Assembly: GCF_002113885.1 (NCBI RefSeq)
Contig: NW_018407435.1
Location: 1,382,958-1,446,957 of the forward strand
Direction: 5' to 3'
DNA from: Mizuhopecten yessoensis
Taxonomy: Eukaryota
DNA: 64,000 nt
This document shows positions 1-64,000 of the stretch, piece after piece. The notes below the pieces were generated by a model. That model was not told where the DNA came from, did no database searches, and saw nothing but the letters and a program-made list of their open reading frames with translations. Positions within the stretch are counted from its first letter, which is position 1; the number at the start of each line of letters is the position of its first letter. Made by a program: the position numbers and the translations under genes.

Positions 1-1145
1 TATTTTTTGGCCCAACTTAAAATTTATCACTAGTTTATCGTATTAAAAATGTACCATGCAGCAAAATGTTCTTTGTCAAAATCAGATTAACTGTTCACTG
101 AACTTTAGTAATTTTCCTTTTTTGTTCAGCAACATTATTTCATATGATAAATAAACAGGAAATAATATTCTTTTTGAAACAAATTCGAAAAAATGTGTGA
201 AGATTAAATTCAGTAACGCTAACTGAACCTAGAACGTAGAGTGTTCAAAACTTCCTCAAACATTCCGAAAAGGCAGAGTGAAAAAGACAGACGGCTCTCT
301 GAAATGATGCTTCAAATCACACCTATCAGGATTTCAAAAATAAATGTCTTCTCGCAAGCTTTCCTTACATTGCGTTTGTGTAGATGTGAGGTTCAAGTGA
401 ATGTCAATTAAAACTTTGGATTAACAATATAAATACGTACAAAATACTAACGTTAAACAATGGAAATAAATCATGTTTACTATATTATCCAATCTGTTTG
501 TTTAACTGATTACTGAGATACAAAAAAAAATCACACATTGACAATTCATTGGAATGTATGTATCAATCAATTTCATCAGAACTTTTAGTAAATATGTGGC
601 ATAAAATTTCTAAAAAAAATAATTTAGCACTGATTTTCATTTGGTTTCGGTTTTTATACTTTGTAATCCTTCAAATCAAAATTTGAAACAGAAATCACTG
701 AACACCGAGTAAATAAAGAAGTTAACTTAAAGAGATTATATATATGTATTAGATAACTATTCAAAAATCACAAATATTTCACACAGACATATTTTTACAA
801 AACTGAACTTATAACCTAACCTGGGAAGGATTGGTGTCCTATTTCAATGTATCCGAATAAAAAATTCTAGACAAAAATAAAATCTTGAAAAATATATGTG
901 ATTTATCAAATATGTTATGGATGGATTCGTACTAGCAAACTATTATGGCTTATATAATAAGAGTGGTCTTGTACCCAGTCAACATTTATCTGTTTTGGGT
1001 ACCTATATCTGACTCCATACAAGCTGGGAATGTAATCAGCTTATACCATGTAAGTCAATCTATTTTATTTTAACTACAAATAAAACAATGGGTTTTTTTG
1101 GTGGCAATGCAGTTAAATAGACTATTAATAAGTATACCATTGGTC

Positions 1146-1459
1146 AGCTACAACCTATTGGAGATACCTAGGACTGGAATGGTCAAATATGCCGTCCCCC
1201 TGGAATGGTCAGACCAATATAATCCCTACAACCTGCTCTTGAGCTCATTCATTTTAGCTACAACCTAGCCTATTGGAGATACCTGGAATGGTCAAACGCC
1301 CTGAATCCCGTGGAATGGTCAGACCAATATAATCCCTACAACCTGCTCTTGAGCCCATTCATTTTAGCTACAACCTAGCCTATTGGAGATACCTGGAATG
1401 GACAAACGTCCTGAATCTCGTGGAATGGTCAGACCAATGTAATCCCTACAACCTGCTCT
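1146..1459. repeat. Tandem repeat with a 110-bp period, about 3 copies, containing TGGAATGGTCA and CTACAACCT sub-repeats
   Basis: AGCTACAACC recurs at 1146, 1256 and 1366. Lies downstream of the clarin stop codon. Confidence 0.85.
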
Positions 1460-2099
1460 GTATTCCTCGAATCAACTTAATCCTTAAAATCTACCTCTGT
1501 ATACCCCTCTAGGTGGTCAAACATAAGCAACCCTCCAGAGGGGTCAGACCATTGCGATGCCATCATCAACACACCATCTTCCATCTTTTACGAATCATGC
1601 GGCAATCTTTTTGAATCTAAACAAAGCTTTCAGTTTATAAATTCTCAAATGAAAAGACATTTAACTATTGTTTTAATTAGCCCTTCAATTAAATAGGTCA
1701 ATTTTTTATAAAATGTCCACTATTCAGTCGAATGCATCGATTGCCAGAATTTCATTTCACTTAGTACAATTCAAGTAATACAAGCAGTGACACAAATATT
1801 TCCGGTTACATATGATACAATGTATAGAACACATACTGACAAAATTTAGTGGGCTTCCTGTGATTACCATTAAAAACCTCAAAAGTTGAAACACTGGAAC
1901 CAAAAAGATTGTTGCATGGTCATAAAGAAAAAAGACATTTCGCGAAAAAAATAATCATAAAATTATTCTAAATTCCATAAACCAACATTATATACTCCAC
2001 ATTTTTTCTTAAGAAGTGGCCCCGATATGTAAAAATGTATTTACTACATATTACAGCATAAACTTGTATACAACACAGTATACCATTTATAGCATTACA

Positions 2100-5000
2100 T
2101 TAGTACAATATAATGCCGTTATCGATGACTTTGTCAGCCTCCCGCGTGAAACCACACTTGAGTTTGGCTCCGGAGAAGATGAGAAATAACAAGTTTATGA
2201 AGTAAAGGCCGGTGGCAGCCACAAGCAAGTAGAAGGAGTAATCGAGGTCGGTGTTGTTCTCTGTGGTATAGTCGGCCAGACGATCCTCTAGTGGTAGCAC
2301 GTTGTACTGGTAGTATCGGAAATACAGGACGAGGTACATCACCATACCCAGGGCAGTAAACAGTACTGGAAAAAGACATTAATATCAAATCTCATCAGGA
2401 TTTATAACACATTAGTCCCAGTCTATTACAATATAAACTATATAATAAACAGCAGCTCAGAAAACTAAACTCTAATGGAGCTTTTGACTTTTGAGGGGTT
2501 ATATACATGTATGTGTCACACAGTTTAGTTTCTCTGACCATGACTTTTACTACAAAAGGGTACTTAAATAACAGAAACTTCCAGTGTACAAAATTTCTAT
2601 CTAACACCCACTTTTCACATGTGTGATGTCACAATGGGACAACAATAATGTGACTTCACCAAATCAGGAAAAATCTGATGTGGAAACTGCAATGCATGTT
2701 TTTCGTGGTTCCTGAGCTAATTCTGGTGATAATTATAATATACTTTTTTTAGAAAGAGAGAAAAATACCCTCAGGATTTCTGAATATTGGCAAAACCCTC
2801 ATCAACAACCCTCAGGTTTTACCTGATTTGAAAACCATAAGTAAGAATTTTGCTTTCCTACACCCCTGGACCTGGAAGTGTCTATTAGTCTAATTACCAA
2901 GTCATAATAAACCAATCTACTTTACAGGGTCAGCACAGAAACTCATGAGTTAAGAGTCTGGACAAGTATTACAGTGATTTCACATATGTCTTTTCAAACC
3001 AAAAGATTTATTTTAATTTTAAATGAAAGGTGAGAATCTTAAAAACTGTTCTTACATGCCAGACCGTTCCAGAGATAAAGGCCCATGGGGCCTGTGATGG
3101 TTTCTATCGGCTTGCCGGCGATGTTGAAGATGGAGAATCCGATTGAGACCAAGCCCCAGGCCATGCCGAGCGCAGACAGTACGATGGTGGCTACCCACAG
3201 ACCATACGGGAACAGGCCGAACTCGTACAGCTCTTTTTTAACTGTAAAACAGAGCACACTTTATAAACTCATAAAGTTTACCTTTTACTGGAAAACAGAT
3301 GAAGTAGGTCAGTAATGGGGGACAGATGTACGGAAACAGGAAAAACTAGGTCGGAGACATTTTATATAGCAACAGTCTATAAGCATCATCATTATACAAT
3401 ATTCCATCAATAAATGTCTTACATTAAATTTGCTTGTGAAGAGACTTTTCTATCTATTTGTATGACACTGAAGTGGTTCTTTACTGTCATATTTAACCTA
3501 TAAATTATACATAATAATACAATACATATATATGCAATGTTTCTATCAGCACCAATACAATACATGTATATGTAATGTTTCTATCAGCAATCTGGTTATG
3601 AAAGGTGTTTATAACACTGCCGGCAACATTTAGGTTCTGTCAGCTACTATACGTGTACATGTTAGTTCAGTCTCACAAAACATTGATCGGCTTGATTTAA
3701 TGAACCATGACTAAATGTTTCAGTTATTTCTTCAATCAATGACGGAGCATAATTTTTATAAGACTGGTTATCATGCATCGATCATTGTCATACATCTACA
3801 ACAAGACAGCCAATAAATAGTTAAAGCTGGTTTCGGATTTCGCAATGAACACAAATTAAATAGTCAGAAAGATTTTCAACAAGTAAAACTTGTTTTCTTG
3901 TAAATTCATAAACACAATCAAAGGTTAGTGAAAATACCCAGAACCTTGATCAAGCTGTACAGGCAGTGTTTTTCTTATACGGATCACACAGAACTAGGCC
4001 AGGCTGGCTGGAGATTTCTATCTTCTACTAATTAGTAATCAGTGAGACTTCTAAATGAATAATTCAAATCAAGAACCCATCGCTGGGTTAAAGTGTGGCA
4101 AATGGAAACCTTAGTTTGGAATTTAATATTTATATTCACCTTTTAAATAACATAGTTATCACTAGTGACCCAAGTGTTGGTATCTATTGACAGCGTCTAG
4201 TTGTTCAAACATATCTGAACTTAAGGATCCCTGTCCCGCTGCACTGCCGTTTTTCCTATGTACAGTGACCTCCCCTTAACTTCCCTTTTTGATATTACTG
4301 TAGCACATTTGGGCTAGTACACCTCCATTGACCGGGTATAGCTCCATTGGTTACAGTGACAGTATATGACTGGGTATAAGCATTTAAACTAAAATTGAAC
4401 TATTCGCTGATGGAATTAGGATCTGTGAACTCGGCTTTCATGTGTCTGAGAGAAAATGATTTAGTCCGAGGTTCCTCCTCTATAAAGTAACTGACAAACT
4501 TCAAAATGTCATGTCACGTATCATTCTAAAGTCAAGTGTTCGAACCCAGGTCCCAATGATTTTATTACACTCAGAACACCCTTGTTGATTACCAAGGTAT
4601 GTTTTGTTTATTTCAAATTTTTATTACAGTATTTCTCATAAAAGTCCCATCAAGTATGGTTTTTCTTTTCAGAATGATTATCAAAGCTACATGCAGTCAC
4701 GCTGGAAAAAACTGTTTCCAATATGTATAACTTAGTTACAGTTTTTGGCAGTGGTACGGGGATCTATATTATCTTATATTAATATTGAGTCATATCATAT
4801 AATAAAACAATATGTATACAGGTATTCAAAATTGCTGAGGACAAAAAAATGAAAACCTTTGTACCTTTTCAGATATTTCTCAAAACTTGCCTTCTAAAAC
4901 ACTTTTTTTCATGAATGTCTACATTTTGTAATTTAGCTTGTCATGATTTGAACATGTTACCAGGCAATGACACACATCAGGCCACCTGCAACTGCATCAT

Positions 5001-8000
5001 GACATTGTGGTGGCTTTTGATCTAAACTTCAAAATGATGATATTATTTTGTATTTCGCTTTGTATCAATTGAAGTAAAACATTTCAAAAGTTAAAATGTC
5101 TGCCTTGTGGCCATTGATATTACAATTTTACAATAAAAAACAAGTGGGAAGTCTCAATAGTAATTTCCACCTGGTCTGGAGTGACATTTTACTCTTTAAC
5201 ATCGAACATTGACAACTTAAATCAAAGCAGGGGAAGAAGTCTTTGTTACTGTAACAGGAGAGGAAAAATGCATGGCCAGGCCAGGGTTCTAATCCGGGAC
5301 TCTCTGAACTCTAGATTGATGATCTGGCCAACTAGCAGCTACATTTTTCTCCCTATCGGTTTTAAAAAAAAAATGCCTAATGCTTATTAATTAATACCCA
5401 AGGAGAGTTTAAATATGAAGTTTGAGAAAAACCATCCAGTTCTTCTCGAAAAAAAGTGATAACAAGAACTGGACACACCACTGACCATGGCCCAAAGGTG
5501 TTTTGAGTGACCATGGTGGTCGAAATACTGGAGGTGGCCTTACAACAACCACCCCCCTCCTCCTGCCCAAATAGGTCGGGACACCAAATCATCATCCATA
5601 ATCTATCTATCTATATATTAAATATCAACTAGGAAGTTCTAGGTATCAGTGTGGAATACCAGTGAGATTAGACTAGTGAGGTTTAGAGTCACCAACTGAT
5701 TATATATATAGCGACATACTGAATGACTTCTACATAAATTAAATTGTATACAGGTACCGTAAAAACCCATATAATTTGCACACCTATGTAATTTGCACAG
5801 GTACTTTTTGAGGCAGAAAATCCCCAAAAAAACTTGTACTTGAATATTTTGCGTACCAAAATAATTCAAGTTCCGAAAATCGAAATTACATGGGGTTTTA
5901 CAATAACAAAAAAATATTTGTCAACATAAAATCAGTGAAAACATTACTGTTGAATATTTCACATAAAATCACATGCAACAAGAGGCCCAGAGGGCCTGTA
6001 TCGCTCACCTGGATATCTAAGCAATCATGGCAAAATATTCTCCAAATGAGATCCAAGGGAATATGCCAGACCTCAAGGCCAATCCTTGTAGCATATCTGT
6101 ATTTGATTTTTTATGCCCAGCAATTTTATGTATGGTTATGGGGTGGGGATCTCAACTGTTTCCAAGCTGTGACTCAGAAACTAGGTCCCTAGGGTTGTGG
6201 CCAGACCCCAGGATAAATTCTAATATCATGACTGCATTTGTCTCTTTTTGCCCAGCATTTGTATATATAGTTTTGGGGTGGGGATCTCAACCGTTTCAAA
6301 GTTATGACCCAGGGGTTATGTCTGCAAGGGTGGGGCAGACCCTTGGGTCAATTCTAATACCATGACTGCATTCGTCTCTTTATGCCCAACAATTGTATAT
6401 ATAGTTTTGGGGTGGGGATCTTAACCGTTTCAAAGTTATGACCCAGGGGTTAAGTCTCCAAGGGTGGGGCCAGACCCTAGGGCCATCCTGGAAGCAAATG
6501 TGCATTCCTCTCTTTATACTCAGCAATTGTATATATGGTTATATGGTGGGGATCTCAACCATTTCCAAGTAATATTTTTTTTCGGCCCTACCCCTTAGCC
6601 CGGGGGGTCAGCCCCACCATTTGTACAATTTTGAATCCCTGCCTCCCATGAATGCTTCCGACCAAATATGATCAATATCCATGGTATAGTTTTACGGAAG
6701 AAGTCGTTTAGAGCAATATAGCCAAATTGCCCCCTTTTGGCCCAGCCCTCAGCCCCCTGGGGGGTCAGCCCCACCATTTGTACAATTTTGAATCCCCACC
6801 ACCTAGGGATGCTTCCAGTCAAATATGGTTCATATTTATCTCTTAGTTCCAGATAGGAGGTCGCTTAAAGCAATATAGCTAAATAACCCTTTTTGGCCCT
6901 GCCCCTCAACCCCATGGGGGTCAGCCCCACCATTTGTACAATTTTGAATCCCTGCCTCCCATGAATGCTTTTGATTAAATATGATTGATATCCAGTGCAT
7001 AGTTCTATAGAAGAAGTCGTTTGTAGCAATATAGTCAAAATGCCCCCTTTTGGCCGGCCCCTCAGCCCCCTGGGGGGTCAGCCCAACCATTTGTACAATT
7101 TTGAATCCACACCACCTAGGGATGCTTCCAATTAAATATGGTTGATATCCATCTCTTAGTTCCAGAGAACATCTCTTAGTTCCAGAGAAGATGTCGCTTA
7201 AAGCAATATAGCCAAATTGCCCCCTTATTGCCCTGTCCCTCAGCCCCCTGGGGGGACAGCCCCATCATTTGTACAATTTTGAATCCCCACCACCTAGGAA
7301 TGCTTCCAGTTTAAAGAAATTGTTGACGGACGGACGACGGACGCCACGGTATGGCATAAGCTCACCTTGGTACTTTGGACCCGGTGAGCTAATAATGCTA
7401 CACTTGAAAAGTTAAGTGTCTAATATATCAAATACCCCCAATTTTTACCACTTCAAATGTTCAACTTCTATAAATTTCTTCCAATGTAGAAGAGAGATGA
7501 CCCATCTATGATGACCAATCTATAATAAATCAATTCTAAACTGTGTAACACTATGAGCTTACCACACGATACCTACAATTAGCTCTCCTAGCAGAATATT
7601 ATTGATTTTCAGATTAAAAATAACGTAGAAAACATATACCAGCCAGTGCTTTGCTTAGTAAATATTACCAAACAGTAAATCTGTGCCACATCCGTGTTGT
7701 GAATTAATCGATTATTTGGACAGATCATGTGTGAGTTGCCTTAGACGTCATGACATACAGTAACATTTTTACATGGTTTGAGAATTCTAAATAAAACCTT
7801 TATAACACCCACAGGTAACCCTCAAATATAAGTAAAACCCTTGGGTGCAGACTACAGTCACAGTCACCTGATCATGATGACACAGGTAACTGTAAATATA
7901 TTTGAAGCCACCACTAATGACTGTTACCCAGGAACACTAACTGTTGTTTTAATATTTGTAACAGATTTGCATTCATACAAGCATGAAACTTCAAAAAATC

Positions 8001-11000
8001 TGTTTAATCCTTATATGGTAACCTGCATGTGGCTAAACACTGACCCTACTAATCAATTTTAATGTGCAGCCTGAAATGCATGCAGGTAGTATACCTGTAA
8101 CATTATGTCTTCATTTACTGTTTCCAGTAGCTAGCCATGCATATAATACAAATAACGATACTCCCCTATCTGAAAAAGAATATTGATAAAATATCCAATA
8201 AAGTCATGCTTCAGATCCAAACGGTCTTACCGGTATTTCAATCAATAATCGTTGGCTGTATAAGGTATATATATACAAAGCCGTAATTTCAATAAACTTA
8301 GGAACCTAAACTGATAACTCTGACAATGAGAATGACATTAAATCTACAGGCTGTAGATAAACGGAAATATCTAATTTCCGACACATTGATATGAAGACGG
8401 ATATTGACCTGAAGAGGAAGCTAGGACTGTCGAGGCGTTGTTGTATTCGTCTACCACCATCTGTAGTTTTGTTTTCTTGTCGACGGCTGTTGTGTTGTAT
8501 AAGAGACAATACCCAGCCGCTCCGTCACACACCACTGTTACAAAACCAATCCAAACAAACAAAATCAGGCATGCAAACAAACAACAACAATACAACATTT
8601 CACAACATCTAATATATATAAAATAATATACAGTGAAACCTGTCTAGTCCGACAATGTGGGATACAACATATAGACCAGATATGGCAGGAATGTTGGAAT
8701 ACACAGGTCTCAATATTGGGTATAGTATTTGTTAGAAATAGGATCACAGCATTATATTGGATTAGACAGGCTGTCAGAATTCTTAGGGGTCAGATGAGAC
8801 AATGTCAGAGTACTCAGGGGTCAGATTTTAAGATTTAAGAATATTCAGGGATCAGATTAGACAGTATGTCAGAATGCTCTGGGGTCAGATGAGGCAAGTT
8901 TCACTGTATACAGAAATAAAAACAGAACAAAAAAAATAAAATCAGGATTCAAAACTTAAACACTACAAAAACTGGTGCAATAATCTGATACAATATACCA
9001 TTGAGCGGGAGCATGCTGGGTGTACGAGGAATTTGCAAACTGAAACTAATGTTATTTTTTTTTAGCTACATTACGTTTGCCTTATCAAAAAGTTAGGGTG
9101 GGCTTGCACAACTTTTTTTAGTTTTATCTATATAGTATCTATATATAAACTCTTATATTTTGCAAAATATGTTTACACATTTTCTATGTATAGAATTTCG
9201 TTTTTCCAGATGTCAACATTTCATGTAATTTTTAAAAACATGTGCAAAGCTAATAACATCATGCCTGTTTCATGTAATGATGTCTGTGTCATGTAATGAT
9301 GTCTGTGTCATGTAATGATGTCTGTTTCATGTAATGATGTCTGTAACATGTAATGATGTCTGTGTCATGTTATGATGTCTGTGTCATGTAATGATGTCTG
9401 TTTCATGTAATGATGTCTGTATCATGTTATGATGTATGTTAATGTAATGATGTCTATTTCATGAAATGATGTCTGTTTCATGCAATGATGTCTGTATCAT
9501 GTAATGATGTATGTTAATGTAATGATGTCTGTTTCATGAAATGATGTCTGTTTCATGTAATGATGTCTGTTTCATGTAATGATGTCTGTTTCATGTAATG
9601 TCTGTATCATGCATTCACACACTAAAAATTATCATTCAACTTTATACACTTCGCAAATTACAATTTTTGTATGCCAGTGACAGCATACATACTGATGCAG
9701 CCCATTACCTGTGGTATGTAGAAATTTACTTTATCTATTAAGTGACCGGTGTATATGTAGAAACACAAAACTCTAACAAACTCCAGGTTAAATTATATAC
9801 TGTGGGGTTCCTATGACAAATGATTCGGTGTGAAATGCTGATGTCACCGTGGTAACCAAAACATTCTGTGTAGACAGGACTACACTTGATGGGCGATGTT
9901 AGGGTATTGGTGTAAATGTGTTCATTATATGACATTTAAAGGCGGTTACAAGATAACATTGATTAACAAAATCGTTACGTCATCTATTTTAATAAATGTA
10001 CCAGGGAGAGTTTTAGACTTTTCAAAAGTGGGCACCAAAAACAGGTGATTGATTGGGTTACACTTATTTTAGGAATATGTGACAAAACTGTAAAAAATAT
10101 TTGGTCCCTTGCAAATTTTTGCTAATTTTGAAGAAAACATAAATTTACAGTCAACACTGACCTTCACTCAATAACTGTTGTTCTTGCTAACTGGAGTTAT
10201 TATCTCATAGACCTTGACAAGTTTCCATGACATCGACAACAATAAATATAGACTGAACTATATATATATATATATATATGCAAATTTTTTCGCAAACGAG
10301 ACACATTGCCATGTGACATCATCAATAGTAGATGTACATACAGTGTATGTGCATGTGGGCGGAGTTTACCAAATGCAAATTTCCAGCCGTTAGTTCTATT
10401 GAACCCATCGATATATATCGTACCTTAATAAGTTTTGAAGATGAAATGAAATATCCTTTTGATCAGAAATATGCATAAAAATGTTATGAACCATTCACAG
10501 AAAAAATAAACGGTAAATGTAAGAAATAGTTTTCCATTTTGGTAAGGTCAGGAGGTGATAATTCGATCCAGTTCAGCATGAGTAAATATATCATAGATGG
10601 CTTTGCCATTTATTCAATTTAAACAAGAGCTCAAATGGAGTTATAATCACCACATATAAGCTATTCCTTAAACAAACAGAAGCATTTATTTGTTATTTTT
10701 TTAAGACATATGTAATAAAATGCTTTATTCCATAATATATCATAACATTGGCAAGAATATTAAAAAGGTAGTTTAATAAGAAAAGAACATGCATGGGGAA
10801 AATAAAACCGATACTCATGCATAAATTGAAACTTCTGTCATGATTAATTTGTTGACACATTATCTAAATAAGTAAACAGAAAATATTACTGGTCACCATC
10901 AACAGGAATTTTATATTTAATTCTGTCGCTTTACAGCTAAGTTTTTCTTAGTGTGTTTAGAATATATTCTGACATTAACTGTTCTTATATAAAATTTACA

Positions 11001-14000
11001 CAAAAAATCTTATAGGATATATATATTATATATAGACACACAAATCTAGGGTAGCTATATATAGATAGCTAGATATATATAGCTACCCTAAAGTTACCGG
11101 AACAAATTAGACTGCAGACATCACTTTATTTTCACAGCCATAAGTCATGAAATGTAGGATGGTCAGTATTTACATGATGAAACATCGCAAGCTACAGAGT
11201 GGGAGTCGGGTAGACACCTTGTCTTGTACACAAACTTTTAAAAAAGTATGTGATAATTTATTAGCCCCTTTCTTTGATTAGCAATCCTGGCCTATACTTT
11301 AATTATTACTTACAAACCCTACATATCTAGGGATCTAAGTTTTAAATCAAACACTTCTCCTATATGCTTAAACAAATTAAAACATATTTCTGTTGTTATT
11401 AGCTGTACAGTATTATCGTAACATTAGCAAAAACGTTGCTGTAGCTACCTGGTCACGTCACAGGTCACATGACAGACGTCAATGACGAACGTTCAAACAT
11501 AATGTTTCCTTAATCATGAAAATGTGGGGTGTTTTAGAATTTAACATTGTAAATATAACCTACCCTTAATTTTGTTTAGGATATAAATGAAGCACAGTTG
11601 CACAAGACATCTTTCACTAACCATGTTTCGGTACAATATGGTCACAGTTAAATGGGTCTACACATACAAGCAACATTTAGACAACAACAACTGTCTTAAT
11701 ACAGCAACAACCTTGTCGCCAGATAAAATCTTCGAAATATTAAAAACAGTAAACAACATCATAAGATGTGTTGTTCATATAATGACTACAATTAAAAAAC
11801 ATTCACCCAAATTTCAGTTTGATTTGTGAAAAATATGGCAAGTTATGAAAAATGCAAATATTACAATTGGATGTGTGCATGTTACATGCAGGTACATGTA
11901 CTATGGTATGCTTCACATTCAATGAAGTGTCTTCAAACCCTACCCCTCCAAACAACAAGAGTAAGCAACATCAGCAGATATTGTATTTGTATTACTGTAT
12001 ATACTGGACCTATACAAATTCCAGTTCAATATCACGTATGTGAAAAAATAACCAAGTTACAATTTATAGTGAATTGATTTTTTAAGGTTGACAAATGTCA
12101 CAGGTATATATGTGTATGTGTACACTGATCAAAATGCATCTGTTAATTTACATCCTTTTAACAGCTATGATCATTTAAGGGCGAGCTGGTTTGCTGGTGG
12201 AGGAAAGCCGGAACACCCAGAAAACAACACCGACCTGTGGTCAGTACCTGCCGACTGCCCCATGTACATAGGCCACAAAACCAGGACCCAGTGGTGGAGG
12301 GCTAGTGATCATAGACGGTCGATGCCTTAACCACTCGTCCACCACAGCCCCGCCATCTTCAGACTGCATTATATTACTCAAAATAATCCTTAAAGTGAGT
12401 GGAACAACGAAGTTAGTTTATTTACCCAGTACACTATATAAAATATATAATGTCACACAAACATATAATGGACCCTTAGTAGAACAACGCCCATGTCTGT
12501 AGGGTCTGATAACATTCTACACACACGATACATTTAAAAAAAGTCTAAGTGTGTTCACCAATGTACATGTGAAGTCCTATGTACACACATGATACAGCAT
12601 AAAGTTTAGTTCAAGCACACGTGCAAGGTGAAAATTGCACCGATCCTAACTCATAACACAGGGGTAAAGGACAATGTCAAAAAAGTGTCGAGGAATGTTT
12701 ACATTCATCTTTTAGGTTTCTGGAGGACGCACCTAGCGGTATACAAAAGCCCTCTTATGATAAAGCAAAGCAAATACCCAAAGGAGATAAATAACTTGAA
12801 TTGTGAACCCAGGTTTCCATAATTAACTGTGTAGCGGACATCCACAACCAGTTAGCTCAATTGGTAAAGCGTCCGTCTAGAGTTCGGAGGGTCACTGGTT
12901 CAAAACCCAACTATTGTTATAAGGGGATACCAAAACTTGGGTTGTAAAAAGTGGTCTCTTTGGGGGCAAAGTCTTAGAAAAAGGAGGGAGGAATGTAACA
13001 GAACTGGACGGGGTTGATCATCTACCGCCACATAGCTAAATTGGTATAGAGCGTCCATCTATGGATGGTCCTGGGTTTGAACCCTGGTCTAGCAGTGCAT
13101 TTTATCTCTCTTGATATAATTGACACTTGTGCTGACTGATTTCGGCCTGCTAGGCAGGTGGATGTCAGAGCACAACTACGTACATTCAATATAGTTACTA
13201 CATTGAATAAGGAAGTAGATATGGAGAAAAGATAAAGCAAAATTCTGATTGGTGCATACATAATAAAGTATGAGATAATAATACATGAGTGATCATTATA
13301 TTAAAGGCTTGAAGTAAATATAAGTATCAATTGGTACATTTCAGGGGTAAGGTGAAAATATTCAAAGTTTTGAGGAAGGAAGAAATTGATAAATCTGGAT
13401 CCATGTTTTACCTGTAGGAGAAGGCTAATAGTAATCCTGAACATTATAGCTAATGTAAGACGGTGATTATATGGTTATGATTCCTATATACACTAAGTCA
13501 CAATATCAGTCAAAATCAATATCTGTGAAAAATTGAAAAGCAGCTGGAAAATACTGAAAGTTCCAAATTGTACAGTTAAGATGAATCCCAAAGATGGGAA
13601 AGGTCCGGGATACCCTTGCATCAGAAAGTCTGTAGGAAGTAATAGTACGAGTCCTGACAATTCAAATGTTTGTATGAGGATTTAGGCTAAAGGATGGCCC
13701 TGCAGAGTATATCTAGTGCTTTAATCAAGAAGGCAAGTAGTACATATGTACGTCCTCCATGCTGTAGATTGATGAATAGGATAAGTTTATTCATGTTTGG
13801 CAATAGTAGTTTTCAATAACAGTGATAGTGGTTATACCACTAGAAAGTAGATGTATAAGTAGTTTCATACTACTGTAGTGAGATTCTATACATGTATGTA
13901 GCTGAACTGGCCATGGGCTGGGCCATTTTCCAGCCACCAGTATAAAGCTCAATCGGTAGAGCGTCTGTCTAGAGTTTGGAGGGTCCCGGGTTTTAACCTG

Positions 14001-16231
14001 GCTTGCAGTGCATTTTTCGATATATCTTGTTCCACACACAGTTTCTTCTTAGATGATCATGAGGTGATATATATTTGCATCAAAGAAGGTTCTGTTCATT
14101 GTCTTTTGTTTGCATCATGCAAAAAGGCTCCTTGTCTTCATCCAAAATGACCAGAAGTCAGGCGCCAGTCAAGAGTGGGCAGATTCTTACATGGAAATGC
14201 AAGGATTCTTGAATAAATGTACACATAAGAAACAACATCCAATAAGTGTCAAGGAAGGTTTACATTTATCTTCTAGGTTTTTGGAGGATACCCAGTTACA
14301 CGTCATCAACAAACATAAGCTCTGTATTACGACGCCACGACGCCACTATAAGTATAGGGGAACAGATGTTGGTTTCGTGGTGGAAGAAAGCCCACATCCC
14401 GGATAGCACGACATTGTCGGGCCAATGGCGCGATGCGACGATCACATATCGACCTTGGCCCAACCGATAAGATAAGCTGCATAGCCAACGACCGCATCTC
14501 GCCGTTGGCCCAACGGCAGTGTTAAGCTGCATTGCCAATGATCTCATCGCGCCATTGGCCCAGCTGTGGAGTTTAGCTGCAAAGCCAACGATCGCATCTC
14601 GCCGTTGGCCCACGGTCGGAAATTAACTGATCATCGAACCATAGTCTAACGGATATCCGGTATAGCCTCGTTCTGAATGCAGCTTTGCTGGAAAAATAGG
14701 AAGCGGGTACGTGTTGCAATGTCTTGACAAAAGTAAGTTACTGATGTATCAGCAATTATCTACGAGAAAGATGAAAACGTGTAAATGATAAAGTTGAATA
14801 TAATATAAAATCTACATTCTATTTTCATTGACAACTCACTTCAATTCGAATTCTGGTTGTTTAGCCCCATGTCCTGTTCGCACCATCTGCCCATATGACA
14901 TAATTATGGCATGTAGAGCGATGAAAATTGTGATTGGATAATTCCAGATCCCGATTTGCATATTTGCAAGGAAAGGTACTCTTGTTTGGTTGAAATACAA
15001 AACGAAACCGCTAAACTCTAAACTGTATTTTAAACAGACAGAAATGTAAAATATACCAGGCGTTGTTACAGGAGTCCAATTTTAGCATTATCAGATGGTG
15101 GCCCAACAATATTTTCAGATCATGGCCCTACAGAATTTTCTGCCAGCCCAACGGACAAAAAGCTGTAGGGCCGATGTTGTATGCCTACGTTGAGCCAACA
15201 GTACAGTTTCGTTGGGCCAACGTTGGCCCATCAGCGGTGTGCTATCTGGGATGGTAAAACCACCAGAGGGGTAACAACCCTATCAGACATCACACTCTTT
15301 TTCTGCCACCGCTGAGGAACAAACCCAAATTCTTTGGAGAGTGATGCTCTGAAGCTCACATTTGATTGCACCAATAGTAGTGATGACTGCCCGTTAGCGA
15401 TCGCAGCTAACGATCGAGGCACCCCCAGTTGTATACAGAAGCCTTTTTAATGTATGGTAAAGCAAAACAAATAACAAAAGGAGGGAAGCAACTCCTGAAT
15501 CCAGGTTCCCATAACAGTATTGATATGTATGCGGACTAGTTTCATCCCGATAGGCCGGCCGTCGTCAGAGCACAGCTATTTGGTGACTACACTGCAACTA
15601 CATGTGTACATGCATAAGTTGGTGGTGGAGTTACAATGATGGTCATGTGACTTACAACTCAATTTGTTTTTTACATATTTTGTTGCAACGATAACCATCT
15701 TACATACTAATGACAATTTATTTCACATTACACACATTTGGTACTAAAAATTTGAACTTGTCATACAAATGTATGCACCTCAGCCAATTTTTTTTCACAA
15801 ATCAATCTGAACTTATTATAGTCATATTAATAAAAAAAAACATCTTCTGATTTCGTCTGCTTTTTGATAATATTTTTTAAAGATTTTGTCAGGCGACACT
15901 TGTCGCTTTCAAGTACAACACATTTACAATGTCTATAATGGTACGCCGTCATACAAGCGTATGCCTTTCTTTTTTTTCTTTTACCTTCGATTGTTTGTTC
16001 TCTAGCGCCGACTCCATAATTAACCTTTCTTGTTCCTGCAAACAATCCAAAAGTAATATTTCCGGTGAATTTCCCAACTGTTTCAGAAGCATTTCTACTC
16101 AAAGTGTTGTTTTTCTTTTGTGCAAAAGCCGAAATCCAATGCTCTGTGACGAAAGCAGCCACAACAAGTCCTATTGCTGCTAAGCTTACGTATATTGTCA
16201 ATCCGATAAACACTTTTTTAGTTTCCCCCAT
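2100..16231 (-). CDS. CLRN: Clarin-family tetraspan membrane protein. Coding exons 16231-15985, 8534-8409 (probable cassette), 3241-3056, 2365-2100; 232 aa without and 274 aa with the cassette exon
   Basis: All junctions are GT-AG and phase 1, and they join in frame: MGETKKVFIGLTIYVSLAAIGLVVAAFVTEHW...GNITFGLFAG...YGVGAREQTIE | VKKELYEFGLFPYGLW...FSIFNIAGKPIETITGPMGLYLWNGLA | LLFTALGMVMY...DYSFYLLVAATGLYFINL...NGIILY*. Four TM segments, the N-x-x-x-x-P-x-x-T-x-x-G-P-x-G-L-Y-L-W-N motif, and a C-terminal ILY are typical of clarins. The specific paralogue cannot be assigned. Confidence 0.92.
5977..7392 (-). mobile_element. Non-autonomous Helentron-type (HINE/Pearl-like) element with internal satellite-like tandem repeats
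   Basis: Terminal stem-loop AGAGGCCCAGAGGGCCT with sub-terminal GCTCACCTG at one end. The other end has a (GACG)n microsatellite and an AGCTCACC...GGTGAGCT inverted repeat. Internal ~150-170 bp repeats contain CCACCATTTGTACAATTTTGAATCCC. A closely related copy lies at 24292-25401 in the opposite orientation. Confidence 0.8.
8409..8534 (-). CDS. Probable symmetric (phase 1-1) internal exon of the clarin gene, 42 codons in the first extracellular loop
   Basis: Acceptor GGTTTTGTAACAG, donor GTCAAT (weak), 126 nt, stop-free in the frame that links exon 1 to the next exon (VVCDGAAGYCLLYNTTAVDKKTKLQMVVDEYNNASTVLASSS). Higher GC than the surrounding intron. Confidence 0.72.
9269..9610. repeat. 19-bp minisatellite (CATGTAATGATGTCTGTGT/TT)
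   Basis: Directly visible tandem array of roughly 17-18 units in clarin intron 1. Confidence 0.93.
12140..12351 (-). mobile_element. tRNA-derived SINE with a conserved central domain
   Basis: The minus strand reads GGGGCTGTGGTGGACGAGTGGTTAAGG (A-box-like), followed by GGTGTTGTTTTCTGGGTGTTCCGGCTTTCCTCCACC, a motif typical of metazoan SINE core domains. Confidence 0.75.
12830..13118 (+). mobile_element. Degenerate miniature LTR element (TRIM) with tRNA-like LTRs (Helenus-like)
   Basis: Two direct repeats start TGTAGC (12830) and TGTAAC (12994). Each has a TAGCT(C/A)AATTGGTA..AGCG A-box and a GGTT(C/T)RAA B-box. The polypurine tract AGAAAAAGGAGGGAGGAA lies immediately before the second repeat. 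Confidence 0.72.
13897..14036 (+). mobile_element. Solo tRNA-like LTR of the same Helenus-like family
   Basis: TGTAGCTGAACTGG start, AGCTCAATCGGTAGAGCG A-box, GGGTCCCGGGTTT B-box region and a GCATTTTT...ACA end. Homologous to the LTRs at 12830 and 17789. Confidence 0.65.
14298..15423 (-). mobile_element. SINE-like insertion with a 7-bp TSD (CCCAGTT), itself split by a MITE
   Basis: CCCAGTT occurs at 14291-14297 and 15424-15430. The SINE core motif GTGGTGGAAGAAAGCC...AAAACCACC is interrupted by the MITE. A paralogous empty site lies at about 12720-12745. Confidence 0.6.
14398..15250. mobile_element. MITE with CCC(G/A)GATAGCAC terminal inverted repeats and a 2-bp AT target duplication (EnSpm/CACTA-like)
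   Basis: Left end CCCGGATAGCAC, right end GTGCTATCTGGG, AT on both flanks, and repeated sub-terminal GTTGGCCCAACG motifs. The superfamily is inferred from the CCC termini and 2-bp TSD. Confidence 0.78.
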
Positions 16232-17760
16232 TTCCTTAGAATTCCTCTAGTTATGCTTCACCTAGGAGCTCTGGTATTCGTAATGGACAGCTACATAGAA
16301 CAGATAACGAAAGTTGATAACAAACTGTCACACCCAAGAAAAACCGGAAGTTCAGCCCGATAGCTCGAACGCTTAAAATTTAGCCTAAAAGTCAAGCGTC
16401 TTGTTCACCTGGGATTGAATGTGACCGCACACCTCTCCACCTCGACGTAGACCTATTCGAAGGAAACACGTTTCGTTGGAGGTCATAAATCCGGACCCTA
16501 GTCCATTTTAATGTTGTAAGCTCATACTTCATTAGATTGAACCATATGTAATGTTTTGTTTGGTAAATTGAAAGAGTCCTTATTCAAAACACCGATCCGG
16601 TTACACGTGTGACATGACAACAATCAACACGATACAAATCATTAGCAAGTTGTCCAGCCTAGTTTATTCACCAAGGTCTTATCAATATTTCAAGGACCAT
16701 GATTCGTTATTTGTATGGTACCATTTATATAAGATGCGAACGCATGGTACTTAATATAAAAGACCTCAACATTTTCCAGGGTGATTTTGAATGGGGGGAG
16801 GAGGTTATCAAAATTGAACAGGACCGGAATACGTATTATCACATTGCCATGTTAAGTCTTCACGTAATAAAGAAATGTAATGGTACAAAGTACAGTGCTC
16901 CAGATAACTTTTGAACATGTGGGGTTTTTCACCCCTACCTCTCCAAAGTGTTGGGGTGAAAACTTAAATTTTAAACCATGAAGTGCTGTAAAAGCAACGT
17001 TTCCTGAAAATGTTGAAATAAGATGAATAATTTGTATGTGTTATTCTTATAGTATGCGGTTAAGAATGACTCAAATTCATATTTTTGTGTTGTCTTGACA
17101 TGTGGTATTATTTTTCCATTTCACTGTGATTGTGTTTAAATGTTTAAACCCAAAACTCAATGAGTTGCATATTTTTTTCGTTTGAATATATATATAGTAC
17201 ACATATCCTTCTTCGTTTTTTATCATTCCATATTCGAACAGCCCTTCTTGGCTCTAAGTCAGTTCAGGTCCTAACATGTTGATTTTCATCAATGTATTGA
17301 CAGTTGCTGCTTTGAGAGAGCATCTTAACCGTGACTTTAGGCGGTTTTGCACACTGAATGATCGTTCACATTCTATTGATGTTATACACAAGGTTAATGC
17401 AATTTGTGCTAAAACAGAAAAGTTTGGAATCATTTTTGAATGAAGTAAAACTACCCGACGATTGTTGACATTTTGATAGCGCCATAATTTAATTTTCTCT
17501 CGTGTTAGCGTTTGTAACAGGAGGCATTGATATGCAAGCGTCTCGGTGACTCACTGTAAGCGTATTATAATATGCTAAATTGGACCCGGAGACTGACGCA
17601 ATGTTCCGGATTTTGCTTGCGTGAATTAAGCAAGTTCATTTTTTTCTTTTGCGTAATTTGTGAAATATCGTACGTGAATACGCATTCACGCAAGCTATCT
17701 GGAGCACTGAAAGTAAATTGTGCATTGGTAGGATATGGTATAGTGGATAACGAACACCAA
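16232..17760. promoter_or_regulatory. Putative divergent promoter region between the clarin and PRELID1-like genes
   Basis: Head-to-head gene orientation, locally CpG-richer patches, ETS-like ACCGGAAGT at ~16343 and CRE-like TGACGCAA at ~17595. Transcription starts are not determinable from sequence. Confidence 0.4.
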
Positions 17761-17788
17761 GACCGTTGATTTTGGATCTATTCCCAAA

Positions 17789-18137
17789 TGTAGCAGAACT
17801 GGACTGGCCCTGGGTCAATCGTTAGCGACCTGCTCAATTGGTAGAGCGTCTAAGGTTTCGAACCCCGGCCTGGCCGTTGCATTTTTCCTCTCCTATAACA
17901 TTTGGTGCCTGTGACCAACCCTTGTTTCAAGTACTAGCTATATATAGGTGAATGTTTGACTTGGTTTGTAAATAGTTGTGTCTTCGGAGAGCAAAGACTT
18001 CGAAAAAGAAGGGAGGAATGTAGCAGAACTGGACTGGGTCGTGACCAAGTTACTCAATTGGTAGAGTGTCTGTTTAAAGTTTGAGGGTCCTGCATGGGTT
18101 CGAACCCCGGTCTAGCCGTTACATTTTTCCTCTCCTT
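17789..18137 (+). mobile_element. Miniature LTR retroelement (TRIM) with tRNA-like LTRs, PBS and PPT (Helenus-like)
   Basis: 5' LTR 17789-17900 (TGTAGCAG...TAACA). PBS-like TGGTGCCTGTGAC at 17903-17915 resembles the complement of the tRNA-His 3' end. PPT GAAAAAGAAGGGAGGAA at 18002-18018. 3' LTR starts at 18019 (TGTAGCAG) and is slightly truncated. Both LTRs contain an A-box and a TTCGAACCC B-box. Confidence 0.85.
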
Positions 18138-18159
18138 AGTCTAATTAAACCTGATTGGA

Positions 18160-18340
18160 AACAAAAAGGTATGGGTCATCTGCCCAACCAAATGAGTTTC
18201 TCCTGGTACTCTGGTTCCACTCACATTAAGAACACCCCCGGGGCCCCCCTCCACCTCTGCAAGCAAACATCCTGGTCAGCAAAGCATTAATTAAGTAGCT
18301 CTAAACAACTTGTTGCTCATAACTGTTGTAAAATACATTT
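18160..18340 (+). mobile_element. SINE fragment (core and tail)
   Basis: GAGTTTCTCCTGGTACTCTGGTTCCACTCAC resembles the SINE core motif and is followed by an AT-rich tail. Confidence 0.45.
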
Positions 18341-19614
18341 GTAAGTACATGTAATATCTATATCTAAATTGTGCATTTCAAAAATATATAATGCATATGG
18401 TAGACCCATAGACAATTAAGTCACCAAGGACATCTCTGTAGGTCTATATAGGAATCATTCATTTCAAAGACCAAGTTGTCTATGATGTTTGTTCGTATTA
18501 TGTAAAATATTCAATGACAAGTATATAGTAAGGAGCAAAAAAGTGTTTTATTTACTCCTTCTTTTCCTTTATTTTTACACAAATTATCTTCATTAAATAT
18601 TATCAACCACTGAATATACAATTAAAATTTCTTGGAAAAGGTCAGGTCTATCCAAAGTTCATTAGGTCTATACAAAAATGTTTACCAGTATCTCAATCAC
18701 AGCCCTATTGTCTATGTTGTATAAATTCTAAGACTGGTATATTGAACAGTATTATAGATAAGGAACAGGGCCTAGTAGCTAGCAGGGATCAAATTGCTGC
18801 AGTATATAGCATAACATTTGTATTTGTTCAATGAAATGTGAATTCACTGAGGTATAGAGTTGTCAAACCTCCCCCATGATCATTAGGAAGGGGGCTCCCT
18901 CATTTTTACTAAAATTTACCAATCTCCCCGAAAACTCCCTCATTCAAGTCCAAATTCACACAAACTCAAAATCAACATCCTGTGGTCAAATGATCTCCTA
19001 GTTACTGCAGGGTGTCTGTGTGTAATGATCATAACATTAACAGGTATGTCTGAATCAAATGAATGCTTTTTGGAGTTATTTTGATACATACAAAGGGAAA
19101 TATAAATTGAGCAAAGCAATTTCAGTCACGTTTCACACTTTCTCCCTCATTGGAAATGTGAATGGAGTGAGATCTCCCTCATTGGAAATGTGAATGGAGT
19201 GAGATCTCCCTCATTTGAGGTTTCAGATGTTGACACCCATGCTGAGGCCTATAATGTCAACTCTTTTTGTCAATGTCTCGTTTAAAGTTGTGCCAGCATG
19301 ATATATATATTGATAGCATCAAATTTGCATACAAAATGGCATTGATTAAATAGTTCAGATATTTTACTTACACTTTCTCTGGTTTTAAACATCTGTGACT
19401 GAACCAAACATAAGGTTATTGCTCCCTCAGCCTTTGTAAGAGCCTTTTTTGAGAGACACTTTTTTTTAAATCTAATATCCTGGAATTTTATTTAAGATCT
19501 CAGAAATGTGCATAACATAAATAATTGTACATATTATGACTGGTACACTATGGATTATAACTCAATATTATGATTATGTGTTTACAGGTAATAAAGAACT
19601 TCCCAGATGCAGCA

Positions 19615-21114
19615 ATGAAGTATTACACAGGAAGCTTTATATTTCCTTTCCAATGGGATCAAGTTGTAACTGGGTTTTGGCAGAAGTATTCCTTATCAAA
19701 CAGGTATTGCATCAGCAGCAGCTATGTTTCTTTTCCTTTTTATTTTCAAAATTTCACAAAGTTTTTTTATTGTCGTATTATGTTGATATACAGTGCACCA
19801 GTCAAGGCTTTCAGTCGACTCTTGGCATTGAAAGTAAACAAATATGAAATAAATACTGGTATGTCGTCTCAAATCCAAGAGTCAAAGACTAATTTTGGGG
19901 AGTCAATGACTAATTTTGGGGAGTCAACGACTAATTTTGGGGAGTCAACAAGTTACTCTCAAGGATTTTTTTGAAAGAAAGAAAATACAGTTGTATCTCC
20001 TTGTAAAATTCCAGTGTCTTTTTCTTCTGGTGTATCTGTTTTGAAAAGTTTTCATATTTCATACATTTATAATTAGTTTAACGATGTTTTATCAATTTTA
20101 GTAAACACATAAATTCCGAGGATGTGCTGTCACGGAAGATTGTTGAAGGCAAGCTTTTCTCAAAGAGACTCATCAACAAGTCGGCTGGCTCTGCCCAGAA
20201 GGTGGCAAACATGCTGTTTAACAAAAAGGCAAAACGGACATGGGTCATTGAGGAATCTGTTGTAGACCCGGTGGAGAAAACCATGGTTACCTACACACGA
20301 AACATTGGCCTCAAGGAATTAGCTGTAAGTATCTTACATATGTCTCACTTACCTACACACAAAACATTGGCCTCAAGGAGTTAGCTGTAAGTATCTTGCA
20401 TGTCTCAAGACCTAAACTGAGGCATTGGCCTCAAAGAATTAGATGTTAAGTATTTGATATGCTTCCAGAACCTTCTCATGAAATATTTGCTAAAATAAGT
20501 ACCTTGTATCATAGTGGTATGTAATATAAAGCCATCTGGAACCTAACACAAATAAACGTGGCCTCCAGGAATAAGCTTAATAATAATCCACCAGAACCTA
20601 CACATGAAACACTGGCCTCAAGGAACTGTTTGCTAAATTTCAACATTGCATGATCGATACACTATGTAGTATTTTAGTTCCAATAAGATGGGTTTTGTTT
20701 TCTAATGTTTCAGTTCATCAGCAAATAGATTGTTGTAAAATGATATATGAGAATGCTGGTATTCCTGAACTTATTTAAAGATGTTTTCTACAATTTCAGT
20801 TGATTGAAGAAAAATGTGTTTACAAAGCAAACCCAGAGAAAACAGATGAAGTCATACAGATGAAGAGCGCTTGGATTGACTCCAGTCATGCCTATTTAGG
20901 CAGAATCATACAAAACCTTGTTTATCAACATTTCAAACGTCGGGCAGGAAAGTCAAGTGGTGAACTTCTTGGTGTCTTAACAAAACTATATAGCATGGAA
21001 GTGGCCGACCCCACAAATAGCTCGGGTATCAGACCCCTACTGAAAGATCACGACATCACAGGAAAGGCAATTCGTGCGGGCAAAAGTGTCGCTCAGAAGA
21101 CGCCAAAACTTTGA
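19615..21114 (+). CDS. PRELID1: PRELI/Ups-family mitochondrial intermembrane-space lipid-transfer protein, PRELID1-like. Coding exons 19615-19703, 20102-20324, 20800-21114; 208 aa
   Basis: GT-AG junctions join in frame: MKYYTGSFIFPFQWDQVVTGFWQKY...SKHINSEDVLSRKIVEGKLFSKRLINK...WVIEESVVDPVEKTMVTYTRNI...LIEEKCVY. This matches the PRELI motifs WDQV..FW.KY, EDV..R, E.S.VDP...M...T.N and EE.C.Y. Confidence 0.9.
20289..20625 (+). repeat. Degenerate ~60-bp tandem copies of the PRELID1 exon end and splice donor
   Basis: ACCTACACA..AAACATTGGCCTCAAGGA.TTAGCTGTAAGTATCTT recurs at ~20289 (exonic) and ~20350, with more decayed copies at ~20410, ~20541 and ~20595. Confidence 0.8.
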
Positions 21115-24100
21115 AGGTGCCTTAATTTACATAGCTGTGTGGATGAAGTAGTCGGATTTATCTTCGGGTGAGGGGATGAATATTTGATTTGGATAAGTTA
21201 CAGGAACGATAAATCATTTTTGCTCTTTTGGTAGTCAATACCCGGTGTATTTATGAAGAGAAAAAAAGTAATAGAACAATGCTTACAATTAATTAGATCA
21301 TCTCGGTCAACTTTAGAAGTTTTTATAATTCTTTAAAAAAACAGATTCAAAAAGAGAAGAATATTTTTATATGATTAATTTTTATCCCTTGGAGCTTGTG
21401 AATACGAAGGAATGTCAATTTGTATAACTTGTAAACTATACTGAATTCCTGCGCTATAGAATGTTCAAAACAATCTGATTTTTTTGGTTTCAATCACTGT
21501 GAAGATTTTTATTAATTTCTAACAAACCTTTGAAGTTTTACGTAACAAAATCTTATAAGAGTTGATTGTGCTAATGCTGCATGGTGTATATATTATCCAT
21601 GCTTTGTGTGAATCAGTTTGTACCTGTTTTCATCAAACCTGTTTCCTTATAAGTTGAGTGCTAGATTGACTTAAGGAATTATTCCATGGCCATGATGCCA
21701 TACAAGTTAAGTTATAGGGAACAGATTACACACACAATCTATGTAAAACAGGGTTGTATGGAGCTTTTATACAACGTGGGTTAAAACGTTTGTTTTATGT
21801 TCTGATTCATGAAACCATGGATGTGTAATTGTGTATGTGAAAAAGATATTAAGGAATATACATCAACTGTTATTGACAAATGGTAGAAAGTCAATATGTG
21901 AGGTTGTGTTGAGATTATTACCGATAGTTTGGGGTGTATGCTGAGTCATCAATCTTAAGCATTGTGACATCTACCTCAATAAAACATAAACACCCACCGC
22001 CATCAAGAATCATGTACAGCTAACATGTATTCAAAACATTGTATTAGAAGAAACAGTTATGGTTTTAAATGGAATTCATGGTTTCAAAGTTTAAATGTCA
22101 TTTTCCCATAATTAAGCATTGCCATTTTGTTTGACTGATGCAGAGTAAAGATGAAATTCTGTAAATTTCTAACTGGGAAAGAGGCTATAATTATGATATA
22201 CATTGAATGTATATATATAATAGAGACCATTTTTTACCAGTTTGATAGAGATTCTACTGATATTAACAAATGTTGTGTCATTTTTAGCGATTAAAATACC
22301 TCAAAAAGCATCATGCATGTGATAAAAACAAAAAACAAATGCAAAAAATTAGGGACTTATACAAACTGCTTCTCTCGTATGATTATCATACTATCAAAGT
22401 TTCACAAGTTTGTTCCTGAAACTAATTCACTCAATATTGTTAAAAGTCTTAATTAGAAGGTAATAAATTTCATGGTGTTAATGTACAGTGTAAATTAAAC
22501 CCCAGGGGAGTTTTGTCTGTAGTATACAGATTTTAATTTGTTTTACAAGTTCATGAAGATACAATCTTCGTAAGATACTGTATTCAGTTTAGTAAGTGCC
22601 CCAGCCCTTAAATGTTCTTCATCTTAAAGATGTTTTCCTCGTCAGAGCGTACATTCCTTTCCCATAAATTACAGACTACCTTTAACAGAGTGTCTTTAGT
22701 TAATGTTTAAGAATTTCACATCTTGGAACATTCTGCGATTGTTCTTATTTTCCAAAGTTCATAAACATTTATTAGAAAAAGCAATGTGCTCTAGTTATGC
22801 AACTAAGTGTAATTTTATAAATTACCTTTAAAGACTGAGTGTGAGATTTGTGACAAAATTGGAAAAGAGACCAAATTTTCGATTGAAATGGGTCCATGAA
22901 TACGTGATTTCATTGCATTTCTATTACACAGATCAATCCCAAATATTTATATTACATTTTCATATCTAGAGAACCAGTCCGCTGGTAGATTTTGAAAAAA
23001 TCTGCTAGCCCAATCAATATCTACATAGTAGATATTTCCATATATCACTGGCCTTGACAGAACATCTACATTTTTTGCGCTCTGCATACAATTCGGTCCA
23101 AGTGCATTAGTTTATCGTCGAATATTTCCACTTGAACTTGTTTCAACTGGGATATGCGAATGCGGCCCAAGTCAATTTGATGTCATGTCAGTTTCAAGTC
23201 AGCTGGAAAGGGGGGGGGGGGGGGGGGGGGGGGGATCATGTGAATTCAGGTTATTTTTTTTATGTCAATTCCCCATCAATTTCAGGTCAAGTTAAGATCA
23301 AGTTTTGGCCTGAAATTGAATTTTCTTGCTCATTTTAGGTAAAATTGACCTGAAAATTAGACCTGAAATTAACATCAAGAAATGTTGTCTGTGTATGGTG
23401 TAAATAGTGGATATGTATATTTCAGCTATACATCTGATTTGTATACTAGCTAGTATATAATTTACAATTGCAAAGCAAAATATTAAAGTTAACATGGTTT
23501 TAACAGAGAATTAATTCAATTATATAGGGAATGAGATGATTATGAACCAAAGCCATTTTTTTACAGGGCAGCTTAGAACATGTGCTTGTGTGTGTCACCA
23601 TTTTAAATACCATTTTTCAATGAGTGTCTGGTTTGACTTAATTTTATTCATAAATGCTTTTACTTTTCAGGGACAGATACAACTCGAATGTGTTTATTTT
23701 GGAGGTTTATGTATACAAGACAAACCTAAAACAACTTTTGTTATTATTTTACCTGGATAATCTAATGTTCTGATTGTATTCAAAATCTGTAAATGAAAAA
23801 TTAGAAATTTCACAATTATTGTGAAAGTTCGCTTTTGAAAATTAGCTAGACTGAGCAATAGTTTTTCAGTGTAGAATATTGCAAAAACTATCAAAATGGA
23901 ATGGAAGCTATGATTTCATTTTGTGCCTATGACCTATGATTTGTGACAAAATGTTTATGTGTGTGCTTGTGTGTGCTTGTGGAGAAAATTATTAGTGCTA
24001 GCTAGTGACTGATGTCATCAAAAGATTGATTTAACTTTGTTATGAACATGTAATAAAAAAAAATATGAAGTAAAACAAGATTTTGAATTTATCTTTAAAG

Positions 24101-24291
24101 GGAAAAACCAGAAGGGAACCAAGATTTGGTGACGGGTATACTTGGACCTAAACTGAGGTGTTCAGAGTGATTTAAACACATTAATGGGGTTTAGATCAAC
24201 TTTTGGTAAATCATATAGATATACTATGAGAAAAATAACCAGTGATTGCATTTAAATACAAATCTTACTATAGTGATTACTATTTGATTTA

Positions 24292-25401
24292 TTAGCTCAC
24301 CTGCCATACCGTTGTGTCCGTCGTCCGGACGTCCGTACGTCAACAATTTCTTTAAACGACTTCGTCTTCTTAACCACTTATTGGAATTTAACTAAATTTG
24401 TCTGGAAGCATCCCTAGGTGGTGGGGATTCAAAATTGTACCAATGATGGGGCTGACCCACCAGGGTGCTGAGGGGCAGGGCCAAAAGGGGGAAATTTGGC
24501 TATACTGCTTTAAGCGACTTCTTATATGGAACTAAGAGACGGATATCAACCATATTTGACCGGAAGCATCCCTAGGTGATGAGGATTCAAAATTGTACAA
24601 ATGATGGGGCTGAACCACCAGGGGGCTGAGGGGCAGGGCCAAAAGGGGGAAATTTGGCTATACTGCTTTAAGCGATTTCTTCTCTGGAACTAAGAGATGG
24701 ATATCAACCATATTTGACTGGAAGCATCCCTAGGTGGTGGAGATTCAAAATTGTACAAATAATTGGGCTGAGGGGTGGGGCCAAAAGGGGTTATTTGGCT
24801 ATATTGCTTTAAGCGACTTCTTCTGTAGAACTATGCCATGGATATTGATCATATTTGGTCGGAAACATTCATGGAAGGCAGGGATACAAAATTACACAAA
24901 TGGTGGTGCTGACCCCCCGGGCTAAGGGGTGTATTACTTGGAAATAGTTGAGATCCCCACCATATAACCATGGTATACAATTGCTGAGTATAAAGAGAAG
25001 ATTGCTCATTTGATTCCAGGATGGCACTAGGGTCTGGCTCTGCCCTTGGAGACATACCTTAGTCCCTGGGCCATAACTTTAAAACTGTTGAGATCCCCAC
25101 CCCAAAACTATATATACAAATGCTGGGCATAAAGAGACAAATGCAGTCATGATATCAGAATAGACCCGCGGGTCTGACCGATCCCCTAGGGACCTAGTTT
25201 CTGAGTCAAAGCTTGGAAACAGTTGAGATCCCCACCCCATAACCATACATAAAATTGCTGGGCATGACAAAATCTAATACAGTTATGCTACAAGGATTGG
25301 CCTTGAGGTCTGGCATATTCCCTTGATCTCCTTTGGAGAATATTTTGCCATGATTGCTAAGGTATCCAGGTGAGCGACACAGGCCCTCTGGGCCTCTTGT
25401 T
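24292..25401 (+). mobile_element. Second copy of the non-autonomous Helentron-type (HINE) element
   Basis: Reverse complement of 5977-7392: TTAGCTCACCTG start, GTCC microsatellite, tandem repeats, and a CAGGTGAGCGACACAGGCCCTCTGGGCCTCTTGTT end. Part of the 5' inverted repeat is deleted. Confidence 0.8.
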
Positions 25402-25911
25402 TATAGAATATCCTTCCTGTTTATTTACATATAGTTGTTCCTTATAAACGGGTACTGTAGATACTGTAGACGTCCTATAAATAGGTTGCTCCCTCACTTC
25501 ACAGGAACGGTCCCATTTTTACATGAGAATAGATTAAACATCTCGCACACGCTTTTATTCTGAAAACGGGAGCATTATGCTATCATTTTATGTAGCGTTA
25601 CAAGGGTAACGTCGTTAATTTTATTACACATCATACACCCTTGATGATAGCGCAGTGCTCCGTGTTCACCATTACCACTTAATTTCACGGTAGGAAAGTG
25701 TCGAGAGAAAAATCAGTCATCCATGTGTGATGTAGAATTTCAACCCTACGAATAAGATTTTTGAAGTTTGGCACTCCGCAAAGCCACACGATAAACTTCG
25801 GGAAATGTTACCCATGTGTTGAGATTTCTGTCTACAACCCGTAAAACTGATGAGTTCTATTAATCTTAAAGTCACCATTGGACGTGTTAAAAAAATACTA
25901 TAAATGCTGGA

Positions 25912-27483
25912 AACTTTATGGATTAGTGTCGGCGATTAGGAAATGTTTAGAAAATTACGAATTCAGGGACTATATACTTTTAACCGCCCTGTAATACCAG
26001 TAAATATTGCACTATTTTCAAAGACAACTAGGGGTTCGTACGTTTTTTTATGACATGCTAAATAATAAAAGAAATCTCAAAGCTAAAGGTAGAGAAAAAT
26101 GGGGAGAACTCTGACTTTAATGATGATGACTGGGTCAGAATACATGTATACTTGCTGCCTTTCCAAGTTACTGAAAATACCAAACTTCAGTGGTTACAGT
26201 ATAGAATCATCCATCATATTTTAACAACAAACTCATTTCTTTTCAAAGCACATATAGTAGTCAGTCCACTCTGTAACCTTTGTAATATTGAAAGAGAAAC
26301 CATTGAACACTTGCTTCGGGAATGTGAAGAGGTACAGAATTTAGTACAAAACTTAGATAGCCTGTTGGAAGCACTATATATTCCTTTTACAGTTAACAAA
26401 CAAACTCTACTGTTTGGTAAGATTGATAATAATAACAATCCTTGTCCTAAAGTGGATAATGAAATTATTTTAATCATAAAGCAGTACATTTACAAAACAA
26501 GATGTTTACATCAGACACTGAATGTCAATGCCTTGATTTATGCCTTTATGGATCATTTCAGTGTGCAGAAATATATATCATAAGAACTTATAAGGGGGAT
26601 GTGGCCAAAGATAAATTTTGAAACGGATGGAGAAAGTGGGAAATGTTGCTACAGATAATGGGATGAAATGATAAGATGTTGTTTGCGCATTTACATTCAT
26701 TTTTGCAGTATGCTTCTCTCAAGCTCTGATATACCTCCTCCTTAATTGCATTTTTTTGTTTTGTAATTCAAATATTTTCTATTGGAAATTTGATTCGGGG
26801 CATGAAATATATCACTTTGAAGCTGTGTATGTACATGTGAATTGATGCATACAACAACTAAGTGGGTGATTGTAAAATGTTTGTAAATCTGAAATGATGA
26901 TGTTATCATTATGAATTAGTGATGATGATGATGATGATGATAATAATATGTGGATGAAGATACATATGGAATGATGATTGAAGATTATGGATGATGATGA
27001 TGAATGGTGATGATTGTATGATGATGGTGATGATTGTATGATGATGATGATAATTATTTGTTGATGAAGATACATATGGAATAATGATCGAAGATTATGG
27101 ATTATGATGATGAATGTATGATGATGGTGATGATTGTATGATGATGATGATAATGACACTGATGATGACACTGATGATGATGATGATGAGGATGATAATA
27201 CGTTGATGAAGGTACATATGGAATGATGATTGTATGATGATGCATGATGATGATGGCAATGATGATGATTGAATAATTATATATGAAAGATGATGATGAC
27301 GATGATGACGTGGAATGATGATGATGATTTTGATGTTGATGATGATAGTTATATTATGATGACAATGATAATAATTATGATAATGCGAGGTGTGTGTATG
27401 TGTGAGAATGTATTAATATCCTGTTTATGTATATGTATATGTAATGAAAAACTTGGGAAAATAAAACCATTACAAAAAAAAAA
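25912..27483 (+). mobile_element. 5'-truncated, decayed L1/Tx1-clade LINE (ORF2 C-terminus, 3' UTR and poly(A))
   Basis: ORF 26152-26583 encodes KLQWLQYRIIHHILTTN...CNLCNIERETIEHLLREC, the CCHC zinc finger of L1/Tx1 ORF2. Frameshifts lie upstream. AATAAA plus an A-run at 27460-27483. Candidate TSD AAATG(C/A)TGGA at 25902-25911 and 27481-27490. Confidence 0.85.
26894..27385. repeat. Degenerate (GAT)n microsatellite expansion inside the LINE 3' UTR
   Basis: Directly visible GAT/TGA runs with a higher-order repeat (GATGAAGATACATATGGAATGATGAT, about 3 times). Confidence 0.9.
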
Positions 27484-28176
27484 TGATGGATTGCTAGCAA
27501 TCGCCATATTGCTGAGTTTTACAAACATCTTCCTCGATACTCCAGAGGCGCTCTATGAGGAGTGTTAGGCTGGATCGTACAGGATCGTAAGCACAAACAT
27601 GTAATGCCATATATTTATCATCGCGTGGCAATGCTACAGCCTAAACCTTCCATTTGAAGGTGGCAGTCATAGCTGCTATGAATGCCATTGTCGGATTGTT
27701 GACGTCATTATGATATGATTCTCCGTGGGAGATGGTTGTTCTGTTCATCGAACAAGCACGCCCAATACATACAATAATATTGTGTACTTTTATGGACAAA
27801 TTATATTTTCCACGAGAAAGAAATACTCTAAAGGAGGTAAATTATTCTTGAACTGCTTCCAGTTGTCATTCATAACCAATATGAATGCCAACTGTAAATG
27901 ACAAACTCGATATGAAGCGCCAGTCCTGACCATAGTTCTATGCTTCAATGTACTTAAATTCGACAAAAGTGGAGGAACAATTGAAAGTTAAAATAATGTA
28001 TCAAACTAGATATGGCGTTTCCCACTGTTTGTTATCGGAGTTTAACTTCGGGTTTTATGTGTGTGGTGTTAGGAATCTTGAGATATGGTTCGTTATGACC
28101 TTTGAGATAACCAGACGGCTGTTCCCAATGGATTGCATTCGAGATATCCGGCCCTAAGTACACCGGTGTTCTGAAG

Positions 28177-29745
28177 ATGGTATATAAAACGGACATGGGA
28201 CTGAAGAGGCAGTTGTCACGTAGAGTCTCCGTCGTTTCTGGTACCCGCCCCTGCCGGGTGCTAGGTCGTGTTGTGGGCGTGGTCACTGTCTTGGCGATCG
28301 GATTTCTGTGCGGACATTTCATATATCATTCCTTCGTTACTGCTAAACACGTGATCACTGACCCTGAGCAGTATGTCAAACGAGACGGGAGTAAACGAAC
28401 AGTACATATAGATGATACACATATACTTAAATCAACTCATGGAGCACCGAAAGTGGCTCCCTCTAAACAAAAGATGCCACATACGGAGAATGGGTTCCAC
28501 TCGCCGCCGAAGGAAAGAGACGGGGTGGAAATAAAGAAAGACATGAGTGTTCAATTTCGTGACTATGTTCCAAGGAAGGTTTTTGTGAATTGTGGTGGAA
28601 CATTTCCGGTGACTTTAGACTTGTTCCTCAATACCTATCCCGACGCTCACAAGTACGACCTGTACACATTCTTACCAGACGAGTCATACAGCTTGTTTTA
28701 TCAAACATACAAGAGACATACGCTTTATACGCCGTCGATCGTCTCTGAAGAAAACACAACCGTGGAATCCACCAACAACGGGTTCGCGAGCATGGTTGAA
28801 CAGCGAGACATGATTGACACCGTCGACCTTCCAAGCTGGATACTGACTAATCTGCACCAAGACGACTACGTCATACTCAAGCTTGATAGTAAGTTCGAAA
28901 AGGTAATTGTGAAAAATATCGGTTCAAAAAACGCCATCGAGTGGATTGACAAATTTTACACGACTTCTGAAGATAACGAAACCATTGCCGCTTATCGCGA
29001 CGAACTTGGGAAATTCAATAAGCAGATTTCTTTTTGGGATAACTCAGCTCTGACATACTCCGATTTTGACACCGTTAACCCGCCCAGCATCCCCAAGGGA
29101 CTAGGCACCGTGTTGTCACAGTGTGTAGACCCCACAGAGTCGGAAAAGTTCGGTTTGTTTCTTTTCTCTGAACAATTCACAAAGCATGTCAATCAAACTG
29201 TGAACTTGTTGATCACGTATGCTGGTGAACGGAAGGTAGGCGTGTCGGTATTCCTCCCACGTGATTTCTTTCGTTCAATCCCGAGTCGGTCGCTGCGAGA
29301 ATTATCCGAGATAGTTACTCTCGGTCTCTTCATTGGTAAGGAAAATCAAACGGGTGATGGAACTAACACAACTGAGGAAGATAATGAATTTAATACATAT
29401 AGAAATATATATGTTGAAGCTGCCAGCCAAGTACATCATCATACAGAATCTACTCTCCAATACGTCATGGTCTCCTCGACCACAGGAGCTGATGTGTGCC
29501 GCAGACTTAGCCAATCTCGACAGGTGATAGTTTTCAATGAAACCAAGCACATCACACACCATTCACAAACCGTCTTACAGAGTAGCACTCTCACCATGGA
29601 TATGATTGGGCGAAATCCTGGAGAAATTCTTGCCGTTGATTTGATGAAGGACAATGCTGCTATTATTACACTGTACATGACGAAACGATTTGAACCGTGG
29701 TTGGTACCTGCTTCAAAATGTCAACCCCTTGTCAATAGGAAGTGA
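28177..29745 (+). CDS. Single-coding-exon 522-aa type II membrane protein; FkbM (Methyltransf_21)-like domain followed by a divergent polysaccharide-deacetylase (NodB)-like domain
   Basis: Long ORF with a basic N-tail, one TM segment (VVGVVTVLAIGFLCGHFIY) and a stem region. RKVFVNCGG and WILTNLHQDDYVILKLD recall FkbM-type motifs. The C-terminal half pattern (KFGLFLF...QTVNLLITY...VGVSVFL...PGEILAVD) recalls the NodB barrel. The ORF is secure; the domain names are recognition by eye. Confidence 0.75.
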   Translation: MVYKTDMGLKRQLSRRVSVVSGTRPCRVLGRVVGVVTVLAIGFLCGHFIYHSFVTAKHVITDPEQYVKRDGSKRTVHIDDTHILKSTHGAPKVAPSKQKMPHTENGFHSPPKERDGVEIKKDMSVQFRDYVPRKVFVNCGGTFPVTLDLFLNTYPDAHKYDLYTFLPDESYSLFYQTYKRHTLYTPSIVSEENTTVESTNNGFASMVEQRDMIDTVDLPSWILTNLHQDDYVILKLDSKFEKVIVKNIGSKNAIEWIDKFYTTSEDNETIAAYRDELGKFNKQISFWDNSALTYSDFDTVNPPSIPKGLGTVLSQCVDPTESEKFGLFLFSEQFTKHVNQTVNLLITYAGERKVGVSVFLPRDFFRSIPSRSLRELSEIVTLGLFIGKENQTGDGTNTTEEDNEFNTYRNIYVEAASQVHHHTESTLQYVMVSSTTGADVCRRLSQSRQVIVFNETKHITHHSQTVLQSSTLTMDMIGRNPGEILAVDLMKDNAAIITLYMTKRFEPWLVPASKCQPLVNRK

Positions 29746-31376
29746 ATCTTCCCCAGGTTGAGTTTAAAATGGTCTGGGGTGGATGTTGCGATATCTGTGC
29801 TGTAGCATTCAAGTGAGGTGGCACTATAAATGATACCGTTGGAAGTACAGTCCCACTACAAACAGAACACAATACAACTCCAACACACACGCAGGCATAC
29901 ACACATAGGGAGATATTACCAGGTGGCATAGGACTAGTAGTTAGCGCCTGATAAGGCAGCTCCTACGAATTCCTCAATATTGTATTGATTAATGTATATC
30001 TATGCGTATTGTATTGATTGTATAAAATTGTATATCTATGTACTGTAAAGCGCTTTAGAGTGACTTATGTTAGCTAGGTAGGGCGCTATATCAAATGTTG
30101 TATATTTATTTTAATTTATATAGCTAAACAATTTATTGTATTTAGGTAGATTCATTTCTTTTCCTGTTTCTTTGAATAAGTCTGTAAGATTTCACCACAC
30201 GATTTGAAATACTCTATTGGTAATTTACGGAAAATCATATATTAAATGAATAAAGTTTTACCATGCTTATTAGAATGACGGGTGATGTAATTTTCACTAA
30301 CGCGGTCCTCTTGCTGAGAACGTAACTTTTCTAGAATTTGACCTAGATGTGCAAAGCGGATGTTATCGATGAAGCAGACGAAACGAACCCTTCAAGAACA
30401 CCCAGGTCTTATTCGCTCGTGTATTTTATCAAGGGTCTCGTGTTAATCTGTACTTTGTCCATATCCTCCCCCTACTTTTATCGATTTCGAGCTATAATCA
30501 TGGTTTCGCAGGCACTTTAGTATCCCCTAATTTTACAGGAAAATAACTTTGTCCATTCCGTCACATACTCTTTCTCTATTTAACATTTTCTTTTCAGGAA
30601 CTAACGTTTTCACGAAGGTAGTAATATATATATGAAACTTTCCATAGATATGATCCATCATTAAAAACTCATCTCAATATATCACTACAAACTTAAGATA
30701 AACATCAAAATCGGAAGCCAAAGGTCAAGCATTTGTTCTGTTTTCTTCCCTTCCGTTGATTTTTTCCGTATTATTCTTTTAGATGGTTTATGTTAATTTG
30801 ACTGAGTGTTATTAAAGTAATGTACCAGATAATTTGAGTCTCGTCCTTTTTATTCCTACTTCAAAAGATTTAGTTCAGTTGCATCCAATAATCTCCTATG
30901 ATTTTAGTTTCGCCCACTTGAAGATTAGTGATCCCGTAAAATGCGGGATCCATTCTCTAAGTTTGAATTGAAAGATTGGTCCAATTTGTTTTTTTCAATG
31001 TCGGATTCAAGACATGGTTTATTTCTATATGATGTGTGGCCTTTCTACCTTCACATTTACCTACAAAGCAGTTGAGAGTTTTACAGGGAGTATGTTTATT
31101 ACGTTCTGTAATTTTATTGTTAGTTTCATTCGTATAATTGTTTCAAATTGCACTGAAAAACCCTTTCTCAATTGTACGGAGACATTTCGACGACACGTTT
31201 TATCAAAATATTTTTATTTTCTCAGGGAAAAGTTAATCCAGATTTCAAAACGCTTTATCTATTTATCTATATGTTATACTCCACAGAGACAAAAATGGCT
31301 CTAATGCTTTATAAAACGCTATAGCCCGAAATGTTAATTTACAAAATTATTAAATGAATGAGAAAATAATACTTAC

Positions 31377-31765
31377 TTTAATCACATACCTGTTGAATCT
31401 TGTTATAGTAATACAAGCAATTTTCAGACCATGAAATACAACGTTCTGTATTGCACATGTGCAATACGGAATGTTGTATTTACCTACTAGCCGGAACTAC
31501 TTTTTATGGGAATCCCCTTGTCATGGCGAACTGAAGTTCCCGGTATTTGCAAAAAATATCAAAGTTTATAAAATCTTTGTATCGATCTCAACCAAATAAG
31601 GAAGGTATGTGATAAAAGCAAGACACCACACTTGTGTTTTTCTAATGAATCAGAAAGCACGAATTTATTGCGCGGACGCATATATTCACTCGTGTGCTCC
31701 ACTCACTCTTGAATATATATTCGTCCGCGCAATAAACTCGTGCTTTTTGATTCGTTAGAAAAAAC
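31377..31765 (+). mobile_element. Non-autonomous element with an IR-flanked core and an external long hairpin (Crypton-like architecture), copy A
   Basis: ATCACATACCT (31381) and AGGTATGTGATAAA (31603-31616) form an inverted pair, followed by an imperfect palindrome at 31618-31765. A highly similar inverted copy lies at 54008-54404. Confidence 0.75.
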
Positions 31766-34700
31766 GGCCATTTCGTTTCATTGGTACCATAAGTCAAAAG
31801 AATAAAAATATCAGTCTAAAGTATTCAGAAACATGTAGAAATGAGCCCCTTATAACACTACATATTAAGAAATATTAAAAAAAATATTTCCTCATCATGG
31901 TATAACAACTCAGTAGAGCTTTACCTTGTTACGTGACATCATTATAGAAAATATCTGTGTACAAATAAAAGACGGAGAAAACATATGCAAGACCACACAC
32001 TTGTGTTTTTCTCCATCGAGAAAATAAGGTTTTACCTACGTGCTTCCTCTATGCGTATTCCTTACTTCGTATCTCTAGTTATACTTTTATTTGGATGTCT
32101 GCTCCTTGCATCAACAGTTCCACCGAACACTGATTATATTGGTCTTAATTCCAGTAGATTAGTTTAGTTCATCACCCATTACCTCCACAATCTTTTTGTT
32201 AAAAAGTAGTGTGGATGGGAAATCAGAAAACACCCTGATATTTTAAGGAATATCGGAAGTGTGTAAAGTGATACCAATTCTGTATGGATGTGAGGCACAT
32301 CATCCTAACCTGATACCTTACAGTTATCACACACAATCGGAATGAGACAAAAGTTACCCATTGTGCCAAATAATAACTGTGATCTTGGTCAAAAGATATT
32401 GAGTGTCTCAGAGGTAATAAAAATACCAAAAACACACCTTCAGTACATTTTGTATTAAGACAACAAAAGTTTACATTATTCAATATCTTGTACAAGAACG
32501 AATGCATCACAATTTTCAATTTGCAGAGAAAAAATCTTGTGAGGCGTTTATTCTTGTTCAATGCAATCAAATAGTATTTGTTGGAATTGGTTTTTTTTTA
32601 AATCTGAAAGTAAACTGTCATGAGGGATTTTCCTTCGCTTGTCGTAAATAAATGATTTTCTGTATTCACATGTTAGGCAAGCCATTTTACCAGATTTAAA
32701 ATTAATGAAAATGATCTTTCTCATGTAAAATATATCTGAAGTATATCGGAGAATAAAATCTCACCTCAGCCATTGATCTATACAGATTAATGTAACACAC
32801 ACACAGGGGTAATTGCGCCTTCAAAATGTGATAATAGATACAGTATGCCAAAAACGGTGTTAGTTCAAATAGATCTTACATACTGTTGACGGGGAGGAGC
32901 ATAAAACCCTCGATTATGAAATTATAAATTTAAAGAAGTACTTCTAAATTTCAAATAAAAAAAAATGATTTTTTTCTTTTCTATTTTGTGCCGAATTTGA
33001 GATGTTTTTCACTTAAGTTTAAAAGGTGTGTGTTTAATACATCGTTTGTTTCTAAGCATATTTTACGGCATTTATACGCCATTTTGTTAGGGTTCCATGT
33101 CACTCTATTTAAGTGTTTTACAAGAAAGTCTCCTTCTAACCGTAGGTGATAATACAGAACAAGTACTGACCCCACTTTTCCTTTCTGTTTACAATATAAA
33201 TGCAGTCTGGGCGGTAATATATACCCATAGAGACCATCCAGGTGTCAATAACATTCTGTCGTTAAGCTGTATGTGGGGAATTCTATGGCAAGCCAACTTA
33301 ACATTTATCCAAGGAGCAATGTCAGGTCTGTATTTCGACATTGCTCCTTGAATAAATGTAAGGTAGGCTTTCAGTAGAAATCAATAAGATAATTCAAAGC
33401 CTAGTAATTTATATCTTACATCATAATGTTATATATTTCTGTTAATATCTATTTTCAAATTGTGTTAATTAAACCAGAAATAATGGATAAACCATGAGCA
33501 ACGTGCACGCACAACCTTCACGATTTGATGGGTAATAACACCTTAATTATGACCACCGTCTTAACTTAGCGTATCTACTGTTATTCTTAACAGCAATAAC
33601 TCCAGTACACCGGGTGTCCTACATTACAAAACACTATATACATCGTTGTAGGTCATTATTAGGTCTGGTGGTCTTTTTGCTGTAATCGAACATGGAATAG
33701 AATGCATAACATCGCTTAAATGTAATTTAAAATATGCTGTTTCGTAACAAATAACCAGCCCCCTACATGATGGCATTGTCAAAAGAAATTGTAACCCCTG
33801 ATAAGTCATATTTAAAGACCCGATTAAACATCGAAATTTCGTTATGTAATTTATACTTGCAGTTAAGCTATTAAAATGGTAGAAAGCGACGTTAATGAAG
33901 TCAGTAATAAGACATTAAGTTTGGTGAACTATCTTTATAAAGACATCGACATAATGCCTGCTTTCAGGCGAAGTTAACGTCGTTGAGTACTATTTTAATA
34001 ACTAATGTACAAGTTCAACACTTGTATATCAAAATTACACGAACTCTGATCTTTAATGAGAGTCTTTAAATAATACTTATCCGAGGATTGAACTTTCTAG
34101 TGACTATACTATTAAGGGGGGTTTGTTGAGCCTTAACAAAGTGACACAAACAGGCGCATCAATTCTGTACTTATAATTGTTTATCTGTGATTACTTTGAC
34201 CAAACAAATCCATCAACTGAAAATGAGGTGTTTTCTATCAAACGTCATTTTTTGTCAATAACTAAGACAACAATTACCACAATGCAAACAGAAAAAGGCA
34301 TTGAATGTAAACAACGTTATATCAGATCAAATATTATAATTTATATACTTTCGTAGATATTAATACATTTAGTAAAAACAAGAGGTGATATTTAGATGAC
34401 TTATAACATTAAAGTAATACTGACGCAATACGTTAATTTGTTATAATTATAGCTCTGATCAGATGTTTTTTCAAGACATAAAAAAATCTGGTAAAACGAG
34501 TTTGAATTTCTCCCATAAAAACTATGCTTTAGGAGCTTTTGTTTTAAACACATGGTTTCAATCTTTATAACTAATTGCCTATTTATTGACCTATTTCGTT
34601 ACACACATTAGTGAGTCATATAATTTTAATTATTAAATGTTTCAAATTACCATTTTTAATAAAAAAAATATTTTTTATCACAAACAGACAGCCACATTAC

Positions 34701-36107
34701 CTTAACATGGGCCGTAAATAATCATTCCCGAAACTGATTAATTAAACGTCCATTTTCGCAATAACTGTATTTCACTGAATTGCCATAATTAGGATTTCTA
34801 TATTTTATCGTTATTTTTTTAATTTATCATATGTATGAAACCCAGTATGTATCATACATCTTGGATCTATTCAATATTAAATATATATATATATATATAT
34901 ATATTAATGAATGGGCAAAGAAATATGTTATTTTATGTGCATGTAATTGCGTGTTTGCTATTTGTTTATTTGTTAAGTTACATGACAGGTACGTACGCCC
35001 TATGGCCGTTGTACAATAGCTACATAGTGTATGTAGTATCGTCCAAAACAGGTGTAGGAGAATATTTTGTCTCACCTTTTGACAGGTGAAAAGGTCGTAT
35101 GGTCTACTAGTCTGTGGTGTGGTAATTGATTAAACAAGTACGTGCATTGTTTTCCTGACGTGTCTTATGACATAAAGAGTGACGATAACATCTAGTGGCC
35201 CGAAGCTAGCGTTAAGATCAGTCTATCGTCAGGAAGAACTCGGATCGCGATGTGCAGTTTTGGGACGTAAAAACGGTTAATAAATGCATAGTAAGAGGAT
35301 CATATAACGCCGTTAGATGAGAAAAGTACGGAATATTTTTTCCATGACTTTTTTTCCCGGAAACAAAATACATGATTAAAGTGATGATTGTGATGTTATA
35401 CATTCGTTTAGTAAACATGGAATATTTTTTAACCATTTGGTGGTGATGTGTGATATATATTGTTGATTATATACCGTCTAATGTTGTTCTACGTTATTCA
35501 ACGCGAATTCTAAGGACGACAGTGCCCGGATAGGTACATATGGAAGATGAGTAGATTGTTACAGGTACGTCATAATTAATATGGTCAATTTTATTTGACT
35601 GTTTTATAATATTATATTGCATTTGATTTATTTTACAATATTAACAAAAGAATTAGACAATGTATTTCACATTTTAATAGCTTCATTTTTCAAAATATAA
35701 CCATTTTTAATTATTTTTATATATATATTTGTCACCATGGTAAACTTAACGTATATTAATTGGGTAAGATAACCTTACTAGCGAAATAACGGTAGTTTAC
35801 CTTCAAACAAATACACTGGAGAAAGGAAATGCACAACACAGTCATAACTTTATATAAACATTATGTAATATTACCATTTAAAGCAAATGTATAAAATAAG
35901 GAAAGAAAACGCTGGTATTTACAAAAGTCTTGGATCAGTCTTGAAAAGTTTCCATTATTAATGGGTTTTTTGTTGGTATATTATTCTCGCACTAGAACTA
36001 CCACTTATATCGGTTGGACAACCAATTACCATTTTTAACCCATTTTAGATGGAAATATTTATGATTTTAAATTTATTTTATTTTCAGGTCTAGAATTATC
36101 ATATTTA

Positions 36108-39100
36108 ATGGATTACCGTCTGTTGATCCTAGCCTCTTTCCTGTTAGCTGTCGATGTCAAAGGTCACACATTATTTATGCTATCCAGCGACCCGGGACAG
36201 ATACGTCAAAAGGTCCAAACGATATACCACACACACAAGCAGGAAATGACAAGACTGCCAGTGAAATCTCTAAGTAAATACATCGACAAACGCCAGATCC
36301 ACCATTAACGCATATTCAATATATCTTTGTTATCATCATGACTTTGTCATAATCAGTCGTCTAGTGCACTGTTCGGAACCAATCGTGTCCTAACTTGAAC
36401 AAAATGATGGACTGCAATTTTACAATGATTAAACATGATATCAAGCGTTCAGCCTTAACCCATAAAGCAGAATTGATTTCAAGTGAAATATATAGAAATA
36501 TAATACCATTTTGTGAAACGGAAATGTAGAATGTATCGTACATTATATTTTTAAGTAGTGTAGGCCCCAAACAACCAACGTCCGATGAGTTACTACTCTT
36601 CTTTTACTCTGCCCTTTTGTGTTCACTTATTTTTTACTTTCATATCGTTAAATTTGAAACTAATTAATCCAGAAGACATTTAGTTAAATACAATTTTTGA
36701 ACCTATAACATCGTGTCTTATGCGAAAATTTTAACATTATTGGCTGTATTAACTGTTTGTAGCCACGCGGCCGTCAGCCATCCGTCCAAATTTCCACGAG
36801 CAGTTCGTGCTACCGAGCCGAGAGATGATGGTGAGGAAGCAAACCCGTCTAGCTGGTCTGTCGCTAGGGACCATCAAACAGATATGTACCAGGTACCCTG
36901 ACCTAGTCACACTCAGAATATAGAAATATTGTCAATTCAGTTTTAAGCATCGTAGAAAAATGAACACCAATAATATCAAATGTGTCGTAATTTCGAATAA
37001 GTACAAAATATGTATTGCAACAGTTTGTTGTCAAAAAGGTGGGGTCAATTCCTATGCTTAAGTTCTCATATGGTCGGCATTGTCTCAATTCGGCAAAATC
37101 AGACCCTAGGGAGCTGAGACCATCATATTCAATACTGTCTGCAGTCTGGCAACGTTATTGCAAAATATGGAGAACAAAATAGTTCCGTTGGCCAAAATTG
37201 GACCCCACCTTTCTGTTGATTCCAAATATACAATGAAATAATTTCAGTAATGGTAATTCGTTTTTTTTTACTTTCTGTTAAGTACCGGAAGTACTGTTTA
37301 TGAGTTGCTAGAAAAGCCTGGATGGCAGGAAGCCCTCAGGACTGAGTTTGGCCACGACTGTCAGGACCTGAGTGCTAACCTTACGTGTAATGCACTCAGT
37401 CGGTACCGAACCATAGATGGCTCATGTAACAATCCGTTCCAGCCCACGTGGGGTATGGCGGGAACTCAACAAACACGCTACCTCCGTCCAGTCTACAATG
37501 ACGGTAAGAACTACTATACTGATTTATTTAATGTATGTTAATGCAAAAGAAAGGAAAAATACAAGAAAAATCCACGCTTATCAAGACCTATTTCATCCTG
37601 TCTTTTTTCCTTCATTACATTCGATCAACAATATAGCTCAAACATGATTTATTGATTGTTAAATGTAACAAAACGGTATACTTACTACTAACATATCAGT
37701 TTATTGTACATGCAGATTGGACAATTGAATCTGCCAATAAAGAAATGCATCGCGCAGGTATTTAGTGATATAAGCGACAGTAAAATACCCCCTGATATCT
37801 CCTTGTGTTACAGGTATAAATTCCCCACGTCTTGTGGGAAGGGACGGGATACCCCTCCCCAGTGCCCGGATGATCAGTAACATCGTCCATAGCTCCAAAG
37901 GGTTCGTTCGCCAGGACTGTCATCTCTCAGCTATGGTCATGCAATGGGGACAATTCCTTGACCACGACATCGTCGGTACGCCTGTGCTCAAAAGTAAGTA
38001 TAAACATGTCTGCAACGGAAATCACATAAACGTAGGTCTACTAAGAACCGAGTTATATCATTTTTTATAAAACCCTCAACATACTGCTTCTTCAATGATC
38101 TACTTATTAACGTACAGGAAATTATCTCTAGCTTAATCTGAGAAAGGGCAATGGGAACTGTCAATGCTTGGATACAATATACAATTACACGGGAACTTTT
38201 ATATGATGCACCTCGTTATAGTTACCACCTCGATACGCCTTATATTTCTTCTTTTACACTTCCTGTATATGTTTCGATGTTATGCAAACATTTTGATGGA
38301 CAGATGACCACATCAAGACGAGTCGTACTTTTGTACTGATAAATCGAGCTGCCTGATTAACAATTAGTCATAGACCAAGCATTTCAACTATTTTTCTTAT
38401 GTATGAGGGTTCCTTATTTTTGACTTCTCTGTGTTTTACTTGTAGAAGATAATGGTTCATCATACGAGTGTTGCGAGGCTGATTCTTCCTTGTGAGTGCA
38501 CTTTTCTACTAAACGAAAACGTCGAACGGCAGTTGGGGCATTGACCCTATAAATTATTTTATGGTTTTCGAAAAGAAGTTAAACAGTTTTTGAATTGGAA
38601 TAATTTTATTTGTAAGCCCGTATTCTAATCTTAAAATAGCATGTTGAAATCTTATTTTCAGTGAAGGTTGTTTTCCTGTCGATATCCCCCCTAACGACGA
38701 CCATTTTGAAGGGAAATGTATGAACATGGTAAGGTCCGCACCAGCAGTGGGACCTGACTGTGCTATAGGTTAGTACATGGCGTGTATATGAGCAAAGGAC
38801 CTGACTAAGTGTACGACATTTACGAAGATGACAAGGACTAAATCCATTAGTGGGACTGGAATGCACTTTAATAAGAATAGGTCGTTTGAGAACCTGATAA
38901 TGTTAGCAGTAGTACACACCCAATCACACGTTGAACTGCTTGTATTGTGTGGGTTCATTTTAATATCTCAGATTAATATAATTAAACTACGGAAGTTGTT
39001 ATTAAAGTCTTATGGTTGATAGTTATACGCACATAACAAATAATTTGATTTTAAATTAACCAGTAGGCTACACCTCAAATTTTTCCAATTTATAAATAAA

Positions 39101-42100
39101 GGGGTTACACGCACCACCCGAAAGGTTCCAACAGCAGTGTAGACCTATTAGGATTTCCGACGGCTTGGCTCCTTGTATCCCCGATGGGTCCTAGAAGGAC
39201 GAGACAGATGTATGCAGTGTAATATATTTATACATAGTTGGCATACCGTATCTATTACCAGCTTTTATAGGTGCACTCACCTGTGTATGTGTATGGTATG
39301 TTCCTCTTTCCTAAAGTGCCATGGATAAAGAAGCGACCCGCAGTTATTATCATCATTATGTGCAAAGCTGTACAGAACGGTATAATCATGTTTTGGTCGT
39401 TACAGGTGCACGGGAACAAATGAACAAGGTGACGTCATACATAGACGCGTCTGCTGTCTACGGTTCTTCTCGGGAGGAAGAGGCCTTCTTGAGAGCTTAT
39501 AATAGAGGTATCGTTTGCACGCCTAATCGTTCCCATCATGTAATGAAAACATTGCCAGACCCCTTTACGAGATTAAAAAGGCAAAACTTGTTTATGCATG
39601 TCAAACAAGGTATTAATGGTACCTTCTTTCGCTACATTTATATTTACATTTATTTGTTTGTTTATTGGAGGGGTTGTAAGGTCTTTCCTTTTGTTTACTG
39701 GAGGGTGTGTAAGGTCTTTCCTTTTGGTTATTTGAGGGGGTGTAAGGTCTTTCCTTTTGTTTGTTGGAGGTGGTGTAAGGTCTTTCCTTTTGTTTATTTG
39801 AGGGGTGTAAGGTCTTTCCTTTTGTTTATTGGAGGGGTGTAAGGTCTTTCCTTTTGTTTATTGGAGGGAGTGTAAGGTCTTTCCTTTTGTTTATTGGAGG
39901 GGTGTAAGGTCTTTCCTTTTGTTCATTTGAGGGGTGTAAGGTCTTTCCATTTTTTTATTGGAGGGAGTGTAAGGTCTTTTCTTTTGTTTATTGGAGGGGC
40001 GTAAGGTCTTTCCTTTTGTTTACTGGAGGGTGTGTAAGGTCTTTCCTTTTGGTTATTTGAGGGGCTGTAAGGTCTTTCCTTTTGGTTATTTGAGGGGGTG
40101 TAAGGTTTTTCCTTTTGTTTATTTGAGGGGGGTAAGGGCTTTCCTTTTGTTTATTGGAGGGGTTTAAGGTCTTTCCTTTTGTTTACTGGAGGGTGTGTAA
40201 GGTCTTTCCTTTTGGTTATTGGAGGGAGTGTAAGGTCTTTTCTTTTGTTTTTGGGAGGGGTGTAAGGTCTTTACTTTTGTTTATTGGAGGGGTGTAAGGT
40301 ATTTCCATTTGTTTATTGGAGGGAGTGTAAGGTCTTTCCTTTTGTTTTTGATGATTTCATTTCCCGTTCCTTGTATGTTGACGTTGTGGTCTGGATTTTG
40401 TTCTATTTTAATTGTTTTTCTGGTGTATCAACAAGGAATGTTAAAGGAGGGAGACAACCGACTGCTGCCACCTAGCGGCAGAGACAACTGTATACAGAGA
40501 ACCCCAGCTGACGTGTGTATGACTGCTGGTAACGTGTCGAATCATTAATTCTTAGTGTAAAAATGTCACTGATCAAATACAGCAATATTTATTTTTTCTA
40601 TTGATACAAATAATATTTTGTTATTCTTGTAAACACACGGGTAAACTTACTGACGAAACTTTTTTTGTAAGTATGATATTTAAACAATTACAACAACAGT
40701 ATAACATGTTAAATAGTAATGCAAGTCAATATAACATATTCTTTATGCGTCGTTCAGCAAAATGACATTTGTCCTCGTAAAAAGTGTATTGTTGCCATCG
40801 TTCCACGTTGAAATGTGCACAGTTGATAACCTACTATTATCCATTCAGAGAATATGTTTTGTTTTTTCTATTTTTCTCCAGGGGATGACCGCCCCAATGT
40901 CGTGCCTTCATTAGGATCAATACACACTTTGTTCATGAGAGAACACAACCGGATAGCCGCCATGCTCGGCGTTCTGAATCGGTTCTGGGACGACGAGCGG
41001 ATTTTTCAAGAAACTCGCCAAATAATGTCAGCCCTATTACAGCATATTACTTATTACGAGTATCTGCCGTTAATCCTCGGCAAACGGATTATGGAATACT
41101 ACAAGATTCTTCCCACAACTGAATACAAGGCAAACATATACAATACGTCGATCAATGCCGGAATAGCAAATGTCTTTGCTGTGGCAGCGTTTAGATTCGG
41201 TCATTCACAAATTCCTTCAATTCAAACGTTTTTGGGACCAAGAGAATCTTACCGGCATGACTTCCGGATCGAGACTACGTATCACAGACCCTTCTTCGCA
41301 CAATTCAAGAATGGACAAGGAACGGAAGACGTACTGAGGTGGCTCGTTAAAGACTCACAACCGGAAACAAACAGGTAAACTTTTTTTTTGACAAGAATAA
41401 CTCATTATTTGTAAGAGCATGAGTTCCTGCTCCATTCACAGTCTGGAGCGTGCAGATGCAGAGAAATCCCATTCGAGAATCGAATCAAGGGAGTTGCTGG
41501 AAATCTTTTTTCTAAAACCTCAACCACCTTTCATTACTATAGCACATGTGAACTCAAAGATACTGTTTCGTATCAATATCATTTGCTACACAAGGAATAC
41601 CGTCATAAAATGTTTTACATTTTTGAGAATTACTACGAGAAACGTGCAGATGACCCAATACCTGTTCTGCTGAGCATGTCCTTTAATTATGCAACATACC
41701 AGAGTAATGATCCATTTGTCTTTGTGCACTTAACAACATGTATACGTACTTCCATGCTACACATCGAACGAAGCCTTAGCTCTGTAATGTCAAAGCACGG
41801 ACTTAGATCTAATTCCGTGGTCAAAGTAATGTGTACTACTTGTTCCGTTAACAGGGTGTTTGTCCGGGGCGTACGGGATCAGTTATTCTTAAGGAACAAC
41901 GTCAGCCTTGATCTGGCGGCTATCAATATTCAGAGAGGGCGTGACCACGGCGTACCACCGTACAATGCTTGGCGGAAATGGTGTGGCCTAGCCCCGGCTA
42001 GGCACTTCGGGGTGGAACCCGACGGACTTATCCACCACACGATAGCCTCAGCCAGACTACTACAGCGGGCCTACCGGTACACGACTATTTTTGTATAATA

Positions 42101-43399
42101 ATTTTAAAAGCTTACAGATAATGATAATCCATCATCGCCTTGATGATAACCATATATCATTCTAGTAGAATGTTTTCTCGTTGTAATTTCGGATGCTTCT
42201 TGAATAGAAAAGTGATACTTGAGAAAGTAATCGCCGGAAACAGACTCCATGTTCATGTTCGTAAAGCAAGATTACAAGTATTTGGGAACGGCGAAATGTG
42301 TTATCATAAAACAAACTTGAAGGGCGATCAATATTCTAGAATATTTTTGTCTAATGTTTATTCGGTATTACATTGAGATATTTACGAATTCATTGAACGA
42401 CGAATCGTCAAGCATCGTTGGTTAAATCTCCTCGACTCCGTCCGCTGTACCAGTTTCTATACTTTGACAGTGATCCGGACGACATCGACGTCTTTCCCGG
42501 GGCTATATCAGAACGCCATTTGAAAGGGGCCAGTGTCGGACCAACATTCGCCTGTATCCTAGGTTACCAGTTTCAGGAGCTCAAGCAGGGAGACCGGTTC
42601 TGGTACGAGCGAGCACATCCCATCACAGGTTTCACAGAGAGTAAGTCAAGTCGAGCCTCGTACAAGGATTTAGAAATGTTTGTTGTCATGGAATCTGACC
42701 TATATCTCAATGTGGTTTGGTTGAGGTTTGCTAGATCTTGTCTAGTGCCGTCATTTTATCCTTAATATACTATTAAAATAGTGTTCTGCCGCAATGCATT
42801 GAATCTTATATGTGATCGGTTGAAACACTATTGTAGTGTTTGTAATTGAGAAAGACTTATTTGCGTATTTGTTCTGTAAGTGCTCTCTGAGGGTGTTCCC
42901 TATAATCATAAATGACGACAAATAAAACATCAAAAACTAAAGGTGTGAGCTCATGAGACCAACTCCACCTACAAATGATGCTCAAATCTGGTTTCCTTCT
43001 ATTCACAGGACAGCTGCGGTCGATACGAAGAATGAGGCTATCGAAAATTCTTTGTGAGAATTTCAATATTACACCGTTACAGAAAAATGTGTTCCTACTT
43101 CCAAATAGCAAGTAAGTTGATTAATGTCATTCATTAAGTTTTGTTCGAATTGATGTTACAGGTACCAGATTTGGTACCGCCATACACTTGCAAATGCAAC
43201 GTTTCAAATTGTTGTGATGTAAAAGGTGCAACAGATACGATAAAATATATGTTCGAACTGATAATATCATATCATAACATTATGCAATACTTTCAGGGTT
43301 AAGTCATCACACCTGGTGCCATGTCACTCTCTTCCGGACCTTGACATCCGCGCCTGGCAGGACTACAGATACGGGGATTCACCATCCGACGGGAAGTAG
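36108..43399 (+). CDS. Secreted animal heme peroxidase (peroxinectin/chorion-peroxidase-like), 13 coding exons, about 711 aa
   Basis: Exons 36108-36273, 36763-36892, 37283-37503, 37814-37993, 38446-38491, 38662-38768, 39406-39507, 40436-40528, 40882-41374, 41855-42076, 42471-42640, 43009-43111 and 43297-43399 are all GT-AG with compatible phases. Motifs: signal peptide [37 protein letters not shown] (distal His), [26 protein letters not shown] (proximal His), [16 protein letters not shown]. The first two exons are less certain than the rest. Confidence 0.93.
39655..40345. repeat. 31-32 bp minisatellite (GGAGGGGTGTAAGGTCTTTCCTTTTGTTTATT) in a peroxidase intron
   Basis: About 21 head-to-tail units with no unique spacers. 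Confidence 0.93.
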
Positions 43400-46300
43400 A
43401 CGACTATTTGCTAAAGACATAATTCTGTTAATGTTTGGCATCTGTCGAAATTCTAATCTATGTGGGATGTTTAAGAATGCATAGTATATCAACAAATGTT
43501 TAACTTTTGAGAGGAGAAGTTTTGTACAACCGGATTGACGTACAGAGGGCTGATAGGAAGCACTCCTGACTGTGTCGGTACTACTGTGATTCGTGTAGAA
43601 GCCGAATCTATGCTAGAGGACGCTTACTGCTTCTTGTTGACATATCGACATAAATCCATAACGATCGAATGAAATGCCAAGGGTTGGTTTCATCGTGAAC
43701 TGTGTAAATTGGTGATGTGCAAAAAAAGATGAATTTGAAATGCAAAACTAAGTGGAATTCTTGTTATGGAATCTGACCTTCTACTTCCTAATACAAATTC
43801 AAAGAATGTTGTTTGGATGATATTTGCTGGATCCTGTCAAGTGCAGTTATTTCAATCTGCATTGACTATTGAAAAAATGTTCTACCACAAAACACATCAT
43901 GTTTATGTGGTCTTTCTATAATATGGAATCGCTCACTAAGAGGACGAGGTACATTTGTATACATGAGGATTGCTTGCTGGAAACCCTCTGAGTAAAGGTT
44001 GAGAATCGATTACTGGTTAAAGTGATTGTGGTATGGAATTACAAAGGCTCAATTCAAATGTCATTCACTCCCCGTTTATAATTGCTAAATGACATGCAAG
44101 ATGTTAACAGGGTGGAAAGCCCTCGGCTGCTAACGTGACGCTCCTTCTCATGGACTTATAATCAACATACGTCTTTACATTGCAGCTTGGTCAGCGGTTA
44201 TCAACACAACAATGACAAGCCTTTGACCTTGCTTTTCCGCTCTGCAAGTAGTGCAGGATGTATGACGCATCGCATTTGTCAAGATCTGACACATACAGCA
44301 AGAATACCCCGCTCCGTCTGGTCAAGGTGTGACTGCAATATATACATTTAGATAATTTACCACATATTGACGGACAGTGTGATGGGAAGATTGAGCGGAA
44401 GTTGTGTCGTGTTTCTTGATGCATTATTTACCCCTATAGGTTGACACTTTTGACCACTTTAAAACTACATGTATATGTTAAAGGGCACTTATCTTATTGG
44501 ATCGCATTCAGTAATTGGATACCTGGAATACCTCGATGCATTTTGTGTTTAAATGTTTCCCTTAGAGAGCAGTAACATGACGTTATGTATAATATTGACT
44601 AATCAGAAGTTTCTCTTTAAATAGTGTTCGTCCAGAGAATCTTTACATTTATATGAACATTTAAAAAAAATATTCTTACAGAAGTATCAAAATTAAATTT
44701 TATCAAGATACCTTAAAGGAATATCTTATATATTTTGTACATGGTGTAAATAGTATGGGCGAGTGTTTCCTGTACTGACGTCCGCTTCTAGCGGTCGCTC
44801 TCACCTGAGTTTTTTTTTTATTGGAAGTAACGACAAAGTGAATGATCGACCCAAAGCGCCTGACACTTTGACCCCGTCCTGGCCTTATCTGTCTGGTATA
44901 GCGATCAATATCAATGTCGGAAGTTATAAAACTTACCTGATAGGGTTATTATATCATATTTTTACAATGTATTATGTGACAGATGAGATCGACAACAGAT
45001 TTAATCACGTGAATGCATTTTTTTTTTTTTTGCATTACCACTCTGTCATCACCGACAAAACTTTCCAATAATAATACGAAGAAATAAAAGACACAGTAAT
45101 TTCCTATTTTTAATTGATACTGCTCAATAAATAATATTGGTATCTACTGTTGCACAGACATGTCAGCCTAAAGCTAATATATGAAACATAACTTTATCTT
45201 ACGCAAATTAAATCTTTGCACAGACAATATGCTTATTGTAAGATTACTCATTTACAAACTATTACGTATTACTACTACCCCAAACACCAATTCACACATT
45301 TCTAAATGAACTTTTTAAATCGTCTTCTATTACAGAATGCATAAGAAAATATATAATATTAGATTCCGAATTTGTTGTTGGCTTGTGTGATCATAGCTGA
45401 AGTTAAATATACATGTTTCTCATTGTATATGAAATTGCGTGTCGTTGCTCATTTGCTGACACTGCAGTTGTATTGTCCACACCGAGCATCACGCTCCAAA
45501 TCAACACAAACAATCACTGCATTATTTCTCTCAATGTCAAACCAAAAGTTCACAAATCAAAGTCGACGAATTACTAGGGTGAAAAATATATCACTTAAAA
45601 ATGTTTGCTATGACAATGGTTTGTATTTCGTGCTTCAAGTCAAAATCCACTGCGAGGGTCGCAAACATTGTAATAACTGTCTGGACCACACTATTTTTTC
45701 TTTACACTCTACAAACATATCATTTATATATCTCTTGCCACTCCAACATCAGAAACCCTAATGTCAGTCATGACAATGGGTCAAAAGCCACAATAAGTAC
45801 GTAAGGATCGACATAGATTCACTTAACTTGTGTCTCCTCGCGGTATTCTCGTTTCCCCCACTTTTTAAGAGTTAAGAAAATTGTGAATATAAGCGGAAAG
45901 GGGCAAACCAATTATAGTCACTTTCACCCGACAGGTCACACAGGTAAGGGTTAGGGTTAGAGTTATGAATGTGATATATAAAAACTGTAACTTTTGGATA
46001 ATGAAATTAGTTAAAGAACATTTTCAATAGATAATCAACATTAACCAATAGCACCACTTGAAATTCGGAATTCATCAATGCAGTTGTACGCGATACAATA
46101 ATTACTAAATCAATTTTTACATATGGTCTGTCATAAACATTACATTTAATAACAACTCGATCACCTTTCATTCCCAGATGATTGTCTTCAATGCCAAGGT
46201 CATAACAAGGGGGTCCAATACCGAATAATTGTAATGCCCCAGTCTCAGAACTAATGATTGCTAAAGTCGAAACAATGTAATACAATGTAATAAATACCCT

Positions 46301-47184
46301 GATAGTTCGATGGTTGCTAATTATGTCTAAACATTTTCTTTATGTCGGTAAATAGTTTATACATCTTTGTATAGCACACCCAATGGAATGTTTACGTGTG
46401 AGAACAAAACTCATTCTGACACCTTCGTCACTTAAAAATGAAAAGAAATATAAATAAAATTAAAAAAAAGCATTAGAAACAAAATGCACAGAATAGTTTT
46501 AAAAATCAGTTCGATTTCATAAATTAAACATGTATTGAGTAAGGGACTGAGTGTTTGATAACCCTCGTATCTTGATGCCCTCAGAATTAAAAACTAAAAA
46601 CATTCTTACGCTACATAATATAATCATTTAAGTATGATGATTGTAAATCTAAAAAGAAAAATATATGGAAATAAGGATTTGTTGATCAAGCATGATTCAA
46701 ATACTACAATAATGTTTTATGAGGCTATTGGAAATAAAATACAAGAAAATATCTTAATAGCAATGTTAAACAGGTATTCAATAACATCAAGAAACGAAAC
46801 GGAAGACAGCCTCTAATCATAGTTTTATAAGTTTTTCACAAACTTTCTTCTGTCTCTGACGTTTTTTAGACAATGTAAACAATGTCTATTTAATAATTAT
46901 CGTAATACACTTCTTGAAAACCTTTTCAAGGGTCTCCATATATATCTATCCTTTGTTCAGAGTTTTATCGATATTGCGTTTGAATTATGTATTTTTTACG
47001 CTTCGGTATTCTATTGCTGTTTTTCTTAAACAATATCTGGTTTTGTCCATATGATAACAATATAAAAGTTTTCCGTCATTGTCTTAAGATTTCCAGTGAC
47101 ACAGCATTCATCGCACTTTGCAGTACTAATACAGTGACGAAAAAGATCCACCTGATAAGTACTAGGAGAGAAAATCAATTTACA

Positions 47185-48744
47185 TCACGCACTGTAATAC
47201 TGTAGACGTTTGACTTCGTCACCATTCACCGCCCAGAGGACATGGTTCTTGTCCAGGCCAATTGCCTGTGCACTTAGCTCGTCAGTGAACACCGTCCTGA
47301 TGAACTCCCCACCAGAACTGACGAGAAGGACGCTGTGATTGTTACAGTCGGCAATGAGAAGATTACCAGCAATGTCAAAGGTCACATCCCAGGGGTCAAA
47401 TACAGCTCCTGCTGCTGGTTGGCCATCTCCTTTGTATCGGAACAACTCTCCAAACTCTTTGTCCATGACAAGAACTTGCAATTTACTATTATCGTCATAG
47501 CTCTGCCTTTCTACCACAGCCACGTTCTGTGTCAGCCGACATTCTGCTATTTTCTGTGGCAAACGAACCATGGATTGTCCAGGTGTCTGCGTTTTCGTAC
47601 TAAGGAGATTTTTTCCTTGCTGGGAGAATTTGGTCACCCTTTGCGACATTCCTACCAGGATTTGATTCCCTATGGTAACACACAGGCATATGGGCTTGTT
47701 CTTGCAGTGGAATCGCAGATTGGGCGTCCCCTGTGTATACTCCATGATGCTTGAATCGGCGTCAGAGCACACCCAAATGTTCCTTGTTCTGGGTGATATG
47801 CTGATATCTGTGATTCTCACGGTGAACTTGAACTGCCTCCGTACAATACCTTTCTTGTTGAGCAGTTCCAGAATGTCCGCATATGAAATCCAAATTTCGT
47901 CGCTACCGTTGGGACATATCTTATTGCCTATTCGTTTTGTGTGAAATTTGCCCATGATATTGGTTTGGGATAGGAGCGTGTACTTCGAGGCAGGTCGCTT
48001 TATAGCTGACGCCCCTGACTTTGGTCGTGCAGACGTTGGCTCCTGCACTGGTGGTGGTAGCTGCGCTTTAGACTCTGCTTCATCGGTAGACGACGGGTCG
48101 TTGGGGACAAGAGTCCCTAACGCTTGTTCTAGATAACAGCGGTAGTTTGTCGGTGCTTCAAAGACTGCAGTATTCAAACTAGGGCTTTCAGGTAGGTTCA
48201 AAGCGAGGCTTCGGAATGTCTGTCCAGTGTCATATAATGCAAGTACAGATGTGTCTTGAAGCTGTGTTTTGCAGTCGTGAAGTTGTTTAATGAGTCCCTC
48301 GTGACTGTCTTCTAGACGTTTCTTGTAGTCTGTCATTAGGCGGATGTTGTCTTCCTTTATATTTCGATACTGCGACAAAGATTCAGCGATCAAAACGTCA
48401 ACTTCCTGCTTCAGCTTGATCCCTTGTTCTTGAACCTTTGTCTTGAGCGTGTCAAAGTACGTCGAAGTTTCCGCCATTTGTTTTTCTATTGAGCAAATTT
48501 CTTCTTTGATATTGGGCAGTTTGGTATTTTCAACTTCATCGATAAATTCGATCATTTCTAATTTCTGCTTTTCGGCTATATCATTTACCTCAGTCAACTC
48601 GTGTCCCTTGTGACGAGTAGCAACACATTTCATACACGCAAGTTCACTGCAATTATCACACAAGAACTCTACGATTTTCCCTTTATGATGAATGCACGTG
48701 CTCTGTCCTTTCTTGCGAACAGGTACTTGAACTGAAGCGGCCAT
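47185..48744 (-). CDS. RING-less TRIM-like protein (B-box2, coiled coil, NHL-type beta-propeller), copy 1, 519 aa
   Basis: CIHH...FLCDNCSELACMKCVATRHKGH B-box, a heptad-rich helical region, and FDPWDVTFDIAGNLLIADCNNHSVLLV NHL repeat. Intronless CDS. Confidence 0.92.
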   Translation of the reverse strand: MAASVQVPVRKKGQSTCIHHKGKIVEFLCDNCSELACMKCVATRHKGHELTEVNDIAEKQKLEMIEFIDEVENTKLPNIKEEICSIEKQMAETSTYFDTLKTKVQEQGIKLKQEVDVLIAESLSQYRNIKEDNIRLMTDYKKRLEDSHEGLIKQLHDCKTQLQDTSVLALYDTGQTFRSLALNLPESPSLNTAVFEAPTNYRCYLEQALGTLVPNDPSSTDEAESKAQLPPPVQEPTSARPKSGASAIKRPASKYTLLSQTNIMGKFHTKRIGNKICPNGSDEIWISYADILELLNKKGIVRRQFKFTVRITDISISPRTRNIWVCSDADSSIMEYTQGTPNLRFHCKNKPICLCVTIGNQILVGMSQRVTKFSQQGKNLLSTKTQTPGQSMVRLPQKIAECRLTQNVAVVERQSYDDNSKLQVLVMDKEFGELFRYKGDGQPAAGAVFDPWDVTFDIAGNLLIADCNNHSVLLVSSGGEFIRTVFTDELSAQAIGLDKNHVLWAVNGDEVKRLQYYSA

Positions 48745-49231
48745 AATGGTTTTGTAAATGTTCTTTCGTTTTGGACAATTGTAGAAAGTTAATTTGTTTA
48801 GCTCCTGTTTGCGTTCATTGTCATTCGGTTTGTTCCTGAATGTTCAACTGTTGTTCATGGCAAACTTCTGAAAATAAAGGAAAAGAAAACCATGCCAAAA
48901 TCAAATCTGAAAGATGAACGTATACACACATATGTGATTGAGCATTTAAAATTTGGTAATAGTTACTGTAAGCCAAAAATGAATGACACTGCATCATACA
49001 GCTGTTTCGTCCTTTTAGACTCATCGGTGATGCTAAAGACCAAAACATTGGAAATCACCCTCTCCCAATTTTACATCTAGATGGGCTCCGTACCACGGCC
49101 AAAAAATGTAATTTAACATTGAAAAGTGAGGGGTTTTTCGGCATGACTAATAGTATAGTTTTGAAAAAACATTTCGAAAAAAAAACGTACCTCGGGGGAC
49201 TTTTATGAAAAGTAATAAAGACGAAATGACA

Positions 49232-49350
49232 AAATATTCAGCGGGGCTAGGCGGGACTCGAACCCCGGCCTTATTATGCTATCGCTCTAACCGACTGTGC
49301 TACCTGATCAAGGGAACGGTCCTGGCCAAACTGCGCTTCAGTTATACCCA
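49232..49350 (-). mobile_element. tRNA-derived repeat (SINE head or tRNA-like LTR)
   Basis: Minus strand GGTAGCACAGTCGGTTAGAGCG (A-box) and GGGGTTCGAGTCCC (B-box), with no complete cloverleaf. Confidence 0.55.
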
Positions 49351-50619
49351 TAGCTATATCAAGGGGGGTGGGGGGTACTCAAAATACGAAAAGACTCACT
49401 CAGTTGAAATGGTTATGTATTTTATCACACCGCCATTTTTAGCCCATTTTCATAAATATTAAGCCGTCAGAATGAATATTTTGCGATTTCCCTTCAATTA
49501 AATGTATTGGCGATGTTTAAATGTTACGTCATAGTTAAAAGCATATTTCATTTTTTCCTTCATTCTGCATATGTTTTGGAACACTTTAGACATTGTTGTT
49601 TTTTATTTTCATTTTTTAACCTTAATTTTAAGTACCATTGAAAAGTCCGATATTGACAAAATTGCCAAATGATGCAAACAACGTTTTCAAAAAAGGTGCC
49701 TCTTTTCCCGTATTTCTAGTGTCCATATATGCAACAAGTTGGGCTGATTCAGTTGATGGTAGCCACGTAGCTGAAACCTATTCTAGCACTCATTTCATAA
49801 AATACTAGTTAATCTATATATTATCTTTATGTTTGTAAAGGTATAAAGGATGTCATAGGAACGTTGCGCGTTGCACTGTATCCTACAGATGTTTGGGAAC
49901 ACGTTAAACATTAATTTTCATTATTTTGATCGTTATTACTGGTGATTGGTTTCTATTGGACAAAATGTCTCTTTGGCGCATTAAATGTTTGGTTTGTTCG
50001 GCTTTCTGATTGGTCCAATAGCTGCTTCCTACTTTGTATTTCTCAGAGACGTTATGACGTCAAAAGTTGGATGAACTGCTGGTGAATTTCTTAACGTGTA
50101 TTTCTTTTCAAGAACAGATCTATCCTTGATATCTTGTTCGTGAATACTTGAATTCATGATAATGAAACCTTTTTATACATCACTGCTTTTTGGTTAAGAT
50201 ACTGATAAGATCTTATTTGACCTACGTGACTTATTTTAAGCAGTATTTAATGAGAAATAAGCCGCTGTACAAATACAAGTGAAAAATAACGAGCTTCGAG
50301 GTTATGTTGACTTATTGTAAATATGTAAGATAGTTAATATAGAAGTCCAAGGATATTTAACATGGAAAAACATATATATATTTAAAAAAAACTGACTTCA
50401 TTATTTCTAAATCCTTTTCGCGAGATTTTATGTTGTGTTTATAATTTTTTATTATATAATATAAGGCTTCTGCAGTGCAATAAAGGGGTGCAATAAAATT
50501 GATATTGAACGTGTGCAATAAAGATGCAAATGAGCGCGCGACACCTCGGGAACTAGGTCGTATTCCTACGCACTACTACTACTACTACTACTACTACTAT
50601 AGTATAGGCTTACTACAAC

Positions 50620-52119
50620 ATGGCTGACGTAAACATTGGGGATTCTGTTCGAATTGGCGGCAAAGGTAGGGGCACAGTACAAGAACTTGTTCCAATGGGA
50701 TTTGCAACAGTTTTAATCGAGGGAAGTGATATTGAGATTGACTTGCCAGGTGATCGGTTAGAGCCAATACCCCAGACTATGACTCAGTCGTCCTCGCTAC
50801 CACAAAAGCAGACGACACCCAACCAAACTCAAAGGTTTGTTCCGGTCCAACAAACGGAAATTGGGTCATTCATTGAACAACAATCAAATAAGAACACTCT
50901 ACTGAAAACGTGGAATGACATGAAAGTATTGAAAGCCTTTTTCGAAACTCCAGAAATCAACGAATCCCGAAGTATTCAAAACATACCCCCTCCCGAATTA
51001 TCTCCGTTGCTTTCCCAATTTTTCATGAGTGTCCGAAAAGTGGACGGTTCTGAATATGAACCAAACAGTCTCAGATCTATGATGTCAAGCTTTGATCGCC
51101 AGCTACGCCGATTTAATTATGGTCATGCTATTATTACTAGTCCCCTGTTTGCCCAGGTTAGAGAAGTGTTGAAAAGTAAACAAAAACAGTTAAAACGCGA
51201 TGGAAAAGGTAACCTTGACAACCGTAGTGATGCTATCAGCGACGAGGAGATCGACGTTTTGTGGAGAAAAGGTCAATTTGGAACTCAAAACCCTGACGCT
51301 ATTTTACAGACACTTTGGTTTTTCAATACAGTACATTTTGGTTTACGGGGATCAGCGGAGCATCGCGATATGTGCTGGGGGGACGTTACACTACAAAACC
51401 ACACTGACGGACATGAATATCTAGAGTTTACGGAAAGACAAACAAAAACCAGGACAGGGGAGAACACCCGTGATGTACGCAAAGTAAAACCAAAATTGTG
51501 GGCAAACACTGAAAATCCCGAAAGGTGTCCTGTTCATGTTTACAAATGCTATGCAGATATGAGACCTACGACTTACTGTAAAGGATCAGATCCATTTTAT
51601 ATAGCTACTACAACAAAAAGCTCACCTGGAAGTCATGAGACTTGGTTCAAGCGCCAACCCGTTGGTATCAACAAGCTAAAATCCATGATGCAACGTGCCA
51701 TAAAGGGAGCAGGAATCCAAACTGACAAACACTTGTCAAATCACAGTGCGAGGAAATATCTTGTCCAGAAATTGAACGATAATAACATCCCCGCTAACCA
51801 TATAATGCAAATTTCTGGTCACCGAAACATTTCTTCTATTAATAATTATTCACACATCAACACGAATCAACACAAAGAAATCTCCAAAATACTGCACGGA
51901 AATCCAACAGCACCTGAGACCGGATGCAACACAACATCACTGACACAACAATCAATGGCGTGTAACCAGTCAACTTCCTCTGTTGTCAGGGTCCAGGGCG
52001 GTTTCCAAAGTATCTTTTCAGGTGCTGTCACAGGAGGAAACATACAAGTTCATGTTTACCAAGGACCTCCTCTGAAAAAACGCGCCCGTGTTATAGAAAG
52101 TGACAGTGATTCTCAGTAG
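50620..52119 (+). CDS. Tyrosine recombinase with a DUF3504 (ZMYM/KIAA1958/QRICH1-like) domain, Crypton transposase, 499 aa
   Basis: VRKVDGSEYEPNSL is a DUF3504-type motif. The catalytic set is intact: HFGLR (R), TKTR (K), NHSAR (HxxR), SGHR (H), NNYS (Y). C-terminal NLS PPLKKRAR. Intronless. Confidence 0.92.
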   Translation: MADVNIGDSVRIGGKGRGTVQELVPMGFATVLIEGSDIEIDLPGDRLEPIPQTMTQSSSLPQKQTTPNQTQRFVPVQQTEIGSFIEQQSNKNTLLKTWNDMKVLKAFFETPEINESRSIQNIPPPELSPLLSQFFMSVRKVDGSEYEPNSLRSMMSSFDRQLRRFNYGHAIITSPLFAQVREVLKSKQKQLKRDGKGNLDNRSDAISDEEIDVLWRKGQFGTQNPDAILQTLWFFNTVHFGLRGSAEHRDMCWGDVTLQNHTDGHEYLEFTERQTKTRTGENTRDVRKVKPKLWANTENPERCPVHVYKCYADMRPTTYCKGSDPFYIATTTKSSPGSHETWFKRQPVGINKLKSMMQRAIKGAGIQTDKHLSNHSARKYLVQKLNDNNIPANHIMQISGHRNISSINNYSHINTNQHKEISKILHGNPTAPETGCNTTSLTQQSMACNQSTSSVVRVQGGFQSIFSGAVTGGNIQVHVYQGPPLKKRARVIESDSDSQ

Positions 52120-52481
52120 GCCTAATATCCAACACATGTGTTTTCGGTTTCCGACGACCTTCACAGTGCGCGCGCTCTTACACTGTTCATGACGTCACCG
52201 ATGAAAAAAAACAGTTTTTTTCCGAAGCGAAAAAAAAGAAGTCATATTTTGTAAACTTTTATTATTTCAATTGTTATCACAATTAAAATGATCGTTAAAA
52301 GTAAAACTGTTGGCCATTTATTATTCTGATAAAATTCTGCGGACTACTTTTGTTAGCGGAACATGCTCTCAAATTAGTATATGTGATGCGTCCTTTCTCG
52401 TCGTCATTGCATATAGAGACGTTAGTATTGAAACCACTTATGTAGGTAGGTTTCTCGAATTATATAATAAATAGAATCTAA

Positions 52482-52610
52482 CACTCGTGTTCATGTTATA
52501 TTGAATTTATTGAACTCGTATATTAATTTCATATGAAACTCGCCAAAGGCTCGTTTCATATGAAATTAATATACTCGTTCAATAAATTCAATATAACATG
52601 AACACGAGTG
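52482..52610. repeat. Long hairpin/cruciform: 63-bp arms, AAA loop and two 2x2 TC/TC internal mismatches
   Basis: Arms were paired by hand around the centre at 52546. The only mismatches are where CTCG occurs in the same orientation in both arms. Confidence 0.92.
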
Positions 52611-54007
52611 CTAGATCCTCTATATATTTTACCTAAACACCGGAATTAGCAGTTATATGACATACCTTTACAGTAGAAATCTAGACCGTTTTTTGGTGTC
52701 TAAATGAATAATGTTCACGTTTAATAGGCTGATAATCTATTCATTTTAATTTTAGTAAGTTAAATCCTGAATAAAGACGAAGATGTAAGCATTATTTTTC
52801 TAGTCCAGGTATATGCAATAAAGCAGGTTACAAAATCATCAATTAACAATATATATAATGTAATGCAAGAAAACCTAATTGGGGATTTCCACTAAACACG
52901 AAGTAGGATTTCTCTACTTTCTAATTTCATATTATTACTGCTATTTTCATTTCGAGGGAAATCCACATTTGTAATTGCCCTAATAATATCTTTCAGAAGA
53001 TGACTACTAGATTTCACGTAGTCATTTTCGCTACGAAATGATAATATAATGTTTTTGCCAGTTTCATGTCTTCGTTATAAATATGAGATAGATTAGCCGT
53101 TCTACTTTCGTTTTAAGTTAACATACCACAACGTATGATTATGTGCAGAAAAATCAGTTTTTATGCTGAAATAAACACCAATTTCTCTTACACACATAAT
53201 ATCCCAGTCATACATCTATCTATGATAGCTACATGTACTAACATTTCATGTAATTTCAAAATATTTCAGAATACATTGGTATGCTAAATACCTGAAAGCA
53301 TTATCATATATATGTACATACATAACACACACAAAGATGTCTGACATGAAGTGTGTAATTCAGTCAGTATATTTGTTGAATGTGAACACGATCAATCAAA
53401 TCTTACCTGATAGCATTAAGTATTCCTTTTCAAGAAACAGAGCTGAGTATACATACAAGCGTGACTTTGACCCTGGACTTTGTCATACTGCTACGGTGTA
53501 AACAACGACTGATACGCCCCTTCTCGACTGATACGCCCCTGCACGACTGTTGATAATGACATAATACATGCTATCGATTCTCGGAACTGCTAACAACGGG
53601 CATACGGAAGCGGGGTGGTAACATAGCCCTAACGGAGACACGTGGTTTAATCTTTGTTTAACTTCTCTAGAATTCTCCTTCTTATCATTCTTATTATTTT
53701 TATGTTATTACTGTAGTTTACTTTTGCCATTGAAGAAGGCCAGGATGTCGAAATATTCGGAACTAGGGCGACATTTATTATATTTTTATCATTTTGCCCA
53801 TCGGAAATCATCTGTTGTTTATTATGTAAATTGATTCAATTCACTTTATAAAAATGTCTGTAGTTGATTGATATTAATTAATATTATAAGAAGTTGAGAT
53901 GTTTGCGCATTTATGACATATTTTCCAAACCGAAGTAATTAAAAAAAACTTTTAGGTAAAAAAGCAATTAAAATTCTATCACGTGCCTACAATGTCATAC
54001 ATAAAAT

Positions 54008-54404
54008 ACATATGCAAGACCACACACATGTGTTTTTTCTAGCGAATCAGAAAGCACGAGTTTATTGCGCGAACGAATATATTCACGAGTGCACGGATAC
54101 GTCCGCGCAATAAATGAGTGCTTTCTGATTCGTTAGAAAAACACAAGTGTGTAGTCTTGCTTTTATCACATACCTTCCGTATTTGGTAGAGATCGATACA
54201 AAGATTTTATAAACTTTGATATTTTTTTGCAAATACCAGGAACTTTTTAGTTTGCCATGACAAGGGAATTCCCATAAAAAGGTAGTTCCGGCTAGTAGGT
54301 AAATACAACATTCCGTATTGCACATGTGCAATACAGAACGTTGAATTTCATAGTCTGAAAATTGCATGTATTACTATAACAAGATTCAACAGGTATGTGA
54401 TAAA
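54008..54404 (-). mobile_element. Non-autonomous element with an IR-flanked core and an external hairpin, copy B
   Basis: Perfect 14-bp inverted pair TTTATCACATACCT (54162-54175) and AGGTATGTGATAAA (54391-54404), with a hairpin at 54014-54160. Reverse complement of 31377-31765. Confidence 0.78.
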
Positions 54405-54983
54405 TTTCGTGTAATATGTTTAGAGTATTACCTCATGCAAAAACATACATTGTGACGTAACCATTTGACTTCATAACATTCCGTTGTGTTGTTAAAAGAC
54501 AAAATATTAAAAAAAAGTCATAAGTCAAAATAGCGAATTTGCAAACTTCGCAATGACCAGAAAATACTTTTTCACGAACACATACATGCATTCTGGGTAG
54601 TCGAATATGAAAGGAACTTTTATCATTTTTCATTTTATGAGAATTTCTGACATGTATCCTTAAATGAGAAAATCAGAACTCATAATCTCAAAACTCTTTT
54701 GATATATAGTGCTGTAAATGTAATCATTCTCGCCAGGTCGAATTTTCGTGGCGTTCGCGGTAATACTTTTCTCGCGAAAATTACAACTCAAGTATTGCTA
54801 GTGAACTAACCCATTCTTACCATTGGACTTTGTACCAGGACCCGAAATCCGCTAGATGCTGTGGGACAGTAACAGCAGTAAAATATAGTAAAGTCTGAGA
54901 AAGTGAAACACAGGTAAATATCAGGTATTCACAGGTGAAACGCAGGTTTTATGAAACAGTATATAATTAACTTCCGATTGTCT

Positions 54984-55277
54984 GTTCACCATCGTGACTC
55001 TAACCGGAAATCAGACCCTGGATTATAATACAATTTTAATTAGTATAGAGTACGGACAAGAATATCCGGAAGTTTATTTTTGTATATCAAAATGTGAATT
55101 TATACTTATTTGTTAATATATATGTAAGACGAATACTGATAATTGATAGAAAATTTGAACAGTATGTACATTATTTAAAGGCGATTATAGACGCCCATGT
55201 ACATTGTATGTATATTTATATATATGTTTATGTCATAAAACTTTGAAAATATAATAAAAAAATAAAAAATAAAAAAA
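54984..55277 (+). mobile_element. Short poly(A)-tailed retroposed insertion (probably a LINE 3' end) with a 15-bp TSD
   Basis: AACTTCCGATTGTCT at 54969-54983 and 55278-55292 flanks ~294 bp ending in (AATAAAAA)n. Confidence 0.8.
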
Positions 55278-55969
55278 AACTTCCGATTGTCTTATAAACA
55301 ACACCTGCCTATTGTTGGTTAATATGTTGGCACTCAGAGAACATCCCTATTCAGGATAACTGCGAAAATTGGAGATCGCAAAAATAAGGTTCACATTTTC
55401 GTGTCTCATTTTAATACATACAATCGTAACTGTTAAACATCCGGATAAACAAAACTGCATTTTTGATCACATCCTCTTACAATTTCTAATACACAACACC
55501 TATCCTATTTTAAATGCATGTTAAATGCAATGTTCTTAAAACACATGTTCGTATCTTATTCTAATACATATGTTCGTATCTTATAAACACTTCAATTATA
55601 ACCACAAGAGCAATTTAATCATCTTAATTTAAAAAACGTTCAACTTTATAAACTCCACAAAAATCATCAGTGTTTATTGTAATTTGGAGACTGCACGAGG
55701 TGTCTGTAAGTATTCTAACCGAACGCCTCCATCTCGGATTCTACATTCGTCCTTATTGTTTATTACACTTACATGCACTAGAGTTTAGTCATGACATATA
55801 TAAAAATAAAATAAAAAAAGGACCTGTCCGAAACCTAATCGTCCTCTATGATACTACAGTGTATAGATGCCAATCAGGCTCCGGACTGGCCTTTTTTAAA
55901 TTCTTTTTATTTATTTTGGTAAAACTCAAACGTCTATTTTACAACATATCGAAGAATAGCCTGTTCAAA

Positions 55970-57535
55970 TCACGCACTAAGGTACTGTAGACGTTTGACT
56001 ACGTCACCGAACACCGCCCATAAGACATGGTTTTTGTTCAGACAGATTGCCTGGGTATTCCGCTCGTCCGTGAACACCGTCCTGATGAACTCCCCAACAG
56101 AACTGACGAGAAGGACACTGTGATTGTTACAGTCAGCAATGAGAAGGTTCCCAACATTGTCAAAGGTCACATCCCAAGGATCAAATTCAGCTTTTGATTC
56201 CGGTTGGTATTCCAGCATGTCTCCTTTAAATCGGAACAACTCTTCGAAGTTTTTGTCAATGACAATAACTTGCATTTCTATATTCTCTTCATGGCTCTGC
56301 CTTTCAACCACAGCAACGTTCTGTGTCAGCCGACATTCTGCTATTTTCTGTGGCAAACGAACCAATGATTGCCGAGGCTTTGACGTTTTCGTGCTCATGA
56401 GCGGTTTACCATGTTGTGAGAATCTGACCACTTTTTCTGACATCCCCACCAAGATATGATTCTCTATGGTAACACACAGACATAGAGGCTTGCTATTGCA
56501 GTAGAAGCTGACACTTGGCGCCCACTGTGTACACTCCATGATGCTTGAATCGGCGTCAGAGCACACCCAAATGTTCCTTGTTCTGGGTGATATGCTGATA
56601 TCTGTGATTCTCACGGTGAACTTGAACTGCCTCCGAACCGTACCTTTTTTGTTCAACAGCTCGAGAACGTCCCAGTATGAAATCCAAATTTCGTCATTGT
56701 CAACTGGACATATCCTATTGCCAATTCTTTTTGTATAAAGTTTACCAAGAGTGACGGTTTGGGGCAGAAGCTTGTACTTCACGACCGATCTTCTGGTAGT
56801 TCTCGCTTTTGACATCGATCGTTCCGATGTTGACGCCTGGGTAGATGGCTGAAGCTGTACTGTCGACTCTGTCTGACCATCAGATCGGTCATTTGTGACC
56901 AACGTTCCTAATGCTTGCTCCAGGTAACAGCGATAGTGTGAAGGTGGTTCAAATGAAGTGGTATTCAAATTTGGGTAATCGGGTAATTCCAGAGGGAAAC
57001 TTTCGAACACATGCTCAGCGTCATATAGTTCAATATCAGACGCCTCTTGAAGCTGTGTCTTGCATTCGTGTATCTCTTTATCGAGTCCTTTGTGGCTGTC
57101 TTTCAGACATTGCTTGTAGTCGGTGAGTAGCCGGATGTTATCCTCTCTCCGTTTTTGACAATGTGACACAGATTCGGCGATCATACCGTCAATTTCCTGT
57201 TTTAGTTCCTCCCCATGTTCTTGAACTGTTGTTCCTAGCTTATCAAAGTACTCCGAAGTATTCTCTATTTGCTGTTCAATTGCCCCTATCTTTTCTGTAA
57301 TGTTTTGCAGTTTATTATTTTCAAGTTCGTCGATAAACTTGACCATTTTTGATTTCTTTTGGTTTACGATATCACCAAGTTCGGTCAACGCATGCGCCCT
57401 ATGTCGAGTAGCAACACATTTCATACAGGCGAGTTCGCTGCAATTTTCACAAACGAATTCTAAGTTATTGCCTGTATGATACATGCACGTGATCTGTCCT
57501 TTCTTGCGAGCAGCAGTTTGACCTGCAGTAGCCAT
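55970..57535 (-). CDS. RING-less TRIM-like protein (B-box2, coiled coil, NHL-type propeller), copy 2, 521 aa
   Basis: CMYH...FVCENCSELACMKCVATRHRAH B-box and the same NHL repeat. Paralogue of 47185-48744. A probable 5' UTR intron has its acceptor near 57558 and donor near 58200. Confidence 0.92.
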   Translation of the reverse strand: MATAGQTAARKKGQITCMYHTGNNLEFVCENCSELACMKCVATRHRAHALTELGDIVNQKKSKMVKFIDELENNKLQNITEKIGAIEQQIENTSEYFDKLGTTVQEHGEELKQEIDGMIAESVSHCQKRREDNIRLLTDYKQCLKDSHKGLDKEIHECKTQLQEASDIELYDAEHVFESFPLELPDYPNLNTTSFEPPSHYRCYLEQALGTLVTNDRSDGQTESTVQLQPSTQASTSERSMSKARTTRRSVVKYKLLPQTVTLGKLYTKRIGNRICPVDNDEIWISYWDVLELLNKKGTVRRQFKFTVRITDISISPRTRNIWVCSDADSSIMECTQWAPSVSFYCNSKPLCLCVTIENHILVGMSEKVVRFSQHGKPLMSTKTSKPRQSLVRLPQKIAECRLTQNVAVVERQSHEENIEMQVIVIDKNFEELFRFKGDMLEYQPESKAEFDPWDVTFDNVGNLLIADCNNHSVLLVSSVGEFIRTVFTDERNTQAICLNKNHVLWAVFGDVVKRLQYLSA

Positions 57536-60500
57536 GATCGATTTGAAAAGATTTCCGCTGAAAAAAACAACAACAATATTTTGGTAACTGCACAGCCAAT
57601 TCGAATAAGATTATCAGATTATTTCATGCCCCGGGTTGTAGGATAAGGACATTCAACTCAAGAGGTTTTCGAATTGGGTAAAACACTTTTTTTTTCTCAT
57701 TCCAATCATCTGAATTAGTTCACAAACCATAAGAATATTAACGCATTTTGTTCATGGACACCCCTTGCATATGATAAAACATATATTTATAGACTTCATT
57801 TGGTTTCAACACAAACGATTGAAAAACAAAGATAACGCTATAAAATGACTGTTGTTACATCATATGAGTGCAGATATGCTTCGGACAAGATAACGTTGTT
57901 GACAGAGTAAACAGATCATACCCATACGAGCATTGTTTGTTTACATAGTGTTTTACGTCCTTGCTATTGTCAAAGTCATTTAAAGGGCAGATTGACCTGA
58001 TATGTATATTACATAAAACATTGATTGTGGGTTTTTCATCGAGGAAATTCAACCTCAGGTATTCAGCTATATATAAAGAGAAGATATACAGTTAAACAAA
58101 GAACGTTCTTGACCTACAAATGAAAATTAGATTCTCAAAAGAACATTAGCTGTCCCAATACATTTCCGGTAGAATATGATGCGAAAGAAACACGACTTAC
58201 CAGGTGAAGTTCTTGCTTCTTTACTGCTATATCACGTGACTTTGTACAACGCTTACTTCCGTTAAGAACCTAAACGTTCTCGACCAATCCCTTTGTCAGG
58301 TTACAACAAGTACATATAAATAAAGCCTTTATTATAAGGATGGACCCCAGCCACGTGTACTATGTAGGATAGTCTATGCCTCGCATCCTATAATGATGTT
58401 ATTACTATATCTTTATTGTTTATCAAATTGCTCTAAATACAACATAGAATGCAAACTTGTATTACAGTATATTTTATCCCGGCAACCCTGGGTGGGACTG
58501 GATGGGCCGATCCACCACGCTTCGACCACATTCTACTTCGACGAGCCATCCGGAACACGATTTCTTCAAGATTTTTTTTTTTTTTGTAAATGATATTGAT
58601 ATATGCATCAAATGCTCATACAACAAACAGATATCTATGTGATTGGAAAATATTGATACCCGACAGTAATATTTTATATTGCTATTCAAAATGAAAAGTG
58701 CCAGATAGGCTGGTCCGGTAATATAAAGACCAATTGGCCAATATGACCTGCGTGCAAAAAGGAATAACCCTGCTTGTACGAGAATACCTTACCAAATAAT
58801 CGCGATAAAAACATTGCAGATGTCAGAAATCTATAAATATCATGGAAATCGCGATATTCGGAGCTAAACTGCATTACTGCATACCGGGAAATTGTCGATG
58901 TAAATTATCTGTTGCCTTTCCGCCCTCCGTATTGATGGCGAATTTATTAATACTGTGAATTTAAGTTAGCAACATAGTAACTCAATATGAAGGGAGGAAT
59001 TAACACTGGGTGAAAATTGGTTTCATGGGCGAAGGGCGAAAGTTTTACTGGGCGAAAATATCTCGGTATACAGCATGTAAAACTGGAACGGATATAATTC
59101 TTCGTTTCTTCTTAACATCGTATGCTGATTATAAAGCGTTCTTTTGTGATCTGATGATCTTGTCTTGGGCCTGATCGGGACCTCACCTAACATCGGCGAG
59201 TGTCGGCCCAATATTCGCATGTATCCTGAAATATCAGTTTCGGCAACCCTAACTTTGAATCGGTTCTGGTACAAGTGTCAACATCTACGCACATGCTTTT
59301 CGGACAGCAAGCCATGTACAGGTTGAATTTATAAAAAGATTTTGAAACGCTTATTGTCATTAAATCTGACGCATCACTCATACAGAGAATGTGATTGGTT
59401 GATGTATGCTAGGTATACACGCTGTAACAACCTGTAACAAGTAAATTAAAAACTTATAGTGATAAATGAAAACGTGGCGTCAAATAGCACAGCGACATTG
59501 GAATACTGTTTCGTGTCTTTGGAAATGTTCAAGGACATGTCAGCTATATACAGGCGGAAGGTCCATCGGTAACGAATATAACACTACTTTTAAGGGCTTC
59601 ACCGGGGGTTGATATTAAGGACCCCTTACCACTGCCAAAAACAGTAACTATGCATCGGAAACTGATTTTTCTGGGCTGACTATGGCTTTGGAAAATCACT
59701 TCTAAAACGATACATTGCGGGATTTTATGAACAAAACAGCAGAGATGAAACGAAACAAAAACAGTGTTCTGAGAATAAAACTTCAGCGTGGCGTGACTAG
59801 ATTGGGGTTGGACCCAAAATAGTCATACTGTCAGATTCAGATAATTGGTCAACAGATGTGCCCTTGCCCAATTGCGCTACTGTTATATATCCAAAACGGA
59901 AGGAAGGGGAAGACAAGCTATTGTAGATACGAACAACCACAATGGTGGTATCAAGCGTTTCTTCTTAAGGCATCTTTACTGCTTCTTTGTCAGTAGTATA
60001 TCATGTTCACGTCTGTTTATATTCAATGTACAATAAGCCAACGTCACTGACGTTGCTATCGACTTCTTAGTCAGAAATGTATGCGAAATATATATCAGAG
60101 ATCTAATATGCATGTTTCATTCCCTGAAATTATTTGTGTTCTTCTAGGCGTTGATTAATTGTAAAGATCATTAGAAAATAAACTCCTTCAGATACCGCAA
60201 TAAAAACATAAATAACCAAATGATTTCTTTGATAATTTAATATACGTTAAAATTTGTGGGGAAAAAAAGCACATTCAGCTTGAAGCTATCACATCAGACA
60301 TTGCTTTACAGGGATATATCATTTATGTTTGACATGCTATAGAATGATTAGATGACTCGGTTCTGTACAGTGGGCTGTTCACTGGAAGTGGAGGCAATGC
60401 AAATGATCGACCCATGGCGCATGTCACTTTGACCCCGTCCTGGTATCAACACCAATATAGATATCGGTCGTTGTAAAAGTTATCTGTTCAGGATATTGTC

Positions 60501-62088
60501 ACTATAATGATTACATTTCATTATATTTACATTTGCTCTTCATCCTTCCATTGCAATGCATTGAGAAGGCAACTGTTATTATGAGACTTTAACAGCATTT
60601 GCTCTTCTAACGTCATCAATCTCTATTGTGACGTCATCAATTTCATTGTTGTCAAGACTTAATTTGCTGTTTAAAGAACAGTTCGAAACAACTGAATAAA
60701 GCGTAACTATTGTATCATAAAGTAAATATAAATAATGAATATTTTAGGAAATAATGTTAAAGTCCTATTTTAGACCCGGGCTTTATTAAGTTTGTCATCA
60801 ATAGCAATGTGTGTTATAGGGTCAAACAACATTTGCTAAAACATACATGGCTTAAATTTGACATGTGAGATAAGATAATATATATATATATATATATACA
60901 TGATTACAAAATATGTATCAATCCATACATTAAAACAGATTATGAAGTTTTTAATTACAATTTGTTATTATTCACATAACAAAAAACTCAAATAAACACA
61001 GTTATGACTACATGTTGCTAAACAGAGTAAACATATTCAGCGTTAAGCTTTTGCACCAAAATTGGAAGCAGCTTATAACTATATGCTGACAGGAAAATAA
61101 TTCATTTTAGAATTGGTAGGTAGGTAACACCAAACATCCGACACATTTTATATCGGTCTTAAACAGCATAGATATATAAGGTATGACATAATCGAAGAGT
61201 ATTCACGTTCTTTAAGTTAAAAATTACAGCAATGATCAAATCGTTGTAAAAATTGAATAAAAAATGATCAAATCGTTATAAAAATTGTCCGAACATGGAT
61301 CAACAGAAGTTGTATGATTACGCTTCGTGGATTCATACTGTTTTCCTTGTCCAATACTCCCTATCAATGTATATGTACACTCAGAACAATATGACCCATG
61401 AAACGTTACACGTCAAATTCCAAACAATGAACATAGGAATGAATTCGAAAATTTGTGATATGGCAACTGGAAGTCATAGATTAGCATAACTCCATGAAGT
61501 GGGGTTTTTCTGATGATGTTCGAACTAATTTGAGATGATAGAGCAAAAATGAAGTTTTATGATTTCGCTATTTATAAGAATGCTCAGAGTCTTCAAAGAT
61601 TGTGGTAAACTTAACCAAACAATTGGGTGAAAATAAAGGACTAGTTGTCCGAAAAAAAATGAAATACCACAAGTACGACAGATATCTTAAAGATGCTCTA
61701 TATTGCAACGTTAAGAACCTTTTCCTTACTGCTCTATTAATATATCTTACCTCTGTTCCACATATTCTTTATTGACATGCCACACGTGGTGTGTCCTACA
61801 AGTTATGTCCTTTTTGTTTGTTTTTGAAACAAAATTCATATTTGTTTTTGTTCGTACGCAGTTTAACGTCTGCGCAACATCTTTAGTCATATAAAGATGG
61901 AACTGAATCTAAAACGTTTACAGCGGTTTTTTGGCAATCGGTACCTGCGATACCCGTTACTAAAACTACAGAATGACTTTTAAGTTAAACAGCGCACATA
62001 TAGTTAGTTCTTTTCATTTTGTATAACAGTATAACTATGCAGACCAAACACCTGAACAATTGTCGGAGAGGCAATATGCGAATCACAA

Positions 62089-63645
62089 TCACGCACTATA
62101 GTACTGTAGACGTTTGACTACGTCACCAAACACCGCCCATAGGACATGGTTTTTGTTCAGACAGATTGCCTGTGTACTCCGCTCGTCCGTGAACACCGTC
62201 CTGATGAACTCCCCAACAGAACTGACGAGAAGGACACTGTGATTGTTACAGTCAGCAATGAGAAGATTTCCAGCATTGTCAAAGGTCACATCCCAGGGGT
62301 CAAATACAGCCCCTGCTGCTTGTTGACCATCTCCTCTGTACCGGAACAACTCTCCAAACTCTTTGTCCATGACAAGAACTTGCGATTTACAATTCGCGTC
62401 ATAGCTCTGCCTTTCAACCACAGCCACGTTCTGTGTCAGCCGACATTCTGCTATTTTCTGTGGCAAACGAACCAATGATCGTCCCGACGACTGCGTTTGT
62501 GTGCGGAGGAGAGATTTTCCTTGCTGGGAGAATTTGGTCACCCTTTGCGACATCCCCACCAATATTTGATTCCCTATGGTAACACACAGGCATATGGGCT
62601 TGTTCTTGCAGTGGAAACGCAGACTGGGTGCCCCCTGTGTACACTCCATGATGCTTGAATCGGCGTCAGAGCACACCCAAATGTTCCTTGTTCTGGGTGA
62701 TATGCTGATATCTGTGATTCTCACGGTGAACTTGAACTGCCTCCTCATCACACCTTTCTTGTTTAACAGCTCGAGAACGTCAGAGTAGGAAATCCAAATT
62801 TCGTCACTGCCGGTGGGACATATCTTATTGCCTATTCGATTCGTCTGAAATTTCCCCATGATACTGGTTTGGGGTAGGAACGTGTACGTCACGGCCGGTC
62901 TATTTAAAGCTGTCGCCCCCGACACTGGCGTTGCAGTTGTTGACTCTCTCTTCGGTGACGGTAGCTGCGGGATTGACTCTCTTTGACATTCCGACAGGGC
63001 ATTCGTTGTGATGGTCCCTAACGCTTGTTCTAGGTAACAGCGATAGTGTGTCGGTGCTTCAAAGACTGCGGTATGTAAATTAGGGATATCGGGTAAGTTC
63101 AAAGCTATGGTTCGGAATGCATGTCCGGCGTCATGAAGTTCAATAACAGACGCGTCTTGAAGCTGTGTCTTGCATTCGTGTAGCTGTTCTTTGAGTCCTT
63201 CGTGACCGTCTTCAAGACATTGCTTGTAGTCGGTGAGTAGCCGGATGTTGTCTTCCTTCAGTTTTTGATAGAGAGACAAAGATTCGGCGATCATAACGTC
63301 AATTTCGTGCTTCATTTTGACCCCTTGTTCTTGAACCTTTGCTCCAAGCGTATCGAAGTACTCAGAGGTACTCTCTATTTGTTTATCTACCGAACAAATG
63401 TTTTCTTTGATATTTGGCAGTTTGTTATTTTCAACTTCGTCAATAAAACTGATCATTATTATTTTCTGCTGTTCGGCTATATCATCCAGCTCAGTTAACT
63501 CATGGCCTCTGTGGCAAGAAGCAACACATTTTTTACACGCGAGTTCATTGCACTTTTCACATAAGAATTCTACAGTCTTCCCATTATGATGAACGCACGA
63601 ACTTTGTCCTTTTTTGCGAACGGCTGATTGAACTGCAGCAGCCAT
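62089..63645 (-). CDS. RING-less TRIM-like protein (B-box2, coiled coil, NHL-type propeller), copy 3, 518 aa
   Basis: CVHH...FLCEKCNELACKKCVASCHRGH B-box and the NHL repeat. Paralogue of the other two copies. Confidence 0.92.
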   Translation of the reverse strand: MAAAVQSAVRKKGQSSCVHHNGKTVEFLCEKCNELACKKCVASCHRGHELTELDDIAEQQKIIMISFIDEVENNKLPNIKENICSVDKQIESTSEYFDTLGAKVQEQGVKMKHEIDVMIAESLSLYQKLKEDNIRLLTDYKQCLEDGHEGLKEQLHECKTQLQDASVIELHDAGHAFRTIALNLPDIPNLHTAVFEAPTHYRCYLEQALGTITTNALSECQRESIPQLPSPKRESTTATPVSGATALNRPAVTYTFLPQTSIMGKFQTNRIGNKICPTGSDEIWISYSDVLELLNKKGVMRRQFKFTVRITDISISPRTRNIWVCSDADSSIMECTQGAPSLRFHCKNKPICLCVTIGNQILVGMSQRVTKFSQQGKSLLRTQTQSSGRSLVRLPQKIAECRLTQNVAVVERQSYDANCKSQVLVMDKEFGELFRYRGDGQQAAGAVFDPWDVTFDNAGNLLIADCNNHSVLLVSSVGEFIRTVFTDERSTQAICLNKNHVLWAVFGDVVKRLQYYSA

Positions 63646-64000
63646 GATGCCTTGCTCAATTCCTTTAACACTATTTTTTATTTAAGAAATGCGACCTGTT
63701 CTTACCGACTGTCTATACATATTCCGTTTAGTTCCTGAATTCCAACACTCGTACAGGACAAAACTCTGAAAAAGAAACAAACAATATTTTGACCTTTTTA
63801 ACCTGAATATTTCACGCAGACATAAACTGCTGGAAAGATAATAATCACCGAACTGTATCATTGCACGTAGCTCACTTGTTTGTCTATATCGATAAAACGA
63901 CAACAGACTTGGCCGTCTAAGAACTATTTATAATACAAGGTTCATGTGTGTCGAGAATCATGTTGTTCATGTTAGCCTTGACAAAGACTGTCCATACATG

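Follow-up and report, generated by a model that had tools for sequence, protein, structure and literature searches.

The scallop (Mizuhopecten yessoensis) sequence analysed here, a window of 64,000 nucleotides, carries a tyrosine-recombinase (YR) element, REC, and two short gene-less repeats of similar layout, which raises the question of what these repeats are and which enzyme moved them. Genome-wide sequence comparison identified both as homologous members of one non-coding family of ~408 bp, here called the passenger, with more than 1000 first-look candidates in the scallop genome. The original prediction had recognised the two copies correctly, but it placed their outer limits at 31377 and 54008, which need correction. 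Copy 1 (31378..31765, + strand, 92% identity to the family consensus) has the 5' inverted repeat (IR) TTAATCACATACCT at 31378-31391, the 3' subterminal IR AGGTATGTGATAAA at 31603-31616 and a hairpin starting at 31618; family homology ends at 31765, thus the last ~30 nt of the hairpin 3' arm and the GCATA terminus are absent and the copy is 3'-truncated. Copy 2 (54011..54404, - strand, 93% identity) has two intact ends, i.e., the 5' end TTTATCACATACCT, the reverse complement of 54391-54404, and the 3' terminus GCATA, the reverse complement of 54011-54015, while its 3' IR and hairpin occupy 54016-54175, with a deletion of ~20 nt at the hairpin apex. A solo 29-nt fragment at 31984..32012 (- strand; TATGCAAGACCACACACTTGTGTTTTTCT on the + strand) is identical to the passenger 3' terminus.

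The unit reads 5'-TTTATCACATACCT, core, AGGTATGTGATAAA, ~160-nt hairpin, ...GCATA-3', and a 31-copy alignment including the flanks placed its ends at TTTATCAC...GGTCTTGCATA. The scored candidates were full length in 40 of 40 cases, with an identity of 90-94%, and copies are ~96% identical to their own consensus, compared with the 92-93% of the two in the window. The hairpin, originally thought to lie outside the element, is its 3'-terminal module, as shown by the 31-copy alignment for the passenger and by 29 loci for REC. The IR consensus TTTATYAYATA stood as a real conserved signal, except that the left IR of copy 1, TTAATCACATACCT, carries a T-to-A change from the family consensus. This consensus has seven matches in the window against 0.85 expected, five of which are ends of the three elements, while those at 2439 and 10709 are without a hairpin and look like background. 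The exact 11-mer ATCACATACCT is found four times in the window against 0.06 expected and only at four IR positions. Another hairpin, at 33278-33382, has neither CTCG blocks nor an IR and is unrelated.

A hairpin by itself resembles a palindromic MITE, AT-rich short IRs are easily found at ~35% GC, and two of the seven consensus matches in the window are background. One could therefore imagine that a separate palindromic MITE landed beside another repeat and that the likeness to the recombinase element is due to chance. We regard this as extremely improbable, and it is already contradicted by the data. Core and hairpin form a single unit with common outer boundaries in all 40 scored copies, and empty sites lack the whole unit. 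Moreover, the genome search for the IR joined to the hairpin base, which had been suggested as a check, gave 478 matches to TATRTRATAAA-N2-14-CACTYGTG, hybrid subtypes included, versus three in the reversed control, a ~160-fold excess. Nor does the passenger resemble a classical MITE of a DDE transposon, since its 3' repeat lies ~165 nt from the end and it has no target-site duplication (TSD).

As expected, insertion leaves no TSD: there are four paralogous empty sites, three for the passenger (L030, 43/43 identical positions; L016, 39/40; L024, 37/40) and one for REC (L041, 44/44), in which the flanks are joined without a gap or target duplication and the entire unit is absent at once. Passenger and REC have the same target, TAT-N5-^-TNTAT, and their flank logos are identical, with TA(T) upstream at the same offset and T-N-T-A-T downstream. 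Nearly all copies are followed directly by a T, the base that precedes the insertion is free to vary, and no modification of the target was seen; the sole feature resembling a direct repeat is 5'-TTTAT versus TNTAT of the 3' flank.

REC (50448..52622, + strand, 2175 bp) begins with the terminal IR TTTATTATATAAT (50448..50460, + strand), behind which three GTGCAATAAA repeats lie in the next 100 nt, and its single ORF (50620..52119, + strand) encodes a recombinase of 499 aa with the C-terminal domains DUF3504 (Pfam, 1.5e-33) and Phage_integrase (3.7e-10). The 3' subterminal IR ATTATATAATAAA (52459..52471, + strand) is complementary to the 5' terminus and abuts the 3'-terminal hairpin (52472..52622, + strand; DNA fold dG -62 kcal/mol), which has C-tc-G / C-tc-G mismatch bubbles and ends in ...GATCCTCTA; in the window copy a TC-to-GA flip at 52606-52607 pairs up the base-proximal bubble. 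These boundaries are common to 29 loci, making the hairpin the true 3' end, and many internal-deletion derivatives have exactly the same two ends. All 17 mollusc and cnidarian relatives have the catalytic residues R243, K276, H375, R378, H401 and Y410 unchanged, and a PDB sequence search returned the QRICH1 DUF3504 domain as the sole match. At least eight genomic copies, 99-100% identical, retain intact ORFs. REC is a young, live transposon that has recently amplified.

The layout that the original prediction ascribed to the recombinase element and its passengers is repeated well beyond the window. Two further scallop YR families, with 60% and 43% protein identity to REC, have the same organisation: the former reads TTTATCACATAAC ... 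GTTATGTGATAAA + hairpin ... GATCCTCTA, with ORFs degenerate in both copies read, and the latter TTCTCCCAC ... GTGGGAGAA + hairpin ... GATTCTA, with intact ORFs of 627 aa. Two copies of the 43% family differ by seven non-synonymous and no synonymous changes, a number uninformative on selection. A protein-profile scan of metagenome contigs yielded 80 YR loci, of which at least 16 have a hairpin downstream, versus three upstream. These downstream hairpins, of 41-67 bp, follow the YR match at a distance of 330-1010 nt (37 nt in one exception), always in the orientation of the gene, and the IRs are complementary to sequence that precedes the ORF. In one metagenome locus, L079, the ends read TTTATCACATAACC, and CCTCTA is joined head to tail to TTTATCAC.

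Every family examined combines a 12-14-nt terminal/subterminal IR with a hairpin, in 3' modules of 165-181 nt with stems of ~60-75 bp. The 2x2 internal loops of all four scallop hairpins are, without exception, tc/tc in a C..G context, and the ratio of CTCG to CGAG on the coding strand is 15:1 in the scallop hairpins and 49:3 in those from metagenomes. Among 12 aligned modules, compensatory changes occur at 17 of 46 pairs. In most rows the 'tc' pair neither pairs nor changes, and the AC...G bases that flank it never vary. On the coding strand the bubbles consist of T.C mismatches, which correspond to G.A mismatches on the opposite strand, and in 12 of 13 modules the bottom strand folds more stably by 0.9-3.2 kcal/mol. 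They are always oriented with the recombinase gene, and because this orientation is single (49:3), hairpin replication of the parvovirus-like flip/flop type was rejected.

The sequence of the arms contributes little to this picture. Of the hairpin motifs first proposed as shared, ACTCG is conserved, and ACACTYGTGT at the hairpin base is common to the passenger family, REC and the 60% family, but GAATTTATTG is private to copy 1, the family consensus being CTCATTTATTG. The remainder of the arms differs, as had been noticed: local alignments of the passenger hairpin were not significant against dinucleotide shuffles with either REC (z = 0.4) or the 43% family (z = 0.1). What remains of the supposed shared ordered motifs is thus the IR, the box at the hairpin base and the CTCG blocks, and the case for a link between passenger and recombinase elements is independent of arm sequence. 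That case includes the first 15 nt of the passenger, 14 of which match the 60% YR family (z = 3.4), and TATTGCACATGTGCAATA, which matches REC in 16 of 18 nt at a similar offset (z = 4.3).

The layout, the matching termini, the common flanks and the enrichment of the IR and hairpin-base pattern all support the predicted assignment of the passengers to a tyrosine-recombinase system with a shared cis-code. The element next door is the obvious candidate for the enzyme that moved both copies, as its layout, flank signature and TNTAT target are the same, and of the families seen, REC alone combines TTTATYAYATA ends with a large number of intact ORFs that are nearly identical. We nevertheless consider this quite unlikely. 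The two IRs disagree at each Y position and again past position 11, the hairpin modules cannot be aligned, and the 99-100% identity of REC copies, set against ~96% to consensus for the passenger, indicates bursts of different age; REC is therefore probably not the mobiliser. The 60% family, on the other hand, has nearly the passenger's own IR. We conclude that the passengers are probably MITE-like, non-autonomous members of a DUF3504/CryptonA-like group of YR transposons, moved in trans by a related YR. The most likely source of this YR is a family with TTTATCACATA ends, and not the TTTATTATATA element nearby. The YR loci read included no autonomous element that carries the hairpin of the passenger itself (GCAAGACCACACACTTGTG...), and hence we infer the link to a recombinase, as opposed to a Helentron Rep/helicase, strongly but short of proof.

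The Helentrons, similar in layout, deserve attention as the chief rival. Helitron2/Helentron elements have asymmetric IRs of 8-15 bp, the 5' one terminal and the 3' one subterminal, with a 3' hairpin right behind it (PMC3627910, PMC4067079), and together with their HINE/DINE-1 derivatives they resemble the scallop elements in the asymmetric IRs, a 5' T, the absence of a TSD, tandems and abundant gene-less derivatives (PMC3627910, PMC4067079, PMC7492417). The 408-bp family, and perhaps the YR elements too, could accordingly be HINEs that move by the rolling-circle mode, with a Rep/helicase acting in trans and the recombinase as captured cargo. The passenger and YR elements fit the published definition in their 5' IR with its subterminal partner directly upstream of the 3' hairpin, and in the 5' T, the insertion beside T and the lack of a TSD (PMC3627910, PMC4067079). 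Non-autonomous Helitron2 elements with captured genes, e.g., Fanzor1, are known (PMC3627910), no autonomous Helentron could be assigned to the HINE families of oyster (PMC7492417), rolling-circle elements too typically form head-to-tail tandems, and the scallop genome has 72 Rep-like candidates.

We still regard the rolling-circle explanation as unlikely. Helentron palindromes are 5-10 bp and lie 8-35 bp from the end, the 3' one being expected within about 20-60 nt of the 3' end, whereas the hairpins here are 100-165 nt with conserved CTCG/CTCG bubbles, and the target appears to be TAT-N5-^TNTAT with an unconstrained 5' flank base instead of TT or oligo-T. YR candidates number 1077 in the scallop genome versus the 72 for Rep, and in coding members of this layout a tyrosine recombinase is the sole product, with no Rep/helicase/endonuclease. 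Gene, orientation and hairpin are kept together with intact catalytic residues in three YR families (43-60% identity) and at least 16 loci of other organisms, which is unexpected for passive cargo. Three Rep-bearing loci (L065-L067, 30 kb) have no such hairpin, their longest arms being 25 nt, but this is weak evidence because the 3' side is covered in just one of the three.

Assignment to a recombinase group invites comparison with the Cryptons. Like CryptonA (Kojima and Jurka 2011, PMC3212892), the scallop autonomous elements have a single ORF for a tyrosine recombinase that is homologous to DUF3504 and has its catalytic residues intact, and they have no reverse transcriptase and no TSD. Non-autonomous Crypton derivatives such as CryptonI-1N1_RPro and the medaka families far outnumber autonomous copies (PMC3212892), and gene-less derivatives likewise predominate in the scallop. 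Animal Cryptons have been described as having no terminal inverted repeats, with terminal direct repeats of 4-6 bp as recombination substrates; the scallop elements, unlike CryptonA, have terminal/subterminal IRs, a long bubbled 3' hairpin and a TAT-N5-TNTAT target. The IR and hairpin depart from the published description of Cryptons, not from their enzyme-based definition.

The group has a common cis-architecture, which consists of a 5'-terminal IR, subterminal GTGCAATA-type repeats and a 3'-subterminal IR abutting a terminal hairpin of 100-165 nt, whose covarying stems are broken by an invariant C-TC-G opposite C-TC-G, and a terminus that reads ...C(T/A)TA-3'. When the ends are joined, either in a circle or in a head-to-tail tandem, the 5' IR continues the hairpin palindrome across the junction of ...CTA with TTTAT.... 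In the mechanism that we propose, the YR, as the presumed transposase, would excise the element as a circle, and the long asymmetric palindrome, as a cruciform or a folded single strand, would serve as the recombination site that sets strand and polarity, in the manner of the attC sites of integrons or the attP hairpin of CTX phage. Integration would then proceed without duplication, directly 5' of TNTAT and 5 nt past a TAT, and integration beside the end of a resident copy could give rise to head-to-tail tandems.

The attC sites of integrons and the attP(+) hairpin of CTX phage are folded single-stranded substrates of bacterial tyrosine recombinases. They are like the scallop modules in the imperfect hairpin, the strand-asymmetric unpaired features, the type of recombinase and the conservation of structure above sequence. 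The scallop hairpins differ in their eukaryotic host, in being two to three times longer and in having 2x2 internal loops rather than extrahelical bases. What the scallop modules show are the structural prerequisites, i.e., covarying stems, invariant strand-asymmetric bubbles and a gene-locked orientation. It is a tentative and somewhat doubtful proposal that a widespread clade of animal Crypton-like YRs recombines via a long folded-DNA hairpin, cruciform or single-stranded, in which G.A/T.C mismatch blocks set strand and polarity, as a eukaryotic counterpart of integron attC and CTX-phage integration.

No class of eukaryotic DNA transposons is as poorly understood as the Cryptons. Their ends have been described as featureless, and their recombinase gave rise to the vertebrate genes ZMYM2-4, QRICH1, KCTD1 and KIAA1958. 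To our knowledge, Crypton transposition has never been reconstituted. The precise junction, the defined target motif and the invariant mismatch blocks of the conserved end module make Crypton movement bench-testable, and passengers carrying the same end signals give YR elements a defined, testable recognition site. The candidates are supplied by the intact, near-identical REC copies and the abundant short passenger. Mollusc gene-less repeats classed as Helentron derivatives by their layout alone may have been mis-assigned, and if the proposed mode of recombination is true, part of the bivalve 'Helentron-like' (HINE) repeats without a Rep partner would be moved by tyrosine recombinases instead.

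The two copies that the original prediction placed in the window, where GC content is ~33-44%, are real and homologous to each other, and they belong to a non-coding repeat family, here called the passenger, whose hairpin is of the GCAAGACC type. A search of the whole 988-Mb assembly with copy 1 returned 1011 first-look candidates, among which all 40 that were scored were full length with 90-94% identity. An alignment of 31 copies, each extended by 80 nt into both flanks, defined the unit. It measures ~408 bp and begins with 5'-TTTATCACATACCTG, followed by a core of ~210 nt that contains the small palindrome TATTGCACATGTGCAATA, the 3' subterminal inverted repeat AGGTATGTGATAAA, the spacer A, a hairpin of ~160 nt running from GCAAGACCACACACTTGTG to CACAAGTGTGTGGTCTTGC, and a terminal ATA-3'. 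Copy 1 (31378-31765) carries a T-to-A change in the left repeat and is missing its last ~30 nt. In copy 2 (54011-54404, minus strand) both ends are present and the hairpin apex has lost ~20 nt. At 31984-32012 (minus strand), 220 bp away from copy 1 with its truncated 3' end, is a solo 29-nt piece of the passenger 3' terminus. Mean identity to the consensus was 96% for the sampled copies and 92-93% for those in the window.

In the neighbouring tyrosine-recombinase (YR) element, REC, the ORF at 50620-52119 encodes the recombinase, whose domains are DUF3504 and a C-terminal portion of the phage-integrase fold. Its catalytic Arg, Lys, His, Arg, His and Tyr do not vary among 17 aligned mollusc and cnidarian relatives. 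The protein shares 99% identity with one listed by NCBI under Mizuhopecten yessoensis, and the genome is therefore almost certainly that of the Yesso scallop. Searching the assembly with the hairpin region and the protein revealed exact boundaries common to the copies, at 50448 (TTTATTATATAATATAAGG) and 52622 (...GCTAGATCCTCTA). At least eight genomic copies with an intact ORF are 99-100% identical to REC of the window, and many others are internal-deletion derivatives that retain both ends. Therefore the hairpin is the 3' terminus of REC and does not lie outside the element. The 5' leader contains a (TAC)9 microsatellite just before the ATG (50573-50600); its length probably varies, because the open frames in other REC copies have 506 codons, not 503. 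REC and passenger copy 2 are located between the first two of three tandem intronless B-box/NHL (TRIM-like) ORFs of 518-521 aa (47185-48744, 55970-57535 and 62089-63645, all on the minus strand). Many homologues among the protein matches (P0003-P0020) are on public contigs of 2.1-2.4 kb, about one element length, which is as expected of collapsed repeats and gives no evidence of circles.

Four insertions are located in local tandem repeats and have paralogous empty sites. When TTTAT...CATA or TTTAT...CTCTA was removed, the rejoined flanks matched the uninterrupted paralogue without gaps (43/43, 44/44, 39/40 and 37/40). The absence of a target-site duplication, as predicted, was borne out by all four sites, which show neither duplication nor deletion, leaving aside one boundary T whose assignment is ambiguous. 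Passenger (n=31) and REC (n=20-29) have coinciding flank logos: TA(T) stands upstream at the same offset (passenger, T 81% and A 75%; REC, T 90%, A 95% and T 75%), and T-N-T-A-T is directly downstream of both. Head-to-tail junctions in which CCTCTA is followed directly by TTTAT were found in the scallop (L055, ~1749-1761; L063, reverse strand, after GTAAGATCCTCTA) and on one metagenome contig (L079, ~2384), and the two elements that they link sometimes differ in subfamily. Joining the ends would make the 5' repeat an extension of the hairpin palindrome across the junction; in REC, where CCTCTA would run into TTTATTAT, the result is a perfect duplex of 16 bp over the joint.

The same layout was read in two further scallop YR families, named by their protein identity to REC. 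The 60% family, with degenerate ORFs, starts with TTTATCACATAACTGG and ends with GTTATGTGATAAA, the hairpin and GTAAGATCCTCTA; the 43% family, with intact 627-aa ORFs, starts with TTCTCCCACCC and ends with GTGGGAGAA, a spacer, the hairpin and GATTCTA. The four scallop 3' modules measure 165-181 nt, with folding energies (DNA parameters) of -52 to -88 kcal/mol. The proposed consensus TTTATYAYATA fits the passenger, REC and the 60% family, whereas the repeat of the 43% family is another one. Of the passenger's first 15 nt, 14 match the 60% family, and around GTGCAATA the passenger matches REC at 16 of 18 positions; both results exceed those of shuffled sequences, only 2 of 300 of which reach the score. 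GTGCAATA recurs within the first ~100 nt (window 50471-50535; passenger consensus 71-89; L079 ~95-160 and 2400-2480), as three direct copies in REC and in L079 and as an inverted pair in the passenger, and these repeats are candidate accessory binding sites. The hairpin arms of passenger and REC align no better than chance (z = 0.4), and GAATTTATTG, listed as a shared motif, is absent from the passenger consensus. A genome search of the kind suggested in the original prediction, for the inverted repeat with the hairpin base (TATRTRATAAA-N2-14-CACTYGTG), returned 478 matches versus 3 for the reversed control, and the matches include hybrid types bridging families.

Each 2x2 internal loop of the scallop hairpins, without exception, sets 'tc' against 'tc' between C and G, and CTCG therefore reads in one direction on both arms; in every hairpin one such loop always lies 3-6 bp below the apical loop. 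On the coding strand the CTCG:CGAG ratio is 15:1 in the four scallop modules and 49:3 in the downstream hairpins of metagenome loci. Compensatory double changes affect 17 of 46 predicted pairs in an alignment of 12 modules, and the blocks CAC-TC-GTTG and AAC-TC-GTGA are kept in nearly all rows with 'tc' unpaired, so that both the pairing and the mismatches are maintained. The opposite strand of these blocks reads CGAG/CGAG and thus yields tandem G.A mismatches, and in 12 of 13 modules the CGAG strand has the slightly more stable fold. Individual copies (REC of the window; L002-L030) carry 2-3-nt flips that close a bubble, TC to GA or TCA to GAG; at 52606-52607 REC of the window reads GA and most copies read TC, and passenger copies show flips of the same kind. 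Such changes would be expected if one arm of a folded hairpin occasionally served as the template for correcting the other. Another hairpin, at 33278-33382, was set aside as unrelated, with 46-nt arms that are 83% complementary and with neither CTCG blocks nor an adjacent inverted repeat.

A protein profile retrieved 80 loci on metagenome contigs, presumably of invertebrate DNA. In at least 16 a 41-67-bp hairpin was identified, situated 330-1010 nt after the protein match in 15 loci and 37 nt after it in L101; a comparable upstream hairpin occurs in only three. The stretch just 5' of the hairpin is complementary to sequence upstream of the ORF, for example over 13 nt in L069, 16 nt in L102 and 12 nt in L116. 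The L079 element starts with TTTATCACATAACC and ends with GATCCTCTA, and another, slightly divergent copy begins directly after it. In coral-type loci, a 3' module of ~185 nt is often the sole DNA still alignable between elements. The layout is characteristic of the recombinase lineage.

Animal Cryptons have been described as being without terminal repeats, direct or inverted (Kojima and Jurka, PMC3212892), and a 2026 paper on DUF3504 CryptonA elements states that Cryptons lack inverted repeats and that their ends could not be defined (PMC13465315). Unlike these descriptions, the scallop layout is that of Helitron2/Helentron and the HINE/DINE-1 derivatives; Helitron2/Helentron carry Rep/helicase genes, with palindromes of 5-10 bp and a preference for TT (PMC3627910, PMC4067079). 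For the oyster HINE families, no link to any autonomous Helentron was possible (PMC7492417). Rep genes are present in the scallop genome, and no such hairpin was seen at the three Rep loci read. Our literature search, which did not extend to Repbase reports, found no description of this architecture for Cryptons.

We infer that a folded-DNA mechanism would operate in these elements. The layout, the matching ends, the flanks and the pattern search support the view that the two copies are passengers of a YR, as gene-less members of a YR transposon group whose end code is conserved and asymmetric. Their most likely mobiliser is a relative with TTTATCACATA ends and not the neighbouring REC.

Follow-up and report, generated by a model that had tools for sequence, protein, structure and literature searches.

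A mismatched terminal palindrome shared by related Cryptons is the 3' module of a young CryptonA-type transposon in Mizuhopecten yessoensis and probably acts in cis

Cryptons are ancestral to the animal regulator genes ZMYM2/3/4, QRICH1, KIAA1958 and KCTD1 and are, to our knowledge, less well understood than any other class of DNA transposons in eukaryotes: the ends of animal Cryptons have been called undefinable, and the mechanism rests on a 20-year-old model. A locus within a 64,000-nt stretch of DNA from the scallop Mizuhopecten yessoensis (hereafter the window), where a tyrosine recombinase gene is followed by a long, mismatched hairpin, raises the question of where such an element ends and what the hairpin contributes to it.

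The only long ORF within 50448-52627 (50620-52119, + strand) encodes a catalytically complete, 499-aa Cre-like tyrosine recombinase of the CryptonA type featuring a DUF3504 domain, as seen from the ORF listing, Pfam, homologue alignment and a structure model. It matches DUF3504 (1.5e-33) and Phage_integrase (3.7e-10) in Pfam, and the residues R243, K276, H375-x-x-R378, H401 and Y410 are invariant or near-invariant in an alignment of 18 homologues, in agreement with the intact R-K-HxxR-H-Y recombinase proposed in a first-pass annotation of this DNA. A small N-terminal beta-barrel precedes the core-binding domain (DUF3504/QRICH1-like) and the catalytic domain bearing the R-K-HxxR-H-Y residues. 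The AlphaFold prediction is of middling quality (pLDDT 61) and speaks only for a Cre-like fold with an N-terminal beta-barrel; its nearest folds are Cre, QRICH1, Tn1549 Int and Xer, with IntI only 40th, and a PDB sequence search returned QRICH1 as sole match. Neither a reverse transcriptase nor a Rep/helicase ORF was found among the ORFs of 50448-52627. A Helitron identity was rejected on the lack of such a Rep/helicase ORF and on ends that are not 5' TC and 3' CTRR; Helitrons and IS200/IS605/IS91 rely on HUH/Rep nucleases and carry hairpins of just about 16-20 nt, whereas the scallop element has no Rep gene.

The extent of the element is given by four further copies in the assembly GCA_002113885.2 (L001-L004), which are 99.3-99.8% identical across 50448-52627. 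Similarity among the five scallop copies begins at 50448 and ends at 52627, and the flanking DNA is unrelated; the 2180 bp in between (+ strand) constitute an intact copy of a CryptonA-type transposon that is young, multi-copy and recently active, which extends the earlier reading of an intact recombinase element. Contigs of the element far exceed those of the flanks in depth. Both ends are also retained in deletion derivatives (L004 and L009:6598-7603), and in three DNA runs the contigs of the left end and of the hairpin have greater depth than those of the ORF body. A single intronless tyrosine recombinase ORF with a DUF3504-type domain, several copies with unrelated flanks, and the lack of a reverse transcriptase, long terminal repeats, a target duplication and a DDE transposase are all shared with the CryptonA group of Crypton DNA transposons (Goodwin et al., 2003; Kojima and Jurka, 2011, PMC3212892). 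The five insertions revealed no target-site duplication, no flanking direct repeat and no consistent target motif. Apparent empty sites from satellites around L002 and L003 were discarded, as the interrupted 24-bp unit fails to close cleanly and fixes neither a crossover nor a duplication. The insertion is present in all three DNA runs, each from a different study, and no joint of an empty site or of a circle (skip or back-joint at 50447/52628) was found in public reads of four runs, which is weak evidence since these were searched as contigs, from which rare forms are lost.

The hairpin had been called external to the element; it does lie outside the right 13-bp repeat, yet inside the mobile unit, because L001-L004 match through 52627 with unrelated flanks. 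It is the 3' terminal module of the transposon and not an outside MITE. That an independent foldback MITE just sits beside the Crypton, or uses it as preferred target, is hardly credible: the contigs of the hairpin region are several-fold deeper than those of the ORF, and many contigs diverge upstream of 52450, but these extra contigs resemble diverged 3' ends of related subfamilies. Moreover, all five copies stop at one and the same base beyond the hairpin, the hairpins differ among copies no more than the ORFs do and have one deletion in common, and the architecture is repeated in other hosts with family-specific inverted repeats. A search of about 150 kb from the scallop gave no solo hairpin, and none of the five scallop copies lacks the hairpin, so that two outcomes named beforehand as fatal to the element reading, recombinase copies without a hairpin and a hairpin with a life of its own, did not occur.

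With these boundaries the inverted repeats can be placed. The left terminus IR-L, TTTATTATATAAT (50448-50460, + strand), is the exact reverse complement of IR-R, ATTATATAATAAA (52459-52471), over 13 bp, a match length reached in 1 of 1000 shuffles. The first-pass annotation had located both arms correctly, but they are not the two ends of the element, as IR-L is terminal and IR-R internal, abutting the palindrome; this pair is the sole end-related repeat, and long terminal repeats were not found in the element. Equivalent pairs, exact over 13-15 nt and differing in sequence, occur in four families (the window family, L006, L007 and L016; at most 1 of 1000 shuffles), and none was significant in more distant families. 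The inner inverted pair GAGCGCGCG (50532-50540) and CGCGCGCTC (52169-52177, + strand) likewise exists where it had been reported, but is attributed to chance because pairs as good turn up in 46 of 300 shuffles and three other families have no counterpart. Animal Cryptons have been described without terminal repeats (Kojima and Jurka, 2011, PMC3212892), and the ends of CryptonA elements have been called poorly defined (PMC13465315); the present clade differs in having exact ends, an inverted pair of 13-15 nt that is terminal on one side and subterminal on the other, and a conserved, mismatched 3' palindrome of about 160 nt. The element ends read TTTATT... on the left and ...TATATAT on the right.

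In the window copy, the hairpin arms lie at 52467-52544 and 52548-52625 (+ strand). The terminal palindrome proper spans 52472-52622, its left arm reaching to 52544, followed by the loop AAA (52545-52547) and the right arm from 52548, with a CC bulge at 52617-18. The innermost 63 nt of each arm pair perfectly but for 2x2 mismatches at two places, both reading TC/TC on the + strand (52516-17 with 52575-76 and 52540-41 with 52551-52), just as first described. DNA folding, which had been called for at the outset, yields strong stability for the top (-63.5 kcal/mol, z = -21.7) as well as the bottom strand (-65.8 kcal/mol, z = -19.7). A third position lies further out, where the left-arm TC at 52485-52486 is paired in the window copy because its partner at 52606-52607 is GA; the same position is TC/TC in the four other scallop copies and in four other families, and the outer, ancestral bubble is repaired in the window copy. 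The middle bubble (52516-52517, partner 52575-52576) is shared by the five scallop copies and also by L007, L013 and L016. The tip, CTCGCC-AAA-GGCTCG (52539-52553), carries the remaining, likewise ancestral bubble, which is probably gone from most genome copies: L001-L004 lack the tip with 27 nt, deleted between TTTCATATGAAA repeats (52527-38 and 52554-65). Since these four copies, and apparently most of those represented in the reads, have no tip, the most deeply conserved part of the palindrome is dispensable for spread in the scallop. On the right, the palindrome runs into the motif CCTCTAT plus TATAT (52617-52627), an unpaired TA-rich stretch and the presumed crossover region.

Is this structure a peculiarity of the scallop? 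Palindromes were located by self reverse-complement BLAST, an ungapped scan missing gapped hairpins, and the same palindrome of about 160 nt was found downstream of recombinases that are 51-57% identical, namely in Mercenaria (L006), ENA (L007-L012), Tara/Logan (L013/L014) and JGI (L016) loci; a palindrome of 90-250 nt follows the recombinase in 17 of 36 metagenome loci with at least 900 nt of 3' flank. RNAalifold predicts 66 pairs over seven families, 45 of them with compensatory changes, and Watson-Crick pairing amounts to 87%, compared to 28-35% in slid controls; 0 of 500 shuffles reached the observed values. The 2x2 loops are TC/TC in 20 and GA/GA in two cases, a few distant loci featuring the opposite (GA) orientation. 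Random decay of the arms is contradicted, as the first-pass annotation had argued, because TC/TC recurs on the ORF strand at the same three positions in families sharing 51-57% protein identity while the stems were changed by compensatory substitutions; a lack of bubble conservation, which would have spoken against the earlier proposal, was not observed. The tips of related palindromes share the consensus CTCGCC-N-GGCTCG, which has one match in the window (0 expected) and occurs at 18 loci, nearly always on the ORF strand. One-sidedness also characterizes the end: YCTNTAY is found to the right of 15 of 29 palindromes and to the left of none (0/29), and a one-sided CCTCTAT/(TA)n motif closes the element across related Cryptons. 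The bottom strand has the more stable fold in 12 of 13 hairpins.

The module as a whole is best explained, in our view with moderate confidence, as a cis-acting, attP-like recombination site at which folding would splint the two ends into alignment and the mismatches would set polarity. Because the 13-15 nt left terminus always reverse-complements the bases left of the palindrome, joined ends complete one long palindrome; in a circular intermediate of the kind that has been proposed for Cryptons, the left terminus of the window copy (13 nt) would pair with the 13 nt immediately left of the palindrome. The joining point would then lie beside the TA-rich, unpaired stretch of 5-10 nt (CCTCTAT-TATAT) present in one arm only, and crossover could take place there. 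The encoded Cre-like recombinase may use the module for excision or circularisation as well as for integration, with the palindrome, as a cruciform or single-strand hairpin, acting as a splint, and the three TC/TC mismatches (GA/GA on the opposite strand, in Py-GA-Pu contexts) could confer a fixed polarity or strand identity on an otherwise symmetric structure. The comparisons above establish the element boundaries, the joint mobility of the hairpin, its conservation with covariation, the constant strand of the mismatches and the one-sided end motif; the module is thus cis-acting and probably folded, whereas DNA folding in vivo, reading of the fold by the recombinase, the positions of the strand cuts and any single-strand chemistry are inferred.

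A precedent for such a splint comes from DIRS-1, in which the essential internal complementary region (ICR), complementary to the joined termini, lines up the ends into a circle junction (PMC7192593). ICR-like complementarity to joined ends is present in four families, that of the scallop element included. DIRS elements, however, encode a reverse transcriptase, carry long inverted repeats and pass through a cDNA intermediate, whereas the scallop element encodes a recombinase only and its complementary segment belongs to a long hairpin. In the active CryptonF-1_cRei of Chlamydomonas, a terminal pentamer resembles the target, which fits site-specific recombination between terminus and target (PMC9977147); this element belongs to another Crypton group, uses a CACCG/CAYCG site and has no reported hairpin (PMC9977147), while the scallop end is TA-rich and only the L007 family shows an evident target, with (TA)n on either side of the element. 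These (TA)n flanks fit a TA-rich crossover.

It is further possible, and we put this forward only tentatively, that a large animal Crypton clade recombines via folded DNA, the palindrome extruding and aligning the ends while the GA/GA (TC/TC) mismatches tell the recombinase which strand or direction to take. In bacteria, integron attC/IntI and CTX phage attP(+)/XerCD combine a tyrosine recombinase with an imperfect palindrome of about 60-150 nt, in which unpaired conserved features set strand identity and crossover occurs near the stem base; these features are extrahelical single bases with R/L boxes, or dif half-sites. The scallop element instead displays three tandem 2x2 TC/TC (GA/GA) mismatches and a eukaryotic Cre-like enzyme. 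It does not belong to the integrons, as its unpaired features are 2x2 loops rather than extrahelical bases (the R/L-box consensus being judged by eye), and its likeness to attC is a functional analogy only. If recombination via folded DNA holds true, it would give the hairpin recombination of integron attC or CTX phage its first counterpart in eukaryotes and form a mechanistic bridge from Cryptons to the ICR of DIRS retroelements. Several points weigh against the recombination-site reading as a whole: the contigs of four runs gave no circle or empty-site joint, the five scallop insertions share neither a target motif nor a flanking direct repeat, the inverted repeats were not detected in more distant families, a few distant loci have the GA orientation, the window copy has no outer bubble, just as L001-L004 have no tip, and palindrome arms may stay complementary by intramolecular conversion without selection.

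The unfolded palindrome could alternatively be an array of double-stranded sites, arranged symmetrically around the crossover for the recombinase, its N-terminal domain or a host factor, in parallel to complex attP sites and Tn916/Tn1549 ends, with the TC dinucleotides as marks read in the duplex. Three direct GTGCAATAAA repeats (50475-84, 50488-97 and 50513-22; span 50475-50522, + strand) are candidate protein-binding sites, with similar motifs in the two hairpin arms and the inverted repeats. In several families the 5' end holds three xTxYAATAAA-type motifs, IR-L and IR-R contain them as well and each arm has two, a repetition that is equally compatible with an ordinary array of duplex protein-binding sites. 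The nearest folds, among them Cre, Tn1549 Int and Xer, belong to enzymes that work on duplex DNA, and loss of the tip is compatible with continued spread. However, arm positions between the motifs stay complementary despite sequence change, the double changes at 45 of 66 pairs being unneeded for duplex sites, and the flanks of the middle TC differ between the arms, which makes them distinct as duplex sequences. We regard such an array as rather unlikely, though more probable than the other alternatives.

An RNA-level role, with the hairpin as a structured part of the recombinase 3'-UTR that would serve termination, stability or small-RNA production, appears improbable. The hairpin does lie about 350 nt past the stop codon on the sense strand, right after an AATAAA within IR-R, and the ORF is covered by contigs from the RNA run, but the latter end at 52479, exactly like the DNA contigs. 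Single mismatches comprise nine G.T and ten A.C, whereas a structure of one RNA strand should show an excess of G.T; the U.C mismatches on the sense strand are destabilising, the sense strand being the less stable one in 12/13 hairpins, and the pairing of the left terminus with IR-R is meaningful solely at the DNA level.

Even less probable is a replication module, with the palindrome as an origin, a rolling-hairpin terminus or a hairpin-telomere resolution site in a protelomerase-like use of the recombinase. A large near-perfect palindrome with a conserved centre adjoins a tyrosine recombinase, the depth of the element body varies between runs from 8- to 80-fold that of the flanks (depth not equating to copy number), and copy number rises in active Chlamydomonas Cryptons (PMC9977147). 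Hairpin copying, however, would restore exact arm complementarity in one cycle and flip-flop would yield both orientations, in contrast to the 20 TC/TC versus two GA/GA observed; four spreading copies lack the centre, and neither hairpin-ended nor circularly assembled contigs were found. The replication substrate considered in the first-pass annotation is, in a rolling-hairpin or hairpin-telomere form, thus disfavoured by the constant orientation of the mismatches.

The palindrome read as a recombination site offers a first concrete handle on how Cryptons mark their ends and move, the module being common to related Cryptons in other marine animals; a literature search found no paper describing this terminal hairpin module of Cryptons. 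The inverted pair, the 160-nt palindrome, three TC/TC mismatches and the one-sided CCTCTAT/(TA)n end provide an annotation signature for complete and non-autonomous Cryptons, and substrates of known extent, along with mutants in which bubbles are repaired or flipped, the tip deleted or the arms scrambled, would allow structure reading by a eukaryotic tyrosine recombinase to be tested. Being small and made of one protein, a structure-guided recombinase that needs only a compact site could also prove attractive as a tool.

Apart from the direct repeats, the 5' leader contains an octamer-like box, GATGCAAATGAG (50523-50534, + strand), which recurs in the Mercenaria copy and is probably a promoter element, and an (ACT)n microsatellite (50564-50607, + strand) whose length differs among copies.

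The 499-aa ORF on the plus strand (50620-52119, ORF scan) encodes a CryptonA-type recombinase, with Pfam matches to DUF3504 (1.5e-33) and Phage_integrase (3.7e-10) and a weak one to QRICH1. The catalytic completeness claimed in the first-pass annotation was borne out by an alignment of 18 homologues, where R243, H375, R378, H401 and Y410 are invariant and K276 nearly so. The closest database protein (99%) is a Mizuhopecten yessoensis entry annotated as "zinc finger MYM-type protein 2-like", and the window belongs to NEDP02004108.1 of assembly GCA_002113885.2. A PDB sequence search returned QRICH1 as sole relative, and the nearest fold to an AlphaFold model of moderate confidence (pLDDT 61) is Cre, followed by QRICH1, Tn1549 Int, XerH/XerA and IntI. 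Residues 1-50 (50620-50770) are modeled as a conserved, small five-stranded N-terminal beta-barrel (pLDDT about 80), which is SH3/KOW-like, does not occur in Cre and may represent an extra DNA- or chromatin-binding domain. On either side of the element lies a minus-strand B-box/NHL (TRIM-like) gene belonging to a tandem cluster (47185-48744 and 55970-57535).

Every feature that had been listed around this ORF is present in the sequence, namely a perfect 13-nt inverted pair (50448-50460, the left terminus, and 52459-52471, internal), an inner inverted pair (GAGCGCGCG at 50532 and CGCGCGCTC at 52169) and, directly after the right 13-mer, a palindrome with arms at 52467-52544 and 52548-52625. The inner 63 nt of each arm, the length originally assigned to the arms, are indeed perfect but for two 2x2 internal loops (52516-17/52575-76 and 52540-41/52551-52), in which each arm carries TC on the plus strand, giving TC/TC there and GA/GA on the bottom strand. 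When both strands were folded as DNA, each formed a single long stem (top -63.5, bottom -65.8 kcal/mol; z about -20 versus shuffles). Moreover, a 10-nt motif family, (G/A)T(G/T/A)(C/T)AATAAA, occurs in two to three direct copies at the 5' end as well as in both 13-mers and both hairpin arms (window 50475-50522, 52497-52515 and 52577-52595; Mercenaria copy L006:3877-3924 and 6235-6316; ENA copy L007:3878-3927 and 5820-5956), and the Mercenaria hairpin carries the motif in a form identical to that of the first 5' copy. From their sequence, these motifs are candidate arm-type binding sites.

Four more copies were found in GCA_002113885.2, three with 502-aa ORFs (L001-L003) and one deletion derivative with internal deletions that keeps both ends (L004). 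By BLAST and alignments, similarity among the scallop copies (99.3-99.8% identity over aligned columns) starts at 50448 (TTTATTATATAAT...) and stops at 52627 (...GATCCTCTATATAT), a few nt beyond the last paired base of the hairpin, and the flanks are unrelated; the mobile unit thus comprises 2180 bp, hairpin included. No target duplication is visible at the scallop insertions. The hairpin could alternatively be an independent MITE, e.g., an older one used as target, but the five hairpins resemble each other as closely as the ORFs do and were consequently copied along with the element, which makes this option unlikely. At the tip, the other four copies are shorter by 27 nt, owing to a deletion between two TTTCATATGAAA repeats, and they have TC/TC at an outer position (52485-86/52606-07) that is paired TC/GA in the window copy. 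Contigs of three DNA runs show both the 9-nt insertion at 50708 and the base variants that mark the 502-aa type, which makes the window copy a minority variant.

It is the comparison with other hosts that decides the question. A palindrome of 146-172 nt, a few hundred nt past the stop codon, is common to all recombinases of 51-57% identity compared, i.e., those of Mercenaria mercenaria (L006), six copies of ENA assembly ERZ25071447 (L007-L012), a Tara metagenome scaffold and a Logan contig (L013/L014) and a JGI contig (L016). Each palindrome has three TC/TC loops, spaced alike in all of them (about 31 and 24 nt apart, drawn arm against arm), and the tip CTCG(C/G)C-N-G(C/G)CTCG, and each element terminates in (C/T)CTCTAT followed by A/T; three bubbles are therefore the ancestral scallop state, and the window's tip is ancestral as well. 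That the mismatches do not reflect random decay, as initially proposed, is supported by their recurrence at the same spots and on one strand across these palindromes. In a seven-family alignment, RNAalifold predicted 66 pairs with compensatory double changes in 45, and Watson-Crick cells amounted to 87% versus 28-35% with partners slid by 1-3 columns; none of 500 shuffles attained the observed values. TC/TC is the commonest internal loop among 29 palindromes beside Crypton ORFs (20 times in 12 loci versus GA/GA twice), and YCTNTAY is found at the right edge of 15 and, mirrored, at the left edge of none, counts which, the families being related, are not independent events. The tip motif has one match in the window versus zero expected; among 94 loci it appears in 18 and, with few exceptions, on the strand of the ORF. 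Where a metagenome locus extends at least 900 nt beyond the protein match, as 36 do, such a palindrome is found in 17, mostly 420-530 nt past the match end. In 12 of 13 hairpins, folding is more stable for the bottom strand. Single mismatches reveal no G.T excess (G.T 9 versus A.C 10); a function of the hairpin at the RNA level is unlikely. The module is cis-linked, conserved, polar and terminal, and we regard it as almost certain that the hairpin belongs to the element as an integral, conserved end. In some distant lineages (24-28% identity; L087:113-248 and 2259-2448, L092:1080-1130), a hairpin with the tip motif precedes the ORF or flanks it on both sides, and in L087 the ORF strand carries its GA version, so position and polarity vary across Cryptons. 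The Mercenaria copy, its recombinase frame interrupted in that assembly, falls inside the extent of a gene call that has ubiquitin and TerD domains (L006:2276-8723), presumably in an intron.

Apart from the palindrome itself, the 13-15 nt just left of it match, as a perfect reverse complement, a site that precedes the ATG by 124-172 nt in scallop (TTTATTATATAAT), Mercenaria (TTTTATCACATAAAC), L007 (ATTTATTACATAAC) and L016 (TTATAACATAACC), a terminal or subterminal complementarity matched by at most 1 in 1000 shuffles. For scallop and the L007 family, mapping places the left terminus of the element at this upstream site; elsewhere, element ends come from single copies each, and no such pair was detected in more distant families. 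Joining 52627 to 50448 would lengthen the palindrome by the 13-nt pair, and precisely where the ends meet, one arm would keep an unpaired TA-rich stretch of 5-10 nt (TATAT in scallop). A similar geometry is found in DIRS elements, whose internal complementary region is the complement of the joined termini and is essential for DIRS-1 (PMC7192593). We moderately favor the terminal module as a folded recombination site: the arms stay complementary throughout although their sequence changes; repair at the window's outer site notwithstanding, the mismatches keep their places and their strand; both termini find their complement in adjacent internal bases; and the presumed crossover would fall in the sole asymmetric stretch. 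The recurring xTxYAATAAA motifs speak for the main rival, a palindrome acting as a duplex array of protein-binding sites, which we regard as rather doubtful. Replication by rolling hairpin or a hairpin telomere is unlikely, as hairpin copying would erase the mismatches, flip-flop would yield both orientations, and copies without the tip still spread. A recent paper still describes CryptonA terminal repeats as variable or poorly conserved (2026; PMC13465315), and the words hairpin and palindrome are absent from it. Full-text literature searches gave no description of a Crypton hairpin, and a Crypton whose terminal module is defined, structured and common to a clade appears to be new.

The insertion is present in all three DNA runs, and contig depth was higher at the left end (790/509/255) and in the hairpin region than in the ORF body (624/about 400-570/74), which itself far exceeded the flanks (about 6-16). 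This pattern, although depth is not a copy number, fits many copies plus many non-autonomous or related carriers of end modules. The body/flank ratio (50428-52667) was roughly 8x in run X10 versus 40-80x in X1 and X9, which may stem from differing copy numbers among animals or from extrachromosomal copies, contig depth again not being a copy number. Among the joints listed in this contig-level evidence, none indicated an empty site or a circle. An RNA-library run gave contigs over the ORF, which is not proof of transcription.

Regarding target sites, members of the L007 family have (TA)n on both sides or adjoining ACATA/TACA, consistent with the kind of recombination proposed for Cryptons, here between a TA-rich end and a TA-rich target; likewise, the end of CryptonF-1_cRei (CACCG) resembles its target (CAYCG; PMC9977147). 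Two of the five scallop copies lie in AT-rich satellites, L002 (9440-9840, 11991-12090) in one with the 24-bp unit GCTGTC(A/T)ATATAACATACATTAAG and L003 (9540-9837, 11991-12290) in a looser CAGAAAT...CTAACCTAGA repeat, and there may be a preference for TATA-rich repeats; the interrupted units at both loci do not close cleanly. In the ENA assembly (L009:5546-7603), copies meet tail-to-tail, with (TA)n in between, and head-to-head, where nothing but AT separates two left termini, beside a deletion derivative of about 1 kb that has kept both ends, and from this clustering element ends seem to attract further insertions.
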